53,318 nt of DNA from Acidobacteria bacterium RIFCSPLOWO2_02_FULL_67_21 (lineage in GTDB: Bacteria > Acidobacteriota > Vicinamibacteria > Vicinamibacterales > UBA2999): the NCBI GenBank assembly GCA_001767195.1, contig MEKU01000056.1:49289-102606 (forward strand). The letters are read 5' to 3'. The notes under the pieces are model-generated. The model did not search any database and had not been told where the DNA came from. It was given only the letters and a program-made list of their open reading frames with translations. Position 1 is the stretch's first letter. The number at the start of each line of letters is the position of its first letter. Shown in pieces: positions 1 through 53,318 of the stretch. Both the position numbers and the translations under genes were made by a program.

Positions 1-2
1 CC

Positions 3-3000
3 GTGATGTCGCTGGCCTTGGCGTCCGCGCTGGCCGTCGTCCGCATGCCGGTCGACATCTTCCCGGAGCTTGGCGCGCCGGCTATTTTCGTGGCGCAGCC
101 GTACGGCGGCCTCGACCCTCGGCAGATGGAGGCGTTTGCGACCTACTACTACGAGTACCACTTTCTGTACGTCGACGGTATCGAGCACGTCGAGTCGAAG
201 AGCATCCAGAGCGCGTCGCTGATGAAGCTGGTGTTTCATCCGGGCACCGACATGAACCAGGCGATGTCGCAGACGGTTGCCTTCGTGAACCGCGCGCGGG
301 CGCTCATGCCGCCCGGCGCCGTTCCCCCGTTCGTGCTCCGCTACGACGCCGGCAGCGTGCCGGTGGCGCAGCTCGTGTTGTCCAGTCCGAACCGAGGTCC
401 TGGCGAGATGCAGGACATCGCCCTCAACCTGGTGCGGCCGGTCCTGGCCACCATCCCCGGCGTGTCGGCGCCGCCGCCGTTCGGCGGTAACCAGCGGACG
501 ATCGTGGTGCGGCTCGATCCGGACCAGATGCGGCAGTACAAGGTGTCGCCGGAAGAAGCGGTGGCCGCCATGCGCGGCGCCTCGTCCATTTCACCGTCCG
601 GGAACATACGGACGGGTGACCTCATTCGCATCGCCACCAACAACGGGACGCTGGGCGACGACCTGCTCGCCATGCTCGATTCCCCGGTTCGCACCGGGTC
701 CGGTCCGACGGTCTACCTGCGGGACATCGCCACCATCGAGAACAGCACCGACATCATCGTCGGCTACGCCCACGTGGATGGGCGGCGCACCGTCTACATC
801 CCGATCACCAAGCGGTCCGACGCCTCCACGCTCGATCTGGTCCAGAGCATTCGCGACGCGCTGCCGCGAATGGATGCGGTCGCACCGGAGGACGTCGAGA
901 TCCGGCTCGAATTCGACCAGTCGGAGTACGTCAGGCAGGCGATCAGCAGCCTCGTCATGGAGGGCCTTTTTGGCGCCTTCTTGACCGGCATGGTGGTCCT
1001 CCTCTTCCTGCGCGACGTGCGAAGCGCCGTCATCGTCATCCTGACAATCCCGTTCTCCCTGCTCGCCGCGGTCGTGTGCCTGTGGGCGGCCGGACAGACC
1101 GTGAACATCATGACGCTCGGCGGCCTGGCGCTCTCAGTCGGCCTGCTTGTGGACCAGTCGGTCGTCTTCATTGAGAGCTTGCACACGCATCTGACGCAGG
1201 GATTGTCGCCCTCCCGCGCCGTCCTCGGCGCGGCGCGGATGACGGCCGGGCCGCTGCTCATGGCGCGGCTCGCGATTCTCGCGGTGTTCCTGCCGTCCTT
1301 CTTCATGCAGGGGGTCGGCGGTCAACTCTTCGTCCCGCTCACGCTGGCCGTGACGTTTGCCATGGTCGCGTCCTATCTCATCGCGAGCACCGTCGTCCCC
1401 ATCCTCTCCGCCTGGTTTGTGCCGCGCGGCAAGGACTCCGAGGGCCGGCTGATGGAGTGGGTGCAGGACGTGCATCGACGTGCCCTGGCGCAACTGATCC
1501 GTGCGCGGGTGCCGCTGGTCGGGGCCTACGTCATCGTGACGGTCGGATTCCTCGCGCTCGCCCTCCCGAGAGTGGGCACCGAGATCTTCCCGGAAGCCGA
1601 CGCCGGCCAGTTCCAGCTTCGCCTGCGCGCGCCGACCGGCACGCGCATCGAGCGCACAGAGATCGTCGCGCTGAACGCCCTTGAGATCATCCGGGAAGAG
1701 GTCGGGCCGGAGAACGTTCGGATCAGTACCGCGTTTATCGGTATTCAGGGCTCGGCGTATCCGGTGAATACCATCTATCTGTGGACAGGCGGCCCGCACG
1801 AGGCGGTGCTGAAAGTCGCGCTGGGCCCGAACGCGCCGTACCGCGGCGCGGAGCTGCGCGAACGGCTGCGGGAGCGCTTCCGCGAGAATCTGCCGGGGGT
1901 CGAGGCGTCCTTCGAGGCGGGTGACATCGTCAGTCAGGTGATGAGCTTCGGCTCGAACACCGATATCGAGGTCGCCGTCCAGGGATTCAACCTCGACACC
2001 GATCGCGTATACGCCGAAAAGGTGCAGGCGGAATTGGCGAAGATTCCAAGCCTGCGGGATCTGCAGTACGGGCAGCGGCTCGACTATCCAACGCTGCACG
2101 TCGATGTCGACCGGCTTCGCGCAGGGCAGGTCGGGTTGACGGTGCAGAATGTTGCCCGCTCGCTCATTGCCGCCACCTCGTCTACCCGCTTCGTCGAGGC
2201 AAATTTCTGGCCCGACAACAGCACGGGCGTCGCGTATCAGATCCAGGCGGAGATTCCGCAGGAGATGATGGCGAGCGCGGAGGATATCGAGAACGTGCCG
2301 ATCCATGCGGGCGGCGGCACCCGGCCGATCCTTGTGGGCGACGTCGCGCGGGTCAGCGAGGGCACAATGCCCGGCGAGATCCACCGGTACAACATGCAGC
2401 GGCTGGTCAGCCTGACCGCCAACGTGCACGGCCAGTCGCTGGGCGAAGTCTCCGGCGAGATTCGCGACGCCGTGGCGCGGGCCGGCGAACCGCCGCGCGG
2501 CGTGACCGTGGACGTGCGCGGACGGATTCCGCCGCTCGAGGAAACGATCGGCGGGCTCCAGAAAGGCCTGCTGCTGACGGTCGCGGTGATCTTCCTGCTG
2601 CTGGCCGCCAACTTCCAGTCGTTCCGGCTCGGGGTGGCGGTCATTCTGATTGTGCCCGCGGTGCTGTGCGGCGTGGTCCTCATGCTGCTGGCGACCGGCA
2701 CGACGCTCAACATGCAGTCGTTCATGGGCACGATCATGGTGCTCGGTGTCGCCGGCGCCGACTCGATTCTGCTGCTCGCGTACGCGGAGCGCTTCCGCCG
2801 CGAGGGAAAGTCGGTGTTCGATGCGGCCTGGGAAGGCGGCTGCGCCCGTCTCCGCGCGCTCCTCATGACCGTGAGCGCCATGACGGCCGGGATGATCCCG
2901 CTCGCGCTCGCGTTCGGCACCGGCGCGGAGCAGGCGGCGCCGCTCGGCCGCGCGGTGATCGGCGGCCTGCTGGCCGGAACGTTCGCGACGATGCTCATCC

Positions 3001-3098
3001 TGCCGGCCATTTATGCGGTGTTCCAGGCGAAGGCGCCGGCGCATCCGCTGTCACTGGATCCTGACGATCCGACGAGTCCGCATTATGAAGCTGCATAG
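3..3098 (+). CDS. Efflux RND transporter permease subunit (AcrB/CzcA superfamily), 5' end cut by window edge
   Basis: The 1031-aa ORF is open to the window start. Two hydrophobic multi-TM blocks (aa ~316-475 and ~855-1010) are separated by large soluble loops, as in RND pumps. Length fits the ~1050-aa family. Stop TAG is at 3096-3098. Confidence 0.9.
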   Translation: MMSLALASALAVVRMPVDIFPELGAPAIFVAQPYGGLDPRQMEAFATYYYEYHFLYVDGIEHVESKSIQSASLMKLVFHPGTDMNQAMSQTVAFVNRARALMPPGAVPPFVLRYDAGSVPVAQLVLSSPNRGPGEMQDIALNLVRPVLATIPGVSAPPPFGGNQRTIVVRLDPDQMRQYKVSPEEAVAAMRGASSISPSGNIRTGDLIRIATNNGTLGDDLLAMLDSPVRTGSGPTVYLRDIATIENSTDIIVGYAHVDGRRTVYIPITKRSDASTLDLVQSIRDALPRMDAVAPEDVEIRLEFDQSEYVRQAISSLVMEGLFGAFLTGMVVLLFLRDVRSAVIVILTIPFSLLAAVVCLWAAGQTVNIMTLGGLALSVGLLVDQSVVFIESLHTHLTQGLSPSRAVLGAARMTAGPLLMARLAILAVFLPSFFMQGVGGQLFVPLTLAVTFAMVASYLIASTVVPILSAWFVPRGKDSEGRLMEWVQDVHRRALAQLIRARVPLVGAYVIVTVGFLALALPRVGTEIFPEADAGQFQLRLRAPTGTRIERTEIVALNALEIIREEVGPENVRISTAFIGIQGSAYPVNTIYLWTGGPHEAVLKVALGPNAPYRGAELRERLRERFRENLPGVEASFEAGDIVSQVMSFGSNTDIEVAVQGFNLDTDRVYAEKVQAELAKIPSLRDLQYGQRLDYPTLHVDVDRLRAGQVGLTVQNVARSLIAATSSTRFVEANFWPDNSTGVAYQIQAEIPQEMMASAEDIENVPIHAGGGTRPILVGDVARVSEGTMPGEIHRYNMQRLVSLTANVHGQSLGEVSGEIRDAVARAGEPPRGVTVDVRGRIPPLEETIGGLQKGLLLTVAVIFLLLAANFQSFRLGVAVILIVPAVLCGVVLMLLATGTTLNMQSFMGTIMVLGVAGADSILLLAYAERFRREGKSVFDAAWEGGCARLRALLMTVSAMTAGMIPLALAFGTGAEQAAPLGRAVIGGLLAGTFATMLILPAIYAVFQAKAPAHPLSLDPDDPTSPHYEAA

Positions 3099-4206
3099 CC
3101 TGATACCGGCGATCGTCCTTCTCTGCGCGGTGCTGCCGCTCGCGGCGGCCGCGCAGACCATCGAGCTTGCGAAGGTGGAGGCCCACAGGATGGAGCGGAC
3201 CATCCAGCTTCCGGGCGAGTTCTATCCCTACCAGCGCGTGTCGCTGTTCGCGCGCGTGCCCTCGTTCGTGCGGGACGTGCACGTCGATCGCGGCAGCGTC
3301 GTGAAGCGCGGAGACCTCCTGGTCACGCTGACCGCGCCGGAGCTGGCGGCGCAGGTCGCCGAGACCGAGGCGCGCGCGCAGGCGGTGCTGCTGCAGCTGG
3401 CGGAGGCCGACGCCAAACTGATCAGTGCGAAGACGACCGCCGAGATGCTGAAGCAGGCGTCGGCCACCCCCGGGGCCGTCTCGATGAGCGAAGTGATCCT
3501 CTCCGAGCAGGCCTATCAGGCGGCGCAGTCGGTGAGAAACGCGGTGGAGAACTCCGCGAAGGCGGCGCGCGCGGCCGCGGAGGCGGTCAAGGAGCTCTCC
3601 GGCTACCTGCAGGTGCGGGCGCCGTTCGACGGCTTCATCACCGAGCGGCTCGTGCATCCCGGCGCGCTCGTCGGGCCGTCCACGGCCGGCACGGCCACGG
3701 CTCTCGTCCAGATCGAGCAGAACGCCCGGATGCGCCTCGTGGTCGCCGTGCCCGAGGCGAACGTTTCAGGCATCACCCGTGGAGCCGCCGTCACGTTCAC
3801 CGTCCCCGCGTATCCCGGTGAAACGTTTACAGCCACGATCGCCCGCCCGGCGCAGGCGCTCGAGGCACGGACACGATCGATGCTGGTGGAGCTCGACACC
3901 TCGAACAGCCAGGGCAAGCTGGCGACCGGGATGTTCGCCGACGTGGCGTGGCCGGTGCGCCGTCCGGCGACATCGCTCGTCGTGCCGACGACGTCGGTGA
4001 TTACGACAACCGAACGGACCTTTGTGATTCGGAATCGGGACGGCCGCGCCGAATGGGTCAACGTCAGGCGTGGCGCCCGGATGGGCGACATGGTGGAGGT
4101 CTTCGGTCCGCTGCGCGAAGGCGACATGGTCGTCCGGCGCGGCAACGACGAGATCCGCGAGGGCTCGCCGCTGACCAGCGCGCCGGCGGCGCGGACCGGC
4201 GGCTAG
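3085..4206 (+). CDS. Efflux RND transporter periplasmic adaptor subunit (MFP/HlyD-like)
   Basis: I trimmed the track ORF 3013..4206 to the ATG at 3085 (MKLHSLIPAIVLLCAVLPLAAAAQ signal peptide). It has a coiled-coil hairpin region (AELAAQVAETEARAQAVLLQLAEADAKL) and then a beta-barrel segment VRAPFDGFITERLVHPGALV typical of MFPs. It overlaps the RND stop by 14 nt. Confidence 0.85.
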   Translation: MKLHSLIPAIVLLCAVLPLAAAAQTIELAKVEAHRMERTIQLPGEFYPYQRVSLFARVPSFVRDVHVDRGSVVKRGDLLVTLTAPELAAQVAETEARAQAVLLQLAEADAKLISAKTTAEMLKQASATPGAVSMSEVILSEQAYQAAQSVRNAVENSAKAARAAAEAVKELSGYLQVRAPFDGFITERLVHPGALVGPSTAGTATALVQIEQNARMRLVVAVPEANVSGITRGAAVTFTVPAYPGETFTATIARPAQALEARTRSMLVELDTSNSQGKLATGMFADVAWPVRRPATSLVVPTTSVITTTERTFVIRNRDGRAEWVNVRRGARMGDMVEVFGPLREGDMVVRRGNDEIREGSPLTSAPAARTGG

Positions 4207-4210
4207 ACTT

Positions 4211-4297
4211 CAACCACGAAGCTCACGAAGGTCTCGAAGGGCACGAAAATGAAAATTCATTTCGTGTTCTTCGCGATCTTCGTGCCTTCGTGGTTAC
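4211..4297. repeat. Periodic-unit hairpin, CACGAAG flavour (probable bidirectional terminator)
   Basis: The 5' arm is caaccacgaag-ctcacgaag-gtctcgaag-ggcacgaaa and the 3' arm is tttcgtg-ttcttcgcg-atcttcgtg-ccttcgtggtt. It fills the convergent MFP/porin spacer and overlaps the porin stop. Confidence 0.85.
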
Positions 4298-5460
4298 CAA
4301 CTGACCCGCAAGCCAGTTGTCCACGCGACACCGGAGTAGGCGCCGCCGTCGTTGGCGCGGTCGTTCAGGTCGGCGAACTGCAGGCCCGTCTGCAGCTTGA
4401 GCTTGTGGCCGTAGATGAAGTAATTGCCGCCCACGTACAGCTCCTGGTACCGGTCGCCCCGGCCCCCGACCACCGTGTTCTCGTACGTCGCCAGTCGGAT
4501 GCCGTTCGGCCCGTCGCTGTCGAGAAACGTGTACCGCCCGATCGCCTGCAGCTTATCGGTCACGTTGTAATACGGCATCGTCATGAAGCCCAGTACATCC
4601 TGCTGGCCCAGGTAGCCCTGCGCGGTCGATAGATCGCTGCGCCATCCCCACCTGTCGGCCTCCACCTTGAAGCTCACCGACACGATGTTCTCGAGCTGGC
4701 GCGTGAACGTGTTGTCGCGGTCCGCCGTCTGGTGGACGTAGTTGCCCGCCAGCAGCGCCTCCTTCACGCCGAGCGCCTCCGCGAAGTCGTAGCCGAGCAC
4801 CGCCAGCGTCGCGATGCCCCCGTCGAACTTGCCGAACTCGCGGGTGGCCTCGCCGCCCGAGTACATCCCGACGCGGTACGTCCAGGGTGCCGCCTTCCCG
4901 GACACGCTGACGCCGGGAATGTATTCGTACGGGAACCAGATGTTGTTGGTCAGGTTGCTGCGATCGATCGCGAGGAGCTCCTTGGACGATGTGGCGCCGT
5001 CCATCGTGAACGGCATGCTGTGCTTCCCGATCGTCAGCGCCAGGCGAGGGCTCTTCGTCCACTGCACGTACATGTCGGTCAGTCGAACGTAGAGCGGGTT
5101 CGACTCCTGCGGGTTCAGCTCCACTTCCCCGTGAACCGTGATGGTTCGGAACAGCGTGATCCTCGGGCCCAACCGGAGGCGGCGCGTGTTCCACTCGTCG
5201 TGATCGCCCTGGTCGGCGTTGATCGCGGCGAACTCATGCTGGAACCGGCCGGAGAACAGCACCCGCTGGACAACCGGGTTCGACCGGTTGTCGTACAGCG
5301 TCGTGAACTCCTGCCAGATCTTGTCGAACGCGGAGCGTGTATCCGTGGCGCCGGAGGCCTGCGCAGCGGCCGCTGGAGCCGGCTGCGAGCCGGTCGACTG
5401 CGCGAGGGATGAACACGGGGCCGCCAGGAGCACGGCAAGGACGAGGCAGAATCTCTTCAT
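4294..5460 (-). CDS. Outer-membrane porin, OprO/OprP-like (putative)
   Basis: 388 aa with a signal peptide (MKRFCLVLAVLLAAPCSSLAQ). It shows alternating beta-strand-like sequence, an aromatic C-terminal residue (…GLRVSW) and Y/G/N/D-rich loops. The family assignment is from memory of Porin_O_P proteins. Confidence 0.7.
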   Translation of the reverse strand: MKRFCLVLAVLLAAPCSSLAQSTGSQPAPAAAAQASGATDTRSAFDKIWQEFTTLYDNRSNPVVQRVLFSGRFQHEFAAINADQGDHDEWNTRRLRLGPRITLFRTITVHGEVELNPQESNPLYVRLTDMYVQWTKSPRLALTIGKHSMPFTMDGATSSKELLAIDRSNLTNNIWFPYEYIPGVSVSGKAAPWTYRVGMYSGGEATREFGKFDGGIATLAVLGYDFAEALGVKEALLAGNYVHQTADRDNTFTRQLENIVSVSFKVEADRWGWRSDLSTAQGYLGQQDVLGFMTMPYYNVTDKLQAIGRYTFLDSDGPNGIRLATYENTVVGGRGDRYQELYVGGNYFIYGHKLKLQTGLQFADLNDRANDGGAYSGVAWTTGLRVSW

Positions 5461-5532
5461 ACCCTTCAGTTGTAGGACGTGCAGGTTTCACCCCAATGTC
5501 GCACGTGTTACATCTGCGTAAATCGGGGAAAC

Positions 5533-5660
5533 GGGCTTGGCTAAAGCCAAGCACTACGTGCGTCGTTGCACGACGTACTCGTACCGTCACGGTACGTAGT
5601 GCCGGGAACGTCGGTGTTACGTAGTCGGTGGTACGTAGTGCCGGGCTTCAGCCCGGCCCT
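5533..5660. repeat. Cluster of REP-like palindromes (CTACGT-flanked GC stems with TTCA/AA loops)
   Basis: The cluster contains gcttggct-aa-agccaagc-actacgtg, cgtcgt-tgc-acgacg, gtaccg-tca-cggtac and gtacgtagt-gccgggc-ttca-gcccggc. It lies between the porin start and the nuoG-like stop. Confidence 0.8.
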
Positions 5661-5661
5661 G

Positions 5662-7485
5662 CTACGGCTCGACCGGCTTGAGCGGGATGTAGGCGCCCTG
5701 CGGCGGCAGGCCTTCCATCTGAACCGAGTGCCCCTTGACCGGCGGCAGATCCTGGAACAGGAAGTCCCACTTCCACCGCTCGGACGGGTTGGAGGCCTGC
5801 AGCCAGTTGCGCGCGGGGATCGGCCTGGTGAACACGAGCCGGTCGGCCTCCGCATATCCGGTTCCCGGCATCGCACCGGCGATGGCCTGCCGCACGTCCG
5901 AGGCCGTCTCATACGGGAGCGCGACGCCGAGCGACCTTCCAAGATTGACCAGAATCCTCCAGTCCTCGAGCGCCTCGCCCGGGGGGGCGATCGCCCGTGA
6001 CGCCGCCTGAACGCGGCCCTGATCGTTTGTGTAGATCGCGTCTTTCTCGACGTACGCCGCGCCCGGGAGCACCAGATCGGCCGCCCCGGCGAGATCCGTC
6101 ATCAACACGCCCTGAACCACGAGCAGGGGAAGCGCGCCGCTGCGCCGGGCCGAGGCAATCCATGCGACGTCGCCCAGCGACCCGTCCGGGCCCGGATCGA
6201 TCACGTACAGCGCCTTCACGCGGCCTGCGTCGACGGCCTGCCGCAGCTCACGAAGATCAGGGGTCCCGTCGTTGCCCGTGCCGACGTCGTAGCCGAGATC
6301 GCGGGCGCCGTTGACGTTGGGAGCATCGGTGACGGGTACCGTGAACGTTGTCTGCTCGGGCTGCGGCTTCTCGCTGCGCGTCCACGCGACCGTGACCGAC
6401 TTCAATCCGTCGCTGCCGATGAGGGCTTCGGTCACCTGCTTCAGGACGAACAGTTCTTCCGTGGCGGCATGCGCGGAGACGAGAAACCGGACCGGGCCGG
6501 CGGCGGCGGCGTCCTGGAGCCGGTTCCGCAGCCGCGGCTGCAGGTCCTGCCACGCGACCGGCTCCAGCGCAGCCGCCTGCCCCGAGCGTGTCGAGGGGCT
6601 TCGAAGCAGCGGCCGCCGCAGGCGGCGGTCACTCTCGGTCCAGTGATAGTTGAACCGGCCGATGTCGCACATCCAGTACCCGTTGACCTCGGGGTTGAAG
6701 CGCGGCGTCATCCGGATCAGCCGGGACCCGCGGGCCCACTCCGGCTTGCCCTTGAGCCACGCGCTCGTATTGCACCCTTTCGAGCACAGCGTGCAGACCG
6801 TGTCGACGACACCCGGGTTGTCCCAGGGGCGGCTCTTGAAGCGGTAGTCCTTGGTGAGAATGGCGCCGACGGGACACACGTCCATCAGATTGCCGGACAT
6901 CAGCGAGTGAACGCCCTGCTCCTGGAAGGTCGCGATCTCGCTGCCGTATCCGCGATCGACGATCCCGATCTGCGCGTCGCCATCGATTTCCTTCATGAAC
7001 CGCACGCACCGCGTGCACAGGATGCAGCGGTTGCGGTTCAGCATCAGCGTCGGCCCGAAATCGACGTCCGCCCGAACGCCCTCGCCGTCGAAGACGCGCC
7101 GGGGGAAGTCCATCCGGCTCTCGGCGGGGCCGAAGGTGTACGAGAAGTCCTGAAGCGGGCACTCGCCCCCCTTGTCGCAGACGGGGCAGTCGAGCGGGTG
7201 GTTGATCAGCAGGAACTCGAACACGCCGGCGCGCGCGTCCACGACGTCGGGATCGCGGGTCAACACGACCATGCCGTCGGTGCAGACCGTCGAGCAGGAC
7301 GTCTGGAGCTTCGGCATCTTCTCGATCTTCACCACGCACACTCGGCAGGACCCATCGATGCTGATGCCGGGGTGATAGCAGTAGTACGGGACGGAGATGC
7401 CGGCCTCGATCGCCGCTTGCAGAACCGTCTTGCCTTTCGCGACCGTCACCGGACGCCCATCGATGGTCAGCGTCACCGTGTCCAT
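5662..7485 (-). CDS. nuoG: NADH-quinone oxidoreductase subunit G-like Fe-S protein (short form)
   Basis: N-terminal 2Fe-2S ferredoxin fold (CYHPGISIDGSCRVC). HPLDCPVCDKGGEC matches the N5-type HxxxCxxCxxxxxC motif. CILCTRCVRF plus CPVGA match a 4Fe-4S site. CTLCSKGC…WMCD matches the N7-type CxxCxxxC…C motif. At 607 aa it is shorter than E. coli NuoG. Confidence 0.85.
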   Translation of the reverse strand: MDTVTLTIDGRPVTVAKGKTVLQAAIEAGISVPYYCYHPGISIDGSCRVCVVKIEKMPKLQTSCSTVCTDGMVVLTRDPDVVDARAGVFEFLLINHPLDCPVCDKGGECPLQDFSYTFGPAESRMDFPRRVFDGEGVRADVDFGPTLMLNRNRCILCTRCVRFMKEIDGDAQIGIVDRGYGSEIATFQEQGVHSLMSGNLMDVCPVGAILTKDYRFKSRPWDNPGVVDTVCTLCSKGCNTSAWLKGKPEWARGSRLIRMTPRFNPEVNGYWMCDIGRFNYHWTESDRRLRRPLLRSPSTRSGQAAALEPVAWQDLQPRLRNRLQDAAAAGPVRFLVSAHAATEELFVLKQVTEALIGSDGLKSVTVAWTRSEKPQPEQTTFTVPVTDAPNVNGARDLGYDVGTGNDGTPDLRELRQAVDAGRVKALYVIDPGPDGSLGDVAWIASARRSGALPLLVVQGVLMTDLAGAADLVLPGAAYVEKDAIYTNDQGRVQAASRAIAPPGEALEDWRILVNLGRSLGVALPYETASDVRQAIAGAMPGTGYAEADRLVFTRPIPARNWLQASNPSERWKWDFLFQDLPPVKGHSVQMEGLPPQGAYIPLKPVEP

Positions 7486-7504
7486 ATCCCGGCGATCTTA
7501 TCAG

Positions 7505-7582
7505 CCGGTAGCTGGTAGCTGGTAGCTGGTAGCCTGCGGTCCGTGCTTTCGTTGGGCTACTGGCTACCACCTACCAGCTAGG
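7505..7582. repeat. Periodic-unit hairpin, GGTAGCT flavour
   Basis: (GGTAGCT)x4 at 7505-7534, a 20-nt loop, then ggctactggctaccacctaccagctagg at 7555-7582. It lies between the divergent nuoG-like and hypothetical gene starts. Confidence 0.8.
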
Positions 7583-7655
7583 CTGGCTCAGCTTGACTCG
7601 CACCGCCGCCCGCCCTAGAGTGCAGGGCAGTTTCACGCCTGCGCGGAGGTGCGAT

Positions 7656-8084
7656 ATGGAAGTCACCCGCGTCCGGTTCCAGCCGGTGGTCGAATGGGCC
7701 GCCGCTGCCGCCTGTGTCATGGCGCTTCTTGCCGTCGGCTCGCTCGTCGTCCGCGAGTTCCGGACGCTGAGCGCGGCGACGCCGCTTGCTGCTCGCGAAG
7801 CGCTTCCGGCCATCTCCGTGCCCGCCGCCGTGCCGTCGCGGGCGGTTTCAGTCCCGATGCTCCTGCTGGCCGATGGGAAGGAAATTCGGGTCGGCGACAG
7901 CCTGTCCGCCGTCGTCACTCATCTGGGCCGCGAGGCGGAGGCCGGGCCTGAGACGGTAGATCGTTCTGTGCACGGGGACCGCATGACCCGCTTCTACCGG
8001 TACGCGGGCACGCAATTCGTGCTCGTGTTCGAGCCGTTCGCGGCCGGGGCCGAGGCGCGGGTGGCGGCTATCTACCTGCGATAA
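7656..8084 (+). CDS. Hypothetical membrane-anchored protein
   Basis: Trimmed to the ATG at 7656, which has GGAGG at 7645-7649. There is one N-terminal TM helix (VVEWAAAAACVMALLAVGSLVV). I recognise no family. Confidence 0.6.
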   Translation: MEVTRVRFQPVVEWAAAAACVMALLAVGSLVVREFRTLSAATPLAAREALPAISVPAAVPSRAVSVPMLLLADGKEIRVGDSLSAVVTHLGREAEAGPETVDRSVHGDRMTRFYRYAGTQFVLVFEPFAAGAEARVAAIYLR

Positions 8085-8171
8085 GGGAACTCCCAACTTC
8101 CAACTCCCCAACTCCCAACAAAACGGCAGCTCTTTGGGATTTGGGCCTTGGGAGTTGGGCCTTGGGAGTTG
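8085..8171. repeat. Periodic-unit hairpin, CTCCCAA flavour
   Basis: gggaactcccaacttccaactccccaactcccaac, a 14-nt loop, then ttgggatttgggccttgggagttgggccttgggagttg. It spans exactly from one convergent stop codon to the other. Confidence 0.85.
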
Positions 8172-8172
8172 T

Positions 8173-10824
8173 TCAGAATCGCTCAAAGATCGCCACAGCC
8201 GCATAGTCGCGATTGATCTGCACCTGCTTGACCGTGCCCACCGGCCGCATCTTCCATTCAACCCGCGGATCGGTGACGGCGACGACGGTGTCCTGCACCC
8301 GCCCGTCGCTATAGACCACGCTGACGGTGACCGGCACGTCGAACGGTTCGCCCATCTGCTCGAAGCGGACCGTGACCGCATCGGGCGTCACCGCGCTCGA
8401 GTAGCGCAGCCGCGGCACGCCGGTGCTGTAGATCCAACGCTCGAAGAACCGGTCGAGCGGGCGGCCCGACTCCTGCTCGAACACCGCGCGGAGGTCCTCG
8501 GTCGAGGCGCTCCGGTATTTCTGCTCGGTGTAGAAGCGGCGCAGGCCGCCGAAGAACGCCTCCTCGCCGATGAGACGCCGCAGCATGTGCAGCACGGCCG
8601 CCCCTTTGTTGTAGACGAGCGCGCGGAAGACACGCGGCTCGCCCCGGATGTGGCCGAGGCGCGAGCCGAGCGCCACCGGGCCCTGCGGCGATTCGGCAAT
8701 CGCCCACCGCCTGAACTGGCGCAGCATGTTGATGAACGTCCGCTCCCCGCGCGTGTTCTGCGCGTAGAGCGCGGCGAAATACTGCGCGAACCCCTCGCTC
8801 AGCCACTGATCGTGGTACGTGCGCCAGCCGACGGCGTGTCCCCACCACTGGTGCGCCAGCTCGTGAGCGATGAAGAACTCGGGAAACGCGCTGAACGCGG
8901 CCGGATCGTTACGCCAGCTCAGCCGCGGAGCCGACACGGGATTATTCAGCACCGCGAGATACCCCGGGCTGTGGCCGCCCGGCAGCTCGTGCTCCACGAG
9001 CGCCACGGTCATGGATTCGTACGGCGCGTCGCCCATGATGCCGCCGTAGAACCGCAGGATCGACTTCACGTCGGGAAGCATGTTGCGCCCGCGGCTCTGC
9101 TGGCGAGGATTCGTGTCAATGGCCACTCGAACCCCGGCCGCAGCGCGGTCGCCCTCCGCCCCGCCGACCGCCACGGTCGTCTCGGCAACACGCACGAACC
9201 GGCTCACGACGACGGCAAAATACCGGAGCGGATCGCCGGCCGTGAACACGAACGACCGGCCGTCGGCCAGACGGAGGAGATCCCGGATTGACACCTCGTC
9301 GCCGGATCGCGGCTGGCCGCTCGCGACGCAGCCGTAGCCTTCGGGCACGACGATGCGCAGCGTTCCGGTGGCGTAGTCAGGGAAGGGATTCTGCGGATAC
9401 CAGAACGACCGGCTGCTCAGCAGCAGGTTGGGTTCGAGTGGAATCGCAAACGGGTCCTCGCGTGCCGGGTCGTCGACCTGCAGCCCTTCGTCCTCGATGT
9501 CCTGCCCCGACACGCTCCCCGCGTAGGCCACCACCAGGTTGACCTCGGTGTCGCCCGGCAGCATCAGCGGGAAGTTGACGACGATGTTGTTCTGCTCGTG
9601 GATGCGCACGTGCAGGAGCCGTCCGTACTCCGGACTCGCGACGCTCCTCACGGCCAGGTCGTCAGCCAGCCGCAGCGTGATGGCGGATACGCCCTCCCCG
9701 CGCACGCGAAGGCGCATGCGGACCTGTCCTTCGAGGAACCCGCGCTCCGGCGCGATGCTCGCCTCGATGTCGTAGTCGATCACGTCGTAGTCGCGGATGT
9801 CGTCGTCACCGACGAAGAGATCGTGGGGGCCGCGGCGGGCGGCCGACGGATACGCGGTGATGGTGCGGGACCGGTTGCTGTCGTAAAACGTGATGTCCTC
9901 CGTCAGCCTTCCCGACCGGGAGTACGTCAGCACGCCGTGCCGGCGCGTCTGCACCTCGGCGACGAAGTCGCCCGACGGGGGGAGGAAGTACCAGATCTCG
10001 CTGCTCAGCTCGCGCAGATCGAGGCTGTAGAACTGAGGCCCCGATCGCGCGAGGAGCTCGTGGGCGCGGCGGAGCTCACGGGGGTTCACCGGCGCCGGCG
10101 TCAGGCTCGCGGTGGACACCCGCTCCTCGTACTCGAGCGGATTCAGCCGGACGAACGCCGACGTGAACGGCGCGTCCAGCGTCTCGGCGCCGGAAAAGAT
10201 CCGGAGCTGGCCGCGCTCGGTGTCCGGCCCCGGCGAAAAGCGCATCAGGCCCCGCCCGAACAGAATGAGACCGGTGATCCCGGCATCGCTTTCAATCTGA
10301 AACACGGAGCCTTCAACCAGGGTGATCGACAGGTCTTCCGCCGAGATCGTCAGGTTGCGGACCGTCGACTGTGTCGACGCATTGAGCCGGAGCCGGTACA
10401 GTCCTTCGATCGACCCGGTCACCACCGCGGCGATGATGCGCCACGAGTCCAGCGCCCCGCCGTTGGGCCGGCGCAGGTCCAGCGCGAGGGTGACGATGCG
10501 CGCACGCTGCGTCGCTTCGGTGAAAAGCTCGGCGATGACCCGGTAGCCATCGCCTGGCAGCGCGCCGTTGAGCGGCGCGCGATCGCGCTCTGTGACGACG
10601 GCGCGGCGCGTGTCAGGAGCGAAGAGGTCCGCCGCAAGCGCCTCGACGTCGGCGGAGGGGAAATCGGCGGACAGCAGCGCCGGCAGGCCGGCCTGATTGC
10701 CCGTTTCGACCAGCGCGTCGAACTGGGAGAGCAGAAGGGTGACGCCGTCCTGCGGATCGGTCTGCGCCGGCGCCAGGCCCGGCCCCGCCAATACAAACGC
10801 AAGGACGGCAGCGAGCCGGGCCAT
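8173..10824 (-). CDS. M1-family zinc metallopeptidase (aminopeptidase N-like), secreted
   Basis: 883 aa with a signal peptide. It carries the gluzincin motif HELAHQWWG-x-…-E with exactly 18 residues between the second His and the Glu (HEXXH-X18-E). Confidence 0.85.
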   Translation of the reverse strand: MARLAAVLAFVLAGPGLAPAQTDPQDGVTLLLSQFDALVETGNQAGLPALLSADFPSADVEALAADLFAPDTRRAVVTERDRAPLNGALPGDGYRVIAELFTEATQRARIVTLALDLRRPNGGALDSWRIIAAVVTGSIEGLYRLRLNASTQSTVRNLTISAEDLSITLVEGSVFQIESDAGITGLILFGRGLMRFSPGPDTERGQLRIFSGAETLDAPFTSAFVRLNPLEYEERVSTASLTPAPVNPRELRRAHELLARSGPQFYSLDLRELSSEIWYFLPPSGDFVAEVQTRRHGVLTYSRSGRLTEDITFYDSNRSRTITAYPSAARRGPHDLFVGDDDIRDYDVIDYDIEASIAPERGFLEGQVRMRLRVRGEGVSAITLRLADDLAVRSVASPEYGRLLHVRIHEQNNIVVNFPLMLPGDTEVNLVVAYAGSVSGQDIEDEGLQVDDPAREDPFAIPLEPNLLLSSRSFWYPQNPFPDYATGTLRIVVPEGYGCVASGQPRSGDEVSIRDLLRLADGRSFVFTAGDPLRYFAVVVSRFVRVAETTVAVGGAEGDRAAAGVRVAIDTNPRQQSRGRNMLPDVKSILRFYGGIMGDAPYESMTVALVEHELPGGHSPGYLAVLNNPVSAPRLSWRNDPAAFSAFPEFFIAHELAHQWWGHAVGWRTYHDQWLSEGFAQYFAALYAQNTRGERTFINMLRQFRRWAIAESPQGPVALGSRLGHIRGEPRVFRALVYNKGAAVLHMLRRLIGEEAFFGGLRRFYTEQKYRSASTEDLRAVFEQESGRPLDRFFERWIYSTGVPRLRYSSAVTPDAVTVRFEQMGEPFDVPVTVSVVYSDGRVQDTVVAVTDPRVEWKMRPVGTVKQVQINRDYAAVAIFERF

Positions 10825-10844
10825 GACGCTCCCCTGGCTAGATG

Positions 10845-12029
10845 CTATCGCAAGATCCCCAGTTCCGCGCCGACCGCCTTGAACGCGTCGAGCGCAAACT
10901 GCAGGTCGTCGCGCGAGTGCGTCGCGGTCACGATGGTGCGGACCCGTGCCTTGTCCTTCGGAACGGTCGGAAAGCCGATCCCCTGCGCAAACACGCCACG
11001 ATCGAACAGGCGGTCCGACAGGGTCATCGCGAGCGCCGCGTCGCCGACGATGACCGGGGTAATCGGGCTCTCGCTCGCCCCGGTGTCGAATCCGAGCCCG
11101 GCGAGCCCGGCCTTGAAGAAGCGCGTGTTGTCCCAGAGCCGGTCGATCAGCTCAGGTTCGGACTCGAGGACGTCGAGCGCTGCCAGGCAGGCCGCGGCCA
11201 CGGCTGGCGGATGGGACGTGGAGAACAGGAACGGCCGCGCGCGATGGCGGAGGACGTCGATCAGCGCGCGCGAGCCGGCAACATACCCGCCAAGCACCCC
11301 GATCGCCTTCGACAGGGTGCCGACCTGAATATCCACGCGTCCGTGGAGGCCGAAGTGATCGACGGTGCCGCGGCCCGCTCGCCCGAACACCCCGCTCGCG
11401 TGCGCATCGTCGACCATCATGATGCACGCGAACTCGTCGGCGAGATCGCAGAGCGCCGGCAGCGCGCCGACGTCGCCATCCATGCTGAACACGCCGTCGG
11501 TGATGAGGAGGGTCCGCTGCCCGCGGGGCAGCTCCTCGAGAATACGCCGCGCCGCCGCGGCGTCGCGATGCGCGAAGACCTTGATCTGGGCGCGGCTGAG
11601 GCGCGCGCCGTCGATGATGCTCGCGTGATTGAGCTCGTCCGACACGATGACGTCATCGCGTCCGAGGACGGCCGCGACCGTTCCGGCATTGGCGGCAAAG
11701 CCGCTCTGGAACACGACCGCGGCCTCGGTCTGCTTGAAGGCCGCGAGCCTGCGTTCGAGCTCCATGTGGATTTCGAACGTGCCCGCGATCGTGCGCACCG
11801 AGCCGGATCCGACGCCGAGCTGCCGCGTCGCCTCGAGCGCCCGCTCCCGCAGCGTCGGATGGGTGGTGAGGCCGAGGTAGTTGTTCGATGAGAGATTGAC
11901 CACCAGGCGGCTGTCGATCGAGGTCCGGGCGCGCTGCTCGCCGTTCAGGACCCGCAGCGATCGGTAGAGACCCTGATCGCGCAGCGCCTGCAGCTCGCGC
12001 TGAAGATAGTGGAGCGGATCGTCGCGCAT
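10845..12029 (-). CDS. kbl: Glycine C-acetyltransferase / 2-amino-3-ketobutyrate CoA ligase (alpha-oxoamine synthase family)
   Basis: Trimmed from 12209 to the in-frame ATG at 12029 (MRDDPLHYLQRELQALRDQGLYR), giving 394 aa. The PLP-lysine context is VGTLSKAIG. The N-terminus and length are typical of Kbl/BioF enzymes, and Kbl versus BioF is not resolved from sequence alone. Confidence 0.75.
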   Translation of the reverse strand: MRDDPLHYLQRELQALRDQGLYRSLRVLNGEQRARTSIDSRLVVNLSSNNYLGLTTHPTLRERALEATRQLGVGSGSVRTIAGTFEIHMELERRLAAFKQTEAAVVFQSGFAANAGTVAAVLGRDDVIVSDELNHASIIDGARLSRAQIKVFAHRDAAAARRILEELPRGQRTLLITDGVFSMDGDVGALPALCDLADEFACIMMVDDAHASGVFGRAGRGTVDHFGLHGRVDIQVGTLSKAIGVLGGYVAGSRALIDVLRHRARPFLFSTSHPPAVAAACLAALDVLESEPELIDRLWDNTRFFKAGLAGLGFDTGASESPITPVIVGDAALAMTLSDRLFDRGVFAQGIGFPTVPKDKARVRTIVTATHSRDDLQFALDAFKAVGAELGILR

Positions 12030-12060
12030 CCGGCCAGTATAGGCCGCCGCCGCACGCCGG

Positions 12061-12426
12061 TCAGAAGAAGAGGAGCATCGTCCACGGCGCGACGGCCGCC
12101 GTGAAGTACAGCCCGGCCAGCAGGGCGACGACGCCGTGCACCTCGCTGAGGTACAGGCAGACGCCGAGACCGGCGGCGGCGACCTTGGCGCTGAGAAGCC
12201 CCGGCGCATGGCCGAGGTGGCTCATGAGCCCTGCGATCAGCGGGTTGGCCTCGATGTCGATGCCGAACGCCACCACGCCCAGGTACGTGCAGATCCCGTC
12301 GAGACACTGCGCCACGAGGAAGGCCGCGAGCGCGACGATGCCGAAGCGGGATGCCGCCGCGTTCCCAACTTTCGGAACCGCGATGCCCCACTCTGCCGCC
12401 GAAGCCGCCTGGAAGTCCGCCTCCAT
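12061..12426 (-). CDS. Small integral membrane protein, DUF5658-like
   Basis: I prefer the ATG at 12426 over the TTG at 12450. It has three or four TM helices and the CLDGICTYLG…EANPL pattern that I associate with DUF5658. Confidence 0.6.
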   Translation of the reverse strand: MEADFQAASAAEWGIAVPKVGNAAASRFGIVALAAFLVAQCLDGICTYLGVVAFGIDIEANPLIAGLMSHLGHAPGLLSAKVAAAGLGVCLYLSEVHGVVALLAGLYFTAAVAPWTMLLFF

Positions 12427-12477
12427 AGGCCCCGGCGGATTACGCGGCAACCGGCGTACCGCAGCGCGGGTTTCATG

Positions 12478-12520
12478 ACGTAGTGCCCGGCTTGAGCCGG
12501 GCTGAAGCCCGGCACTACGT
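12478..12520. repeat. REP-like palindrome (same family)
   Basis: acgtagt-gcccggc-ttga-gccgggc-tgaa-gcccggc-actacgt is a three-arm GC stem with TGAA-type loops and inverted ACGTAGT/ACTACGT flanks. Confidence 0.8.
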
Positions 12521-12545
12521 ACAAGTTGGTGCGTGCAGTGCGACG

Positions 12546-14549
12546 CTAACGAGGCAGGTGGAAGAGCACATCCCCGCTGTCGCGGAACAGCGCGACGGCG
12601 CCCGCGCTGCGGAGCACCATCGAGACCGCGGGCCCCTCGTCGCCGAGATACGCGGCCTCGTGCACGATCGCGTACGTCGCGCCGCTGGCGCGGAGCGCCG
12701 CGAGCGCAACCTCGGGATGGCGCGGGATCTCGGACAGCGCCGTGACGAGCCGCGGATAGTGCGGCGGGGTGAATCCGCTGTACCCGTTCACGACCGGGCG
12801 CCAGTGGACGGTCGAGTAGTACATCGCACGAAGATCGAAATCGGGCGGACCGAGCGGGAGCTCCACGAGCACGCTGTCGGCCGGCTCGTCGCGCACCCGG
12901 GCATAGACGGCCGGCGCCCTCGCCGGGCGGTAGAGACGCGCCTCCGGCGTGTTGAAGGAGCGCAGCGGCGTGACGCCGTTGACGAGGAACGGCACGTGCG
13001 TCGCCTCGAGCAGGAAGACGCCGGCGAGCGCAGCGACAACCATGCGGCCGGCGCGCGTGCGGCTCAGGGCGGCTGCACCGTATCCCCCGAGCACCGCCAG
13101 CGCAAAGGCCGCCACCATGGCCAACCGCGCCGGCACGCGCAGCCCGTCGAAGCCCGGGACTGCCTCGAAGAGCAGCCGGTACGGCGCAGCGATCTCGACC
13201 GGCCGCCCGAGCGACTGCGGGGCGGGCCCGAGCGACAGCCAGACCGCCCCCGCGAGCATGACGACGAAGAATCCGCGGTCGCGCGCGAAGCGCGCCGCCC
13301 GCGCCCGCGCGGCCGGTGACACCAGGAACAGCAGCGCCAGCGCGATCGCGGCGCGAAGCAGCAACTGGTTGATGTTGCTCATCCGGAGCGTCAACGGCCC
13401 GAGGTCGATACTGATTCGGCGGTAGAGAAGCACGAGCGCCGCCGCTGCGGCATGGCCCGTGGCGGCGGCCGATAGAAGCCAGGTCAGCCAGCGCGGGCCA
13501 AGGCGCCGGGTCCGCTCCGCGGGACCCGGCCTACGTACGCTGGGTGTACGCAGGGCGGAGTCCGCGTAAGCGGCTCCGCCGAAGATCCCGATCAGCGCCA
13601 GCAGCAGCGGAACGGCGCCTGAAAAGAGCTCGCCTTCGGGCTTCGGGAAGGCTCGAAGCACGCGGCCCCAGAGGCGCTGCTCCTCAAAGGCCGTCGCGTA
13701 CGAGTAGACGTCGGCCGAGAATCGGGTGACCTCCGCAAGCGAACGCACTCCGAATCCCTGCGTCCGCAGCGCCGCATACGGCAGCAGAAACGGCGTCAGC
13801 AGCGCGGCCCCGCCAAGGGCGATCCAGGCCCGCGCCGAGCGCCACAGGCGGCCGCGGGCAATTTCCGACAGCGCGAAGGCCGCGGCAACGGGCGTGAAGA
13901 AGAGCAGGTAGTACCCACACGAGAGCCCTTGCGCAACCAGCGCCGCTGACGCGCCCACGAGCGGCTTCATCCGCAGGGCGGGTCCCTGTGCCCCCGCCTT
14001 TGCCACCGGGCCCACTGCGGCCGCCGAGCGGAAGAACCGCACCAACCCGTAGAACACGAACGGCATCCACTGCGCCGACAGCACCTGCAGATGCGACGAC
14101 TGCGCCAGCCGATACGGCGCGAATGCGAAGAGCAGTCCGGCGACGAACGCTCCCCACGCGTGGCCGGTGAGCTCCCGGACAAGCAGGTACATCCCGAGCC
14201 CGGCCAGGACGTACGTCGAGAGGAAGAGGAGGTTGTAGCAGAGGATCGGGTTCGCGGTCGCCACATAGATCGGGAACACCTGAACGGCCTGGGCCACGAG
14301 ATGTTCGGAATAGGCGAGCGCGAGCGGCGCGGGATAGAACGCGTTGGCGTCGAAGAACGTCGCGATCCGCGAGACGTCTCCGGTCAGGATGTGGCGGAAC
14401 TGCTCGCACACCCACGACAGGATCCACATATTGAGCACCGAGTCGCCGAGGTCCCAGGCCACGTCGCGGCCGAGACCGGCCGCCAGCGGCCACGTGGCGA
14501 CGAGGGTGGCAAGCAGGTACGCCGAGGCCGCGTACCACGCGCGCGCCAT
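12546..14549 (-). CDS. Polytopic membrane protein, GT-C-type glycosyltransferase-like (ArnT/PMT-like architecture)
   Basis: 667 aa with more than 10 predicted TM helices and then a soluble C-terminal domain. The call is from architecture only. It lies 4 nt downstream of the AI-2E gene on the same strand. Confidence 0.65.
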   Translation of the reverse strand: MARAWYAASAYLLATLVATWPLAAGLGRDVAWDLGDSVLNMWILSWVCEQFRHILTGDVSRIATFFDANAFYPAPLALAYSEHLVAQAVQVFPIYVATANPILCYNLLFLSTYVLAGLGMYLLVRELTGHAWGAFVAGLLFAFAPYRLAQSSHLQVLSAQWMPFVFYGLVRFFRSAAAVGPVAKAGAQGPALRMKPLVGASAALVAQGLSCGYYLLFFTPVAAAFALSEIARGRLWRSARAWIALGGAALLTPFLLPYAALRTQGFGVRSLAEVTRFSADVYSYATAFEEQRLWGRVLRAFPKPEGELFSGAVPLLLALIGIFGGAAYADSALRTPSVRRPGPAERTRRLGPRWLTWLLSAAATGHAAAAALVLLYRRISIDLGPLTLRMSNINQLLLRAAIALALLFLVSPAARARAARFARDRGFFVVMLAGAVWLSLGPAPQSLGRPVEIAAPYRLLFEAVPGFDGLRVPARLAMVAAFALAVLGGYGAAALSRTRAGRMVVAALAGVFLLEATHVPFLVNGVTPLRSFNTPEARLYRPARAPAVYARVRDEPADSVLVELPLGPPDFDLRAMYYSTVHWRPVVNGYSGFTPPHYPRLVTALSEIPRHPEVALAALRASGATYAIVHEAAYLGDEGPAVSMVLRSAGAVALFRDSGDVLFHLPR

Positions 14550-14552
14550 CGC

Positions 14553-15596
14553 TCAGGCGCTCCGCTGGTCGGACGGGTCGGTCAGCAGCTCCTCGAAGCC
14601 GACCTGCACGATCGCCATCGTCGGCACCGCGAGGATCGCCCCGACCACGCCGAGCAGCGTGCCCCCGATGAGGAGCGCCACGATGACGCCGGCGGCGCTG
14701 ATGCCGACCTGCCGCTCCATCACTTTCGGGACCAGGACGTGATTTTCCAGCTGCTGCTGGAGGAGGAAGAAGAGGGCGACGCCCGCCGCCAGCCCGGGCG
14801 AGACCGTGAACGCGACGGCGACCGCCGGCACCGCGGCCAGCACCGGACCGATGACCGGGATCATCTCGCCGATCCCGGCAATCAGCGCCAGCACGTAGAA
14901 GTACGGCACGCCCATGAAGAAGAGGCCGACTCCCGCGGTCGTGCCGATGATCGCGCCGAGGAGGAACTGCCCCCCCAGCCAGGCGCTTACTTTCCCGGAG
15001 ACGCGGCGGCAGGCATCTTCCACGCGAGGCCGTTCGGCCCGTGGAAACAGACGGACGAACGTCCGCACGAGATGGTCGGCGTCGACCAGCAGGTAGAACG
15101 TGAGGATCAGGATCGTGAGGAGGCCGAACAGCCCCCCGACGATTCCCCAGACGGCGGCGACGAGCGTCCCGACCGCGTCAGACGAGCCGACGGGCGCCTG
15201 CTCGACCGCATCGCGCAGCGACCGCTCGCGCGAGAGCAGCCCGCGCTCGATCAGCCACAGCTGCGCGCGATGGAACATGTCCGGCAGCGCGGCCCAGAGG
15301 TCGCGAGCCTGACTGATCAGAGGCGGGACGACGAGCAGCCCGACGCCGACCAGCACGCTGAGAAACAGGATGTAGATGGTCAGAATGGCGGCCCAGCGAG
15401 GGACGCGCCCGCCGCGGATCAGGGGCTGCCGCTCGATGAGGGCCACGAGCGGGGCGACGCCGATCGCGAAGAGCGCGCTGATGTAGACGAGCAGCAGCGC
15501 GCTGCGGACGAGGAACAGGGCCCAGCCGAGCGCCGTCGTCACGAGCAGGCCGGCAAGGGCGTACCGGATGAGCGCGCGCGGATCCTGCGTGGTCAC
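14553..15596 (-). CDS. AI-2E family transporter (PerM/YhhT, UPF0118)
   Basis: Trimmed to the GTG at 15596 (VTTQDPRALIRY…). The upstream part of the track ORF only translates the hairpin repeat (WELASWGLEV). At 347 aa with 7-8 TM helices, the length and profile are typical of the family. Confidence 0.8.
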   Translation of the reverse strand: MTTQDPRALIRYALAGLLVTTALGWALFLVRSALLLVYISALFAIGVAPLVALIERQPLIRGGRVPRWAAILTIYILFLSVLVGVGLLVVPPLISQARDLWAALPDMFHRAQLWLIERGLLSRERSLRDAVEQAPVGSSDAVGTLVAAVWGIVGGLFGLLTILILTFYLLVDADHLVRTFVRLFPRAERPRVEDACRRVSGKVSAWLGGQFLLGAIIGTTAGVGLFFMGVPYFYVLALIAGIGEMIPVIGPVLAAVPAVAVAFTVSPGLAAGVALFFLLQQQLENHVLVPKVMERQVGISAAGVIVALLIGGTLLGVVGAILAVPTMAIVQVGFEELLTDPSDQRSA

Positions 15597-15600
15597 AAAT

Positions 15601-15667
15601 ACAACTTCCAACCCCCAAGACGCCAACTCCCAAATTGGGAGTTGTGAAGTTGGGCGTTGGAAGTTGT
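15601..15667. repeat. Periodic-unit hairpin, CTTCCAA/CTCCCAA flavour
   Basis: acaacttccaacccccaagacgccaactcccaa-a-ttgggagttgtgaagttgggcgttggaagttgt. The arm ends are perfectly complementary. It lies downstream of the aminotransferase stop at 15667. Confidence 0.85.
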
Positions 15668-16887
15668 CATCGCCTGAGGTAGTCCAGCGTGAACGCGGCG
15701 AGGTCGCGATAGATCGACTCGAGCTCGCCCGGATCGGCGAGAAACACGATCCGGAAGGTTCCCTGCTCGGGACGCATGCCGAAGCCCGATCCATAGACGC
15801 AGAGAATGCCGGTGGCGCGAAGCAGCGAGAGCACGAAGTCCTCGTCGGTACGCCCCGGCGGGAGCGAGAGGGCCGGCATCGCGTAAAACGCGGCGCGCGG
15901 CGCGACGCATCGCATGCCTGGAATCGCGTTCAGGCGTTCCGTGGTTATGCGCGCCCGTTCGGCCAGCGCGCGGCGGAACGCCGTCTGATGCGACCGGTCG
16001 CCGGTGAGCGCGGCAATGACGGCGTACTGCATCGGGGCCGGACTGCACAGGCGGCCGTCGGCGAGCTTGCGCATGGCCGCGACCGCGTTGTCGAGCCTCG
16101 GGGTCGGCCCGGCCACCATCCAGCCCGTTCTCCACCCCGGCGCCAGGTATGCCTTCGAGAGGCTCGACAGCGAGATGATCGGCGCGTCGGGCTCGAGCGT
16201 GGCCAGCAGCGGCACCGGACCGTCGAAGCCGGTCTCCGCATACACCTCATCGGCCAGAATCGTGAGCCCGTGCTCCTCGGCAAAATCAATCAACGCGCGT
16301 CGAACCGGCGTCGGGTACACGGCCCCGGTCGGATTGTTCGGATCGATGACGACGAGCACGCGCGTCCTGGACGTGACCAGGCTGCGGAGATGATCGAGAT
16401 CCGGCAGCCAGCCTCGATCGGGATCCGTGCGGTAGAACCGCGGGCGGGCGTTGATGGTGGCCAGCACTGCCGTATACAGCGGGTACGTCGGCGAAGGCAC
16501 CAGCACCTCGTCGCCCTCGTCCACAAGCGCGTTGAGCACGAGGTCGATGCCTTCGGACGTGCCGGTCGTGATGAGCACGCGATCGGGCGAGACGGCCACG
16601 CCGCGTGCGGCATAGTCGGCCGCGACCGCCTCACGCGCAGCGGGGATGCCGTCGGACGGGAGGTAACCGTTGTGGCCGTCCTGCATCGCCCGGTACACCG
16701 CCTCGATGAGGTGCGGCGGTGTCCGGAAGCCGAACGCCACCGGGTCGCCGATATTGAGATAACGGACCCGCCGGCCCTGCGCCTCGACGGCGCGCGCCTC
16801 GGTCACGATGTTCCGGATCGCGTACGAGAACCGACCAACGCGCGCGGCCACCGCAATCGGCCGCTCGATCCTGGAGTGTGTCGGCAT
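15667..16887 (-). CDS. Class I/II PLP-dependent aminotransferase (AlaA/AlaC-like)
   Basis: 406 aa with NIGDP, LVPSPTYPLY, DPNNPTG and the PLP-lysine motif SLSKAY. Confidence 0.85.
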   Translation of the reverse strand: MPTHSRIERPIAVAARVGRFSYAIRNIVTEARAVEAQGRRVRYLNIGDPVAFGFRTPPHLIEAVYRAMQDGHNGYLPSDGIPAAREAVAADYAARGVAVSPDRVLITTGTSEGIDLVLNALVDEGDEVLVPSPTYPLYTAVLATINARPRFYRTDPDRGWLPDLDHLRSLVTSRTRVLVVIDPNNPTGAVYPTPVRRALIDFAEEHGLTILADEVYAETGFDGPVPLLATLEPDAPIISLSSLSKAYLAPGWRTGWMVAGPTPRLDNAVAAMRKLADGRLCSPAPMQYAVIAALTGDRSHQTAFRRALAERARITTERLNAIPGMRCVAPRAAFYAMPALSLPPGRTDEDFVLSLLRATGILCVYGSGFGMRPEQGTFRIVFLADPGELESIYRDLAAFTLDYLRR

Positions 16888-17040
16888 CCAGCGTCCATCT
16901 TACACGCGTGCCCGCGAGACCTCTGAACGGCCTGCCCTGATACACACCTCAGGCAAAATGCGTGTAACAATTACATATGGGGGCTGCCGCCCACGACGGA
17001 CGGGTTCTCCCAAGTTGTTGAAAACAGGTCGCTAATCAGA

Positions 17041-18042
17041 GTGGCAAGACGATTGAACTGTTGGAGCGCCGTGACGCACCGGTTTCTGGCGGTTCCCATT
17101 CTGACGGCCGCGATGCTGCCGGCGCCTCCCGGGGCGCTCGACGCCCTTCAGACCTCGGCGGTGTCGGCTCAGGGTCCGGCCACGACATTCAAGGCCGGCG
17201 TCGAGGTCGTCACCGTGACCGCCGGGGTTCGCGACCGGAAAGGGCGCGTCGTCCGCGATCTGCAGCGGGCGGATTTCGAGGTCGTCGACAGCGGCATTCG
17301 CCGCGACATCCGTGACTTCTACGCGGGCGAAGCGCCGGTGAGCGTCGCCTTTCTGCTCGACATCAGCGGCAGCATGGCGGTCGGCGGCAATATCGAGCGG
17401 GCCCGGCATGCCATTGCGGTGGCCACCGGCATGCTCAGGAACGAGGACGAGGCGGCGCTCTTCACATTTGATGCGTCGCTGCAGGAAGTGGTCGGGTTCA
17501 CGCGCGATCTCGATCGGGTTCGCCGCGTGAGCCTGGAAGGGAAGCCCTGGGGCATGACCTCCCTTTACGACGCGGTGGCTGCAGCGGCAAGGGCGGTCGC
17601 CAGCCGGTCGAACCGGCATCGCGCGCTGCTCGTGATCACCGACGGCGTGGATACCGGCAGCCGGCTCACGGCGCCCGAGGTGTCGGGGATCGCCAGCTCG
17701 ATCGATGTGCCGGTCTATCTGCTGGCGGTGGTCTCGCCGCTCGATCATCCGGGCGGCGAGCTGTCGGTGCTGGCCGCTGACGACGTGGCGACGAGCACGG
17801 CGACGCTGGCGGATCTGGCGCGGTGGACCGGCGGCGACATGCGCGTCGCCAGCCAGCCCGCACACGCGGTGGCCGCCACGCGGGATCTGTTCGAAGAGCT
17901 TCGGTATCAGTACCTGATCACGTTCGACCCGGATCCGCGGCCGGGTTGGCACCCGCTCGAAGTACGCACACGAAACAAGAGCCTGACCGTCCATGCACGT
18001 GGCGGATACATATCTGGCCCGGCGCAGTCGGAACACCACTAG
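17041..18042 (+). CDS. VWA domain-containing protein (TIGR03436 acidobacterial VWFA-related type)
   Basis: FKAGVEVVTVTAGVRDRKGRVVRDLQRADFEVVD is followed by the MIDAS-like DISGSM. It is a paralogue of 50097..51110. The start codon is GTG. Confidence 0.8.
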   Translation: MARRLNCWSAVTHRFLAVPILTAAMLPAPPGALDALQTSAVSAQGPATTFKAGVEVVTVTAGVRDRKGRVVRDLQRADFEVVDSGIRRDIRDFYAGEAPVSVAFLLDISGSMAVGGNIERARHAIAVATGMLRNEDEAALFTFDASLQEVVGFTRDLDRVRRVSLEGKPWGMTSLYDAVAAAARAVASRSNRHRALLVITDGVDTGSRLTAPEVSGIASSIDVPVYLLAVVSPLDHPGGELSVLAADDVATSTATLADLARWTGGDMRVASQPAHAVAATRDLFEELRYQYLITFDPDPRPGWHPLEVRTRNKSLTVHARGGYISGPAQSEHH

Positions 18043-18076
18043 CACGTAAGCACGCCACACTGAAGGAGAGAAGATC

Positions 18077-18763
18077 ATGCGGAACAGTTGGTTGCCAGCA
18101 GTAATCATCGCGCTCGCCGTGGCGGTCGTCCCCGCCTGCGCCACCAAAGGCTTCGTCCGTGAGGAAGTCGGCGGGGTCAACACGAAGGTGGACACGCTCG
18201 GCGGCACCGTCGAGCAGACTCAGCAGCGGCTCGGTACGGCGGAAGGCCGCATCGGCAGCGTGGATCAGAAGGCCGAAGCCGCCGGCAAGGCGGCTTCTGA
18301 CGCGCGCGCCGCCGCGACGACGGCGCAGGGCGCCGCCGACAAGGCGCAGGCAGCCGCCGGCGCAGTCGGCGGCCGCGTGGATGCCGTCGAGGCCGCATCG
18401 CGCCGGCTGATCTATGAGGTGACGATCAGCGAGGACCAGGGGAACTTCAAGTTCGGCGCCGCCGAGCTGCCCGACGAGGCGCGCGCGGCCCTCGATCAGC
18501 TGGTCAGCAAGCTGAAGGCGGAGCCGGCGACCATCTACCTGGAAATCGAGGGGCACACCGATAACGTCGGACCCACCGAGATGAACGAGCGGCTCGGGCT
18601 CGAGCGCGCCGAAGCGGTCAAGCGGTATCTGTACGAGCAGCACCAGATCCCGCTGCACAAGATGAACGTGATCAGCTTCGGCGAGGACAAGCCGGTCTCG
18701 CCGAACAACACCCGTGACGGACGCGCGCAGAATCGGCGCGTCGTCGTAAAGGTCCTCTCCTAG
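18077..18763 (+). CDS. OmpA-family lipoprotein with Ala-rich coiled-coil N-terminal region
   Basis: AAGGAG lies upstream and there is a lipobox-like VVPAC. The C-terminal OmpA-like domain reads IEGHTDNVGP…NERLGLERAEAV…NRRVVVKV. Confidence 0.85.
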   Translation: MRNSWLPAVIIALAVAVVPACATKGFVREEVGGVNTKVDTLGGTVEQTQQRLGTAEGRIGSVDQKAEAAGKAASDARAAATTAQGAADKAQAAAGAVGGRVDAVEAASRRLIYEVTISEDQGNFKFGAAELPDEARAALDQLVSKLKAEPATIYLEIEGHTDNVGPTEMNERLGLERAEAVKRYLYEQHQIPLHKMNVISFGEDKPVSPNNTRDGRAQNRRVVVKVLS

Positions 18764-18844
18764 AGAGGACCTCAACTCCCAACTCCCAATACCCAATTCC
18801 CAAGTCCTTGGGAGTTGGAAGTTGGGAGTTGGGAGTTGGGAGTT
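18750..18844. repeat. Stop-codon-centred 10-bp hairpin followed by a CTCCCAA-flavour periodic hairpin
   Basis: aggtcctctc-cta-gagaggacct (18750-18772) encloses the OmpA stop. Then ctcaactcccaactcccaatacccaattcccaag / ttgggagttggaagttgggagttgggagttgggagtt follows. It fills a convergent spacer. Confidence 0.85.
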
Positions 18845-19490
18845 ATCGTAGTCTCGCCAAGTCCAGCAGGACCCTTCCCAGTTCTTTCCCCGACTCTTCA
18901 ATCACGACCTCATAGCGGCCGCGGGTGTCGAGCCGCGCGCTGTCGAACGCGGCGAGGACGATGCCGCCGGTGAGGGGCTGACCGGCGGGCGGTAATTGCA
19001 GCGGGATCGGGTACGGTGTCGGAAACGGCCCGCTGGCGAGCCGTGGACCGAAGCGAGGAATCCGCTGCACGGCAGACGGCGCCGCCGGCGGCTCCGACAC
19101 GCCGGCGCGCGCCAGAGTGATCGCGTACGCCGGCACGCCGACGTACGTATTGAGCGGGTGAAACGTCAGCTCCAGGAACAGTTCGAGCCGGCCGCCATGC
19201 TCCGCCAGCGCGGCAATCGCCTCGACCTGGCGCATCCGCGCCAGGCCCAGACGCGCACGTTCCTCGGCGGCGAGCTCGAGCCTCCGGAACGGCGTGACCA
19301 GGTCGAGGGAGTCGACAGGCGGCCGGTTGACTTCGACCCGATACGGCGCATGAAAGCGCGCGCGCACCGACTCGATCGGCGACTGGCCGATCGCGATCGC
19401 CTCGTCGATGGCCTGCGGATTCAGAGCGGGATCGTACGCAGCTGCAGCGGAAACAACAAAGGCGGCAAGAATGGCGCCCCGCACCGGCAT
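18843..19490 (-). CDS. Hypothetical secreted protein
   Basis: 215 aa with a signal peptide (MPVRGAILAAFVVSAAAA). The composition is coding-like and I recognise no family. Confidence 0.6.
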   Translation of the reverse strand: MPVRGAILAAFVVSAAAAYDPALNPQAIDEAIAIGQSPIESVRARFHAPYRVEVNRPPVDSLDLVTPFRRLELAAEERARLGLARMRQVEAIAALAEHGGRLELFLELTFHPLNTYVGVPAYAITLARAGVSEPPAAPSAVQRIPRFGPRLASGPFPTPYPIPLQLPPAGQPLTGGIVLAAFDSARLDTRGRYEVVIEESGKELGRVLLDLARLR

Positions 19491-19525
19491 GGTATGGATC
19501 GTAGCAAAGCCAGCGCCCCAATACG

Positions 19526-19589
19526 GGCCACAGAGGCACAGAGTTACAGAGAAAGCTTCATTCCTCTGTGTCTCGGTGTCTCTGTGGCT
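19526..19589. repeat. Periodic-unit hairpin, CACAGAG flavour
   Basis: ggccacagaggcacagagttacagagaa, a loop, then ttcctctgtgtctcggtgtctctgtggc. It lies downstream of the CHRD gene stop. Confidence 0.85.
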
Positions 19590-19595
19590 CGTATC

Positions 19596-20141
19596 CTACT
19601 TGCTGGGTGCGCAGACGTTGATCAGATAGAAGGGATTGCCAAAGCGGTTGTCCTCGCCCTGCGGGCACAGGTTGATGCGAACCTCGCCGCCCGCGTTCGC
19701 GCCCGTGTGAAAGTTGAGATAGCAGTTCCCGCTCGAGCATGCCTCGAAGACGTCCGCCATCTTCAGAACGCCCTGTGCCGGCCGCAGCGTCAGATCGCGT
19801 TCCGTCCACGTCCACGACACCATGAAGTCGTCCGACGAGCGAAGCGGCAGCCCCGGAATGCCCATCAAGACGGGTCCGGCCGTGCCGGGTCCACCGACGT
19901 GGATATGGCCCGCGGTCAGGTCGACGATGTTGTGCACGCGCGCGGTGCAGGCGATTTCAACGGTCGTGCGGTTCAGGGTGCAGGTGGCCGTGGCCACGCC
20001 GGCGGTTGCGAGCGCAGGCGTCTCGAACGCGCCGGAACCGCTGCCGAACAACGTGAGCGTGCTGCTCTGGGCGTGGGCCGTCCGCGACGACGCAGCCACC
20101 GCCGCCGCCAGCACCAGCACGCCGAAGCCGATCCTCCTCAT
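19596..20141 (-). CDS. CHRD domain-containing secreted protein
   Basis: It has a signal peptide and the HIHVGGPGTAGPV motif characteristic of CHRD domains. AAGGAG precedes the ATG. Confidence 0.75.
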   Translation of the reverse strand: MRRIGFGVLVLAAAVAASSRTAHAQSSTLTLFGSGSGAFETPALATAGVATATCTLNRTTVEIACTARVHNIVDLTAGHIHVGGPGTAGPVLMGIPGLPLRSSDDFMVSWTWTERDLTLRPAQGVLKMADVFEACSSGNCYLNFHTGANAGGEVRINLCPQGEDNRFGNPFYLINVCAPSK

Positions 20142-20318
20142 GAGCGTCTCCTTGGGAATGAGTAAGAGTGAGTGAAGCCATCGGGTACAGGCAGGAACCA
20201 GACCACCCGGCGCCTCTGGCGAATCAATGAGATAGGAACGGGATGGGCTGCCGGCGCCTTACGGCCCCCGAAACCGTTTTCGTGAACCGCCACTCTCGCT
20301 TATGCTGAGGGCGGCAGC

Positions 20319-21059
20319 ATGGACCTGACCGATCGAGTGGCGCTCGTGACGGGTGGGAAGCGCATCGGCGCGGTCGTGGCGGCCGAGCTCGCGCGCCGCG
20401 GGACCGATATCGCACTCGTCTATCGCGCCTCGGCCACCGAAGCCCGCCAGACGGCGGAGGCCATCACGGCGCTCGGCCGGCGCGCGGTCGTCATGCAAGC
20501 CGATCTCGCAGATCCTGAGGCGTGCGAGCGGGTGGTCGTCGACACCGTCGACGATCTCGGGCGCGTCGATATCCTCATCAACATGGCGTCGCGGTACCAG
20601 CCGCGGCCGTTCGACGACCTGACCGTGGACGATTGGGACGAGCAGCTGGCGGTCGATCTCCGGGCCGCGTGGCTGTGCGCGCGGGCGGCCGTCCCCCACA
20701 TGTGCCGGGTGCGCGGCGGCCGGATCGTCAACATGGCAGACTGGACGGCCGCCAGCGGCCGGCCGCGCTATCTGGGGTACCTTCCGTACTACGTCGCCAA
20801 GGCGGGCGTGATCGCCCTCACACAGGCGCTCGCCCTCGAGCTCGCCTCCGATCAGATCCTGGTCAACGCCATCGCCCCCGGGCCGATCGTGGCTCCCGAA
20901 GGGACCGGCGACGAGGAGTTCGCCGGTGTCGAGCGCGCGACGCCGCTGGGGCGCTGGGGCGGCGAGATGGAGATTGCCAAGGCGGTGCTCGCCCTCGTCG
21001 AGAGCGACTTCATGACCGGAGAGACGATCCGGGTCGACGGCGGGCGGCACTTGAAATGA
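20319..21059 (+). CDS. SDR-family oxidoreductase
   Basis: 246 aa with an N-terminal Rossmann motif (VTGGKRIGAVVA) and a catalytic YxxxK (YYVAK). Confidence 0.85.
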   Translation: MDLTDRVALVTGGKRIGAVVAAELARRGTDIALVYRASATEARQTAEAITALGRRAVVMQADLADPEACERVVVDTVDDLGRVDILINMASRYQPRPFDDLTVDDWDEQLAVDLRAAWLCARAAVPHMCRVRGGRIVNMADWTAASGRPRYLGYLPYYVAKAGVIALTQALALELASDQILVNAIAPGPIVAPEGTGDEEFAGVERATPLGRWGGEMEIAKAVLALVESDFMTGETIRVDGGRHLK

Positions 21060-21064
21060 CACCG

Positions 21065-21085
21065 ACGTGGTGCCCGGCACTACGT
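21065..21085. repeat. Minimal REP-like palindrome (same family core)
   Basis: acgtggtgcc-c-ggcactacgt. A separate 7-bp hairpin aatgccg…cggcatt follows at 21098-21118. Confidence 0.6.
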
Positions 21086-21133
21086 GTGGAATTGGTAAAA
21101 TGCCGTAACATTCGGCATTCGCGGAGTGTTCAT

Positions 21134-22126
21134 ATGACTTCACGCATGGCGTTCGGCGTGGCGCTGCTCGCCCTGGCGGCACTCACGCCGCAGACCGGCC
21201 GGTCGCTTCTGGCACAGGAGGGGGCCATCGAACCGATGCACGTCCACCACGTGCATCTGAACTCGGTGGATCCGAAGGCAGCGGCGGCGTACTACCCCAG
21301 GGCGTTCCCCGTGTCGGCATCGGCGACAACGTTCAACGGGTTCGAGGCGGTGAAGACGGGAAACCTGTATCTCCTGTTCACGCCGGTCAAGGCGCCGCCG
21401 CTCACGGAACTGACCGGCCCGCAGACGTCGGTCTGGCATTTCGGCTGGAACACGCCTGACTCGCGCAAGTACAACGATCGGTTCCGCGCGATGGGCCTGG
21501 AGATCGCGCAGATGTGGGACGCCGCCGACGGCGTGCTGGTCGACCTGTCGAGCGACACGCTGCCGGGCTTTCCGACGCAGGAGCAGATCCTGGAGTTGAG
21601 GGCCAAGGGCGTCACGCCGACGCGGCAGGGCGGCTTCGGGTACCTGCGCGGCCCTGACGGCGCGATGGTCGAGAATGCGCAGGCCGGACAGGTCGAGCGC
21701 TTCAATCACATCCACATGTACCACGAGCATCCGCGGTGCGCGATGCAGTGGTACGCGCGGCACCTCGGCGCCCGGCTGCCGCAGGGCGCCGGCGACGGTT
21801 CAGGCGAGTGCCGCCAGCCGTACGCGCCGCCGACGTGGCCGTCGTTCTTCCGGTTCCCGGGATTCGTCCGCGACCCGTCGGGCGGCGTGTTCTTCGACGA
21901 CATCTCCATTTCCATCCGCCCGTGGCCCGGCGGCGGCCTCGTGAGCACCCGCGGCACCCTCGTCGACCACTGGGCGCTCAGCGTTGCCGACCTTGGCCGC
22001 ACGGTGACGCGCCTGAAAGGCGAGGGCATCACATTTCTGGAAGACATCCATCCGTGGGGCACCACCCGCGCGGCCATGATTCAGGGGCCAGACCGGATCG
22101 CAATCGAGCTCGTGGAAGTGAAATGA
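21134..22126 (+). CDS. VOC (glyoxalase/dioxygenase) family protein, secreted, two-domain
   Basis: Trimmed from track ORF 20522..22126 to the ATG at 21134, which has GGAG at 21123-21126. It has a signal peptide and repeated HHVHL / FNHIHMY / DHWALSV beta-alpha-beta-beta-beta-like modules. Confidence 0.6.
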   Translation: MTSRMAFGVALLALAALTPQTGRSLLAQEGAIEPMHVHHVHLNSVDPKAAAAYYPRAFPVSASATTFNGFEAVKTGNLYLLFTPVKAPPLTELTGPQTSVWHFGWNTPDSRKYNDRFRAMGLEIAQMWDAADGVLVDLSSDTLPGFPTQEQILELRAKGVTPTRQGGFGYLRGPDGAMVENAQAGQVERFNHIHMYHEHPRCAMQWYARHLGARLPQGAGDGSGECRQPYAPPTWPSFFRFPGFVRDPSGGVFFDDISISIRPWPGGGLVSTRGTLVDHWALSVADLGRTVTRLKGEGITFLEDIHPWGTTRAAMIQGPDRIAIELVEVK

Positions 22127-22137
22127 AGGAGGTTGGC

Positions 22138-22791
22138 ATGCGAAGACGCATTCTGCAGGTTCTGGCCGCCGTGTGCGCCGCGTGGCCCGTCGTGGGCATG
22201 GCACAGGCACGCACGGACGCCATCTACATCACGGACGAGGACGTGAAGGCCGTCCTCAAGTACGCGGCCGACATGAAACGCACGATTCCCGACAACTCGA
22301 TCCGCGTCCTCGACATGGGCGCGTACCAGTTGTCGGTCGGGATCGTGCATCGCGGCGCCACCGGCGCTCCGGCGGCTCCGGCGGCGGCCGGCGCCAACCC
22401 TCCCGCTGCGCCGGCCAATCCGCAGCCGCCATGCGGTGAGCCGCGGACGGGCGCGAAAGGGCCCAACGGGATCGCGCACGACGACACCGCCGAGACCTAC
22501 ATCGTGACGTCGGGACGCGGCACGCTCATCACCGGAGGAACGATTGTCAACGGACGACGGTCGGCGGCCGCGAGCGAAGTGACGACGATTCTGAACGGGC
22601 CGTCGTGCAGCGGGACGATGGTTGGATACACGAGCCGCGAGATCAAGGTGGGCGACATCATCGTGATTCCGGAACGGGTGCCGCACGGGTTCACGTCGAT
22701 CCCGGACCACATCACCTACCTCAGCGTGCGGCCCGACGTGAAAAAGGTGCTGCAGAGCGGCTACGTCAATCCTGCGCTCACGAAACGCTGA
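22138..22791 (+). CDS. Cupin-like secreted protein
   Basis: Trimmed to the ATG at 22138, which has AGGAGG at 22127-22132. It has a signal peptide. The C-terminal segment ETYIVTSGRGTL…GDIIVIPERVPHGF resembles a cupin barrel. Confidence 0.6.
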   Translation: MRRRILQVLAAVCAAWPVVGMAQARTDAIYITDEDVKAVLKYAADMKRTIPDNSIRVLDMGAYQLSVGIVHRGATGAPAAPAAAGANPPAAPANPQPPCGEPRTGAKGPNGIAHDDTAETYIVTSGRGTLITGGTIVNGRRSAAASEVTTILNGPSCSGTMVGYTSREIKVGDIIVIPERVPHGFTSIPDHITYLSVRPDVKKVLQSGYVNPALTKR

Positions 22792-22807
22792 GGCATTTCA
22801 CATTCAC

Positions 22808-22876
22808 GAGCCACAGAGACACAGAGCCACAGAGGTCTTGAGCCAGTTTTTATCTGTGTCTCTGTGGCTCTGTGGC
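22808..22876. repeat. Periodic-unit hairpin, CACAGAG flavour
   Basis: gagccacagagacacagagccacagagg, an 18-nt loop, then ctgtgtctctgtggctctgtggc. It lies in the convergent cupin/MetF-like spacer. Confidence 0.85.
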
Positions 22877-22881
22877 CCGTT

Positions 22882-23697
22882 TCACGCCGGGGCGGCGACG
22901 CGCTCGAGAATGGCCTGCAGCGTCGTCGGGGCGCGAAGCAGCGGCAGGTTGCTGATGTAGAAGTGCCTGACGCCGAGATCCATCATGGCGCGCAGTGTCC
23001 GGGCGCAGATGTCGATGGGGGTCGTGCCGCGCGCGAACTCGGCGGCCAGCGCCTCCACCGGCACCGGCAGAAACCGGCTGAGCGCGCTGAGGGTGCCGGG
23101 GTTGGCGCTCCGGTAGAAGAAGACGCCGAACACGCCCGGAATGTGCTCGAGCCCGCGCCGCTGCACTTCTTCCAGGAAGCGGCCGACCGGCGCCTGATCC
23201 AGATGGCTGACGATCTGCGTCAGGTAGAACTCAGCCGTGAATTGCTCGTCCGCCATGTACTCGACCTGCCGGCGCGGATCGCCGTACGGGTTCGCCCAGC
23301 CGCCGAGGGCGAGACGCGGCTCCCGTGCGCGAATCATCCGGCGCAGCTCCCAGGCGTGCTCCACGCACCGCGGCCGTCCGATGCTCCGGTCGCCGCCCAG
23401 CACGACGAGGGCTGGAAAGCCGTGCTGCCAGGCCTGCTCCGCGTAGCTCATACAGAACTCGAGCGAATGCTTCGTCGTGAGAAACGGGACGACGCGATCG
23501 CGGCGCACATCGCGCCCGAGATTGGTGACCAGGTGGCGGAGGTTGTTCTCTTCCTGCGTCCCGACGGCGCTGTCGGTGAGGAAGACGGCCATGTCCTGGC
23601 GCGTCAGCGTCCGGACCGAATGGTACGTGTCGATCCAGGCGTCCATGCCCGCCACCGAGTCGAGCTCGGCGCGCGGCGGACGAAGCTCCGCGGCCAT
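22882..23697 (-). CDS. Methylenetetrahydrofolate reductase-like protein (MetF family)
   Basis: Trimmed from the 508-aa run-on ORF to the ATG at 23697, giving 271 aa. The segments VVLGGD, FYLTQIV, IPGVFGV and GVRHFYISNL line up with conserved MetF blocks as I remember them. Confidence 0.6.
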   Translation of the reverse strand: MAAELRPPRAELDSVAGMDAWIDTYHSVRTLTRQDMAVFLTDSAVGTQEENNLRHLVTNLGRDVRRDRVVPFLTTKHSLEFCMSYAEQAWQHGFPALVVLGGDRSIGRPRCVEHAWELRRMIRAREPRLALGGWANPYGDPRRQVEYMADEQFTAEFYLTQIVSHLDQAPVGRFLEEVQRRGLEHIPGVFGVFFYRSANPGTLSALSRFLPVPVEALAAEFARGTTPIDICARTLRAMMDLGVRHFYISNLPLLRAPTTLQAILERVAAPA

Positions 23698-23741
23698 GAC
23701 ACCGGTTCCGGCGCGCAGCCCGGAGAGGAACGATCCGTCCT

Positions 23742-26000
23742 TCACCTGGTGGCGCCCGGCCGCGGGGTCTGGGTGCCCGGCCCGGGCGCGGCGGCTCCCG
23801 CGTTGCGCATCACGAAGTCGAACATCGTCTGGCGCAGGTGCTTGTTGAGCCTGGGGTCGGTGACGCCGTGGCGGGACCGCGGGTAGATCATGACCTCGAA
23901 TGTCTTGCCGGCACGCTGCAGCTCGTAGGCGAACTGCTCCGAGTTCTGCCGGTGGACGTTGTCGTCGATGCTGCCGTGGATGAGCAGCATGCGGCCGTGC
24001 AGGTCGGCGGCGGCAAACCGCGGCGCCGTCCTCCGGTATCCGTCGGGATTGTTCTGCGGCGTCTTCATGTACCGCTCGGTGTAGACCGTGTCGTAGTTGC
24101 GCCAGTCGGTCACCGGGGCGCCGACGATGCCGGCGGACCAGCTGGTGCTGTGGGTGAGTGCGTAGGCGGTCATGAAGCCGCCGTAGCTCCACCCGTGCAG
24201 GACGATGCGCGACGGGTCCACGTACGGCTGCTGCTTCAGCCAGGCGAGGCCGTCTTCCAGATCCTGCAGCTCCAGCTCGCCCAGCCTGCCGTATACGGGC
24301 CACTGGGACTCGACGCCTTTGCCGCCCGCGCTGCGGTTGTCGAGCACCCACACGATCACCCCGTGCTGGGCGAGCAGCTGGTGATACATGAACGTCGATC
24401 CGCCCCACTGGTTGCGGACCGACGAGGTCCCCGGCCCTGCGTACGTGAACTGATACACGGGATAGCGCCGCGAGGCATCGAAGTCGGGCGGCTTGATCAT
24501 CATCGCGTCCATGACGAAGCCGTCCCGCGTCCGCACTTCGAGGAACTCGGGAGCCGACAGGCGATATTCGGCCAGCGCAGGCACCGGATTGGCGTCGATC
24601 GCACGAATCTCAGCGCCGTCGCTCCCATGGAGCCGGACCTGCGTCGGGGTGTTCACATCGTTCCAGATGCCGATGTAACGGGTGAACGTGGCATTGAAGA
24701 TCGCGCGGTTGGTGCCCGCGGCCGTAGAGAGGCGCGTCATGTCGCGGCCGTCCAGCCCGACACGGTAGATATCGGTGTCGATGTGCCGCCGGGCGCCGGC
24801 ATCGAAGTAAATGACGGCGCGGGCCCGGTCAACGCCGTACAAAGACCGCACGTCCCAGCGCCCCTCGGTCACGCGCCGGATGAGCGTGCCGTCCTGCCGG
24901 TAGTGGTACAGGTGCTTGAAGCCGCTCCGTTCGCTGAACCAGAGAAACGATCCGTCCTCGAGCCATACCGGGCTCCCGTTCACGTTGACCCAGGCAGGCG
25001 TCGTCTCGCGCAGCACGCGCCGCGACGCGCCGGTTGCCGGGTCGGCCAGGTTCAGGTCCAGCCACCGCTGCTCGCGATCCTGTACCTGAAACGCGACGTG
25101 CGTCCCATCCCTCGTCCAGTCGACGTCGACGATGAGCAGCTCCGTGTCCGCATACTCCGCCAGCGGCACCCACCGCACCGTGCCGCCGGCGGCCGGCACG
25201 ACGCCCAGCCTGACGAGCGGGTTGGGATCGCCGGCTTTCGGATAGTCGGTGACCTCCACGGTCGGCCGGTACGAGATGTCGTCGACGACCGTGTACTCCG
25301 GGACCGGACGTTCGTCGAGCTGCAGGAAGGCGAGGCGCGCCGAGTCGGGGCTCCACCAGTAGCCGCGAAACTGTCCGCGCCCGTAGATCTCCTCCTGGTA
25401 GAGCCAGTCCAGCTTGCCGTTGAGCAGCTGCGCCCCGCCGTCGGTCGTCAGCGCCTGCTCGAGGCCGGTGGCAATGTCGACGACGTGGAGGTTATTGCCG
25501 CGAACAAACGCGACGCGCCGGCCGTCCGGGCTGAACGTCGGCTCTTCCTCATCCCCCGCCGTCGAGGTCAGCCGGGTCACTGCTGCCGATGCGAAGTCGT
25601 GGAAATAAAGGTCGCCCTCCAGCTCGACGAGAACACCGGTCCTGGCGGGGTTCAACAGAAGACTGCTGGTGCGCGCCACCCGCGCGGCTTCCTCCCGCGA
25701 CACTCCGGCGCGCTCGGTGAGCGCCGCTTCCATCCTCGCCGGGTCGAAGAGCGGCGACGTCCGGCCGGAGACCGCGTCGACGCGCAGCCAGTCCACCCCG
25801 GCTCCCGAGGAGCGCCGGATCTCCAGATAGGAATCGGCATCGATCCAGCGCAGATTGGCCGGCGGCGTTCCGGAGAACTCCACGCGCTGATCGGGGTCGT
25901 AGATGGCGTCGATCGAGAGCGTCCTCCGCGTCTGCGCGGACACCGCTGCCGTCAGGATCAGGCACAGGCCGGCGGTCGTGCGGAGCGCGGCAAGGCGCAT
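23742..26000 (-). CDS. S9-family serine peptidase, dipeptidyl-peptidase IV-like
   Basis: 752 aa with a signal peptide and a long beta-propeller-like N-terminal region. The nucleophile elbow is GWSYGG, and the downstream Asp and His are in GSIDDNVH and SRHG. Confidence 0.85.
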   Translation of the reverse strand: MRLAALRTTAGLCLILTAAVSAQTRRTLSIDAIYDPDQRVEFSGTPPANLRWIDADSYLEIRRSSGAGVDWLRVDAVSGRTSPLFDPARMEAALTERAGVSREEAARVARTSSLLLNPARTGVLVELEGDLYFHDFASAAVTRLTSTAGDEEEPTFSPDGRRVAFVRGNNLHVVDIATGLEQALTTDGGAQLLNGKLDWLYQEEIYGRGQFRGYWWSPDSARLAFLQLDERPVPEYTVVDDISYRPTVEVTDYPKAGDPNPLVRLGVVPAAGGTVRWVPLAEYADTELLIVDVDWTRDGTHVAFQVQDREQRWLDLNLADPATGASRRVLRETTPAWVNVNGSPVWLEDGSFLWFSERSGFKHLYHYRQDGTLIRRVTEGRWDVRSLYGVDRARAVIYFDAGARRHIDTDIYRVGLDGRDMTRLSTAAGTNRAIFNATFTRYIGIWNDVNTPTQVRLHGSDGAEIRAIDANPVPALAEYRLSAPEFLEVRTRDGFVMDAMMIKPPDFDASRRYPVYQFTYAGPGTSSVRNQWGGSTFMYHQLLAQHGVIVWVLDNRSAGGKGVESQWPVYGRLGELELQDLEDGLAWLKQQPYVDPSRIVLHGWSYGGFMTAYALTHSTSWSAGIVGAPVTDWRNYDTVYTERYMKTPQNNPDGYRRTAPRFAAADLHGRMLLIHGSIDDNVHRQNSEQFAYELQRAGKTFEVMIYPRSRHGVTDPRLNKHLRQTMFDFVMRNAGAAAPGPGTQTPRPGATR

Positions 26001-26010
26001 AAAACACAGG

Positions 26011-26048
26011 ATATCAGGCCCCAGGGCTCAGACCCCAGGGCGCAGACC
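26011..26048. repeat. Left arm of a split periodic hairpin (CAGGGCT flavour)
   Basis: atat-caggccc-cagggct-cagaccc-cagggcg-cagacc, starting 11 nt outside the DPP4-like start codon. Its partner is at 28797-28814. Confidence 0.55.
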
Positions 26049-26168
26049 TCCGTGCCGCTGTCCATGGAGCCGGACTTGTCGGCGAGGCACGATGCCGACC
26101 GGCCTATTTTTGCGCGCCTTCCAGCCAGATCCGGCGCAAGTAGCGTGCACACTGCACGTTGATGGCAA

Positions 26169-26197
26169 TTGAATCGGCTCAGGCGTCGGAATAGACT
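26169..26197 (+). promoter_or_regulatory. Candidate sigma70-like promoter upstream of the methyltransferase
   Basis: TTGAAT (26169-26174), a 17-nt spacer, then TAGACT (26192-26197), 86 nt upstream of the ATG at 26284. This is pattern match only, and acidobacterial promoters may differ. Confidence 0.3.
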
Positions 26198-26283
26198 GCG
26201 ACCGCCTGCAGGCGCATTGGATTATCGAGTTCGGTCGACTGCTGGTTGGGCGTCATGAAGCAGTATCGCTTGCGGAGGAAGGG

Positions 26284-27288
26284 ATGAAAGAACCAGCATC
26301 GCGAGCACCACGAAACAGGACGCTGGCAATCTCTGAGCATGATGCCGAACGCCTGCGTAGGCGACTGCTTGTCGTCGATCAGCCCTTGGCTCTATCGGAG
26401 TGCGCTGGGCGAACCATCCTCGGCGACTCCTTGTTGGTCCTGCCCCTATTGCCCAAGCAATCTGTGGATTTGCTGATCGTTGACCCGCCATACAATCTAA
26501 CCAAGGCCTTCAGCGGCTCTACATTCAAGAAACAGCCCCTCGCGGCATACGAAGAGTGGCTCCATTCCTGGCTCGCGCTGGCAGTCGGACTCTTGAAGCC
26601 TTCCGCCTCAGTGTACGTGTGCAGCGAATGGCGATCCTCGGGAGTCGTCCAACGTGCTCTTGAACGGTACTTTCTTGTTCAGAACCGGATCACGTGGGAA
26701 CGCGAGAAGGGTCGTGGTGCTTTACGAAACTGGAAGAACTGCTCCGAGGACATTTGGTTTTGTGTTCTTAGCGACCAATACTTCTTTGACGTAGAGGCCG
26801 TGAAGCAGAAGCGCCGTGTGATTGCGCCCTATCGTGACGCAGACGGAAAGCCGAAGGACTGGAACGAGGAAGCCAACGGCGGTTTCCGACTGACCCACCC
26901 TTCAAATCTCTGGACTGATATCTCGGTTCCCTTCTGGTCGATGCCAGAAAACACGGAGCACCCGACTCAGAAACCAGAGAAATTGTTCGCCAAGCTGGTG
27001 CTCGCTAGCTCCAAACCCGGAGACTGCGTGCTCGATCCCTTCTTGGGTTCCGGCACCACGTCAGTCGTAGCAAAGAAACTCGGGCGACAATTCATCGGGA
27101 TTGAGCAAGAGGAGATCTACTGCCTGTGTGCTGAGAAGCGATTGGAGTTAGCTCATAACGAGCCGTCGATTCAGGGCTACTCCGGTGGCTACTTCTGGGA
27201 GCGCAATTCCCTCGCGTTCCAGGACACGAACAACACAACGCCGAGTTCCAACGCAACCGGTCAGTCTTTCCTGTTCGAGGACAACTGA
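26284..27288 (+). CDS. Beta-class DNA methyltransferase (N6-adenine or N4-cytosine) of a type II R-M system
   Basis: Motif IV (LLIVDPPYNL) lies N-terminal to motif I (VLDPFLGSGTT). That IV-before-I order defines the beta class. GGAGGAAGGG lies immediately upstream of the ATG. GC is about 52 % versus about 70 % in the flanks. Confidence 0.9.
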   Translation: MKEPASRAPRNRTLAISEHDAERLRRRLLVVDQPLALSECAGRTILGDSLLVLPLLPKQSVDLLIVDPPYNLTKAFSGSTFKKQPLAAYEEWLHSWLALAVGLLKPSASVYVCSEWRSSGVVQRALERYFLVQNRITWEREKGRGALRNWKNCSEDIWFCVLSDQYFFDVEAVKQKRRVIAPYRDADGKPKDWNEEANGGFRLTHPSNLWTDISVPFWSMPENTEHPTQKPEKLFAKLVLASSKPGDCVLDPFLGSGTTSVVAKKLGRQFIGIEQEEIYCLCAEKRLELAHNEPSIQGYSGGYFWERNSLAFQDTNNTTPSSNATGQSFLFEDN

Positions 27289-27950
27289 TGAGGAGCCGGC
27301 TCTTTCATAGCAATGACTACGTGTTGGTCCAGGACCGCGTGAGGGACTTGATCAATGGCAGTCCAGATTTCCTATCGAAGAACACCGCCCAGAGCCCGAG
27401 GGCTGCGGGGGATGCCATCGAGAACGTGGTCGCGGCATCCTTCGAGAACATTCTTGGCGAGCACTGTGGCGAGTACTCCTCGAACTTCGCCCGCCGGGCA
27501 ATGGCTGACCTCGCGTTTAAGGATCGCGACGGTCTGTACTACATCGTCGATGTCAAGACGCACAGGACCGACACGAAGTTCAACATGCCGAACCTTACCT
27601 CTGTAGAACGGCTGGCGCGTTTCTACGAGGACGACAGCAATGTCTTCACGGTTCTCCTCGTCAGCTACAGCGTCGAGGGTGTGAAGGCACAGGTCACCCA
27701 TGTCACATTCGTGCCCATCGAGTTCCTCGGATGGGATTGCCTAACGATTGGGGCGCTCGGTTGGGGCCAGATTCAGATAGCCAACTCGAATCGAGTGACC
27801 GTGAATCCTGGGTACGCGCGGAAGCGTTGGATGCTGGAGTTCTGCGATGTGATGTTGGAGTTCTACCCGAAAGAAATCGCTAAGATCGGCGATCGCGTAT
27901 CTCGCTTCCAGCAGGTCCGTGAGTTCTGGTCGAAACACTCCGACGACTGA
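27288..27950 (+). CDS. Putative type II restriction endonuclease (PD-(D/E)xK-like)
   Basis: The ATG overlaps the methyltransferase stop (TGATG). It is 220 aa and has the same low GC. The candidate catalytic signature is MAD…(14 aa)…DVK within ADLAFKDRDGLYYIVDVKTH. The family is not recognised, so the call rests on context plus this motif. Confidence 0.6.
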   Translation: MRSRLFHSNDYVLVQDRVRDLINGSPDFLSKNTAQSPRAAGDAIENVVAASFENILGEHCGEYSSNFARRAMADLAFKDRDGLYYIVDVKTHRTDTKFNMPNLTSVERLARFYEDDSNVFTVLLVSYSVEGVKAQVTHVTFVPIEFLGWDCLTIGALGWGQIQIANSNRVTVNPGYARKRWMLEFCDVMLEFYPKEIAKIGDRVSRFQQVREFWSKHSDD

Positions 27951-28026
27951 CGCCCAACACGGCATGCAGCCGACGGCGCGAGTGATTCAGCGCGCCGCGG
28001 CTGATGCCTGCCGTTGAGGGTTCGCG

Positions 28027-28233
28027 ATGAAGCTGGGGGAACTGCTCGAGATGGTTCAGGACATGGATCGCCAGAATCCTGGTGAACGGGCGCTCCGGTT
28101 TCAGACTTGCCTCGATTCCGGGGCGCACAGGCTTCAGGAACTCCGCCGCGTCTCTGGCAGGCAGCAGACCTACTGCCTGGATTGCCTGACGTGGTTTGTC
28201 GATGGCACGGCTCAGAACCCTCCGAGACGCTGA
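28027..28233 (+). CDS. Hypothetical small protein (68 aa), uncertain
   Basis: ATG with GAGGG 6 nt upstream. The N-terminus looks helical (KLGELLEMVQDMD) and there is one CxxC (CLDC). Antisense ORFs of similar length exist, so coding status is unresolved. Confidence 0.3.
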   Translation: MKLGELLEMVQDMDRQNPGERALRFQTCLDSGAHRLQELRRVSGRQQTYCLDCLTWFVDGTAQNPPRR

Positions 28234-28437
28234 TGCACTGTGCCGGTCGGGCAAAAAACGGAACGATGAATCGGAATGGCCGATACCGACTCATGATCTG
28301 CCTAACACCGCATGCACCAGACGGCAGTAGCGCATTTTAGGGGCGCCGCTGGTGAGGCGTTGCCGTTGCCACACCAAAGCCACGATTCGAGCACGGCGGA
28401 CGCATACTCGAAATGTCTCATTTGCGAGAGGTAAGGC

Positions 28438-28794
28438 ATGGAGGCCCAGATTCCCGGCGTCCACTCGGATCCAGACATTCTCGGCGGAACGCCTGTGTTC
28501 GTCGGAACGCGCGTGCCTGTCAAGGCGTTGCTCGACTACCTGGAACACGGCCGACCGCTAGCCGGTCAGCAGACGAAGTATTCCGCGAGGCTCGGGCTCG
28601 GATCTAGCCTGTGCGCGTCACGTTCAACGAGTTGGCCGAGCGCGAACTCAAGGACGCGGCGCAGTACTACGAGCGTGAACAATCCGGGCTTGGCACCGCA
28701 TTCATCGCGGAAGTACGGCGATGTGCCGGGGATGGTGCCGCGGGCGAGCGCCAATCCGTTGGGCCGACGCGACGTCCCCAGGAACAATCGGTGA
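28438..28794 (+). pseudogene. DUF433-like antitoxin-type gene, probably frameshifted
   Basis: The first ~40 aa (DPDILGGTPVFVGTRVPVKALLDYLEHG) match the DUF433 signature. After about aa 45 the translation turns to low-complexity sequence and runs through the neighbouring ParE-like ORF. Confidence 0.5.
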
Positions 28795-28811
28795 GCGGCC
28801 CTGAGCCCTGA
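28611..28811 (+). pseudogene. RelE/ParE-family toxin remnant (frameshifted and 3'-truncated)
   Basis: After the GTG start, RVTFNELAERELKDAAQYYEREQSGLGTAFIAEVRRC matches the N-terminal half of ParE-like toxins of about 100 aa. The expected continuation (…ANPL…RDV.R) appears in another frame (28438 frame: ASANPLGRRDVPR). The ORF then ends inside the hairpin arm at 28797-28814. Confidence 0.55.
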
Positions 28812-28814
28812 TAT
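28797..28814. repeat. Right arm of a split periodic hairpin (CAGGGCT flavour)
   Basis: ggccctg-agccctg-atat. Its reverse complement atat-cagggct-cagggcc matches the left arm (atatcagg plus gctcag) if one 7-nt unit is skipped. It ends 9 nt before the MBL gene ATG. Confidence 0.55.
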
Positions 28815-28823
28815 TGTCACCAG

Positions 28824-30200
28824 ATGCCCGAGCTCACGTTCCTGGGTGCGGCACGGACGGTGACCGGCTCGAAGTACCTGCTGGAACACGACGGCCGCCG
28901 CGTGCTGGTCGATTGCGGTCTCTTTCAGGGTCTCAAGGAGCTGCGGCTTCGAAACTGGGAGCCGTTCCCGATTGCGCCGCGCAGCCTCGACGCCGTGGTG
29001 GTGACGCACGCCCACCTCGACCACGTCGGCTGGCTGCCGCGCCTGGTTGCGCAGGGCTACCGTGGCCGCATCTTCTGCACGAGCGGGACGGCCGACCTGT
29101 GCCGCCTCGTGCTGCCCGATTCAGCCCGCATCCAGGAGGAAGACACCCGGCGCGCCAACCGGCGCGGGTACACCAAACATCATCCTGCGCTGCCGCTGTA
29201 CACCGAGGCCGACGCCTGGCGCGCCGTGTCGCAGCTCCAGCCGCTCGGGTATCACCGCCCCATCGAGGCGGCTTCCGGCCTCTCGATTGAGTTCACGCCG
29301 GTCGGCCATCTCCTCGGAGCCGCGTACGTGCTCGCGCGCCTCGACGGCGCCGGCACGATTCTCTTCGGCGGCGATCTCGGCCGCTACGGCCGGCCGGTGC
29401 TGCCGGATCCGTCCGATGCCGTCGAGGCGGACATCGTCCTGGTGGAATCGACGTACGGAAACCGCGATCATGCCCCCGACGACGACGGCGAGGCGCTGGC
29501 GCAGGCCATCCGCGACGCCGCGGCGCGCGGCGGCAAGATCATCATTCCGTCCTTTGCCATCGGCAGAGTCGAGGAGCTCCTGTACTGGGTGCGGCGGCTC
29601 GAGGAGGCCCGCCGGATTCCCGTGCTGCCTGTCTACATCGACAGCCCGATGGCGTCCGAGGCGCTGCGCTTCTATACCGCGCGTGTCGCCGAGCTCGATC
29701 CCGACATGAGGCCGGCCCAGAAGGGCGTGGCCACGTTCGGATCTACGCGCTTTCAGACCGTCGCGTCGCCACAGGAATCGAAGGCGCTCACCGCATCCGA
29801 CGCTCCGGCCATCATCATTTCGGCAAGCGGGATGGCCACCGGCGGCCGCGTGCTGCACCACATGGCCGCGGCGCTGCCCGATCCGAAGCACACCATTCTC
29901 TTCGTAGGATTCCAGGCGCCGGGCACGCGCGGCCGGCAGCTCGTCGACGGCGCTCATGAAGTGAGGATTCACGGCCGGCCGGTTCCCGTGGCCGCGCGGA
30001 TTGTCAACAACGACTCGATGTCGGCGCATGCCGATCGCGGTGAGATTCTCAGGTGGCTCTCGACGCTGCCCCGGCCGCCGCGTCGTCTGTTCCTGGTGCA
30101 CGGTGAAGAGAACGCGCTCGGTGCGCTCAAGGACCTCGTGAAGAGCCGTCTCGAGTGGGATGCCTACATCCCGTCGTACGGCGAGCGCATCCACCTCTGA
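28824..30200 (+). CDS. MBL-fold metallo-hydrolase, beta-CASP (RNA-metabolising) subfamily
   Basis: 458 aa with HAHLDH (the HxHxDH motif) after LVDCGLFQG. The length and C-terminal region are typical of beta-CASP/CPSF-like nucleases. Confidence 0.85.
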   Translation: MPELTFLGAARTVTGSKYLLEHDGRRVLVDCGLFQGLKELRLRNWEPFPIAPRSLDAVVVTHAHLDHVGWLPRLVAQGYRGRIFCTSGTADLCRLVLPDSARIQEEDTRRANRRGYTKHHPALPLYTEADAWRAVSQLQPLGYHRPIEAASGLSIEFTPVGHLLGAAYVLARLDGAGTILFGGDLGRYGRPVLPDPSDAVEADIVLVESTYGNRDHAPDDDGEALAQAIRDAAARGGKIIIPSFAIGRVEELLYWVRRLEEARRIPVLPVYIDSPMASEALRFYTARVAELDPDMRPAQKGVATFGSTRFQTVASPQESKALTASDAPAIIISASGMATGGRVLHHMAAALPDPKHTILFVGFQAPGTRGRQLVDGAHEVRIHGRPVPVAARIVNNDSMSAHADRGEILRWLSTLPRPPRRLFLVHGEENALGALKDLVKSRLEWDAYIPSYGERIHL

Positions 30201-30201
30201 C

Positions 30202-31377
30202 GTGTCATCTCCACCGGTGTTCTCACGCCGTATTCCGCCGCAGCTCGAGCCGAACGCGCTGGCGCGCGCGGTCGACGCGCTGCGCGAGAGCGCGGCGCCG
30301 GTAGCCGATCTCACCGAGTCGAATCCGACGCGCGCCGGGATCCCGTATCCCGACGGCCTGCTGGCGCCGCTGGCCGGCGCCGCCGCACTGCGGTACGAAC
30401 CGCATCCGTTCGGATCGCCCGCGGCGCGCGCCGCCGTCGCTCTGGACCAGCGCCGCCGTGGCGTGGACGTCGATGCCTCCGATGTCGTGCTGACGGCCAG
30501 CACGAGCGAGGCCTACAGCTGGCTCTTCAAGCTTCTGTGCGACCCGGGCGACGCCGTGCTGGTGCCGTCGCCGAGTTACCCGCTCTTCGAACATCTGACC
30601 GCGCTCGAAGCGGTGCAGGCCACGCCGTACCCGCTCGAGTATCACGGCCGCTGGTCGATGGATCTGGCGGCGATCGGCCGCGCGCAGGACGCCGTGCGCG
30701 CCGTCCTTGTCGTGTCGCCGAACAATCCGACCGGGTCGTACATCACCGGGGACGAGCTGTCACGTCTCGCCCACCTCTGCGGTGAGCGGGGGTGGGCGCT
30801 CATCGTCGATGAGGTGTTCGCCGATTACCCGCTCGATGCCGACGCGCCCCTGACCGATATCGCGTCGCGTGCCGGCGTGCTGACGTTCTCGCTGGCCGGC
30901 CTGTCGAAGTCTGTGGGGCTGCCGCAGCTCAAGGCCGCCTGGATCATCGCAGGCGGTCCTGCCGCGGAGCGGGCCGCCGCGCTTGCGCGGCTGGAGCTCA
31001 TTGCCGATACGTACCTGCCTGTGGCAACCCCTGTGCAGGTGGCGATGCCGCACCTCCTCGAGGCGGGGGCGGCGGTGCGCGGCGCCATCCAGCAGCGGAT
31101 CCGGCACAACCTGGACGCGCTGCGCACGATCGCGCGCGGGCATCCGGCCTGCAGCGTGCTCCCGGTCGAAGGGGGCTGGTCCGCCGTGGTTCGCGTGCCA
31201 TCGACCCGGAGCGAGGAGGCGCTGGTGCTCGATCTCGTCCACCGTGAACGAATCCTCGTGCATCCGGGGTATTTCTTCGACTTTCCCGGGGAGTCGTTCG
31301 TCGTCGTGAGCCTGCTGCCGGAGCCGCGCCTGTTTGCCGACGCGGTGTCCCGGCTCTTCCAGTTCGTGAGCTGCTGA
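30202..31377 (+). CDS. PLP-dependent aminotransferase (class I/II)
   Basis: Trimmed to the GTG at 30202, 2 nt after the upstream stop. It has VPSPSYPLF, SPNNPTG and the PLP-lysine GLSKSVG. Its stop overlaps the malQ start (TGATG). Confidence 0.8.
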   Translation: MSSPPVFSRRIPPQLEPNALARAVDALRESAAPVADLTESNPTRAGIPYPDGLLAPLAGAAALRYEPHPFGSPAARAAVALDQRRRGVDVDASDVVLTASTSEAYSWLFKLLCDPGDAVLVPSPSYPLFEHLTALEAVQATPYPLEYHGRWSMDLAAIGRAQDAVRAVLVVSPNNPTGSYITGDELSRLAHLCGERGWALIVDEVFADYPLDADAPLTDIASRAGVLTFSLAGLSKSVGLPQLKAAWIIAGGPAAERAAALARLELIADTYLPVATPVQVAMPHLLEAGAAVRGAIQQRIRHNLDALRTIARGHPACSVLPVEGGWSAVVRVPSTRSEEALVLDLVHRERILVHPGYFFDFPGESFVVVSLLPEPRLFADAVSRLFQFVSC

Positions 31378-32966
31378 TGGCCCGCGAGCCTCGGTCGCGG
31401 CGCGCCGGCGTGCTCGTCCCGCTGTTCTCGATGGCCTCGGCCCGCAGCTGGGGCATTGGTGAGATCGGCGACCTGCACGCGCTGTCACGCTGGCTTGCGA
31501 GCGCGGGCCTGCGCGTGCTTCAGCTGCTCCCGATCAACGAAGTGCCCGTGGGGGAAGCGTCGCCCTATTCCGCCCTCAGCTCGATGGCGATCGACCCGCA
31601 GTTCATCACGCTCGATCGCGTCGACGATTTCCTGGAGCTCGGCGGAGAGGAGCGGCTCGAGCCGGAGCTCCGCGAGCGACTGGACGCCGTGCGCAGTCAT
31701 GCGGCGATCGACTATGCGGACGTCCGCGCGCTCAAACAGACCGCGCTGCGCCGTGCGTTCGTCCGCTTCCGGAGCGTCGAGCTGGCCGGCGGCACGCGGC
31801 GCGCTGCGGCCTTCCGGGCGTACGTCCAGGACCAGGCCTGGTGGCTGGACGATTACGCGTTGTTCCGGGCGCTGCACGCGCAATCGGGCGAGCGGCCCTG
31901 GACCGAATGGCCCACGCCGGTGCGCACCCGGCAGCCCGGCGCGCTCGACCGGGCGCGCGGCGAGCTGGCCGACGACATCTTGTATCGACAGTACGTGCAG
32001 TGGGTTGCCGACGATCAGTGGGCCGACGCGCGGGCGGCCGCCGGCGGGGTGGCGCTCTTCGGCGACCTCCCGTTCATGGTCAGCGGCGACAGCGCCGACC
32101 TCTGGGCCCGCCAGGACGAGTTCCGCTTCGACGCATCGGTCGGCGTGCCGCCCGACGCGTTCAGCACGACGGGCCAGGACTGGGGGCTGCCGGTCTACCG
32201 ATGGGACGTCCTCGCCGGGCGGGACTTCGACTGGCTCCGGGACCGCGCGCGGCGGAATGCGGCCCTCTTCGACGGCTATCGCATCGATCACCTCGTGGGG
32301 TTCTACCGAACCTACTTTTGGCCGCACGACGGCACCGATCCGGGCTTTACGCCCGACACCGAGGAGGCGCAGACCGCGCTCGGCGAGCGGGTGCTGAGCG
32401 TCTTTCGAGAGTGCGGGGCCGAGATCGTGGCCGAGGATCTCGGCACCGTTCCGGAGTTCGTCCGCGAGTCGCTCGCGAGGCTCGAGGTCCCGGGGTTCAA
32501 GGTGCTCCGGTGGGAGCGCGAATGGCACCAGCCGGGGCAGCCGTTCCGGGATCCGGTCGGCTACCCGCGCAGCGCGGTCGCCACGTCGGGCACGCACGAC
32601 ACCGAGCCGATGGAGGTCTGGTGGGAGCAGGCAGGCCGTGAGGAGCGGGAGGCGGTGCTCGCGGTGCCGTCGATCCGTGAACGCCTCGACGACGAGGATC
32701 GGGCGGTGGCCGTCGAGCATGCCGGCATGACGACCGCGCTGCGCGAGGCGCTGCTCGAGACGCTCTACGCCTCAGGCGCCGACCTGCTGATCCTCCCGGT
32801 GCAGGACATCTTCGGCTGGCGCGACCGGATCAACCGGCCCGCGACCGTCAACCCCGCCAACTGGACCTGGCGTCTTCCCTGGCCGGCCGACCGATGGACG
32901 ACCGAGCCAGCGGCAATGGCGATGGCGACACAGCTCAGGGAATGGGCGGCCAGACACAATCGGTAG
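31377..32966 (+). CDS. malQ: 4-alpha-glucanotransferase (amylomaltase, GH77)
   Basis: 529 aa. The N-terminal RRAGVLVPLFSMASARSWGIGEIGDL, plus DHLVGFYR and GTHDTEP, are typical MalQ blocks. Confidence 0.9.
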   Translation: MAREPRSRRAGVLVPLFSMASARSWGIGEIGDLHALSRWLASAGLRVLQLLPINEVPVGEASPYSALSSMAIDPQFITLDRVDDFLELGGEERLEPELRERLDAVRSHAAIDYADVRALKQTALRRAFVRFRSVELAGGTRRAAAFRAYVQDQAWWLDDYALFRALHAQSGERPWTEWPTPVRTRQPGALDRARGELADDILYRQYVQWVADDQWADARAAAGGVALFGDLPFMVSGDSADLWARQDEFRFDASVGVPPDAFSTTGQDWGLPVYRWDVLAGRDFDWLRDRARRNAALFDGYRIDHLVGFYRTYFWPHDGTDPGFTPDTEEAQTALGERVLSVFRECGAEIVAEDLGTVPEFVRESLARLEVPGFKVLRWEREWHQPGQPFRDPVGYPRSAVATSGTHDTEPMEVWWEQAGREEREAVLAVPSIRERLDDEDRAVAVEHAGMTTALREALLETLYASGADLLILPVQDIFGWRDRINRPATVNPANWTWRLPWPADRWTTEPAAMAMATQLREWAARHNR

Positions 32967-33028
32967 GCCGACCTGAAGGTCGGCCTCTACGAGGGTTCCG
33001 TAGAGGCGGACCTTCAGGTCCGCCTAAC
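32963..33028. repeat. REP-like composite palindrome spanning both convergent stop codons (malQ/glnS)
   Basis: gt-aggccgacc-tgaa-ggtcggcct-ctacg-agggttc-cgtag-aggcggacc-ttca-ggtccgcct-aac. This is two TGAA/TTCA-loop hairpins around a central CTACG/CGTAG stem. Confidence 0.8.
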
Positions 33029-34709
33029 CCCTGCCGGCAATCCGCGCCCAGGTGTCCTTGAGCGTGACCGTGCGATTGAACACCGGCGCTTCGGGGCGTG
33101 AGTCGGGGTCGAGGCAGAAGTAGCCGAGCCGCTCGAACTGGACCGTCGTGCCCGCCTCGGCGCCGGCCAGCGACGGCTCGATCCGGGCTCCCGTCAGCCG
33201 CTCGAGCGAGCCGGGATTGAGATCGGTCAGCGGGTCGCGGCCATCCTGGCCGGGGTCGGGCGAGACGAACAGCCGATCGTACAGCCGGACCTCCGCCTCG
33301 AGCGCGTGCGGCGCGGAGACCCAGTGGATCGTCCCCTTGACGCGGCGGCTCGCGCTGGCGCCTGACAGCGACTCCGGATCGTAGCTGCAGCGCAGCTCCG
33401 TCACGGCCCCCGATTCGTCCTTCACGACGCGGTCGCACGTGACGATATACGCGTAGCGCAGGCGGACCTCGACGCCGGGCGACAGCCGGAAGAACTTCTT
33501 CGGCGGCTGTTCCATGAAGTCGTCGCGCTCGATGAACAGCTCGCGCGAAAAGGGAAGCTGCCGCGTGCCTGCCGCCGGGTCCTCCGGGTTGTTGACCGCC
33601 TCGACCCGCTCCTCGCGCCCTTCAGGGTAGTTCTCGATCACGATCTTCAGCGGGCGCAGCACCGCAAGCGCCCGCCGCGCCCGGCGGTTGAGATCCTCGC
33701 GCACCGTATGCTCGAGGAGCGCGACGTCGACGACATTCTCCTTCTTGGCCACGCCGATGCGGGCGCAGAAGTCGCGGATGGCCTCCGGCGTGTAGCCGCG
33801 GCGCCGCAGGCCGGCGATCGTCGGCATCCGCGGGTCGTCCCAGCCGGCGACCCGCTTCTGTTCGACGAGCGCCAGCAGCTTCCGCTTGCTCATCACCGTG
33901 TAGTTCAGATTGAGCCGCGCGAACTCAATCTGCCGCGGGCGGAACGGCGGCCTGGTGTGCTCGATCACCCAGTCGTACAGCGGCCGGTGATCCTCGAACT
34001 CGAGCGTGCAGAGCGAGTGCGTGATCCCTTCGATCGCGTCCGAGATCGGGTGCGCGTAGTCGTAGGTCGGATAGATGCGCCAGGCGTCGCCGGTCCGGTG
34101 GTGTGAGGCGTGCCGGATCCGGTACAGCGTCGGGTCGCGCATGTTGATGTTGGGCGACGCCATGTCGATCTTCGCGCGCAGCACGTGCGCGCCGTCGGGG
34201 AACTCCCCCCGCCGCATCCGCTGGAACAGATCGAGGCTCTCCTCGGCTGCACGGTCGCGACAGGGGCTGTTGCGGCCCGGCTCGGTCAGCGTGCCGCGGT
34301 AGTCGCGGATCTCGTCGGCCGTCAGGCTGTCGATATAGGCCTTGCCGTCACGAATCAGCTGCTCGGCGTACTGAGACAGGGCTTCGAAGTAGTCGGACGC
34401 GTAGAACGTCCGGTCACCCCAGTCGAACCCGAGCCACCGCACGTCCTCCTCGATCGATTCCACGTACTCGACGTCTTCCTTCGTCGGGTTGGTGTCGTCG
34501 TAGCGAAGGTTGCACAGGCCGGAGTACTCGGCCGCGACGCCGAAATTCAGGCAGATCGACTTGGCATGGCCGATGTGGAGGTAACCGTTCGGCTCGGGAG
34601 GAAACCGCGTGTGCACGCGGCCGCCGTGCCGTCCGGTCCGCTGATCGTCAGCGACGATCTCGCGGATGAAGTCGACGGCCGCTGGCGCGGCCTCGGCCGT
34701 GGGGTCCAT
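33024..34709 (-). CDS. glnS: Glutamine--tRNA ligase
   Basis: 561 aa with [17 protein letters not shown] (HIGH motif) and VMSKRKL (KMSKS motif). The overall sequence follows the GlnRS pattern. Confidence 0.92.
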
Positions 34710-34725
34710 GAGGAGACATTATTGA

Positions 34726-35985
34726 CTACGTGGCATCCGTTTCGTCGACGGTCGCCCCCTCGGGGAGTCCCATGAGGCCGACCTGCTTCAGCACGCGGGG
34801 AACCGTGTCGATCGGCTCGGCGGCCGGCAGCTCCGCGCTGGTCGTCACTTCGAGCTCCCGCAGCCGGCGCGCGCTGACGAGCACGCGGGCCTCGAACGAG
34901 CCCGCGGCCTCGTTGTACGCCTGGACGGCGCCGTCCAGCTTCTTGCGGACCTCGTCGAACCGGTCGGCAAAGACCGCAAGCCGCTCGTAGAACTCCCGTC
35001 CCAGGCGGGCGACCTCCCGGTAATTGTCGGCCAGCGCTTCCTGCCGCCAGGTGTGCGCCACGGTCGTCAGCAGAGCGATGAGCGTGATGGGGCTCGCCAG
35101 GAGCACGCGCTGCCGGAGCCCGTGCTCGATGAGGGTCAGATCGTGCTGCAGGGCCGTGCTGAAGAGCGTTTCGCCGGGCAGGAACATGACGACGACCTCG
35201 GGCGAGTCGCCGAGCGCTTCCCAGTAGGCCTTGCCCCCGAGCTTGTCCACATGGTCTCTGACCTGCCGGGCGTGCGCCTGCAGACGCTCGAGGCGCGCCT
35301 CGTCGTCGGTCGCCTCCTGCGCGTCGAGAAAGGCATCGAGCGGCGCCTTGGCATCGACGACCATCCGCTTGCCGCCGGGGAGGTGGATGATCATGTCGGG
35401 CCGCAGCCGCCCGCTGTCGCCGGAGAGCGGCGGCTGCTCGTCGAAGTCGCAGCGCTGCACCATTCCGGCGATCTCGACAACCCGTCGCAGCTGCATTTCG
35501 CCCCAGCGGCCGCGGACCGCCGGTGTGCGCAGCGCGCGCGAGAGCGAGTTGGCGCTGGCGCCGAGGGCGGCGACCTGCTCGCTCAGCCGCGAATAGGCGG
35601 CGACACGGTCGCGTTCGGCCTCGGAGAGCCGCGCGTCCACCTTCTGCAGCGTCTCGGCAATCGGCTGATGAAAGGCCGCAAACGAGGTCCGCGCCAGGTC
35701 GAGGAACGCGGCGCGGTTCTCCTTGAGCGCGTCGGCCGCGAGCGACTGGAACGCCTCCCGCAGCTTCTGCTCGGCCCGCTCCAGGAGCTGCTGGGTCGCC
35801 TGAAGCGCATCCTTCTGCCGGCCGATGTCGTCGGTCAGCCACTTGTTGTCCTGCCGGGCGGCGGCCAGCTCCGCCGCCATCCGCGCGTGCGCCTCCGCGA
35901 GCCGGCGGGCCGTCTGCAGCCGCATGAGGACCGCCACGACGACCGCAGCGCCAAGCGCGGCCGCGATCGGCAGCAGGAGTTCCAT
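34726..35985 (-). CDS. rmuC: DNA recombination protein RmuC
   Basis: Trimmed to the ATG at 35985 (MELLLPIAAALGAAVVVAVL, a TM anchor), giving 419 aa. It has a long coiled coil and then a conserved C-terminal RmuC domain (PDMIIHLPGGKRMVVDAKAPL). Confidence 0.85.
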   Translation of the reverse strand: MELLLPIAAALGAAVVVAVLMRLQTARRLAEAHARMAAELAAARQDNKWLTDDIGRQKDALQATQQLLERAEQKLREAFQSLAADALKENRAAFLDLARTSFAAFHQPIAETLQKVDARLSEAERDRVAAYSRLSEQVAALGASANSLSRALRTPAVRGRWGEMQLRRVVEIAGMVQRCDFDEQPPLSGDSGRLRPDMIIHLPGGKRMVVDAKAPLDAFLDAQEATDDEARLERLQAHARQVRDHVDKLGGKAYWEALGDSPEVVVMFLPGETLFSTALQHDLTLIEHGLRQRVLLASPITLIALLTTVAHTWRQEALADNYREVARLGREFYERLAVFADRFDEVRKKLDGAVQAYNEAAGSFEARVLVSARRLRELEVTTSAELPAAEPIDTVPRVLKQVGLMGLPEGATVDETDAT

Positions 35986-36013
35986 CCGTCCTTTGATACC
36001 ATGGGCGTCAATC

Positions 36014-37285
36014 GTGGCAACCGTCGTGCGCTGCCTGTCCTGGTTCACGCAGCGGGGGCTGCTTGCCGTCGTGTGCCTCGCCGGCTGCCACGCCGAGGCG
36101 CCGGCACCGGCAGCCCTCAACGCCGACATCTTCCTCAGCCCCGACACCGCCCTGATCCGCGGGCTCGTGGCGCCGAGCACGACGCTCGATGAAATGCTGC
36201 GCGCGCACGGCCTGAGCGCCGACGCGGTCGGCCGGCTGATCGACGCGGCCCGGGCCGTGTTCGACCCGCGCCGCATGCGGGCCGCGCAGCCGTTCCTGAT
36301 CGAGCGGACCCACGACGGCGGGCTCCGCCAGTTCGAGTACGAGATTGACGCCGCGTCGTTCCTCCGCGTGACCCCGGTCGCCCTTGGCGCCGAAGCGCTT
36401 CGGGCCGAGGTTCTGCCGATCCCCAGGACGCTGGAAGAGGCGGCGGCGGCCGGGATGGTGGACGATGCGACGCCGTCGCTGTTTCAGGCGATGGACGCCG
36501 CAGGGGAGAACGCGGAGTTGACGATGGCGCTGGCGAGAATTTTCGCCGGCGAGGTCGACTTCAACACCGAGGTCCAGCCGGGCGACCGGTTCGCCCTGGC
36601 GTTCGAACGGTTCGTGCGGCCGGACCGGCCCCCCACCTACGGGGCGATCACCGCCGCCGAATTCATCAACGACGGACGTCTCATCCGCGCGGTGCGGTTC
36701 ACACCTCCCGGCGGCCGCCCGGATTATTTCGACGAGCAGGGCCGCTCGCTGCGGCGGTTCCTCCTCCGCTCGCCGTTGAAGTTCGAGCCGCGGATCACCT
36801 CGCGCTTCTCGCTGCGGCGGCTGCACCCGGTGCTCCACACGACGCGCGCGCATCGCGGCGTCGACTACGGCGCGCCGACCGGCGCGCCGGTGGTGGCGGC
36901 AGCGGGTGGCACGGTCGTCTCGGCCACCTATGACAGTGCGAACGGGCGCATGGTGCGGCTGCGCCACGCCGGGGGGTACGAGTCGTACTACCTGCACCTC
37001 TCCGCCTTTGCGGCCGGAATCCGGCGCGGCGCGCGGATCGATCAGGGACAGGCAATCGGCCGCGTCGGCTCGACCGGCCTCGCGACAGGACCACACCTGC
37101 ACTACGGCCTGCAGAAGAACGGACGATGGGTCGACCCGCTGCGCGAGCACCGGAACATGCCGCCCGGCGATCCCGTCCCGTCGACGGCGATGGAGGCGTT
37201 TCGCGCAGCGCGAGACGGTGCGCTCGAACGCCTCAGCAGCGCGCACGCCAGCGCGATGTCCGCGGTCGTCACCACATCCAACTGA
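36014..37285 (+). CDS. M23-family metallopeptidase (lipoprotein)
   Basis: Trimmed to the GTG at 36014. It has the lipobox LAGC and the M23 motifs HRGVDYGAPTGAPV and GSTGLATGPHLHYG. Confidence 0.85.
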   Translation: MATVVRCLSWFTQRGLLAVVCLAGCHAEAPAPAALNADIFLSPDTALIRGLVAPSTTLDEMLRAHGLSADAVGRLIDAARAVFDPRRMRAAQPFLIERTHDGGLRQFEYEIDAASFLRVTPVALGAEALRAEVLPIPRTLEEAAAAGMVDDATPSLFQAMDAAGENAELTMALARIFAGEVDFNTEVQPGDRFALAFERFVRPDRPPTYGAITAAEFINDGRLIRAVRFTPPGGRPDYFDEQGRSLRRFLLRSPLKFEPRITSRFSLRRLHPVLHTTRAHRGVDYGAPTGAPVVAAAGGTVVSATYDSANGRMVRLRHAGGYESYYLHLSAFAAGIRRGARIDQGQAIGRVGSTGLATGPHLHYGLQKNGRWVDPLREHRNMPPGDPVPSTAMEAFRAARDGALERLSSAHASAMSAVVTTSN

Positions 37286-37303
37286 TCGCTGTCGGTCACA
37301 CCA

Positions 37304-37309
37304 TATAAT
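37304..37309 (+). promoter_or_regulatory. Perfect TATAAT hexamer 11 nt upstream of the DUF1015 start codon (candidate -10, near-leaderless mRNA)
   Basis: TATAAT at 37304-37309 in a ~70 % GC genome. There is no Shine-Dalgarno sequence between it and the ATG at 37321. The -35 is weak (ACTGAT at 37281-37286). Confidence 0.3.
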
Positions 37310-37320
37310 TGGTGTTTCTG

Positions 37321-38538
37321 ATGGCCACTATTGTTCCGTTCCGGGCGCTGCGGCCGGTGCCGAACGCCGCCGAGCGCGTGGCGGCGGTGCCGTACGACGT
37401 CGTCAATGCCGGCGAAGCACGGGCGCTCGCCGCCGGCAACCCCCTGAGCTTTCTCCACGTCTCCCGCGCGGAGATCGATCTGCCTGCCGCCGCCGATCCG
37501 TATGCCGACGAGGTGTATGCGAAGGCTGCGGAAAATTTCACGCGGCTCCGCACGCAGGCGCCGCTGATTGTGGAACAGGCCCCAACGCTGTACGTTTATC
37601 GCCTTCAAATGGGCGCACACGTCCAGACCGGATTGGCGGGCTGTTTCTCACTGGACGAGTACGACGCCGACGCGATCAAGAAGCACGAGCGAACGAGGCG
37701 CGACAAGGAGGACGACCGGACGCGCCACATCCTGGAGCTGCGGGCGCAGACCGGACCCGTATTTCTGACGTACCGGGCGTCGGCTGCCGTGGACGAGGTC
37801 GTGGCCCGGACGGTCGCCGCGCCGGCGCTCTTTGACTTCGCGGCGGTCGACGGCGTGCGGCACACCATCTGGCCGGTGGCCGCGGGGGACACACGCGCGG
37901 TCGTCGCGGCGTTTGCCGCCGTGCCGGCGCTCTATATCGCCGATGGCCATCACCGCGCCGCCAGCGCCGCCCGCGTCCGGCAGCAGCTCCGGAGCGGCTC
38001 CCATGCCGCCGGCGAGTGGGACACGTTTCTCGCGGTGGCGTTTCCCGACAACCAGATGCAGGTGCTTCCGTACAACCGCATCGTCCGGGATCTCGGCTCG
38101 CACAGCAGAGAGTCGCTGCTCGCCTCGCTTCGCGAACGGTTCGAGGTGCGCGACGGTCCCGCGTCGCCGGCGCGGAAGGGCGACGTGACGATATTTCTGG
38201 GCGATCGCTGGCGGACGATCGACCTGGGTCCGGCACCGCGCGGCGCCGACCCGGCCGACCGGCTGGACGTCAGCCGCCTGCAGAGCCTGATCCTGGGACC
38301 GCTGCTCGGGATCGGCGATGTCCGCACCGACAAGCGGATCGACTTTGTCGGCGGCGCCCGCGGGACGGCAGCGCTCGAGCGCCACGTGACCGAGGGGACG
38401 GCGGCGGTCGCCTTCTCGATGTATCCGGTGAGCGTGGACGATCTGATGGCCATCTCGGACGCCGGGAGCATCATGCCGCCGAAGTCCACCTGGTTCGAGC
38501 CAAAGCTGCGCGACGGGCTGCTCACGCATCTGATCTGA
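37321..38538 (+). CDS. DUF1015 domain-containing protein
   Basis: The N-terminal MATIVPFRALRP…VAAVPYDVV is the hallmark DUF1015 start. ADGHHR is conserved. Length is 405 aa. Confidence 0.85.
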   Translation: MATIVPFRALRPVPNAAERVAAVPYDVVNAGEARALAAGNPLSFLHVSRAEIDLPAAADPYADEVYAKAAENFTRLRTQAPLIVEQAPTLYVYRLQMGAHVQTGLAGCFSLDEYDADAIKKHERTRRDKEDDRTRHILELRAQTGPVFLTYRASAAVDEVVARTVAAPALFDFAAVDGVRHTIWPVAAGDTRAVVAAFAAVPALYIADGHHRAASAARVRQQLRSGSHAAGEWDTFLAVAFPDNQMQVLPYNRIVRDLGSHSRESLLASLRERFEVRDGPASPARKGDVTIFLGDRWRTIDLGPAPRGADPADRLDVSRLQSLILGPLLGIGDVRTDKRIDFVGGARGTAALERHVTEGTAAVAFSMYPVSVDDLMAISDAGSIMPPKSTWFEPKLRDGLLTHLI

Positions 38539-38627
38539 ACCACGACGACACGAAGATCTCGAAGAACACGAAGTCATTATGAAAACGGGTCTTCGTGGCC
38601 TTGGTGATCGTCGTGATCTTCGTGGTT
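38539..38627. repeat. Periodic-unit hairpin, CACGAAG flavour, between DUF1015 and serA
   Basis: aaccacgacgacacgaagatctcgaagaacacgaag, a 17-nt loop, then cttcgtggccttggtgatcgtcgtgatcttcgtggtt. The 3' arm ends 4 nt before the serA ATG. Confidence 0.85.
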
Positions 38628-38631
38628 GATT

Positions 38632-39861
38632 ATGAGAGTTCTTGTAGCCGACGCATTCGAGTCTTCCGGCCTCGAGGGCCTGAGCGCAGCAGGCTGCGAG
38701 GTCCTCTACCAGCCCGATCTGAGCGGCGACGCCCTTGAGCAGGCGCTTCGCGTGTCCGAGCCGGACGTGCTCGTCGTGCGGTCGACCCGCGTGACGGAGC
38801 CGATGCTCGATGCCGGACCGCGCCTGTCGCTCGTCGTGCGGGCGGGAGCCGGCGTCAACACGATCGATGTCGCGGCCGCGGCCCGGCGCGGTATCTACGT
38901 GTCGAACTGCCCCGGCCGCAACTCCACTGCGGTTGCCGAGCTGGCCATCGGGCTGCTGATTGCGCTCGATCGCCGTATTCCCGACAACGTCGCGGAGCTG
39001 CGCGCCGGCCGATGGAACAAGAAGAAGTTCGCGTCCGAATCCCGGGGGCTGTACGGCCGGACGCTCGGCCTGCTCGGGTTCGGCAGCATCGGGCAGGAAG
39101 TCGCCCGGCGCGCGCGCGCGTTCGGCATGGAGGTGATCGTCTGGAGTCCCCGATTCCTTCGCGACGGCGCCGCGGCGCTGGCGGCGCTGCCGCGCGACCT
39201 GGAGGTGACGGTCTTTCGATCGCCCGAAGACGTGGCGGCGCGGAGCGACGCGCTGAGCGTGCACCTCGCGTTGACCCCGGAGACCGGGCATTTTGTGGGC
39301 GCATCGATCCTGAGCCGCCTGAAGCCGGGCGCGCTCTTCGTGAACACGGCACGGGCCGAGCTCGTGGACGAGGCAGCGCTGAGACAGGCCGTGGAGACCG
39401 GCGGTGTGCGGGCCGCACTCGACGTGTTTGCAGGCGAGCCGGCGGCGGGCGCCGCGGAATTTTCCCCGCCGCTGGCCGCGCTGCCCGGCGTCTACGGCAC
39501 GCACCACATCGGTGCGTCCACGGAGCAGGCGCAGGAGGCCATCGCGGCAGAAGCGGTTCGTGTCATTCGCACGTATCGGGACAGTGGCAAGGTGCCGAAT
39601 GTCGTGAATCTGGCATCGCGCACGCCCGCCACGCACACGCTCATCGTGCGGCACCGCGATCGGCCTGGCGTGCTGGCTGATGTGTTCGCGCAGCTGCGGC
39701 TGCGCGATCTCAACGTCCAGGAAACCGAAAACGTGATTTTCGAAGGGGCTGAAGCGGCCGTGGCGCGCATCAGTCTCGACAGCGAGCCGGACGGCGCGCT
39801 GCTTCAGGCCATCCGGACGGCGAACCCGGACGTGTTGAGCCTGCAGGTTGTGAAAAGATAG
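38632..39861 (+). CDS. serA: D-3-phosphoglycerate dehydrogenase (with C-terminal ACT domain)
   Basis: I prefer the ATG at 38632. It has the 2-hydroxyacid dehydrogenase NAD motif GLLGFGSIGQEV and catalytic-region blocks. The C-terminal ~75 aa fit an ACT fold (LIVRHRDRPGVLADV). Confidence 0.85.
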   Translation: MRVLVADAFESSGLEGLSAAGCEVLYQPDLSGDALEQALRVSEPDVLVVRSTRVTEPMLDAGPRLSLVVRAGAGVNTIDVAAAARRGIYVSNCPGRNSTAVAELAIGLLIALDRRIPDNVAELRAGRWNKKKFASESRGLYGRTLGLLGFGSIGQEVARRARAFGMEVIVWSPRFLRDGAAALAALPRDLEVTVFRSPEDVAARSDALSVHLALTPETGHFVGASILSRLKPGALFVNTARAELVDEAALRQAVETGGVRAALDVFAGEPAAGAAEFSPPLAALPGVYGTHHIGASTEQAQEAIAAEAVRVIRTYRDSGKVPNVVNLASRTPATHTLIVRHRDRPGVLADVFAQLRLRDLNVQETENVIFEGAEAAVARISLDSEPDGALLQAIRTANPDVLSLQVVKR

Positions 39862-39865
39862 GGAT

Positions 39866-40945
39866 ATGCGCATCTATAATTTTTCCGCCGGTCCCGCGGT
39901 GCTGCCGCTGCCGGTCCTCGAAGAGGCGCAGCGCGATCTCGTGGCGCTGCCCGGGGTCGGCATGTCGGTGATGGAGATCAGCCATCGATCTGCCGCGTTC
40001 GAGAATCTGCTGAACCAGGCGATCGAAGACATCCGGGCGCTGGCGAACATTCCGTCCAGCTACCGGATCCTGATGTTGCAGGGGGGCGCCACGCTGCAGT
40101 TCTCGATGGTGCCGATGAACCTGCTGATGGCGGGCGCCACGGCCGACTACATCGACACCGGCTCGTGGGCCGACAAGGCGATCAAGGAAGCCCGGAAGGT
40201 CGGCTCCGTGAACGTGGCGGCGACCACCAAGGGCGACAAGTACAGCCGGCTTCCCGCGCAGCAGGAGCTGACGCTCACGCCGGGCGCCGCCTACGTGCAC
40301 GTCACGACCAACAACACGATCGAAGGGACCGAGTGGAAGGCGATTCCCGATGTCGGATCGGCGCCGCTCGTGGCCGACACGTCCTCCGACATGTTCAGCG
40401 GCCCGATCGATGTCGCCCGGTTTGGCCTGATCTACGCCGGCGCGCAGAAGAATCTCGGGCCGTCGGGCGTCACGCTCGTGATCATCCGCGAGGATCTCCT
40501 CGCCCGGTCGACCGACGGGCTGCCGATCATGCTGAACTACAAGGTCCACGCCGACAACAACTCGCTCTACAACACCCCGAACACGTTCGGCGTCTACATT
40601 CTCGGGCTCACGATGAAGTGGCTCCGCTCCCTCGGCGGGCTGGACGCGATTGGGGCACGCAACGAGCGCAAGGCGGCGAAGCTGTACGCCGAGATCGACC
40701 GGACCGGCTTCTACCGCGGAACGGCACAGAAGAAGAGCCGGTCGCGGATGAACGTGACGTTCCGCCTGCCGACCGAAGAGCACGAGAAGGCCTTCGTGAA
40801 GGAGTCGACGGCCGCGGGGCTCGACGGCCTGAAAGGGCACCGGTCGGTCGGCGGCATGCGCGCGTCGATCTACAACGCGTTTCCGGAAGACGGTGTCGAG
40901 GCGCTCGTCCAGTTCATGCGCGAGTTCGAGCGCAAGCACGGGTAG
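39866..40945 (+). CDS. serC: 3-phosphoserine/phosphohydroxythreonine aminotransferase
   Basis: 359 aa with MRIYNFSAGPAVLP at the N-terminus and the AGAQKNLGPSGV block containing the PLP lysine. It starts 4 nt after the serA stop. Confidence 0.92.
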   Translation: MRIYNFSAGPAVLPLPVLEEAQRDLVALPGVGMSVMEISHRSAAFENLLNQAIEDIRALANIPSSYRILMLQGGATLQFSMVPMNLLMAGATADYIDTGSWADKAIKEARKVGSVNVAATTKGDKYSRLPAQQELTLTPGAAYVHVTTNNTIEGTEWKAIPDVGSAPLVADTSSDMFSGPIDVARFGLIYAGAQKNLGPSGVTLVIIREDLLARSTDGLPIMLNYKVHADNNSLYNTPNTFGVYILGLTMKWLRSLGGLDAIGARNERKAAKLYAEIDRTGFYRGTAQKKSRSRMNVTFRLPTEEHEKAFVKESTAAGLDGLKGHRSVGGMRASIYNAFPEDGVEALVQFMREFERKHG

Positions 40946-40946
40946 G

Positions 40947-40972
40947 CACGGAGGGGACGGAGGCACGGCAAC
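40947..40972. repeat. Left arm of a split periodic hairpin (CACGGAG flavour)
   Basis: cacggag-gggacggag-gcacggcaac begins 2 nt after the serC stop. 40949-40965 (cggaggggacggaggca) is the perfect reverse complement of 42744-42760. Confidence 0.75.
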
Positions 40973-41043
40973 TATGTCGTGGCGTTTACACTTCCTGACG
41001 CGCGGCCCAATACTCGCTGCCGATCAGCTTTCGCCGCTGATCC

Positions 41044-41265
41044 TTAGCACTCGAGTCGGTGGTCCGGCTCCCAGAACTCGCACCCAGCGCATTCTTCCTC
41101 GGTCACGTGGGGTGGAGCGCATTCCACCGTAAGGCGTGTGCGACGCGGCCGCACACACACCCACGGGCCGCCCGGCTGTTCGGGGATGTCAACGAACTGG
41201 GAAGCCAGCCGAGTCCACTGGCAGTTCCAGGGGAACTGCACGCCTTTCTTTGCGACTTCTGGCAT
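41044..41265 (-). CDS. Hypothetical small Cys-rich protein (73 aa)
   Basis: ATG with AAGG 7 nt upstream. It has six Cys including CAGC (CxxC) and a C-terminal Cys. A 7-bp hairpin (GATCAGC…GCTGATC, 41022-41042) follows the stop. It lies in the low-GC island and I recognise no family. Confidence 0.4.
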   Translation of the reverse strand: MPEVAKKGVQFPWNCQWTRLASQFVDIPEQPGGPWVCVRPRRTRLTVECAPPHVTEEECAGCEFWEPDHRLEC

Positions 41266-41794
41266 TTGAAGCCTTAGAGTTGCGGCGCAGCAAGTGCCGT
41301 GCCCTTAACGGCTCCGCGAGTTCTATAAGCATTTGCAGGTGTCGGGACACGGGCCTGCAGGATCTTGATCAGTCGTGCCGTGAAATGTCCGATCCCATGC
41401 TGGAAATCCCACGGGTTGTATCTCGCAGAACATGATCGGTCGGAGCAGCCCGTGTCGGAGCGGATCTTTGGAACGCTGGTTGCGCCGCGATGGCCGCGTT
41501 CTCCGTTTCTGTCAGATTCCTTCGGTAAATCCTTGGCGACAAAATGATGCGCTAGTAAACACTGGGCTTTCCGCGTAACTCACATTCAGCTCGCGAATAG
41601 CGTTTCCGGATTCGGTCGTTGGCTTGCGTCTGTTCGCGTCAGGCTGCTGCGTGCGCCCGGGTTACTTGCAGCGGGTCAGTGCGAGTATTCGACCATCCTT
41701 GCCATCGTCTGGCGCCTGAAGTTCATCGAACATCGGTGCGCTCGCGGGCGCTCGGCGGCGTGGCGCTCGATTCGACTGAGCGGCCGGCAAGATA

Positions 41795-41832
41795 GGTAAC
41801 AGATCAGTCCGGCCCCGGACCGTTCTGTTACC
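41795..41832. repeat. 38-nt nested imperfect palindrome
   Basis: The sequence is GGTAACAGA-tca-GTCCGG-cc-CCGGAC-cgt-TCTGTTACC. It has a 9-bp outer stem plus a 6-bp inner stem and sits in the non-coding stretch upstream of 41965..42468. Confidence 0.7.
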
Positions 41833-41964
41833 CTTCTCTCCGGACCGCACCTATCGACCGGCTAACCGAATGGAGCCGACGCGCCAGGAGTTTCCTGCGA
41901 TCATGTCGCCGCGGCGCGCGGCTCATTCGGAACGTCTAGGCCCGCATTGAGGAACAGCAAGGCA

Positions 41965-42468
41965 ATGAAAGTCAATCAGTCAAACAATTCTGACCCAGGC
42001 TTCGGAAGTACAACATGGCGAGCAACGGGTCTCGTTGTACTAGCGGTCTTGCTAGGCAATGTCAACGCGCTGGTCGACTCTGTTCTCCACCCGGAGATTT
42101 CGTACTTCGATCGGGAGCATCTCATCGTGGGAGGCGTTACGGCCCTCGCCAGCGCAGTGCTCTCCTTTCTATTGATTCGCTACGAGCGTCACCTGAACAG
42201 AGCAATAGACACTATCGATCATCTTGAAGCGATTCTACCGATTTGCTCCAACTGCAAGAAGATTAGAAGGAGCGACGAAGGGCTAAATGTTGCGGAGTCC
42301 TGGCAGTCAATAGAGTCGTATTTCACTGAGAAGACGCGCTCGGAGTTTAGCCATGGTATTTGCCCAGAATGCATGGTGGCCCTCTATCCAGATTCCGTGC
42401 CGAGCCCGACAGCGAAGGACGCCGACATACGTGGTCACGCGCCGACCGCACGCCGCAATGAGGCCTAA
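41965..42468 (+). CDS. Membrane-anchored protein with C-terminal four-cysteine CxxCKKIR…FSHGICPEC module
   Basis: I prefer the ATG at 41965 (AAGG upstream) over the TTG at 41947. It has two TM helices (GLVVLAVLLGNVNALV and VGGVTALASAVLSFLLI). The C-terminal ILPICSNCKKIRRSDEG…WQSIESYFTEKTRSEFSHGICPECMVALYP matches a recurrent uncharacterised Cys4 module. Confidence 0.75.
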   Translation: MKVNQSNNSDPGFGSTTWRATGLVVLAVLLGNVNALVDSVLHPEISYFDREHLIVGGVTALASAVLSFLLIRYERHLNRAIDTIDHLEAILPICSNCKKIRRSDEGLNVAESWQSIESYFTEKTRSEFSHGICPECMVALYPDSVPSPTAKDADIRGHAPTARRNEA

Positions 42469-42704
42469 CACGTTTGCAGCCGTCGGCGACTGGCGCGACA
42501 ATGAGCCGTCGCGGTCGTATCCGCACTCCCAATCATCGGCGGAATCGCATTGACACTGGCGCGGCGCCAGCCAGGCGCCGGTCACTCCGCGGCGTGGAGG
42601 GGACCTCGCTCAGACCACATGTCGGAGCGCCTCGAGCCTCCAGAGGTAGTTGGCGATCTGATTCCAACTGGCGAACGTCAGGTCCTGACAGTTTTCTCTC
42701 CATT

Positions 42705-42760
42705 CACCCTCCGTTCCTCCGTGTCTTCTCCGGGTACGACCGTTGCCTCCGTCCCCTCCG
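42705..42760. repeat. Right arm of a split periodic hairpin (CACGGAG flavour)
   Basis: caccctccgt-tcctccgtg-tcttctccg…ttgcctccgtcccctccg ends 1 nt before the pcnB stop codon. The last 17 nt are perfectly complementary to 40949-40965. Confidence 0.75.
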
Positions 42761-44065
42761 CTAACTCTGCGTCGCGGCGCGTGGCCGCCGCCTGCGCCTT
42801 CGCCGCCGCCGCGGCGGCCCGGGTTCGGTCGCCTCCGCGTCGCCCTCGAACGCTCCTGCCGCTTCGATGAACCCGCGCCAGTGCTCGAGCGCCTCGGGCG
42901 CGCTGCCGTGAATCTCCAGCCAGGTGAGGGCCTCCCGGAACGGCCCTCGATGCATCAGCGCGCGCCGTGCACGGGGCGACGCGTCCTGGTCGAGCAGCCG
43001 CCGCTGGAGCGAGAGAACGTGCTGCAGGCGATCGACGTCGCGGCGCGGAAGCGGCAGCATGCCGAGCGAGAGCGCCGGCTCCTTCCCCCTGCCGGTGCGC
43101 ACCGCCGGCGCCGGCGCGAGCAGCCCGCCGATCCCCAGCCCCAGCGGAACGATGAGCGAGCCGAGCAGAATCGGGTTCGTGAGGGTGTCCGGCGTCTCCT
43201 CGAACCGGGCGAGATAGCGGTCGAGCGCCGCCAGCGACTGCCACAGCGCATCGCCGCAGCGGGTCTGGAACTGCGGCGCGATCGGCTCGAGCAGCCGGCG
43301 CTCGGCCAGCATCCGGAACGCCTTCTCGGAGGCGCCCGCCCGCAGCAGTTTGTAGAGCTCCTCGAGCAGCCGCGCCGGCGCGCTTTTCGCGATCTCGGTG
43401 CGATGCGCGGCAATGGCGGCGTCGATCGGCGGATCGATGGCGAAATCGAGCCGCGCCGCCATCGCGACCGCCCGCAGCATGCGAACCGGATCCTCCTGGA
43501 ACCGCTCGGTCGGGTCTCCGATGCACCGGATCAGGCGCGTGCGGAGGTCCTCGAGCCCCCCGGTGTAGTCGATGATGGAAAACGTGGCGATGTCATAGAA
43601 GAGCGCGTTGACGGTGAAATCCCGCCGGAACGCATCCTCTTCGGGCGTGCCGAACGTGTTGTCCCGGTGCAGCAGCCGCACGTGGCCGTCTGTGCCCTCC
43701 TCGTCAACCGGAATGGCGTGCGCCAGCTGGGCGTCGACGGCGGCGAGCTCTTCGGCGGACAGCTGGCGCCTGAACGTCGCCACCTCAATCGCCTTGGGTC
43801 CAAACCGCACGTGCGCCAGACGGAACCGGCGCCCGATGATCCAGCAGTTGCGGAACAGCCGCTTCACCTGATACGGATGCGCGGACGTGCCGATGTCGAA
43901 ATCCTTGGGCCGGTGGCCGAGCAGCAGATCGCGGACGCTGCCGCCGACGAGGTAGGCGAGGAAGTGGTGCTGATGCAGCCGATACAGAACTCGCAGGGCG
44001 TCGGGATCAATCTGCTTGCGTGAAACCGAGTGCGCGTCGCGCGGCACGATGACCGGCTGGCTCAT
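42761..44065 (-). CDS. pcnB: Poly(A) polymerase I / tRNA nucleotidyltransferase-family protein
   Basis: 434 aa with LVGGSVRDLLLG…PKDFDI (the nucleotidyltransferase GG-x-VRD and DxD). FRNCWIIGRRFRLAHV is typical of PcnB. It has an Arg-rich C-terminal tail (PRRRRRRRRRPR). Confidence 0.85.
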   Translation of the reverse strand: MSQPVIVPRDAHSVSRKQIDPDALRVLYRLHQHHFLAYLVGGSVRDLLLGHRPKDFDIGTSAHPYQVKRLFRNCWIIGRRFRLAHVRFGPKAIEVATFRRQLSAEELAAVDAQLAHAIPVDEEGTDGHVRLLHRDNTFGTPEEDAFRRDFTVNALFYDIATFSIIDYTGGLEDLRTRLIRCIGDPTERFQEDPVRMLRAVAMAARLDFAIDPPIDAAIAAHRTEIAKSAPARLLEELYKLLRAGASEKAFRMLAERRLLEPIAPQFQTRCGDALWQSLAALDRYLARFEETPDTLTNPILLGSLIVPLGLGIGGLLAPAPAVRTGRGKEPALSLGMLPLPRRDVDRLQHVLSLQRRLLDQDASPRARRALMHRGPFREALTWLEIHGSAPEALEHWRGFIEAAGAFEGDAEATEPGPPRRRRRRRRRPRAATQS

Positions 44066-44128
44066 CTACCTCCTGACTCCCAATCCTTGCCCCCTTGCCC
44101 CCTGAATTGTAATGCTACGATCGGCGGG

Positions 44129-44938
44129 ATGCGAGGTCGCACCGCGGTGTGGGTTGCGCTTGTGATGTCGATCGGCGCCGGGCCGGTCGCGGCCGCAGAG
44201 CACCCGTCGCTCGCGAAAGCGCGGGCCCTCTATAACGCGGCCGACTACGACGCCGCGATCGCGGCGGCGTCGACGGCTCGGGCCGACCCGGCGGCGGCCG
44301 ACGCCGCGGCCCTTGTGGCGGCGCGATCGCACCTCGAACGGTACCGCCTTCGCTCGTCCGACCCCGCCGATCTGGCTGCCGCCCGCGAAGCGCTCAGCGC
44401 CGTCCGCCTGGCGGCCCTCTCGCCGCGCGATCAGGTCGACGTCTGGGTCGGGTTTGGCCAGGCGCTGTACCTGTCGGACATGTTCGGGGCCGCGGCGGAG
44501 CTCTTCGAGACCGCGCTCGGCGGCGCCGCGCTGCTGCCGCTCCGCGACCGATGGCTGCTGCTCGACTGGTGGGCGACCGCCCTCGACCGCGAGGCGCACG
44601 CGGCCGGCGCGGAACGCCGCACGATGGCGCTGCAGCGGGTGATGGCGAGGATGGAGGACGAGCTGCAGCAGGATCCCACCAGCGCGCCCGCGAACTACTG
44701 GATGGCCGTCTCGGCCCGCGGCACCGGCAATCTGGAGCGCGCGTGGAGCGCCGCGGTGGCGGCCTGGGTGCGCGCGCCGCAGCGCCCCGACACCGCGCCC
44801 ACGCTGCGCGCCGACATCGACCGGTTCGTGACGACCGTGCTCATTCCCGAGCGCGCCCGCGCGCGTGGCGCCCGCGAGCAGGCGGCGGCCGGCGAGCTGC
44901 GAGCGGAGTGGGACCTGGTGAAGGAACAGTGGCCGTGA
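44129..44938 (+). CDS. Hypothetical secreted Ala-rich helical (TPR-like) protein
   Basis: Trimmed to the ATG at 44129 (signal peptide MRGRTAVWVALVMSIGAGPVAAAE), giving 269 aa. I recognise no specific family. Confidence 0.6.
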   Translation: MRGRTAVWVALVMSIGAGPVAAAEHPSLAKARALYNAADYDAAIAAASTARADPAAADAAALVAARSHLERYRLRSSDPADLAAAREALSAVRLAALSPRDQVDVWVGFGQALYLSDMFGAAAELFETALGGAALLPLRDRWLLLDWWATALDREAHAAGAERRTMALQRVMARMEDELQQDPTSAPANYWMAVSARGTGNLERAWSAAVAAWVRAPQRPDTAPTLRADIDRFVTTVLIPERARARGAREQAAAGELRAEWDLVKEQWP

Positions 44939-44971
44939 GGAGAGACACAAGGCGCTAAAGAACGTTTCCAC

Positions 44972-45042
44972 GAGCCACAGAGCCACAGAGGCACAGAGCT
45001 TTTTGAGTGAATTCCTTCTCTGTGTCTCTGTGACTCTGTGGC
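44972..45042. repeat. Periodic-unit hairpin, CACAGAG flavour
   Basis: gagccacagagccacagaggcacagag, a 19-nt loop, then ctctgtgtctctgtgactctgtggc. It lies in the convergent TPR-like/polA spacer. Confidence 0.85.
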
Positions 45043-45063
45043 CCCGTGAAAGTGAAGGCGGTT

Positions 45064-47790
45064 TCAGGGCTTCGCGTCGCGCCAGTTCTCGGCAATCCCT
45101 ACATCGACCGTCAGCGGCACCTTGAGCGCCGCGGCCCCTTCCATCCGCTCGCGGACGATCTCGGCGGCCCCTTCGGCTTCTTCCCGCGGCGCTTCGAACA
45201 GCAGCTCGTCGTGCACGGTGAGGATCATCCGCGTGCGCAGGCGGCGCCCGGCCAGCTCGGCGTGGAGATCGATCATCGCCTTCTTCAGGATGTCGGCGGC
45301 GGTGCCCTGAATCGGCATGTTGATCGTCTCGCGTTCGGCCCGTGCCCGGATCTGGCCGTTGCGGCTGTTCAAGTCGGGGACGAGCCGCCGACGCCCGAAC
45401 AGCGTCTTCACGACGCCCGTCTCGCGGGCGCGCGCCACCGTGTCATCGATGAACGCCCGGACGCGTGGAAAACCGGCGAAGTAGGCCGTGATGAATGCCT
45501 GCGCCGCCTCCTGCGTCACACCGATGTCCTTCGCGAGCGTGAACGCCGTCTTTCCGTAGAGCAGCGCGTAGTTCACGATCTTCGCCCGGCGCCGGAGCTC
45601 GTGCTTGTCCAGGCCGCTGTTCGCGCCGAACACCTTCATGGCCGTGCGGTCGTGGATGTCCTCATTGGCGGCGAACGCGTCGATGAGCGCCGGCTCGTCG
45701 GCGAGGTGCGCCAGCACGCGCAGCTCGATCTGCGAATAGTCGGCGGAGATGAGCACATGGCCGGGCGCCGCGATGAAGGCGCGGCGGATCTCCCGCCCCA
45801 GCTCGGTCCGGATCGGGATGTTCTGCAGGTTGGGATCCGAGCTGCTCAGCCGCCCCGTCGCCGCGACCGCCTGGTTGAAACAGGTATGGACGCGGCCGGT
45901 GGCGGGGTGCACGACCTGCGGGAGCGCGTCGATGTAGGTGCTCTTCAGCTTCTGCAGCGCGCGCCATTCCAGCACGAGCCGCGGAACCTCGTGCGTCGCC
46001 GCCAGCTCCTCGAGCACCTCGAAGGCGGTGGACGCAGAGCGGGTCTTGCCCGTCTTCCTCAGCGTGGGAAGCTGCAGCTTCTCGAACAGGATCTCGCCAA
46101 GCTGCCGCGGCGAGTTGATGTTGAACTCCTGGCCCGCCAGCTCGTAGATGCGCGAGGTATACCGGGCCAGCTCGCGCTCGATGTGCTGCGACTGGGCGGC
46201 CAGCGCAGGCCCGTCGATCAGGATGCCGGCGCGCTCGAGATCGGCGAGTACGGGCAGGAGCGGCATCTCCAGGTCCCGGAAGACCTGTTCGAGCGAGTCG
46301 GTCACGAGCAGCGGCGCCAGCCGGTTCGACAGCTGGCGCGCCAGATCGGCCCGCTCGCCGGCGAAATTGAGCACGGCCGCCGGGGGCTGCGCGGCGAGCG
46401 GCGTCGCCCTGGCGCCGCGCCCGCATACGTCCTCTTCGGTCAGCGCCTTGTAGCCGAGATGCTCGATCGAGGTCTCCTCGAGCGGGTGGCCGGGCCGCGT
46501 GGCATCGAGCAGATAACTGGCCAGCATCGAGTCGAAGGTGAGCCCCCGCAGGTCGATCCCCTGGTTCTTGAGCACGACGACGTCGAATTTAAGATCGTGG
46601 CCGACCTTGCGAATCGATGCGTCTTCGAGCAGCGGCTTGAGCCGTTCGAGGGCGGCCTCGCGGGCAATCTGCGGCGCCGCATCACCCCCCGACAGCAGAT
46701 CGGCTCCGCCCGCGGGCCCATGACCGAGCGGCACGTAGCGTGCCTGGCGATCGGCCGTCGAGAAGGCCATCCCGACGACCCCGCCCCGCATCGCCAGCGG
46801 CTGGTCGGGAATGACGCGCAACGCGAACTCCCCGGCCGCGCGCAGGTCGCCGATCAGCGCCTCGAGCCCGGCCAGGCTGTCGACGAGCGCATAGTCCTTC
46901 GCGACGGTGTCTGCCGTCGGAGCGAATTCGTTGACGAGCGATCGGAACGCGAGCCGGGAGAAGAGCTCGTAGCAGCGCTCGCGTGAAGCGCCGCGGTATC
47001 GCAGGGATTCGAAATCGACGTCCAGCGGCACATCCCGGCGGATCGTCACCAGCTCCCGGCTGCGGAGGGCCGCCTCGCGGTGCGCGAGCAGGGCCTCCCG
47101 GTACTTGCGCTGAGCCAGGTCGCCGGCGTGCTCCAGCAGCGCATCCAGGCCGCCGGACGCCGCGATCAGATCGATCGCCCCCTTCTTGCCGATGCCGGGG
47201 ACGCCGGGGATGTTGTCGCTGGTGTCACCGACCAGCGCGAGCACGTCGACCACATGCGCGGGCGCGACGCCGAACTTCCCGGCGACGGCCGCTTCGTCGA
47301 ACCATGCACCGTCCTCGCGCGGGTCGTACACGCGTATGGATCCCGCCGGGTCGTCGCGCACGAGCTGGAAGAAATCCTTGTCGATCGAGACGATCGCCAC
47401 GTCAAAGCCGGCCGGAACCGCACGCTCCGCCAGCGTCCCGATCACATCATCGGCCTCGTACCCCTGGGCGGTGAGGATCGGCACGCCGAGCGCTTCGCAG
47501 GCCTCGTGCACCCAGGCGATCTGCTCGGCCAGGTCGTCCGGCATGGCGGCGCGCGTGGCCTTGTAGTCGGCGAACAGATCGTCCCGGAACGTGCGGCCGG
47601 CCAGATCGAACGAGGCGGCGATGTACTCGGGATGATGATCGTTCATCAGCTTCCGCAGCATCGTGACGAACACGTAGACCGCGTGGGTGGTGTGGCCCTC
47701 CTGGTTCGTCAGCCCGCGGCCACGGAACGCGTGATACGCGCGGTACATCTGGGAGCTGCCGTCGATGAGGAAGAGGACGGGGCGGGACAT
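45064..47790 (-). CDS. polA: DNA polymerase I
   Basis: Trimmed to the ATG at 47790 (MSRPVLFLIDGSSQMYRAYHAF, the 5'-nuclease start), giving 908 aa. The polymerase motifs are ISADYSQIELRVLAH (A), PIQGTAADI and VHDELLFEAP (C). Confidence 0.95.
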   Translation of the reverse strand: MSRPVLFLIDGSSQMYRAYHAFRGRGLTNQEGHTTHAVYVFVTMLRKLMNDHHPEYIAASFDLAGRTFRDDLFADYKATRAAMPDDLAEQIAWVHEACEALGVPILTAQGYEADDVIGTLAERAVPAGFDVAIVSIDKDFFQLVRDDPAGSIRVYDPREDGAWFDEAAVAGKFGVAPAHVVDVLALVGDTSDNIPGVPGIGKKGAIDLIAASGGLDALLEHAGDLAQRKYREALLAHREAALRSRELVTIRRDVPLDVDFESLRYRGASRERCYELFSRLAFRSLVNEFAPTADTVAKDYALVDSLAGLEALIGDLRAAGEFALRVIPDQPLAMRGGVVGMAFSTADRQARYVPLGHGPAGGADLLSGGDAAPQIAREAALERLKPLLEDASIRKVGHDLKFDVVVLKNQGIDLRGLTFDSMLASYLLDATRPGHPLEETSIEHLGYKALTEEDVCGRGARATPLAAQPPAAVLNFAGERADLARQLSNRLAPLLVTDSLEQVFRDLEMPLLPVLADLERAGILIDGPALAAQSQHIERELARYTSRIYELAGQEFNINSPRQLGEILFEKLQLPTLRKTGKTRSASTAFEVLEELAATHEVPRLVLEWRALQKLKSTYIDALPQVVHPATGRVHTCFNQAVAATGRLSSSDPNLQNIPIRTELGREIRRAFIAAPGHVLISADYSQIELRVLAHLADEPALIDAFAANEDIHDRTAMKVFGANSGLDKHELRRRAKIVNYALLYGKTAFTLAKDIGVTQEAAQAFITAYFAGFPRVRAFIDDTVARARETGVVKTLFGRRRLVPDLNSRNGQIRARAERETINMPIQGTAADILKKAMIDLHAELAGRRLRTRMILTVHDELLFEAPREEAEGAAEIVRERMEGAAALKVPLTVDVGIAENWRDAKP

Positions 47791-47825
47791 GCGGATGGCT
47801 TCAGGCCGCAGGATATCATTGGGCT

Positions 47826-48563
47826 TTGATGGCATCCGGACGGCGGCGGATCGCAGGCGTCGCAGGGCTCGTGACGGCTGCCGTGCTCGCCTCCGGGTGC
47901 AGCCGTGCGGCGCTGCTCGAGCCCGAGTACGAGTACGAAGAGGAGGTCTACCTCTCGCTCGACGGCTCGGCGCGGGTGAACGTCCATGCGTCGGTTGCCG
48001 CGCTCGTGGCGCTCCGCGGCGCAATTCTAGATCCCGATCCGCTGGCGCGCCTCGATCGCGACTACGTGCGCCGGTTCTTCGGCGCGCCGGCCAACCGCGT
48101 CTCCGTCAGCCTGGCACGACGCGACGGCCGCCGCCTCATTCACGCGGGCATTCAGGTCGACGACCTGCGGCAGGTGTCGAAGCTGGCGCCGTTCGCCTGG
48201 TCGGAGTACCGGCTCGAGCGGCGCAGCGACACGTTCGAGTACCGCCAGTCAGTCGGCGCGCCGGCCGCCCCCGGCCGCCGGCTGCCGCCCTGGACCGGAC
48301 AGGAGCTCGTCGCGTTCCGGTTCCATCTGCCGAGCGAAGTGACGTTCCACAACGCGCCGTCGGGCGAGATCGAGCGTGGCAACATCCTGCGGTGGGCGCA
48401 GCCGCTCGGCGAGCGGCTCGACGGGCGCCCGGTGGACATTCAGATGCAGTTCGAGGCCACGTCCATTCTCGCCAACACCCTGCTCCTCTTCGGCGCCACG
48501 ATGGTGGCCGCGCTGGCCGCGATGGCGGGGGTGGTGTGGTGGATCAGACGGAGCGGGACATAA
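47826..48563 (+). CDS. Hypothetical lipoprotein with C-terminal TM helix
   Basis: It has a lipobox (VLASGC) and a C-terminal hydrophobic helix (LLLFGATMVAALAAMAGVVWW). It is divergent from polA. Confidence 0.65.
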   Translation: MMASGRRRIAGVAGLVTAAVLASGCSRAALLEPEYEYEEEVYLSLDGSARVNVHASVAALVALRGAILDPDPLARLDRDYVRRFFGAPANRVSVSLARRDGRRLIHAGIQVDDLRQVSKLAPFAWSEYRLERRSDTFEYRQSVGAPAAPGRRLPPWTGQELVAFRFHLPSEVTFHNAPSGEIERGNILRWAQPLGERLDGRPVDIQMQFEATSILANTLLLFGATMVAALAAMAGVVWWIRRSGT

Positions 48564-48620
48564 AATCCCAAATCCCAAAGACCGCACTTGTTGGGATTTG
48601 GTCATTGGGATTTGGGATTT
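48563..48620. repeat. Periodic-unit hairpin, ATCCCAA flavour
   Basis: aaatcccaaatcccaaag, a 10-nt loop, then ttgggatttggtcattgggatttgggattt. It lies in the convergent lipoprotein/BON spacer. Confidence 0.85.
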
Positions 48621-48623
48621 GTC

Positions 48624-49166
48624 TTACAGCCGCTCCAGCTCCGCCGTGACCTCGGCGTCGGTTTTCAGATTGTTCGTCACCGAGAAGGCGCCGAACGAGC
48701 CGGCGATCGACCGCGCGAGCATCCGGTCGATGTTGCTGTTCACCACGCCCTCCAGCGTCACCCGGCCGTTCTCGACGATGACGTGAATGGGCGGGTTCAC
48801 CATCGCGCCATACGACCAGAAATTGGCGTTGCCGTAGATCGCCCGTGCAATCCCCAGCCGGAGCTCGTCATCGAACATCGAGACCGGCAGCACCGAGATC
48901 TCGTTCTTGACGGTGCGGACACCTGCCACGCGTGCGACCCGCTCGGCGATCGCGTCGCGCTTGTACGGCATCGTCACCTTCCCCGTGAGGGTCACCGCGC
49001 CGTCGGCGACCGTGGCGTGAATGCTGTCGAAGATCGTGAAGTACGGATAGCGCAGCACCTGCTGCGAGACCTCGCGGAAGATCTGCAGGTCCTCGCGGTC
49101 GGCCGCCCAGGCTGGTGCGCTCATCGCGAACATCACGATGATGGTGGCAACAATCCTGGTACACAT
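48624..49166 (-). CDS. BON domain-containing protein (two BON domains, OsmY-like)
   Basis: It has a signal peptide and two repeats of the VTLTGKV…V.GV..V.N pattern. Confidence 0.8.
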   Translation of the reverse strand: MCTRIVATIIVMFAMSAPAWAADREDLQIFREVSQQVLRYPYFTIFDSIHATVADGAVTLTGKVTMPYKRDAIAERVARVAGVRTVKNEISVLPVSMFDDELRLGIARAIYGNANFWSYGAMVNPPIHVIVENGRVTLEGVVNSNIDRMLARSIAGSFGAFSVTNNLKTDAEVTAELERL

Positions 49167-49347
49167 GTCGTCTTCCTCCGTGTTGTGTCGTCGCTGGGCC
49201 GGCCGTGCCGGCCGGCGTCCGGAAAGATCCGAGGCAAAGAGACTGCCAGGCGGCAGCGCCTCGGAATTGGTCGAAATTCAAGAAAAAACGACGGGTTCCG
49301 GCGGCTCCCAGGCGTTGCCCGCCCGGGGTGTCCTCCCTCGGGGGCGG

Positions 49348-50079
49348 TCAGAGGATGAGCATCGTGACGACGCCGGCCGCGATCAGCAGGATCTGCCGGA
49401 GAGAGCCGGCGTCGGTGCGGCCGCGGTGCAGGCCCGGAATCAGGTCGGCCATGGCGACGTACAGGAAACTGGCCGCGGCGAGCGCCAGAAAATAGGGCAG
49501 CAGCTGCGGCACGACGTCGAACGCCACGAACGCGACAACGGCCCCGACGGCGCTGGCCAGGCCCGACAGGACGTTGAGCAGCAACGCCCGGCCGCGGGCA
49601 TAGCCGGCATGCAGGAGAATCGCAAACTCGCCGACCTCCTGCGGGATCTCGTGCGCGGCCACCGCTATCGCGGTGCTGACGCCCAGCGGCACCGACGTCA
49701 TCACGGCGGCCGCCACCACGGCGCCGTCGACGAAGTTGTGAAACGCGTCGCCGACGAGGACCGGCACCACGCTGCTCTCGTGCACTTCGCAGTCGTGGAC
49801 GTGGCAGTGGCGCCACAAGACCAGCTTCTCGAGCACGAAGAAGAGGAGGATGCCCCACAGCAGCGTCGCGAACACGCGCGAGGGCGGCAGCTGCTCCAGG
49901 GTGGTCGGCAGCAGCGCCAGGATGGACACGCCCAGCAGGGCGCCGACGGCATAGCTGACGAGCCACGGCACCAGCCGGGACCGGGTGGAGTCCTTGATGA
50001 GGAGCACGCCGGAGGCGACGAGCAGGCCGCCAAGCCCGCCGACCAGGCTCAGCCCGAGCGCGATAAAGAACGTGGACAC
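49348..50079 (-). CDS. ZIP-family divalent metal transporter
   Basis: 243 aa with about 8 TM helices and the conserved HNFVDG and HEIPQEVGEF motifs. Confidence 0.85.
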   Translation of the reverse strand: MSTFFIALGLSLVGGLGGLLVASGVLLIKDSTRSRLVPWLVSYAVGALLGVSILALLPTTLEQLPPSRVFATLLWGILLFFVLEKLVLWRHCHVHDCEVHESSVVPVLVGDAFHNFVDGAVVAAAVMTSVPLGVSTAIAVAAHEIPQEVGEFAILLHAGYARGRALLLNVLSGLASAVGAVVAFVAFDVVPQLLPYFLALAAASFLYVAMADLIPGLHRGRTDAGSLRQILLIAAGVVTMLIL

Positions 50080-50096
50080 GCCAGGGGCATCATAAG

Positions 50097-51110
50097 TCAG
50101 GACGCGATGTAGCCCTTGCGCGCCCGCACGGCGAGGCGGCGGTCCTTTACTTCGACCCGGATCGTGTGCCAGCGGCCGTCCCGCTGTCCGGGGCTGACAT
50201 AGCCGAGCGAGTACTGTTTGCTCAGCTCGTCAGCGAGCCGGGCCGTGGCCGCGTCGAGGTCGCCGAAGCGGCGGAGGATCTCCGTGCGTCCGCCGGTGTC
50301 ATCGGTGATGTCGTGCAGCGCATCGGCGTTGACGCGCTCGGCGGTCCGGCCGATCGGGTTTCCTCCGATGATGGGCGGCAGGCGCCGCCCCGGGCCGCGT
50401 CCGGGGATCGGGAACGGCAGGGGCACCGGGACGCGCGTCGTCGGGCGCCGCCGGGACATCTGCTGAACGCCGTCCACGCCGAGCGCGTACACCAGCACTT
50501 CGCTCTCTCGAATCATCTTCCGCAGCTCGCCCGGAGAGGTGCGGCTGCTCGTGTCGTTGCCGTCGGAGATGACGAGCAGCGACTTCTTCGGGTGCTCGCC
50601 GATGCTCGCCAGCGGCAGCGCGTCCGCAATCGCGTCGTAGAGCGCCGTCCCCCCGGCCGGCGACACGCGGCCGACCGCGCGGCTGATCGCCCGGCGATCG
50701 CGCGTCCATTCCTGAATCACGTCCGGCCTGCTGGCAAACTGGAGAAAGAAGAGTTCGTCGTCCGGGCCGAGCAGGTCGTAGATGAATCGGTCGATGGCCG
50801 CGCGCGCCGACGACATCTTGTCGGCGGTCATGCTGCCGCTGGCGTCGAGCGCAATCCCGAGGCTCACCGGCACGCGCTCGTTGCTGAAGTGCGCGATCTC
50901 CTGCGCCTCGCCGTCTTCGTAGACGATGAAGTCGTCGCGCCGGAGCCCCGACACGAACCGGCCGTCGCCATCGGTGACCGTCGCCGTGACGTTGATCAGC
51001 TCCACGCCGCTGCGGAAGCTCGGGCCCTCCTGCGCCGTGCCGGCAAGGGAGAAGATGCCCGCGAGCATGACCGCGGCGGCGAGCAGCGTGTGCGGGCGCA
51101 TGCGCAACAT
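50097..51110 (-). CDS. VWA domain-containing protein (TIGR03436 type), paralogue of 17041..18042
   Basis: Trimmed to the ATG at 51110 (signal peptide MLRMRPHTLLAAAVMLAG). FRSGVELINVTATVTDGDGRFVSGLRRDDFIVYEDG is followed by LDASGSM. Confidence 0.8.
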   Translation of the reverse strand: MLRMRPHTLLAAAVMLAGIFSLAGTAQEGPSFRSGVELINVTATVTDGDGRFVSGLRRDDFIVYEDGEAQEIAHFSNERVPVSLGIALDASGSMTADKMSSARAAIDRFIYDLLGPDDELFFLQFASRPDVIQEWTRDRRAISRAVGRVSPAGGTALYDAIADALPLASIGEHPKKSLLVISDGNDTSSRTSPGELRKMIRESEVLVYALGVDGVQQMSRRRPTTRVPVPLPFPIPGRGPGRRLPPIIGGNPIGRTAERVNADALHDITDDTGGRTEILRRFGDLDAATARLADELSKQYSLGYVSPGQRDGRWHTIRVEVKDRRLAVRARKGYIAS

Positions 51111-51337
51111 CAAAGGTCCAAGGTCAGAAGTACGAAGTCGGGTCGCCGGTCGAACGTCGCCGTGACGGCGGAAAAGCCTGGAGTCGAATTCCGGGGAGCG
51201 ACGGCAAAAGGCTTGCCTGCGGCCGCCGCGCGTTTCCCGCATATTTTGCCACGGTTCGGCCGGGAGGGGGGCGGGCATCGCACGATTCGGGCGGCGCGGT
51301 GTCGCCGATGCGGGACGGCCCGTCCGCAAACGAGGAC

Positions 51338-51886
51338 TCAGGACTGTGGCTTGAGCCCTTCGATGAACCGATGGCCTTCACGTTCGGCGAGCAGGCGCGC
51401 GGGCCTGAAGCCTGCCGCGTGCAGTGCCGAGAGCGTCCCGCCGGAGTCGGCGGCGGGAGCGCTCCCGAACCGCCCGAGCAGCCCCTGCCGGGCCGCGTCG
51501 ATGACGATGAGGCGTCCGCCGGGGCGCAGCACGCGGTGCGCGTGACCAAGCAGCGCAGCGCCCGCCGCGCCGTCGAGCGCGGCACCGACGCCGCCCGCGT
51601 GCAGCACGACGACATCGAACGAGCCGTCCGCGAGCGGCAGTGCCTCGAGGGGCGCGACGTGCACGTCGGTGAGCGCACCGGAGGCCGCCGCCGCCGCGCG
51701 CGCCGCCGCTGCCGCGCGCTCGGTCGCCACCACAATCGCGGCATGGCCGCTCAAGCCGACCTTCGCCGCAATCGCGCCGACCAGCGACGCGTCGTCGACG
51801 CCGATCTGCAGCACGCGCTCGCCCGTGCGCACGCCGCTCATGACGATTGGAAGACGTTCGAGCTTCGACTTGCGCAGAAAGAACAT
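51338..51886 (-). CDS. Class I SAM-dependent methyltransferase
   Basis: I prefer the ATG at 51886. It has RVLQIGVDD (glycine-rich motif I variant), FDVVVL and GGRLIVID blocks. Confidence 0.65.
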   Translation of the reverse strand: MFFLRKSKLERLPIVMSGVRTGERVLQIGVDDASLVGAIAAKVGLSGHAAIVVATERAAAAARAAAAASGALTDVHVAPLEALPLADGSFDVVVLHAGGVGAALDGAAGAALLGHAHRVLRPGGRLIVIDAARQGLLGRFGSAPAADSGGTLSALHAAGFRPARLLAEREGHRFIEGLKPQS

Positions 51887-51915
51887 CAATTTTCCTCATG
51901 ATATAGTGGCCGATT

Positions 51916-53229
51916 GTGACTGCACCACTTCAAATTGCCCCGAGTCACGGCAAGCTTGGCGTGCTGCTCGTCGGGCTCGGCGCGGTCAGCACCACCACCA
52001 TCGCGGGCGTCTTTGCGATCCGCAGGGGGCTGGCGCAGCCGATCGGGTCGCTGACGCAGATGGGGACCATCCGGCTGGGCAAGCGGACGGAGGCACGCGC
52101 GCCGCGGATCAAGGATTTCGTCCCGCTCGCCGATCTCAACGACATCGTGTTCGGAGGCTGGGACATCTTCGAGGAGGACTGCTACGCCGCCGCGCGCACC
52201 GCCGGCGTCCTCGAGCCGGCGCAGCTCGAGCAGGTGCGCGGCGAGCTCGAGGCGATCCGTCCGATGCCCGCCGTCTTCGATCAGCGCTACGTCCGCCGGC
52301 TCGACGGCCCGAACGTCAAGAAGGGCAAGAACAAGCGCGATCTCGCCGAGCAGGTCGTAGCGGACATCCGCGCGTTCAAGGAGCAGCACGGGTGCGACCG
52401 CCTGGTGATGATCTGGTGCGGCAGCACCGAGGTGTACATGAAGGAGTCGGCCGTGCACGCCACGGTCGCGACCTTCGAGAAGGCGCTCGAGCAGAGTGAC
52501 GACGCCATCGCCTCGAGCATGGTGTACGCCTATGCGGCCATTCGCGAGGGGATTCCCTTTGCCAATGCCGCGCCGAACCTCACGGCCGACATCCCGGCGC
52601 TCCTGGAGCTGGCGGCCCGGACCCGCGCCCCGCTGGCGGGCAACGACATGAAGACCGGCCAGACCCTGATCAAGACGATCATCGCGCCGGGCCTGAAGGC
52701 GCGGCTGCTCGGGGTGCGCGGCTGGTACTCGACCAACATTCTCGGCAACCGCGACGGGGAAGTCCTCGACGATCCGGAGTCCTTCAAGACCAAGGAAGAA
52801 AGCAAGAAGTCGGCGCTCGACTACATCTTCCAGCCGCAGCTCTATCCGGAGCTCTACAAGGACCTCTGCCACGTGGTCCGAATCAACTACTACCCCCCAC
52901 GAGGCGACAACAAAGAGGGGTGGGACAACATCGATCTGGTCGGCTGGCTCGGTTACCCGATGCAGCTGAAGATCAACTTCCTCTGCCGCGACAGTATCCT
53001 TGCGGCGCCGATCGTGCTCGACTCGGCGCTGTTCCTGGATCTGGCCAAGCGGGCGGGGATGTCAGGGATACAGGAGTGGCTCTCGTTCTACTTCAAGTCG
53101 CCGATGCACGCGCGTGAGGTCTACCCCGAGCACGACCTGTTCATTCAGCTGATAAAGCTCAAGAACACCCTGCGGTACATGCGCGGCGAGCAGCTGATCA
53201 CGCACCTCGGCCGCGAATACTACGACTGA
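51916..53229 (+). CDS. ino1: Inositol-3-phosphate synthase
   Basis: 437 aa with a GTG start. The N-terminal Rossmann motif is LLVGLGAVSTT. The conserved blocks are NDMKTGQTL, SYNILGNRDG-like (STNILGNRDG) and LCRDSILAAPIVLD. Confidence 0.88.
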   Translation: MTAPLQIAPSHGKLGVLLVGLGAVSTTTIAGVFAIRRGLAQPIGSLTQMGTIRLGKRTEARAPRIKDFVPLADLNDIVFGGWDIFEEDCYAAARTAGVLEPAQLEQVRGELEAIRPMPAVFDQRYVRRLDGPNVKKGKNKRDLAEQVVADIRAFKEQHGCDRLVMIWCGSTEVYMKESAVHATVATFEKALEQSDDAIASSMVYAYAAIREGIPFANAAPNLTADIPALLELAARTRAPLAGNDMKTGQTLIKTIIAPGLKARLLGVRGWYSTNILGNRDGEVLDDPESFKTKEESKKSALDYIFQPQLYPELYKDLCHVVRINYYPPRGDNKEGWDNIDLVGWLGYPMQLKINFLCRDSILAAPIVLDSALFLDLAKRAGMSGIQEWLSFYFKSPMHAREVYPEHDLFIQLIKLKNTLRYMRGEQLITHLGREYYD

Positions 53230-53318
53230 ACCACCACCCGCTCCACGCGGTTGCGTCCCGCGTGCTTGGCCCGGTCCAGCGCTTCTTCGGCGTCGGTCAG
53301 CAGCTGCGTTGCCTGCAT
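53220..53318 (-). CDS. C-terminal end of a GGDEF-domain (diguanylate cyclase-like) protein, 5' part outside window
   Basis: The frame open from the window edge reads …LLTDAEEALDRAKHAGRNRVERVVVQS*. ALxxAKxxGRNRV is the canonical last helix of GGDEF domains. It overlaps the ino1 3' end by 10 nt, in convergent orientation. Confidence 0.55.
   Translation of the reverse strand: MQATQLLTDAEEALDRAKHAGRNRVERVVVQS

Follow-up and report, generated by a model that had tools for sequence, protein, structure and literature searches.

The stretch of DNA analysed here (53,318 nt, hereafter the window) comes from a soil or groundwater Acidobacterium and raises the question of what the long hairpins in its spacers are, and what they may do there. 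There are twelve such elements, ten intact and two split into distant arms, and all of them are intergenic, with the housekeeping genes PolA, GlnRS and SerA among their flanks. The original prediction took them for bidirectional terminators without a U-tract that diversify by slippage. Based on the analysis below, we consider it probable (about 0.6) that they are a few dispersed families of long palindromes, STRR-like in build and REP-like in behaviour, which are predicted to form hairpins at mRNA 3' ends and to take up cassettes in their loops.

The intact elements are 58–91 nt long and internally tandem. Their arms consist of short runs of a 7-nt core plus zero to two variable linker bases, with unit periods of 7 (GGTAGCT, CTCCCAA, ATCCCAA), 8 (CACAGAG plus one base) and 9 (CACGAAG plus two bases); TRF reported periods of 7–9 with 2.4–5.4 copies per arm. 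The sequences, TRF and the inverted repeats all agree with the ten positions first proposed, and the tally of unit types was also reproduced: CACGAAG at two loci, CACAGAG at three, CTCCCAA/ATCCCAA at four, and GGTAGCT, CACGGAG and CAGGGCT at one locus each. The first CACGAAG hairpin (4211..4296; period 9, four units per arm; MFE -53.8 kcal/mol on the plus strand and -46.6 on the minus strand) lies at a convergent junction between the stop codons of an HlyD-like gene (4206) and a porin gene (4294), and the second (38539..38628), in the opposite orientation, separates the stop codon of the plus-strand gene DUF1015 from the start of SerA on the same strand. CACAGAG units build hairpin 22808 (22806..22880; period 8, three units per arm) at the convergent junction hyp217/hyp271, hairpin 44972 (44965..45051) at the convergent junction hyp263/PolA, and hairpin 19526 (19521..19594), which is of the same type copied in inverted orientation and occupies the spacer from the CHRD stop to the hyp215 start (both genes on the minus strand). 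CTCCCAA units are found at the convergent junctions hyp142/M1 peptidase (8085..8174) and OmpA/hyp215 (18765..18847, five units per arm), the former having the weakest internal pairing of the ten (z -2.3 and -3.9). A further CTCCCAA-type hairpin (15601..15667), also detected as an inverted repeat, fills the 70-nt spacer that separates two minus-strand genes, between the aminotransferase stop and the start of the AI-2E transporter gene. The hairpin at the convergent junction hyp244/BON (48563..48620) combines ATCCCAA units with an irregular GACC unit. Finally, hairpin 7505 (7503..7593; GGTAGCT units, period 7, four per arm), likewise detected as an inverted repeat, is the sole intact copy in a divergent spacer, between the starts of a NuoG-like gene and hyp142.

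A pattern detector that searched for a 5-mer in three or more spaced copies, with two or more copies of its reverse complement no further than 60 nt downstream, recovered nine of the ten intact elements, as compared to a mean of 0.26 detections (maximum 2) in 100 dinucleotide shuffles of the window. The proposed architecture, in which an arm of three to five tandem units is matched by a complementary arm, was confirmed for all ten. Folding energies, which had been suggested as a check, gave one long hairpin for every intact element on both strands, with MFE values from -31 to -59 kcal/mol, z scores from -2.3 to -11.5 and predicted stems of 25–35 bp. An Rfam search of the window yielded no family match and no rRNA.

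The elements sit directly after stop codons, mostly between convergent genes. Seven of nine convergent junctions in the window carry an element, as compared to 4 of 31 other junctions (Fisher p = 5e-4), namely three of 23 co-directional and one of eight divergent ones; the split element 26011/28797 also lies in a divergent region. The arms begin 0–7 nt from the stop codons, and the elements touch these codons and fill nearly all of the spacer, just as first described. Such strong enrichment at convergent junctions favours the reading that the hairpins are U-tract-less bidirectional terminators, arising and diversifying in place by slippage under selection for a stable stem only. So does the lack of canonical terminators in the window, where a terminator scan reported none of the elements and canonical sites occurred at chance level, inside genes. 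The arm polarity points in the same direction: the 5' arm is A-rich and the 3' arm T-rich in nine of the ten intact copies, the exception being hairpin 7505, as had been noticed, and in these nine the G/U-rich arm is the 3' arm in transcripts from either side and could weaken the RNA:DNA hybrid as a substitute for a U-tract. In Xanthomonas, heptamer repeats coincide with transcript starts or stops more frequently than control sites do (PMC4692102). Efficient termination is, however, difficult to reconcile with the location of three window copies, and of those in phage-like contigs, between co-directional genes, where the next start codon follows 2–25 nt past the stem, or with the orthologous convergent junctions that are hairpin-free in relatives, with spacers of 1–24 nt. 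Intrinsic terminators have stems of 5–14 bp, and U-tract-poor hairpin versions have been proposed for high-GC bacteria. The window hairpins share with them their stability and their site just downstream of stop codons, and, being symmetric, could act in both directions; they differ in having stems of 25–35 bp, co-directional pairs without room for a promoter, and no U-tract. On this last point the original prediction was correct, as at most four T were counted in the 10 nt after any stem of the ten elements on either strand.

The hairpins were also analyzed for traces of selection on the RNA. The outer linkers of the CACAGAG hairpins showed 21 Watson-Crick pairs, 10 G-U pairs and 27 mismatches in 58, and the Watson-Crick share of 36%, as compared to 33% expected, gives no sign of such selection. 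Six of 13 co-directional hairpins were more stable on the sense strand, and no signal of G-U asymmetry was observed. A search of RNA runs found none that contains the organism of the window. The related CACAGAG locus L114 is present in metatranscriptome contigs from peat and permafrost, one of which spans the hairpin, here in a divergent spacer; such assemblies give no map of 3' ends and are prone to break at repeats.

Comparison of copies argues against slippage. Four hairpins, compared over five contigs of the same population (99.8–100% identical), showed no difference, and thus none of the unit-number variation between strains that the original prediction had proposed to look for. Irregular units are shared by copies from unrelated loci and from other genomes; for example, AAATCCCAAATCCCAAWGACCAAATCCCAA is common to hairpin 48563 and two spacers of the relative L087, and the 3' arm of 48563 is identical to an arm at another locus in L087. 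The reverse complement of hairpin 4211 aligns to hairpin 38539, linkers included, and the ends of CACAGAG arms are non-repetitive and constant (RATT-N-GCC...) across contigs of 31–73% GC. Together with the wholesale replacement of one unit type by another at a single site, these observations show that the elements are inherited and spread as fixed sequences and were not built in place by slippage. The shared irregular units and fixed ends contradict the earlier view that the arm pattern reflects unit gain and loss, not copying of a fixed sequence. Thus, of the proposal of terminators that diversify by slippage, the hairpins at gene 3' ends stand (seven of nine convergent junctions) and slippage does not, and we regard that proposal as a whole as quite unlikely.

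At orthologous spacers, the hairpin is kept, swapped for one of another flavour, or absent. Hairpin 15601 is 89–92% identical to the hairpin in the orthologous spacer of L092 (at 13792), as compared to 54–61% identity at flanking third codon positions and 44–57% in other spacers, and three of the four changes fall at unpaired positions. The 18765 junction carries an ATCCCAA-type hairpin in L086 and L087 and a spacer of 1–2 nt in L090 and L092. The spacer at 19521 contains an ATCCCAA-type element in L086 and L087, one of TGACGAAT type in L092 and nothing in L090. CAGGGCT-type hairpins replace the one at the 44965 junction in L094 and L095, and a 13-nt empty spacer is found there in L096 and L097; the 48563 element is missing in L095 and L096. 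One copy has thus persisted nearly unchanged at the same site over deep divergence, with others swapped or missing. Since relatives lack a hairpin at the same junctions, any host function would be dispensable site by site.

The same arms recur in many bacterial lineages and in phage-like contigs. CACAGAG arms were found at 120 metagenome loci of 31–73% GC, and for two flavours 85 and 76 stretches, respectively, were found in IMG/VR contigs; phage-like contigs hold multiple copies between genes. A 5'-CACAGAG arm was followed by CTCTGTG-3' within 160 nt in 54 cases, as compared to four cases of the reverse order. Solo arms exist as well, and some IMG/VR contigs have two flavours in series, which our preferred explanation leaves unaccounted for. 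Solo arms and arms of different flavour in series without a complementary partner would be expected if the cores were binding sites for a multimeric protein, for example a pentameric S23p/Avd-like protein of the four-helix-bundle kind or a nucleoid protein, or formed G-quadruplexes or i-motifs, the hairpin being secondary. The conservation of the cores across phyla, with linkers that vary freely without covariation, fits this as well. Moreover, the crystal structure of S23p is a homopentamer (PMC4990558), and the G3N4 units CTCCCAA, ATCCCAA and CAGGGCT match heptamers that fold into G-quadruplexes in vitro (PMC4692102). At least six unrelated flavours with one architecture in one genome are nevertheless a poor match to a single protein, and the strong polarity of arm order is that expected of a hairpin unit. 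The complementary arm would also outcompete a G-quadruplex, and the units CACAGAG, CACGAAG and GGTAGCT contain no G-runs; a G-quadruplex as the common denominator was rejected, as half of the flavours lack such runs. We regard this explanation, whether by protein binding or by G-quadruplexes or i-motifs, as very improbable.

Both split elements of the window carry DNA between their arms, in one case a type II methylase island and in the other an insert of 1.8 kb. The first 5' arm (26011..26048; CAGGGCT/CAGACCC units) abuts the DPP-IV start codon, and its 3' arm (28797..28814; CCCTGAG, CCCTGAT) lies just upstream of the start of the beta-CASP gene. The original prediction was right to treat both split elements as real, in that these arms would pair into a stem of about 21 bp and those of the second contain an exact 17-nt complement (40949–40965 versus 42744–42760). 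The cargo of the first (26049..28796, plus strand) is low in GC (55–63% versus 68%) and contains a type II DNA methylase gene (26284–27288; match 9e-63), an overlapping ORF of 220 aa (27288–27950), which is probably the endonuclease partner of the methylase, and DUF433 and ParE-like fragments. In L092, an arm homologous to 26011 is found at the same site, and a four-helix-bundle gene lies between the homologous arms in place of the methylase cargo. The second 5' arm (40947..40972; CACGGAG units) starts 3 nt past the SerC stop codon, and the 3' arm (42744..42764) abuts the PcnB stop codon, with a second CCTCCGT array at 42708–42732. The insert of 1.77 kb (40973..42743; 52–62% GC) contains a single sizeable ORF (41947–42468) without family match. 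Neither arms nor insert are present at the SerC/PcnB junction of L095 and L096, which measures 24 nt and 3 nt, respectively.

Beyond the window, arm pairs can likewise enclose cassettes of small selfish genes. In some copies the arms bracket genes of the GxxExxY/PD-(D/E)XK, GIY-YIG, toxin-antitoxin and four-helix-bundle 23S-IVS types, with matches to TIGR04256 GxxExxY (4.9e-43), PDDEXK_3 (1.7e-41) and GIY-YIG (2.3e-17); DUF433 with DUF5615 and ParE is a further cargo. The four-helix-bundle gene of L092 (3328–3708; TIGR02436, 1.1e-26) is located between CAGGGCT-type arms, as is that of L096/L097, and a tblastn search of the window with three four-helix-bundle proteins found no such ORF. The link to selfish cargo, the presence, absence and replacement of elements at orthologous sites, and a wide and patchy distribution that includes viral contigs could suggest purely selfish miniature mobile DNA of MITE or REPIN type, without host function, which accumulates after stop codons because it is harmless there. 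Both orientations are present, and the terminal sequences are defined, the arms behaving like TIRs with fixed ends; neither RNA-strand asymmetry nor covariation speaks for a role of the RNA. Yet hairpin 15601 has remained about 90% identical to its orthologue, mainly changing where it is unpaired, with neutral positions near saturation. Transposase and RAYT genes are absent from the window's genes, the cargo-bearing relatives encode nucleases and toxin-antitoxin genes without recognised transposases, and comparison of filled with empty orthologous sites revealed no target-site duplication. In addition, the multiple copies between the genes of compact phage-like contigs suggest that the elements are used. 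We consider purely selfish elements unlikely.

Knowledge of heptamer repeats in spacers goes back to 1990 (STRR); they were described again in 2015 (Xanthomonas, Nostoc), so far without explanation. The original prediction knew of no formal description, an oversight given the published accounts of STRR (PMC2670836) and of the heptamer inverted repeats of Xanthomonas and Nostoc (PMC4692102); a literature search for the CACAGAG tandem gave no relevant match. STRR are hairpin-capable tandem 7-bp units in the spacers of heterocystous cyanobacteria, for example hupS-hupL, with several unit flavours per genome and proposed roles in transcript stability or translational coupling (PMC2670836). They share with the window elements the tandem units of about 7 nt, the intergenic location, the capacity to form hairpins and the several flavours per genome; many STRR arrays are one-sided, unlike the paired arms of the window. 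The descriptive features of STRR and heptamer hairpins, i.e. tandem units of about 7 nt, a stop-proximal intergenic site, rarity between divergent genes and inverted arrays, were all found. To our knowledge, STRR have been described in cyanobacteria only, and neither turnover at orthologous sites nor cross-phylum arms nor cargo-bearing forms have been described for them.

The heptamers GGGAATC of Xanthomonas and GGGGA(T/C)T of Nostoc occur at about 185 loci per genome, mostly with four units and 89–93% intergenic, and lie on average 28 nt past the upstream ORF or overlap its stop codon (Rehm 2015; PMC4692102). They form inverted, stem-loop-capable pairs in 70–75 cases, are rarer between divergent genes, and have been read as sequences that form G-quadruplexes, each genus having a single flavour (PMC4692102). 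The units resemble the ATCCCAA/AATCCC flavour of the window, which differs in having several flavours without G-runs on one architecture, fixed ends and some arm pairs that enclose genes. Thus, the hairpin build has already been published for cyanobacteria and Xanthomonas; what is new is the occurrence of the arms across many bacteria, sometimes enclosing selfish genes.

REPs are dispersed extragenic palindromes that occur in both orientations after genes or between convergent genes; work in E. coli showed that they stabilise the upstream mRNA and affect translation when near stop codons. Their length is 20–40 nt, one end bears a GTAG or CGTC tag, tandem units are lacking, and RAYT (Y1) transposases mobilise them as REP, REPIN or BIME. 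Reviews of such elements are available (PMC3733652, PMC3116915). The window hairpins are REP-like in their dispersal, their enrichment after genes and at convergent junctions and their occurrence in both orientations, and differ in their length of 58–91 nt, their tandem sub-repeats and the lack of a tag, as GTAG/CTAC was seen near only two of the ten elements, in one case as part of a stop-codon context. The intervening sequences (IVS) of 23S rRNA consist of a small ORF whose flanking terminal inverted repeats pair over about 28 bp into a stem that RNase III cleaves, and are regarded as selfish elements (PMC4990558). Their ORF belongs to the same family (TIGR02436/PF05635) as the cargo in L092 and L096/L097. 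They reside in helix 25 or 45 of 23S rRNA, whereas the window elements lie between protein genes, have tandem-heptamer arms, are mostly empty, and have relatives that also carry GxxExxY, GIY-YIG, toxin-antitoxin or restriction-modification cargo.

If the hairpins are dispersed palindromes of this combined STRR- and REP-like kind, transcription from either side would produce the same RNA, with the C/A-rich arm 5' and the G/U-rich arm 3' of a loop, and a stem of 25–35 bp interrupted at the linkers. Such a stem could define or protect the mRNA 3' end by blocking exonucleases, by serving RNase III as a substrate, much as IVS stems and the intergenic sites of phage T7 do, or by terminating transcription in part, its U-rich 3' arm standing in for the U-tract. 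The loop would be a harmless place of entry for cassettes, which might arrive when dispersed arms of one flavour recombine or when cargo nucleases cleave empty hairpins. A broader and more tentative proposal is that tandem-heptamer hairpins in general, including STRR and the Xanthomonas repeats, are empty forms or landing pads of small selfish cassettes, which would make up a widespread class not described before. The arms would then bracket one or a few genes (GxxExxY, GIY-YIG, S23p/Avd-like, toxin-antitoxin, restriction-modification), an RNase III-cleavable stem would render the insertion harmless, and homing, or recombination from one arm to another, would carry cassettes between dispersed arms that share a flavour. 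The IVS of 23S rRNA would represent the special case of a landing in rRNA.

The present analysis adds to earlier accounts that the hairpins behave as dispersed fixed-sequence families with defined ends, that the same arms occur in bacteria of very different base composition as well as in phage-like contigs, and that they can enclose small gene families that also occur within the IVS of rRNA. Should this hold true, the origin of IVS would be tied to STRR and to REP-like 3' hairpins, and defence and addiction genes, such as the type II methylase island of the window, would enter through hairpin loops. In annotation, the elements would serve as probable markers of mRNA ends in many uncultured high-GC soil bacteria, in whose genomes standard terminator finders detect none.

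Integron attC sites, which are defined by RYYYAAC ... GTTRRRY core sites in a cassette array next to intI, were considered and rejected: any resemblance to the cores is loose and confined to the CTCCCAA flavour, housekeeping genes form the flanks, and no integrase is encoded in the window. Separately from the hairpins, the window contains a classical GTAG-tagged REP family, ACGTAGTGCCSGGC, with six matches as compared to 0.57 expected.

All ten intact hairpins of the window (67.5% GC over 53,318 bp) were found at the positions given in the original prediction, with starts at 4211, 7505, 8085, 15601, 18770, 19526, 22808, 38539, 44972 and 48563, by which they are named here. Their arms consist of arrays with a period of 7, 8 or 9 (Tandem Repeats Finder) and are paired, as seen from an inverted-repeat search. 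A detector was set to require three or more spaced copies of a 5-mer and, no more than 60 nt further on, two or more copies of its reverse complement; it recovered nine of the ten elements, as compared to a mean of 0.26 and a maximum of 2 in 100 dinucleotide-preserving shuffles. The computed folding energies showed one long hairpin per element on both strands, with an MFE of -32 to -59 kcal/mol on the plus strand and -31 to -54 kcal/mol on the minus strand (z-scores -2.3 to -11.5). The stems are 25–35 bp long and are broken chiefly at the linker bases that separate the units; covariation was looked for at these linker positions and none was found. The reported absence of a U-tract was confirmed, with at most four T within 10 nt past any stem, and a scan of the whole window for canonical terminators gave only chance-level matches, every one of them within genes. 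The arm polarity also held: the 5' arm is A-rich and the 3' arm T-rich in nine of the ten elements. This polarity is the same on either strand because the elements are palindromes. In two split elements, the arms are far apart around inserts, and both pairings were verified. In element 40947/42705, positions 40949–40965 and 42744–42760 are an exact 17-nt complement, and in element 26011/28797, positions 26011–26048 pair with 28797–28814 over approximately 21 bp.

The hairpins are concentrated between convergent genes. Gene calls from contigs of the same population, together with Pfam, gave approximately 40 neighbour-gene junctions in the window. Among the species-representative genomes, the closest counterpart of the GlnRS encoded here belongs to a Vicinamibacterales MAG (77% identity). 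A tandem-unit hairpin was present in 7 of the 9 convergent junctions and 3 of the 23 co-directional junctions, and a single intact one in the 8 divergent junctions (Fisher p = 5e-4 for convergent versus all other junctions). Split element 40947/42705 was counted among the seven convergent cases, and 26011/28797, which lies in a divergent region, was left out of the junction counts. The arms start 0–7 nt past the stop codons and at times share stop-codon bases. Two convergent junctions lack a tandem-unit hairpin: one consists of overlapping genes, and the other, MalQ/GlnRS, has a GTAG-REP dimer. Some palindrome is thus present at every spacer-bearing convergent junction of the window.

The MalQ/GlnRS spacer (32964–33026) is wholly one hairpin (MFE -44.4 kcal/mol), formed by two inverted GTAG-type REPs (CGTAGAGGCGGACCTTCAGGTCCGCC) with no tandem units. 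GTAG-headed REPs (ACGTAGTGCCSGGCTTSAGCCSGGC), part of them inverted dimers, represent a second, classical repeat family in the window, with six matches versus 0.57 expected from shuffles; GTAG- and CGTC-tagged REPs have been reviewed (PMC3733652). They were located at 5544–5559, 5594–5606, 5633–5659, 12478–12520 and 21065–21085, and occupy the co-directional spacers porin/NuoG-like, DUF5658/DUF6311 and SDR/glyoxalase. A perfect direct repeat (CCTTGCCC, 2.4 copies) without an inverted partner was observed at 44085–44103 in the divergent spacer between PcnB and the hypothetical-protein gene hyp263.

Transcripts arriving from either side would carry a stem of 25–35 bp with a G/U-rich 3' arm. A stem of this length would suffice as an RNase III substrate and would be expected to stop 3' exonucleases. 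An excess of sense-strand stability was looked for in the co-directional hairpins and was not found (6 of 13 only). A search of RNA runs did not turn up the organism of the window. A related locus is covered by metatranscriptome contigs, including one that crosses the hairpin; the hairpin of that locus lies between divergent genes, and contigs of this kind cannot map ends. Some phage-like IMG/VR contigs of high GC have co-directional spacers that are filled by complete hairpins, and the next start codon follows 2–25 nt on. Co-directional copies that leave no space for a promoter would not be able to act as efficient terminators. For this reason, processing or protection of 3' ends, or else partial termination, is preferred here to a clean stop in both directions.

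The original prediction, which was correct about the elements and their positions, was only in part supported in its interpretation, since the proposed diversification by slippage is not supported by near-identical contigs. Hairpins 15601, 18770, 19526 and 22808 are unchanged in five contigs of the same population that are 99.8–100% identical to the window and differ from it outside these four hairpins. The sole length variation seen in 20 kb of these contigs is a 15-bp in-frame indel in the DUF6311 gene (13797–13807), which separates L082 and L084 from the window. Elements 22808 and 44972 have the ends ACGAGCCACAGAG...CTCTGTGGCCCGT in common, and 19526 is an inverted version of the same element. 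When reverse-complemented, 4211 can be aligned with 38539, and the linker dinucleotides align as well. The irregular unit in AAATCCCAAATCCCAAWGACCAAATCCCAA occurs in 48563 and also in L087, a related genome, where it was seen in two separate spacers; one of these L087 arms is identical to the 3' arm of 48563 across 31 nt. Such ends, linkers and irregular units, common to copies of the same flavour, as we call the arm unit types, would not be reproduced by slippage. The elements are dispersed palindromic repeat families of fixed sequence, with tandem-unit arms, located after stop codons.

The claim that no formal description exists does not hold, since the same architecture has been published for other phyla. 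The STRRs of cyanobacterial intergenic regions are hairpin-forming 7-bp tandem repeats with a role given as unknown (PMC2670836). The GGGAATC heptamers of Xanthomonas occur at approximately 185 loci per genome, mostly as four units, are 89–93% intergenic, and are located on average 28 nt past the upstream ORF, and in 70–75 cases they are inverted pairs that could fold into stem-loops (Rehm et al. 2015, PMC4692102). Transcript starts and ends were commoner at the Xanthomonas heptamer repeats than at controls, their role again being given as unknown, and Nostoc has comparable GGGGA(T/C)T repeats (PMC4692102). A string search of paper texts gave no CACAGAG tandem in connection with bacteria. New here are the several flavours in one Acidobacterium, the fixed-sequence families, the histories of orthologous sites, the arm conservation across phyla and the link to cargo of the type found in 23S rRNA intervening sequences (IVS). 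These additions make the hairpins moderately interesting and directly testable.

Syntenic contigs of relatives, obtained via homologues of the hypothetical protein hyp215 and of PolA, revealed four site histories: retention, replacement, absence and cargo. Hairpin 15601 (aminotransferase/AI-2E transporter) is retained in the relative L092 at 89–92% identity, as compared to 77–78% DNA identity for the flanking genes, 54–61% at their third codon positions, and 44–57% aligned identity for two divergent spacers, which is near the shuffled baseline (47%). Three of the four changes inside this element are at unpaired positions. Replacement was seen in three spacers. In the CHRD/hyp215 spacer, the CACAGAG hairpin of the window corresponds to an ATCCCAA hairpin in both L086 and L087 and to one of the TGACGAAT type in L092; PolA/hyp263 has CACAGAG in the window versus CAGGGCT-type hairpins in L094 and L095; and hyp215/OmpA has CTCCCAA in the window versus ATCCCAA in L086 and L087. 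Finally, junctions that carry hairpins in the window are spacers of 1–24 nt in L090, L092 and L096. The conservation of one element far exceeds the neutral level, and others turn over. In the divergent aminotransferase/VWA_CoxE spacer (window 16888–17070, L090 3078–3294, L092 12379–12572), GTTCAATCGTCTTGCCA and the palindrome TGTAATTGTTACAC are conserved among distant relatives and the remainder is saturated; both are likely to represent regulator binding sites.

The inserts of both split elements are GC-poor (52–63% versus 68%). At SerC/PcnB, the genes are separated by 24 nt in L095 and by 3 nt in L096, and both relatives lack the arms as well as the insert; the arms and the insert of 40947/42705 were therefore both gained in the window. 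The public gene caller gave no gene in this 1.8-kb insert; its sole sizeable ORF (41947–42468, 173 aa) has a predicted membrane segment and a CxxC...CPxC motif at the C-terminus, and no family match. The insert of 26011/28797 contains, in a low-GC island, a type II DNA methylase (Pfam N6_N4_Mtase; PADLOC 9e-63) and an overlapping 220-aa ORF, the pair spanning 26284–27950. The latter had no family match in Pfam, NCBIfam or PADLOC and is probably an unrecognised restriction endonuclease, partner of the methylase. Just within the 3' arm (28438–28811), a truncated DUF433 antitoxin-like ORF, with a match limited to residues 9–40, and a short ParE/RelE-like N-terminal fragment have the appearance of toxin-antitoxin genes that have decayed.

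The DPP-IV/beta-CASP site of L092 has homologous arms (ATATCAGGCC... / ...GGCCTGATAT), which enclose not the methylase island but a four-helix-bundle gene (TIGR02436 1.1e-26; PF05635). Such genes (23S rRNA IVS protein/Avd-like), 70–74% identical, were found at three chromosomal sites of related Vicinamibacteria (L092 3328–3708, L095 18835–19227 and L096/L097 18852–19214). The copy in L096/L097 is flanked by CAGGGCT-type inverted arms, and that in L095 has an array on one side only. Its location at three sites, each beside CAGGGCT-type heptamer arrays, suggests a small gene that is mobile. In the 23S IVS of Coxiella, an S23p (four-helix-bundle) ORF is flanked by terminal inverted repeats of 28 bp, which are cut by RNase III; this IVS is considered selfish, with an origin given as unknown (PMC4990558). 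By analogy with rRNA intervening sequences, the hairpin loops may allow cassettes to enter without harm. Candidates for the spread of empty hairpins and cassettes are recombination between arms and homing by cargo nucleases.

Public metagenome contigs scanned for GCCACAGAGNCACAGAG contained at least 120 loci, with a GC content of 31–73%. Both a third unit and RATT-N-GCC...GGC-N-AATY ends are present in the majority of the listed loci. Among the matches listed, CACAGAG was followed by CTCTGTG within 160 nt in 54 cases and the reverse order was seen in 4, and another 10 arm pairs were 161–2,000 nt apart. Most compact copies adjoin at least one stop codon, according to a crude gene call. In the IMG/VR contigs, there were 85 stretches with the CACAGAG arm and 76 with the AACCACGAAGNNCACGAAG arm. 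Some of these contigs display two or three arm flavours in series, such as CTCTGTG x3 then CTTCGTG x3, with no complementary partner nearby (L329 780–990, 5160–5360 and 8110–8220; L311 620–750; L378 1140–1290 and 8230–8380), and the same set contains 85-nt-period arrays, each with an arm. A simple hairpin model does not account for these serial arms and arrays. Genes located between or beside arms encode GxxExxY/PD-(D/E)XK proteins in L102, L111, L135, L143 and L217 (TIGR04256 4.9e-43; PDDEXK_3 1.7e-41) and a GIY-YIG protein in L109 (2.3e-17). L100 has intact DUF433, DUF5615/PIN and ParE toxin genes between CACAGAG arms, and in L217 the host stop codon, arm, ATG, gene and second arm follow each other with zero spare bases. 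When applied to the regions on either side of glnS in 80 species-representative genomes, the detector identified the same architecture with other units in MAGs of Acidobacteriota, Chloroflexota, Ignavibacteriota, Planctomycetota, Spirochaetota and Deltaproteobacteria. The arms are found repeatedly in different lineages and are able to enclose small selfish genes.

Follow-up and report, generated by a model that had tools for sequence, protein, structure and literature searches.

Type II restriction-modification (R-M) modules are selfish, horizontally mobile units, and elements of the IS110/IS1111 family insert into REP or attC hairpins. Clusters of attC sites without an integron integrase are known as CALINs or SALINs (Cury et al. 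2016, PMC4889954). The insertion of cassettes by integron integrases is not confined to att sites and can also take place at GWT motifs or genomic attG sites, a route by which small CALINs or SALINs may arise (bioRxiv 10.1101/2022.09.11.507474). Arrays of 7-nt units occur as inverted pairs in Xanthomonas (GGGAATC) and as single arrays in Nostoc, and no general link to mobile elements was reported for them (Rehm et al. 2015, PMC4692102).

We analyzed a stretch of 53,318 nt (the window, whose positions serve as coordinates throughout) from the soil acidobacterium Acidobacteria bacterium RIFCSPLOWO2_02_FULL_67_21 of the Vicinamibacterales (GCA_001767195.1, MEKU01000056.1:49289-102606; contig C56). 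A block of ~2.7 kb, island A, is probably a decaying integrase-less integron cassette array, or CALIN, inside an older hairpin of heptamer periodicity, which occupies the divergent spacer separating a DPP4-like from a metallo-beta-lactamase-fold (MBL) gene, and it probably arrived and persisted there as proposed below. Like a CALIN, island A has at least two attC sites with R'' (RYYYAAC) and R' (GTTRRRY) boxes that form imperfect hairpins with bulged bases; each site follows an ORF on the same strand, the array is small, and integrases occur only elsewhere in the genome. The left junction, a G/TT preceded by non-att DNA, also resembles a CALIN formed by attG insertion. Unlike CALINs, island A is situated inside a periodic hairpin of a divergent promoter spacer, and its outermost junctions are not G/TT, with 196 nt and 38 nt separating the cassettes from the host sequence.

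Like the arrays of PMC4692102, the 7-nt units of this genome are intergenic, often form convergent stem-loop pairs, vary in length between related genomes and usually keep their type at each site. There are differences as well: this genome uses many words, the word at the serC site differs from one genus to another, and cassette arrays interrupt two arrays here while an IS110-family element interrupts a third. Island A shares with IS110/IS1111 insertions the position of mobile DNA within an intergenic palindromic repeat with no target duplication, and one such element on contig C80 splits a periodic hairpin, but island A has neither a DEDD transposase nor the characteristic ends of the family. 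In contrast to other mobile Type II R-M modules, the vehicle can be named for the R-M pair predicted here from its genes, namely one integron cassette with its own attC. The intact empty sites record the route of a defence module into a compact chromosome, in this case an R-M pair that moves between phyla as a single integron cassette and now lies in an integrase-less array. They also offer concrete cases on which to test whether small CALINs arise, as proposed, from cassette insertion outside att sites.

The divergent spacer and its periodic hairpin

The DPP4-like and MBL genes (Table 1) form a conserved divergent pair with a spacer of 17-152 nt in 27 related loci, and island A is missing from the spacer in all 27. 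At the empty sites of L035, L036, L038, L003, L002 and L004, we found a CAGGSCY heptamer hairpin between conserved CTG(A/C)TAT boxes. In the closest relative, L035 (85-88% amino acid identity in MBL), the spacer reads CAT AAAGGACAGGATATCAGGCCCAAGGCCTGCTATCGTCCCCTG ATG. L038 possesses a full hairpin, with ATAT CAGGCCT CAGGCCT CAAGCCG CAGGGCT on the left of the loop and AGCCCTG CGGCCTG GGGGCTG AGGCCTG ATAT on the right, and related versions of this spacer are present in L036, L003, L002 and L004. Two inverted arrays of 7-nt units with a short loop, which define a heptamer hairpin, exist at the orthologous site in L038, L036 and L003, whereas the arms in the window lie 2747 nt apart and are unequal (five versus two units). 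The left arm is homologous to the left hairpin halves in L035, L036, L038 and L003. Compared with these relatives, the window holds a disrupted member of the heptamer-periodic intergenic hairpins. Since the relatives keep the hairpin intact at the same site, it is older than island A, and the comparison supports island A as a clean insertion into one formerly compact hairpin.

The initial annotation had read the flanks at 26011-26048 and 28797-28814 as the arms of one split hairpin and predicted a compact hairpin at the empty site. Both flanks and the gap between them agree with our reading, and the same-gene spacer of the relatives indeed holds a compact CAGGGCT/CAGGCCY hairpin. The arm match described there, 8 plus 6 nt with one unit skipped, is surpassed by an ungapped pairing of 26011-26027 with 28798-28814, in which 15 of the 17 positions are complementary. 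A comparison of the arms with random sequence had also been proposed as a test. The inverted repeat of island A scores 9 (+1/-3) versus a mean of 10.6 for random pairs of 700-nt windows in the genome, and one-armed heptamer arrays exist elsewhere (C94:99885-99945 and C61:20520-20570); hence, the flanking repeat by itself is not significant. The observation counts as real because of the comparative evidence, the empty site in the relatives, and it is by this route that the hairpin origin was upheld. The 15/17 repeat is accounted for by the host hairpin together with the promoter boxes. The junctions between island A and the arms (26049/26050 and 28796/28797) show no G/TT signature. The loop and about three units of the right arm would have been removed either at entry or by a later deletion.

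Each of the flanking genes seems to rely on an extended -10 box (TGnTATnnT), 6-7 nt from its start codon, for which no -35 element would be needed. In over 15 relatives, a TGATAT(N)GT or TGCTAT(N)GT sequence is located just 5' of the MBL start. A sigma-70 promoter scan, which needs a -35 element, found no promoter.

Table 1. Features of island A, its flanks and island B in window coordinates
Feature	Position	Strand	Evidence or remark
DPP4-like S9 peptidase gene, left neighbour of the spacer	23742..26000	-	Pfam DPPIV_N 1.9e-87, Peptidase_S9 3.8e-48
TGATATCCT box, putative extended -10 of a leaderless/short-leader promoter, 7 nt before DPP4 ATG	26008..26016	-	CTG(A/C)TAT box, same start-codon distance in relatives
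Left arm of ancestral hairpin, ATAT + five heptamers CAGGCCC CAGGGCT CAGACCC CAGGGCG CAGACCT	26011..26049	+	TRF period 14, 2.5 copies
X_L, 196 nt non-coding, left arm to first cassette, ends in G of G/TTGGGC	26050..26245	.	
Cassette 1, restriction-modification	26246..28013	+	MTase 26284-27288, REase-like 27288-27950, attC A1 27952-28019
Cassette 2	28014..28365	+	orf68 28027-28233, degenerate attC A2 28300-28371
Cassette 3, chimeric toxin-antitoxin remnant	28366..28758	+	
Cassette 3: DUF433 N-terminal fragment	~28462-28557	+	DUF433 7e-10
Cassette 3: last codons of PF09720-type antitoxin, fused to DUF433 fragment	28558-28607	+	
Cassette 3: ParE codons 1-39	28611-28727	+	PF05016 homologues 96 aa, match residues 1-39 only
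Cassette 3: 3' half of attC	~28729-28764	+	Homology to intact L143 cassette
X_R, 38 nt, last G/TT to right arm	28759..28796	.	Homology to L143 stops at 28766
Right arm remnant, two heptamers only: GGCCCTG AGCCCTG ATAT	28797..28814	+	Homologous to relatives' right hairpin halves, ..GGCCTG(A/C)TAT
TGATATTGT box, putative extended -10, 6 nt before MBL ATG	28809..28817	+	TGATAT(N)GT/TGCTAT(N)GT conserved
Beta-CASP MBL gene, right neighbour	28824..30200	+	Beta-Casp 2e-32, RMMBL 3e-18, Lactamase_B 2e-13
Island B, low-GC block (59% GC) between complementary octamer arms	40949..42760	+	attC B1 41860-41941; 5' half attC from 42463

Cassettes and attC sites of island A

Island A has a foreign composition. 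Its GC content is 58.4% against 67.5% for the window, with 55.5% in the methyltransferase (MTase) gene and 56.6% in the restriction endonuclease-like (REase-like) gene, and the GC3 of the MTase gene is 0.66 compared with 0.85-0.89 in the neighbour genes. The drop in GC noted earlier is real, although the figure given for the R-M genes (about 52%) was too low. No transposase domain was found in any ORF of island A by Pfam and NCBIfam searches, and no direct repeat was found at its ends. The earlier statement that integrase, transposase and direct repeats are missing from island A holds, but the vehicle had been overlooked, that is, integron attC sites in a genome with integron integrases.

The attC sites were located with a covariance model for which nine attC sites from the genome's other contigs were aligned after trimming of the variable loops; it is a home-made model of the host genome's own sites and not the curated IntegronFinder model. 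Three matches were obtained in the 53-kb window, two in island A and one in island B, and the next new locus had an E-value of 0.69. Site A1 reaches 61.7 bits (E 4e-12), and its DNA fold has a z of -4.5; site A2 scores 41.8 bits (E 2e-7) with a fold no better than shuffles, and site B1 scores 37.4 bits (E 2e-6). A bulge-aware, structure-only scan returned 12 sites in the genome, A1 and A2 among them, versus two in the reversed genome. Other approaches were less useful: a strict regular expression combined with an MFE test found no attC beside integrase genes, a looser AAC...GTT constrained-fold scan matched nearly all GC-rich DNA and was unusable, and the sequence pattern of the attC 3' half was unspecific (four real matches versus six in the reversed genome). 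The attC remnant of cassette 3 is therefore accepted on homology to the intact L143 cassette instead of a pattern match. In total, island A contains two full attC sites, 281 nt apart, and the 3' half of a third, which delimit three cassettes: an intact R-M pair with a good attC, orf68 with a worn attC, and a broken toxin-antitoxin (TA) remnant. Recombination of these sites by an integron integrase is predicted.

The MTase of cassette 1 contains an N6/N4 beta-class domain (PF01555 N6_N4_Mtase, 9.1e-41), while the NCBIfam models for adenine-specific methyltransferases match below their cut-offs. Its gene overlaps the small nuclease-like gene by one base. The 220-aa product of the latter has 4381 homologues and no Pfam, NCBIfam or PDB sequence match; its gene follows such an MTase in the three contexts read (3/3). 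Based on this gene context, a D...DVK motif recognized by eye and one UniRef name ("Restriction endonuclease"), we regard the 220-aa partner as a putative nuclease. The MTase/nuclease pair shows 75-90% amino acid identity across unrelated phyla. Homology of cassette 1 to the cassettes of L092 and L089 begins exactly at GTTGGGCGTCAT (26245/26246, G/TTGGGCGTCAT) and ends in the attC. In L092 the pair has attC sites on both sides, and in L089 and L090 an attC follows it. By these alignments, the R-M pair is a widely travelled unit, moving in a single integron cassette that brings its own attC.

In cassette 2, orf68 has no Pfam or NCBIfam match. In cassette 3, ParE residues 1-39 are 93% identical to P0124. 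Two blocks align with the TA cassette of L143, which is intact and lies between attC sites, its own intact one scoring 53 bits: window 28558-28728 corresponds to L143 2448-2618 at 95% and window 28718-28766 to L143 2846-2895 at 88%. The two blocks imply an internal deletion of ~227 nt between GCGATGTKCC repeats, one microhomology event that took ParE codons 40-96 and the 5' half of the cassette 3 attC. No full-length ParE_toxin domain (~96 aa) with an upstream antitoxin is present in island A, and the ParE/antitoxin genes are a pseudogene remnant with no working addiction module. The ParE-like ORF had been described earlier as cut off exactly at the right arm; its homology ends at codon 39 (28727/8), ~68 nt before the arm, and the frame merely runs on into the arm, where it stops in CCCTGATAT.

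Arrival, persistence and the role of the hairpins

We propose that an integrase acting in trans added the cassettes at the G/TT at 26245/26246. The newest cassette would lie nearest to this point, an order of arrival suggested by decay alone; it fits the gradient from the intact R-M pair through the worn orf68 attC to the broken TA remnant. Since the two promoter boxes would be self-sufficient, the hairpin between them may be the only dispensable DNA in the spacer. Island A may thus have persisted because an insertion is tolerated in the hairpin interior, which is a likelier reason than preferential landing, and the R-M pair would also penalise loss of the island.

Island B shows the arrangement that had been claimed for it, with perfectly complementary arms at 40949-40965 (CGGAGGGGACGGAGGCA) and 42744-42760 (TGCCTCCGTCCCCTCCG). 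Periodic arms enclose three further insertions: an IS110-family transposase gene flanked by CACAGAG arms (C80:73452-75007), a split AGGGGGCA hairpin with small foreign ORFs (C52:9400-10322), and, in genome G024, a 530-nt ORF between CACGAAGN arms in the orthologous serC spacer. C61:27021/28291 was rejected as a split hairpin and represents two intact hairpins of one flavour. A scan for low-GC islands missed island A, the repeat of which is too weak.

These cases raise the possibility that periodic hairpins, once extruded, serve as substrates or break points in preference to other intergenic DNA, whether for an integron integrase or another recombinase that reads folded hairpins, or through cleavage of the hairpin and subsequent end joining. 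Both low-GC islands of the window are enclosed by complementary arms, a modest excess over what hairpins making up only 5-20% of spacers would predict, and a one-sided CTCGGTGN array is located 29 nt after the last attC of the L143 array. The wider counts point the other way. Among the integrase-less cassette clusters of this genome with both ends assembled, two of six (A and B) are placed between complementary periodic arms and the other four CALINs are outside hairpins; in relatives, such arms flank none of 17 cassette loci, and a periodic array occurs within 600 nt of the attC span in none of 20. Complementary pairs of orphan arms within 30 kb number 27 against ~19 expected, which is no clear excess, in scans of limited sensitivity from which short or mismatched arms such as the right arm of island A would escape. 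Furthermore, the arm junctions of island A have no G/TT, and the heptamer arms possess no AAC/GTT core. Targeted entry is unlikely for island A, and preferential landing in hairpins as a general rule, which the initial annotation had suggested, is not supported; retention of foreign DNA in hairpins, its other suggestion, is plausible. The broader proposal, that periodic hairpins of Vicinamibacterales serve as structure-dependent entry points for integron integrases or IS110-family enzymes, or as sites of breakage and capture, at which cassette arrays seed preferentially, appears quite improbable, but if true it would tie an unexplained repeat class to the spread of integrons outside att sites. 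Some sites have had their periodic repeats for a long time, and these can take up kilobases while the flanking genes stay unharmed, although attraction of DNA is not thereby shown.

Arrival in trans has a second competitor, in which island A is the remnant of a complete integron that came in a single arrival, with an intI-attI platform on the left of the cassettes that was later deleted and X_L as its leftover. Decay grows with distance from X_L, which fits this end as the insertion point, and the integrons at C5:108424 and C16:26835 have no recognisable integrase yet keep an attI-like motif. X_L, however, aligns with the attI-like regions of C45, C5, C16 and C33 no better than shuffles, has no homologue elsewhere in the genome and forms no attC fold. 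The integrons of this genome carry their array beyond the intI 3' end with a conserved GCGCAT(T)CAACGGGTT motif, which X_L lacks, and contig C56 yields neither a TIGR02249 match nor an integrase fragment. We consider such a remnant very improbable, and insertion of cassettes by an integrase in trans is still preferred. The X_R sequence is found in no relative's DPP4-MBL spacer.

That independent short heptamer arrays and two promoter boxes are complementary by chance and never formed one hairpin in this lineage is extremely doubtful: the repeat scores lower than chance pairs in the genome, there are one-armed arrays of this flavour, and the outer ATATCAGG/CCTGATAT match consists of two conserved divergent boxes also present in the hairpin-less L037, L039, L147 and L148, but a true same-word hairpin occupies the site in the nearest relatives from either side of the tree (L035, L036, L038, L003 and L004), and CAGGCCC by the left box and GGCCCTG/AGCCCTG by the right box are in phase with the hairpins of those relatives.

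No description of integrons in Vicinamibacterales was found in the literature searched, and the lineage, whose integrons are barely described, appears integron-rich. The place of the L143 integron in this genome, an empty site at C10 ~9150-9202, reads N. Five integron integrases exceed the TIGR02249 cut-off in this genome, compared with none in 14 control genomes, and the attC family of island A was found in 31 of 41 relatives. On contig C45, intI (409-1350) is accompanied by attC sites at 2243-2321 (62.7 bits) and 3544-3616 that belong to the same family as those of island A.

The DPP4/MBL spacer and its hairpin

Island A, the block of about 2.7 kb between the two hairpin arms, separates a DPP4-like gene from a beta-CASP MBL gene; these two genes are divergent, and their pairing is conserved. 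Their spacer measures 17-152 nt at 27 related loci and 2823 nt in the window. As the initial annotation had expected of an empty site, a compact hairpin lies between the same genes in relatives, with no island. In the closest relative (L035, MBL 85-88% at the amino acid level), the spacer reads CAT AAAGGACAGGATATCAGGCCCAAGGCCTGCTATCGTCCCCTG ATG, and the locus L038 carries a hairpin with four heptamers per arm: ATAT CAGGCCT CAGGCCT CAAGCCG CAGGGCT, a loop, and AGCCCTG CGGCCTG GGGGCTG AGGCCTG ATAT. Related hairpin versions were found at L036, L003, L002, and L004. The window therefore retains both bases of an old hairpin. The comparison shows that island A is a lineage-specific insertion into that hairpin. 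Different genera share the word CAGGSCY at the DPP4/MBL spacer, in contrast to the serC spacer.

Both flank sequences quoted previously were re-read identically in the window, and 26011-26027 is complementary to 28798-28814 at 15 of 17 positions, ungapped. Nevertheless, the inverted repeat of the arms scores 9 versus a mean of 10.6 for random window pairs of the genome (+1/-3 scoring), so that the arm similarity on which the initial annotation relied does not rise above chance and, taken alone, is without significance. The arms are unequal in unit count, and same-flavour heptamer arrays with one arm only are present elsewhere in the genome. The loop and the inner units of the right arm would have been removed either at entry or by a later deletion. 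Inverted pairs of heptamer arrays are known from Xanthomonas (PMC4692102), and the window hairpins belong to this little-studied class.

The palindromic ATAT previously assigned to the stem base is present, but its real context is two conserved boxes beside the start codons, both of which recur in relatives, including some that lack a hairpin. We infer that these boxes are putative extended -10 elements of promoters whose transcripts are leaderless or nearly so; a sigma-70 scan, in which a -35 element was required, gave no match. The GC content of island A is 58.4%, compared with 67.5% for the window, and the reported drop in the restriction-modification genes is real, although the value is 55-57% (MTase 55.5%, REase 56.6%) rather than the claimed ~52%.

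Features of island A and its neighbours, island B, and the integrase genes of the source genome
Feature	Position	Description
DPP4-like gene	23742-26000	minus strand; left neighbour
DPP4-strand box		TGATATCCT; 7 nt upstream of DPP4 ATG
Left arm	26011-26049	ATAT CAGGCCC CAGGGCT CAGACCC CAGGGCG CAGACCT; five heptamer units
X_L	26050-26245	between left arm and cassette 1
Cassette 1	26246-28013	N6/N4 methylase and 220-aa protein
attC A1	27952-28019	covariance model 61.7 bits, E 4e-12
Cassette 2	28014-28365	orf68 and worn attC
attC A2	28300-28371	covariance model 41.8 bits, E 2e-7
Cassette 3	28366-28758	begins with DUF433 fragment; broken
X_R	28759-28796	between cassette 3 and right arm
Right arm	28797-28814	GGCCCTG AGCCCTG ATAT; two heptamer units
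MBL-strand box		TGATATTGT; 6 nt upstream of MBL ATG
beta-CASP MBL gene	28824-30200	right neighbour
attC B1, island B	41860-41941	covariance model 37.4 bits, E 2e-6
Island B ORFs	41947-42468; 41044-41265(-)	173-aa and 73-aa proteins
Integrase genes	C45:409-1350, C33:716-1663, C92:1-903, C89:5143-5943, C39:25121-25885	TIGR02249

attC sites and integrases

Two imperfect palindromes of ~70 nt, starting with GCCCAAC or GCCTAAC and ending with GTTGAGG or GTTGCCA, lie 3' of the island A ORFs, and palindromes of this kind also occur on other contigs of the genome. They share the fixed architecture of attC, the cassette recombination site: an R'' box, a short stem, a bulged G, a 6-bp stem, a bulged A, a GC stem, a loop, and the R' box GTTRRRY. 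A structure-only scan detected 12 attC-like sites in the genome versus 2 in the reversed genome. Our covariance model, made from nine sites of this genome with none from the window and distinct from the curated IntegronFinder model, matches three places across the 53-kb window (the opposite strand of A1 has an E of 0.063, and the next new locus 0.69) and 19 sites genome-wide.

Five integron integrases exceed the TIGR02249 cut-off in the source genome (~4.2 Mb), versus none in 14 control genomes; several of these genes are situated at the end of a contig, which would be expected if the assembly breaks at cassette arrays. On contig C45, two model-called attC sites adjoin the integrase, which makes it a complete integron using the attC family of island A. 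Of 41 related genomes (G001-G040), 31 contain attC sites of this family, the largest number in one genome being 23, and integrons therefore seem common in this acidobacterial family. Under the working definition (PMC4889954), island A itself is a CALIN, a cassette array without an integrase, and it is similar to small CALINs and SALINs for which an origin by insertion of cassettes into attG sites of the genome has been proposed (bioRxiv 10.1101/2022.09.11.507474). Its setting is unusual and well documented.

A conserved motif, GTGCTA(GA/CC)ATCCGCGCAT(T)CAACGGGTT, is located beyond the 3' end of intI (C45:~1540-1580 and C33:441-480) and also edges two integrase-less arrays (C5:108424-108460 and C16:26835-26870). 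This motif probably represents attI, the platform site of the integron, in which case the arrays would lie downstream of intI and not divergent from it. Copies of a second short-hairpin repeat family, GGCCCGGCTGAAGCCGGGCACTACGTAC, stand alone, in tandem, or as inverted pairs (window 12478-12520 and 32964-33026; C33:2778-2867; C16:25090-25150), with some copies adjoining integrase genes.

Cassettes and their probable order of entry

In cassette 1, the stop codon of the methylase shares one base with the start of the 220-aa protein. This protein has 4381 homologues, up to 90% identical, in unrelated phyla, and an N6/N4-type methylase precedes its gene in every context read; the pair is bounded by attC on both sides in L092 and has attC on the 3' side in L089 and L090. 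Sequence searches returned no family match and no PDB match, and the gene context together with a D...DVK motif suggests a putative nuclease. The homology with other copies starts exactly at GTTGGGCGTCAT, which sets the cassette boundary G|TT at 26245|26246. At L091:5660-5685, the attC of another restriction-modification cassette copy is reduced to GCCCGACCGGAGCGTTATGC, essentially an R'' box joined to an R' box after loss of the hairpin.

From 28558 onwards, cassette 3 shows 95% identity with the end of a PF09720 antitoxin gene and ParE codons 1-39 on the metagenome contig L143; from ~28718 onwards, it shows 88% identity with the 3' half of the attC belonging to the L143 cassette. The L143 cassette is intact and attC-bounded; compared with it, the window has lost ~227 nt between GCGATGTKCC repeats. 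The ParE-like ORF had been described as cut exactly at the right arm, but the homology stops at codon 39, ~68 nt earlier, and thus the arm does not cut ParE. Neither toxin-antitoxin gene is predicted to be functional. The intact antitoxin/ParE cassette of L143 (JGI Ga0394882_0009382) has as neighbours a tyrosine recombinase and an IS110 transposase.

An integrase could have added cassettes at 26245|26246, with the newest nearest this point, and the gradient of decay away from it fits newest-first addition. Within the genome X_L has no homologue; it does not fold like an attC, and its similarity to the attI-like regions of four integrons is not significant. No G|TT exists at the island/arm junctions. 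The integrase can account for the addition of cassettes, but not for the entry of the first DNA into the hairpin.

Periodic hairpins as sites of insertion

Roughly 45 spacers of the window contain ~10 periodic hairpins, so two islands in hairpins are just mildly unusual, and retention of insertions in hairpins, rather than targeting, is the simpler reading. In a 42-nt divergent spacer with promoter boxes at its ends, the hairpin interior would be the sole place where an insertion survives. The alternative, that foreign DNA preferentially lands in periodic hairpins, draws on several observations. Island B (40949-42760) has the arrangement previously ascribed to it: it contains an attC and is flanked by perfectly complementary 17-nt arms of octamer type (40949-40965 and 42744-42760); on C80 (73452-75007), a CACAGAG hairpin with the complementary arms GAGCCACAGAG and CTCTGTG is interrupted by an IS110-family (DEDD) transposase gene; a split AGGGGGCA hairpin (C52:9400-10322) has a left arm with two complementary right arms ~500 and 865 nt away; the orthologous serC spacer of L101 (G024:C7) has a 530-nt insertion with an ORF between CACGAAGN arms; and L143 (2894-2962) has a one-sided array, CCTCGGTG three times, 29 nt past the last attC and just before the DoxX stop. 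However, the counts do not bear out a general preference: 4 of the 6 integrase-less cassette clusters in the genome lie outside hairpins, none of the 17 cassette loci examined in relatives is flanked by periodic complementary arms, and a periodic array lies within 600 nt at none of 20 loci. Orphan arms form 27 complementary pairs within 30 kb, versus ~19 expected. The scans would miss arms as short as the right arm of island A, so that these negatives are not absolute.

The interior of the C52 hairpin holds a LysE-like fragment and a gene for a four-helix-bundle protein, the L101 ORF is acetyltransferase-like and without attC, and the source-genome site matching L143 (C10:9150-9202) reads N. 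The 173-aa product of island B is a membrane-anchored protein with CxxC...CxxC motifs and the 73-aa product is Cys-rich; neither has a family match. The convergent spacer between serC and the next gene (window 40946-40970, L094-L122) contains a periodic hairpin in almost every genus, with words that differ by genus, such as CACAGAG, ACACCGAG, CACAAAG, GCAGTAG, and GTGATGT.

Follow-up and report, generated by a model that had tools for sequence, protein, structure and literature searches.

Clusters of attC sites without an integron integrase (CALIN), and single attC sites in the same situation (SALIN), have been described (Cury et al., 2016, PMC4889954; Loot et al., bioRxiv 10.1101/2022.09.11.507474), the former work providing the precedent for CALIN and the latter that for off-site insertion of cassettes. 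Insertion at attG or other secondary sites, in which the target is double-stranded and has a GWT core, is a known route to isolated cassettes; such attG sites are reported to be dissimilar to structured att sites, and a role for hairpins is not described. Intergenic stem-loops also serve as landing sites for other mobile elements, including group IIC introns (at terminators and attC), IS1111-attC elements and REP-associated transposases. In the intervening sequences of 23S rRNA, a small gene of the PF05635 family occupies the tip of a long stem.

The locus described here, island B, belongs to a Vicinamibacterales metagenome-assembled genome (Acidobacteria bacterium RIFCSPLOWO2_02_FULL_67_21), and lies within a window of 53,318 nt, by which we mean the whole stretch of DNA that was analysed. 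It is probably a small, decaying cluster of integron cassettes without an integrase, akin to CALIN or SALIN elements, set in the apex of the serC/pcnB hairpin. Like those elements it is bounded by attC, lacks a nearby intI, lies outside an integron platform, and carries small cargo of unassigned function; it differs from them in its host, in having one full attC and a second that is truncated, and in occupying a palindrome apex between convergent housekeeping genes. CALIN are delimited by at least two attC sites within 4 kb and by the lack of an integrase nearby: island B has one full site, one truncated site and one attC-like hairpin, with no integrase within 6 kb on either side, and under a strict attC count it is a SALIN. 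In using an intergenic stem-loop it resembles the hairpin-targeting elements, but those encode an enzyme of their own and insert at defined positions or next to them, whereas island B has no mobility gene and lies at the apex. The 23S rRNA intervening sequences interrupt rRNA genes and are excised from the RNA, whereas island B consists of cassettes and not of PF05635. The hairpins themselves are, like REP/BIME repeats, short intergenic palindromes at gene ends with many copies per genome, but their arms comprise three to five tandem units of 7–9 nt whose sequence is not the same at every site; neither a REP family nor a RAYT was identified, and an Rfam scan of island B gave no match. While the element is of a kind already known, what may be new is that it is repeatedly found with such hairpins.

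A foreign insert within one resident hairpin

The genes serC (39866–40945, plus strand; PF00266) and pcnB (42761–44065, minus strand; PF01743, PF12627 and PF12626) converge on island B, the left arm of the hairpin beginning 2 nt past the serC stop and the right arm lying flush with the pcnB stop. The features between them are:

40947–40970, plus strand: left arm of the resident heptamer-repeat hairpin (CACGGAG GGGACGGAG GCACGG), an orphan without a local partner
40971–41043, no strand: left junction and spacer, with a 7-bp hairpin (GATCAGC..GCTGATC, 41022–41043) and GTT at 40984–40986
41044–41265, minus strand: ORF73, encoding a small Cys-rich protein of 73 aa; intact, from a conserved family without annotated function
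41266–41783, no strand: spacer between the two divergent genes, apparently non-coding or degraded, 55–62% GC
41784–41843, plus strand: cassette-pool hairpin of 60 nt (GGTAACAGA..TCTGTTACC; DNA fold dG −22.2, z −5.4)
41860–41941, plus strand: full-length attC (R'' GGCTAAC, R' GTcTAGGC), matching covariance model R1 over its full length (18.6 bits, E 0.016)
41935–42514, plus strand: gene cassette with the Cys4 membrane-protein gene (CDS 41965–42468), 97.8% identical to a copy in locus L011
42463–42514, plus strand: truncated attC of the Cys4 cassette, with L'' and loop present and the L'/R' end missing
42515–42704, no strand: right-hand spacer, with a GC-rich palindrome (42562–42580) and a terminator-like stem plus T-run (42677–42699)
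42705–42740, plus strand: extra CTCCG(T) units on the inner side of the right arm, for which the left side offers no partner
42741–42760, plus strand: outer right arm of the resident hairpin (CCGTTGCCTCCGTCCCCTCCG), adjoining the pcnB stop

The initial annotation had described exact 17-nt inverted arms, 1778 bp apart and adjoining the serC and pcnB stops, all of which was reproduced from the sequence: 40949–40965 (CGGAGGGGACGGAGGCA) is the perfect reverse complement of 42744–42760, 1778 nt of DNA intervene, and 20 of 21 positions are complementary (40949–40968 against 42741–42760) if one extra T is allowed. The 17-mer occurs once in a window-wide search. By itself a 17-nt inverted match is not decisive in this genome, because two separate, complete hairpins of one family (19576–19592 and 22806–22822) also share 17 nt in inverted orientation. 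Both arms at island B are, however, orphans without a local partner, and when joined (left arm plus 42741–42763) they give a 51-nt hairpin (dG −25 kcal/mol, z −8.3). The arms, which match over 17–21 nt, are thus two halves of one resident hairpin. Insertion at the apex fits best, since a full three-unit hairpin like those of relatives is already obtained from the left arm (24 nt) and the outer right arm (21 nt). The further CTCCG units reported on the right, without a partner on the left, are indeed present, but the right side alone (42585–42763, without the left arm) folds without significance (z −0.55) and these inner units contribute nothing. An entry into the left arm, as first suggested, need not be assumed, and insertion into a longer left arm lacks support.

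The sole direct repeat found is a 12/14 match between 40945–40958 and 42591–42604, the latter a copy of the left-arm start within the right-hand spacer (GGCGTGGAGGGGAC). We reject target duplication as its origin, for the left copy of this 14-mer pairs with the right arm 10 nt beyond the putative duplication. An integrative genomic island was also discarded, as this partial match is the only direct repeat, a tRNA scan of the window returned none, and the island contains no recombinase.

A single compact hairpin at the empty site was expected in related genomes, and such sites proved common. Convergent serC and pcnB are neighbours in 112 Vicinamibacterales relatives, with a spacer of at most 150 nt in 70 of them that often consists of one compact heptamer-repeat hairpin, and a strong fold was obtained for 28 of the 35 relatives' spacers of 35–250 nt. 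Unit sequences of the hairpins at these orthologous spacers are quite different; the one CACGGAG-type example among spacers of at most 150 nt is an intact 85-nt CACGGAG/CACAGAG hairpin (L104). Island-B DNA is absent from the serC–pcnB spacer of all 112 relatives, and is foreign, as had been proposed. The exact pre-insertion sequence was not recovered, because the nearest relatives in metagenome and genome scans reach serC identities no higher than 84–86%. Composition is likewise atypical: island B has 59.4% GC compared with 68.3% in the rest of the window, approximately 6 sd below the background of same-size windows (mean 68.4, sd 1.5, minimum 64.3). The lower figure of 47–48% given initially does not describe the whole island (~59%) and fits only parts of the Cys4 gene, where 100-nt stretches contain the lowest values (49–50%).

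attC sites, cargo and route of arrival

Covariance model R1 was built from the 11 attC sites of the unrelated array L092 only, and its calibration is rough. Its top two matches on both strands of the window, 27952–28021 (23.9 bits, E 6e-4) and 41860–41941, are both on the plus strand and fall in the two low-GC islands, A and B respectively. In 808 kb of relatives the best match scored 17.7 bits and none reached 18; L093, which carries the same cassette array as the training set, was set aside from this background. Island A also consists of integron gene cassettes with attC. The initial annotation left the cassettes and their attC sites unrecognised. In all, island B holds one full attC, one truncated attC, the cassette-pool hairpin, a circulating cassette and a second intact gene, ORF73.

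The full-length attC has its crossover G|T at 41934|41935, and folds with imperfect stems and bulged bases in the 5' arm. Across eight metagenome runs its depth is 11–58x that of the flanks, a ratio whose spread between runs places much of the attC pool in other organisms. Other copies of the site run on with canonical CGTTAGGC/CGTTAGAC, diverging after R', and the same attC family also occurs in an acidobacterial locus (L050). The 60-nt hairpin upstream, at 3–6x flanking depth in metagenome contigs, may be a second attC-like site or a terminator; its first 18 nt (41784–41801) recur exactly at L011 1237–1254, inside another cassette array.

Homology between the Cys4 cassette and its copy in L011 spans 41933 (at CGTCTAGGC) to 42514, beginning exactly at the R' crossover, and the L011 copy has a different attC and a different gene upstream. 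The extra C of R' (GTcTAGGC) is common to both copies, and TCTAGGC at the cassette start is complementary to the cassette's own R'' (GCCTA-AC). Further, a 72% homologue of the Cys4 protein (P0003) is a cassette in the canonical 11-cassette array L092, where the sites take the form GCCTAAC...GTTAGGC. At the 3' end, R'' GCCTAAC (42463–42469) overlaps the TAA stop of the Cys4 gene and is followed by an L''-like TTTGCAGCCG. The truncated site corresponds to the 5' half of the attC sites found in L092, L011 and island A, while the attC of the L011 cassette copy aligns to model positions 13–78; GCCTAACAC was found only at this truncated attC and in island A, against 0.13 expected occurrences. The Cys4 module therefore has the marks of a cassette in its R'' at the stop and its recurrence in another array with a crossover boundary, but not a complete 3' attC (L' plus R' GTTRRRY). 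As the window and L011 part ways after 42514 and no L'/R' follows, the cassette is truncated and presumably no longer mobilisable.

The island had been described as largely non-coding or degraded, with an intact Cys4 protein and a small Cys-rich ORF, and as lacking a recombinase; these claims hold. Degradation is partial, and both ORFs are intact and belong to conserved families. The Cys4 protein is a two-helix membrane protein with a C-terminal CxxC...CxxC module that is invariant in a family of at least 432 members. ORF73, likewise a Cys4 protein, has 19 homologues at E < 1e-3 in a representative library (best 64% identity, E 7e-23), with C15, C37, C59, C62, W17, W35 and W65 invariant. Neither protein matched Pfam, NCBIfam, PADLOC or PDB sequences, and the Cys4 gene was found in no RNA run searched. 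Island B contains no recombinase, and PF00589 genes are absent within 6 kb on either side, where the called genes are glnS, rmuC, an M23 peptidase, DUF1015, serA, serC, pcnB, a hypothetical gene and polA. The 7-bp hairpin at 41022–41043 sits directly 3' of ORF73; the left junction and spacer around it showed no homology to any of the fetched loci, and 41266–41783 contains only short ORFs without family matches and has no tblastx homology to those loci.

Several observations sit less comfortably with cassettes. There is one full-length attC only, and the model that gives its E of 0.016 is roughly calibrated. ORF73 is encoded on the opposite strand, some 700 nt of the island are not assigned, and a cassette cluster does not account for the extra CTCCG units (42705–42740) or for the left-arm-like 14-mer at 42591–42604. 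Concerning the junctions, an attG product would take the form G|TT-cassette...attC-G|WT. GTT is present at the inner edges of the arms (42742–42744 on the top strand, and the complement of 40970–40972), and again at 40984–40986, but the junctions are decayed, and the complete attC that a clean product would have beside the right junction is missing. Neither junction can be read confidently as G|WT, and no attC adjoins the right arm, as recombination between attC and a genomic site would leave.

If island B is a cassette cluster, the source of its cassettes was probably a chromosomal integron pool, one that abounds in this aquifer community, and they could have been placed outside the integron either by an integron integrase acting at a secondary or attG site, or by illegitimate capture at a break. 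Later deletions would then have obscured the two junctions and cost the last attC its 3' end. That the hairpin was the site of entry is probably due, at least in part, to its being the only dispensable DNA between serC and pcnB. Since the split hairpin is probably weaker as a terminator, transcription of the flanking genes may run on into the cargo.

Split hairpins elsewhere and alternative origins

Besides island B, five further split hairpins were found when others were sought, giving six in 1.25 Mb (islands A and B, L039, L071, L096 and L028), all of which enclose genes. Their inserts lie at or near the palindrome centre and the cargo is unrelated: cassettes in the islands, a GNAT gene in L039, and PF05635 genes in L071, L096 and L028, the same family as in 23S rRNA intervening sequences. 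All three assessable PF05635 genes lie inside split hairpins. These patterns argue for a possible, although doubtful, alternative in which no integrase takes part: the apex of an extruded palindrome would be cut, for example by a SbcCD-type nuclease, and end joining would trap DNA, here a fragment of a cassette array, such that the hairpins would be true hot spots for gene gain. A captured fragment predicts both the lack of attC at the island-B junctions and the truncation of the last attC. Further, the genes enclosed by L039, L071 and L096 are without attC (no R1 match), an observation that also weighs against an integron-specific route, because of which the agent placing genes in hairpins need not be specific to integrons. 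Against such capture, no breakage or repair footprint is identifiable, and on a null model hairpins that fill their spacers are necessarily split by any insertion that is tolerated. The scan that found the split hairpins also favours central splits, as it relied on an exact seed and required at least 14 nt on each side. Of the other searches, a periodicity-based arm detector gave too much noise and failed to pick up the arms of island B, and a scan for inverted repeats flanking low-GC segments was confounded by misjudged island bounds and by the compact hairpins, which are AT-richer in their own right.

The proposal that hairpins are an insertion target is no more than possible. Splits do recur at five more sites, which speaks against dismissing it, but where a hairpin fills the whole spacer, a split is no proof of targeting. 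Tentatively, and with more doubt than conviction, we suggest that the heptamer-repeat palindromes of Vicinamibacterales could be preferred landing pads, the apex of which takes varied promoterless gene modules, including integron cassettes (islands A and B, possibly L050), PF05635 four-helix-bundle genes and a GNAT gene.

It is improbable that the arms derive from two separate hairpins of the same family, each of which lost its inner arm. Neighbouring spacers do often share at least 17 nt in inverted orientation (the pair at 19576–19592 and 22806–22822; L023; L062), and L083 has a gene between serC and pcnB with a complete but different hairpin on each side. This origin would require two independent and precise half-deletions, however, while the hairpin formed by the joined arms has a size typical of this site, no relative has such gene content there, and the pattern of orphan arms flush against a single gene appears again in L028, L039, L071 and L096.

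Less credible still is that the arms are terminal inverted repeats of a cargo-bearing mobile element, of which the compact hairpins would be internally deleted, MITE-like copies. Such an origin would account for inverted arms flanking cargo, and repeated independent arrivals could explain the differing units at orthologous spacers. But no target-site duplication or direct repeat flanks the arms or insert at island B, there is no transposase in or near the island, the arm sequences differ in every case, such that no common transposase-binding site exists, and the L011 copy of the cassette is bordered by attC sites and not by these arms. As relatives carry hairpins at the empty site, the arms are resident and not transposon ends; a transposon or MITE was rejected on this ground and for want of a target-site duplication.

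A chimeric assembly through the high-copy attC repeat is scarcely believable: Logan contigs do break exactly at the repeated attC (41767/41812–41900), but 10 independent assemblies, produced in different studies and with different assemblers, agree over 2301 nt of the locus with 100% identity, each island junction is covered by separate contigs in the metagenome data, and serC and pcnB, to which the left and right halves respectively are anchored, are neighbours in the 112 relatives. No contig bypassing the island was present among the Logan contigs of eight runs, contigs being blind to rare variants.

Implications for gene gain in Vicinamibacterales

Island B now has a concrete identity as integron cassettes probably stranded away from an integron, which extends such elements to an uncultured Vicinamibacterales lineage from a groundwater aquifer, in whose metagenomes this attC family forms a very abundant pool. 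Off-platform spread of cassettes has until now been demonstrated chiefly in laboratory E. coli, and island B would constitute a natural case; it also marks two unannotated, widespread Cys4 protein families as mobile cargo. More broadly, the locus raises the question of whether compact palindromes in GC-rich genomes are favoured entry points for genes, or merely the sole sites at which insertion is survivable. If hairpins do act as landing pads, this would represent an undescribed link between structured intergenic repeats and gene gain, and could bear on how PF05635 ORFs reached the helix tips in 23S rRNA intervening sequences.

Hairpins of the host and the serC/pcnB spacer

The genome of this member of the Vicinamibacterales (Acidobacteriota) carries, within the window, many compact intergenic hairpins whose arms consist of 3-5 tandem units of 7-9 nt each, such as CAACTCC, CACAGAG, TAGCTGG, CACGAAG and AAATCCC. 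Unit sequence varies by site, and the orthologous spacers of relatives hold other units; the class has no matching Rfam family, and we found no description of it in the literature. The initial annotation had proposed that island B, the lower-GC DNA between serC and pcnB (40947-42760), was inserted into one such hairpin.

7509-7580, 8088-8156, 15601-15667, 18763-18855, 19521-19594, 22806-22880, 38549-38624, 44965-45051, 48563-48620: compact tandem-unit hairpins
39866-40945, + strand: serC (Pfam)
41044-41265, - strand: ORF73, encoding a 73-aa Cys-rich protein; conserved Cys4 family
42591-42604: 14-mer resembling the left arm
42705-42740: extra CTCCG units near the right arm
42761-44065, - strand: pcnB (Pfam)

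The inverted arms are as first described: 40949-40965 is the exact reverse complement of 42744-42760, at a distance of 1778 nt, and complementarity extends to 20 of 21 positions if one extra T is allowed. A sequence search found no further copy of this 17-mer anywhere in the window. The enclosed DNA has a GC content of 59.4%, against 68.3% in the rest of the window (approximately 6 sd under same-size background windows); the 47-48% originally quoted holds only for 100-nt stretches within one gene. Short-read contigs end at a repeat inside island B. An assembly artefact is ruled out by ten independent assemblies, which are identical (100%) over 2301 nt of the locus.

Convergent serC and pcnB are neighbours in 112 relatives, with a spacer of at most 150 nt in 70 of them; among those 35-250 nt long, 28 out of 35 fold strongly, and in many cases the spacer amounts to one hairpin of the tandem-unit class. 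The anticipated empty site is matched by one relative (L104), whose spacer holds an intact 85-nt CACGGAG/CACAGAG hairpin. When 40943-40970 is joined to 42741-42763, a 51-nt hairpin is predicted (dG -25 kcal/mol, z -8.3), and the right side alone gives no significant fold. Separate hairpins can also share inverted sequence: 19576-19592 and 22806-22822 share 17 nt inverted, yet belong to two complete hairpins of one family. For this reason what decides the matter is that neither island-B arm has a partner nearby, and insertion into a single hairpin holds.

Cassette signatures in island B

What the earlier reading missed is the identity of the insert. The membrane-protein gene at 41965-42468 (Cys4; 167 aa) falls into a widespread family without annotation (at least 432 matches), whose members of approximately 150 aa combine two hydrophobic helices with an invariant LPIC..C...FSHGICP.C module; across homologues P0001-P0120 the fuller motif after the helices reads LPICxxCKKIR...SWQ.IE.Y...FSHGICPxC. 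Some family members are carried by integron cassettes and others stand alone in the chromosome (L094, L095); one is mislabelled CadD in one source. A 72% homologue, P0003, sits in L092, where eleven small ORFs on the same strand form an array with canonical attC sites (GCCTAAC...GTTAGGC) between them. Its cassette there closes with a minimal 19-nt palindrome, GCCTAACAAGGCGTTAGGC (L092 1826-1844), comprising R'' and R' boxes without L boxes.

A 97.8% identical copy from another metagenome (L011) is limited to 41933-42514; the gene and the attC that precede it there are not those of the window, and homology begins at the R' box, CGTCTAGGC. In the window, the gene's own attC opens with GCCTAAC, overlapping the stop codon, and breaks off after 42514. 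A covariance model trained only on the eleven L092 attC sites, and run unfiltered on both strands of the whole window, ranked 27952-28021 (E 6e-4) first and 41860-41941 (E 0.016) second; each low-GC island holds one of these two top matches. Across 808 kb from relatives the model's best match scored 17.7 bits, with none at or above 18 (L093 was set aside, as it holds the same cassette array as L092). Finally, the attC core at 41865-41935 reaches a depth 11-58x that of its flanks in all eight aquifer or soil metagenome runs examined, where the other copies read on through canonical CGTTAGGC/CGTTAGAC before diverging. Both features indicate a very large cassette pool sharing one attC family, likely with several hosts because the depth ratio differs between runs. 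Together, these four lines place island B among integron cassettes.

The hairpin at 41784-41843 (z -5.4) is assigned to the same pool on the strength of an exact copy of its first 18 nt in L011. This copy, of 41784-41801 (the 5' half of the hairpin, through GGTAAC), lies in a 26-nt insertion relative to the window (L011 1231-1256, where the Cys4 gene ends). The insertion has the look of a scar left by recombination between two cassette-pool hairpins.

Foreign cassettes thus lie between two halves of a resident hairpin. An integrase may have recombined them into a non-canonical genomic site, or they may have been captured where the DNA had broken. The GTT triplets on the inner side of each arm would suit the integrase route without proving it, and the full attC expected to abut the right arm in a clean attC x genome-site product is absent. 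The cassettes would subsequently have decayed, as the attC is truncated, approximately 700 nt are unassigned, and the junctions are blurred.

Island A, other split hairpins and the question of targeting

The second low-GC island, A (26001-28823, 58.5% GC), lies between divergent genes.

26011-26027 and 28798-28814: inverted arms, 15/17, CCCAGGG/CTCAGG type
26284-27288: type II adenine methyltransferase
27288-27950: adjoining 220-aa ORF, which may encode its restriction partner
27952-28021: best attC match of the window, directly after the 220-aa ORF
28300-28363: weaker attC-like site, starting with GCCTAACAC
28438-28600: DUF433 fragment

That hairpins are real targets of insertion, as first proposed, is unproven, and we consider it rather doubtful. 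In its favour, besides the bounded island A, a 180-aa GNAT acetyltransferase gene (L039 6330-6973) in the serC/pcnB spacer of CAWBMG010000007.1 fits exactly between four-unit CACGAAG arms, in the direction of pcnB, with no promoter space and no attC in the insert. Genes of PF05635, the bAvd-like 23S rRNA intervening-sequence protein, lie between the two orphan arms of split heptamer hairpins at L071 3546-4116 (intact), L096 580-1300 (in-frame stop) and L028 3623-4123 (degraded), with an enclosed GC of 0.60 versus 0.68-0.69 in the flanks. In 1.25 Mb only these three copies could be assessed, and all of them are arranged in this way; their position echoes the family's place at helix tips in 23S rRNA. 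The same attC family also adjoins an orphan arm in L050, from a different acidobacterial MAG: upstream of pcnB, at L050 4405-4560, a CACAGAT-unit arm is followed by a 55-nt stretch 85% identical to the attC core of island B, with a 124-aa gene after it; the attC model with default filters flagged no match there. Against targeting, hairpins fill these spacers, where an insertion can be tolerated only by splitting one, and our seed-based scan, which sees only splits leaving at least 14 nt on each side, favours central insertions.

Separately, L027 holds inverted orphan GGGATCA-unit arms (3443-3475 and 7078-7100) 3.6 kb apart with normal-GC genes between them, which may reflect inversion between two hairpins; the orthologous spacer in L028 is a split hairpin.

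A probable cassette cluster at a palindrome apex

Given the cassette evidence, with no integrase within 6 kb of island B and no tRNA in the window, island B can be classed as a CALIN, an attC cluster without an integron integrase, or, by strict attC count, a SALIN with a single attC (PMC4889954; bioRxiv 10.1101/2022.09.11.507474). Chromosomal attC sites were already known in Acidobacteria (PMC8352920); what island B adds to the known CALIN and SALIN elements is its host lineage and its position in the apex of a palindrome.
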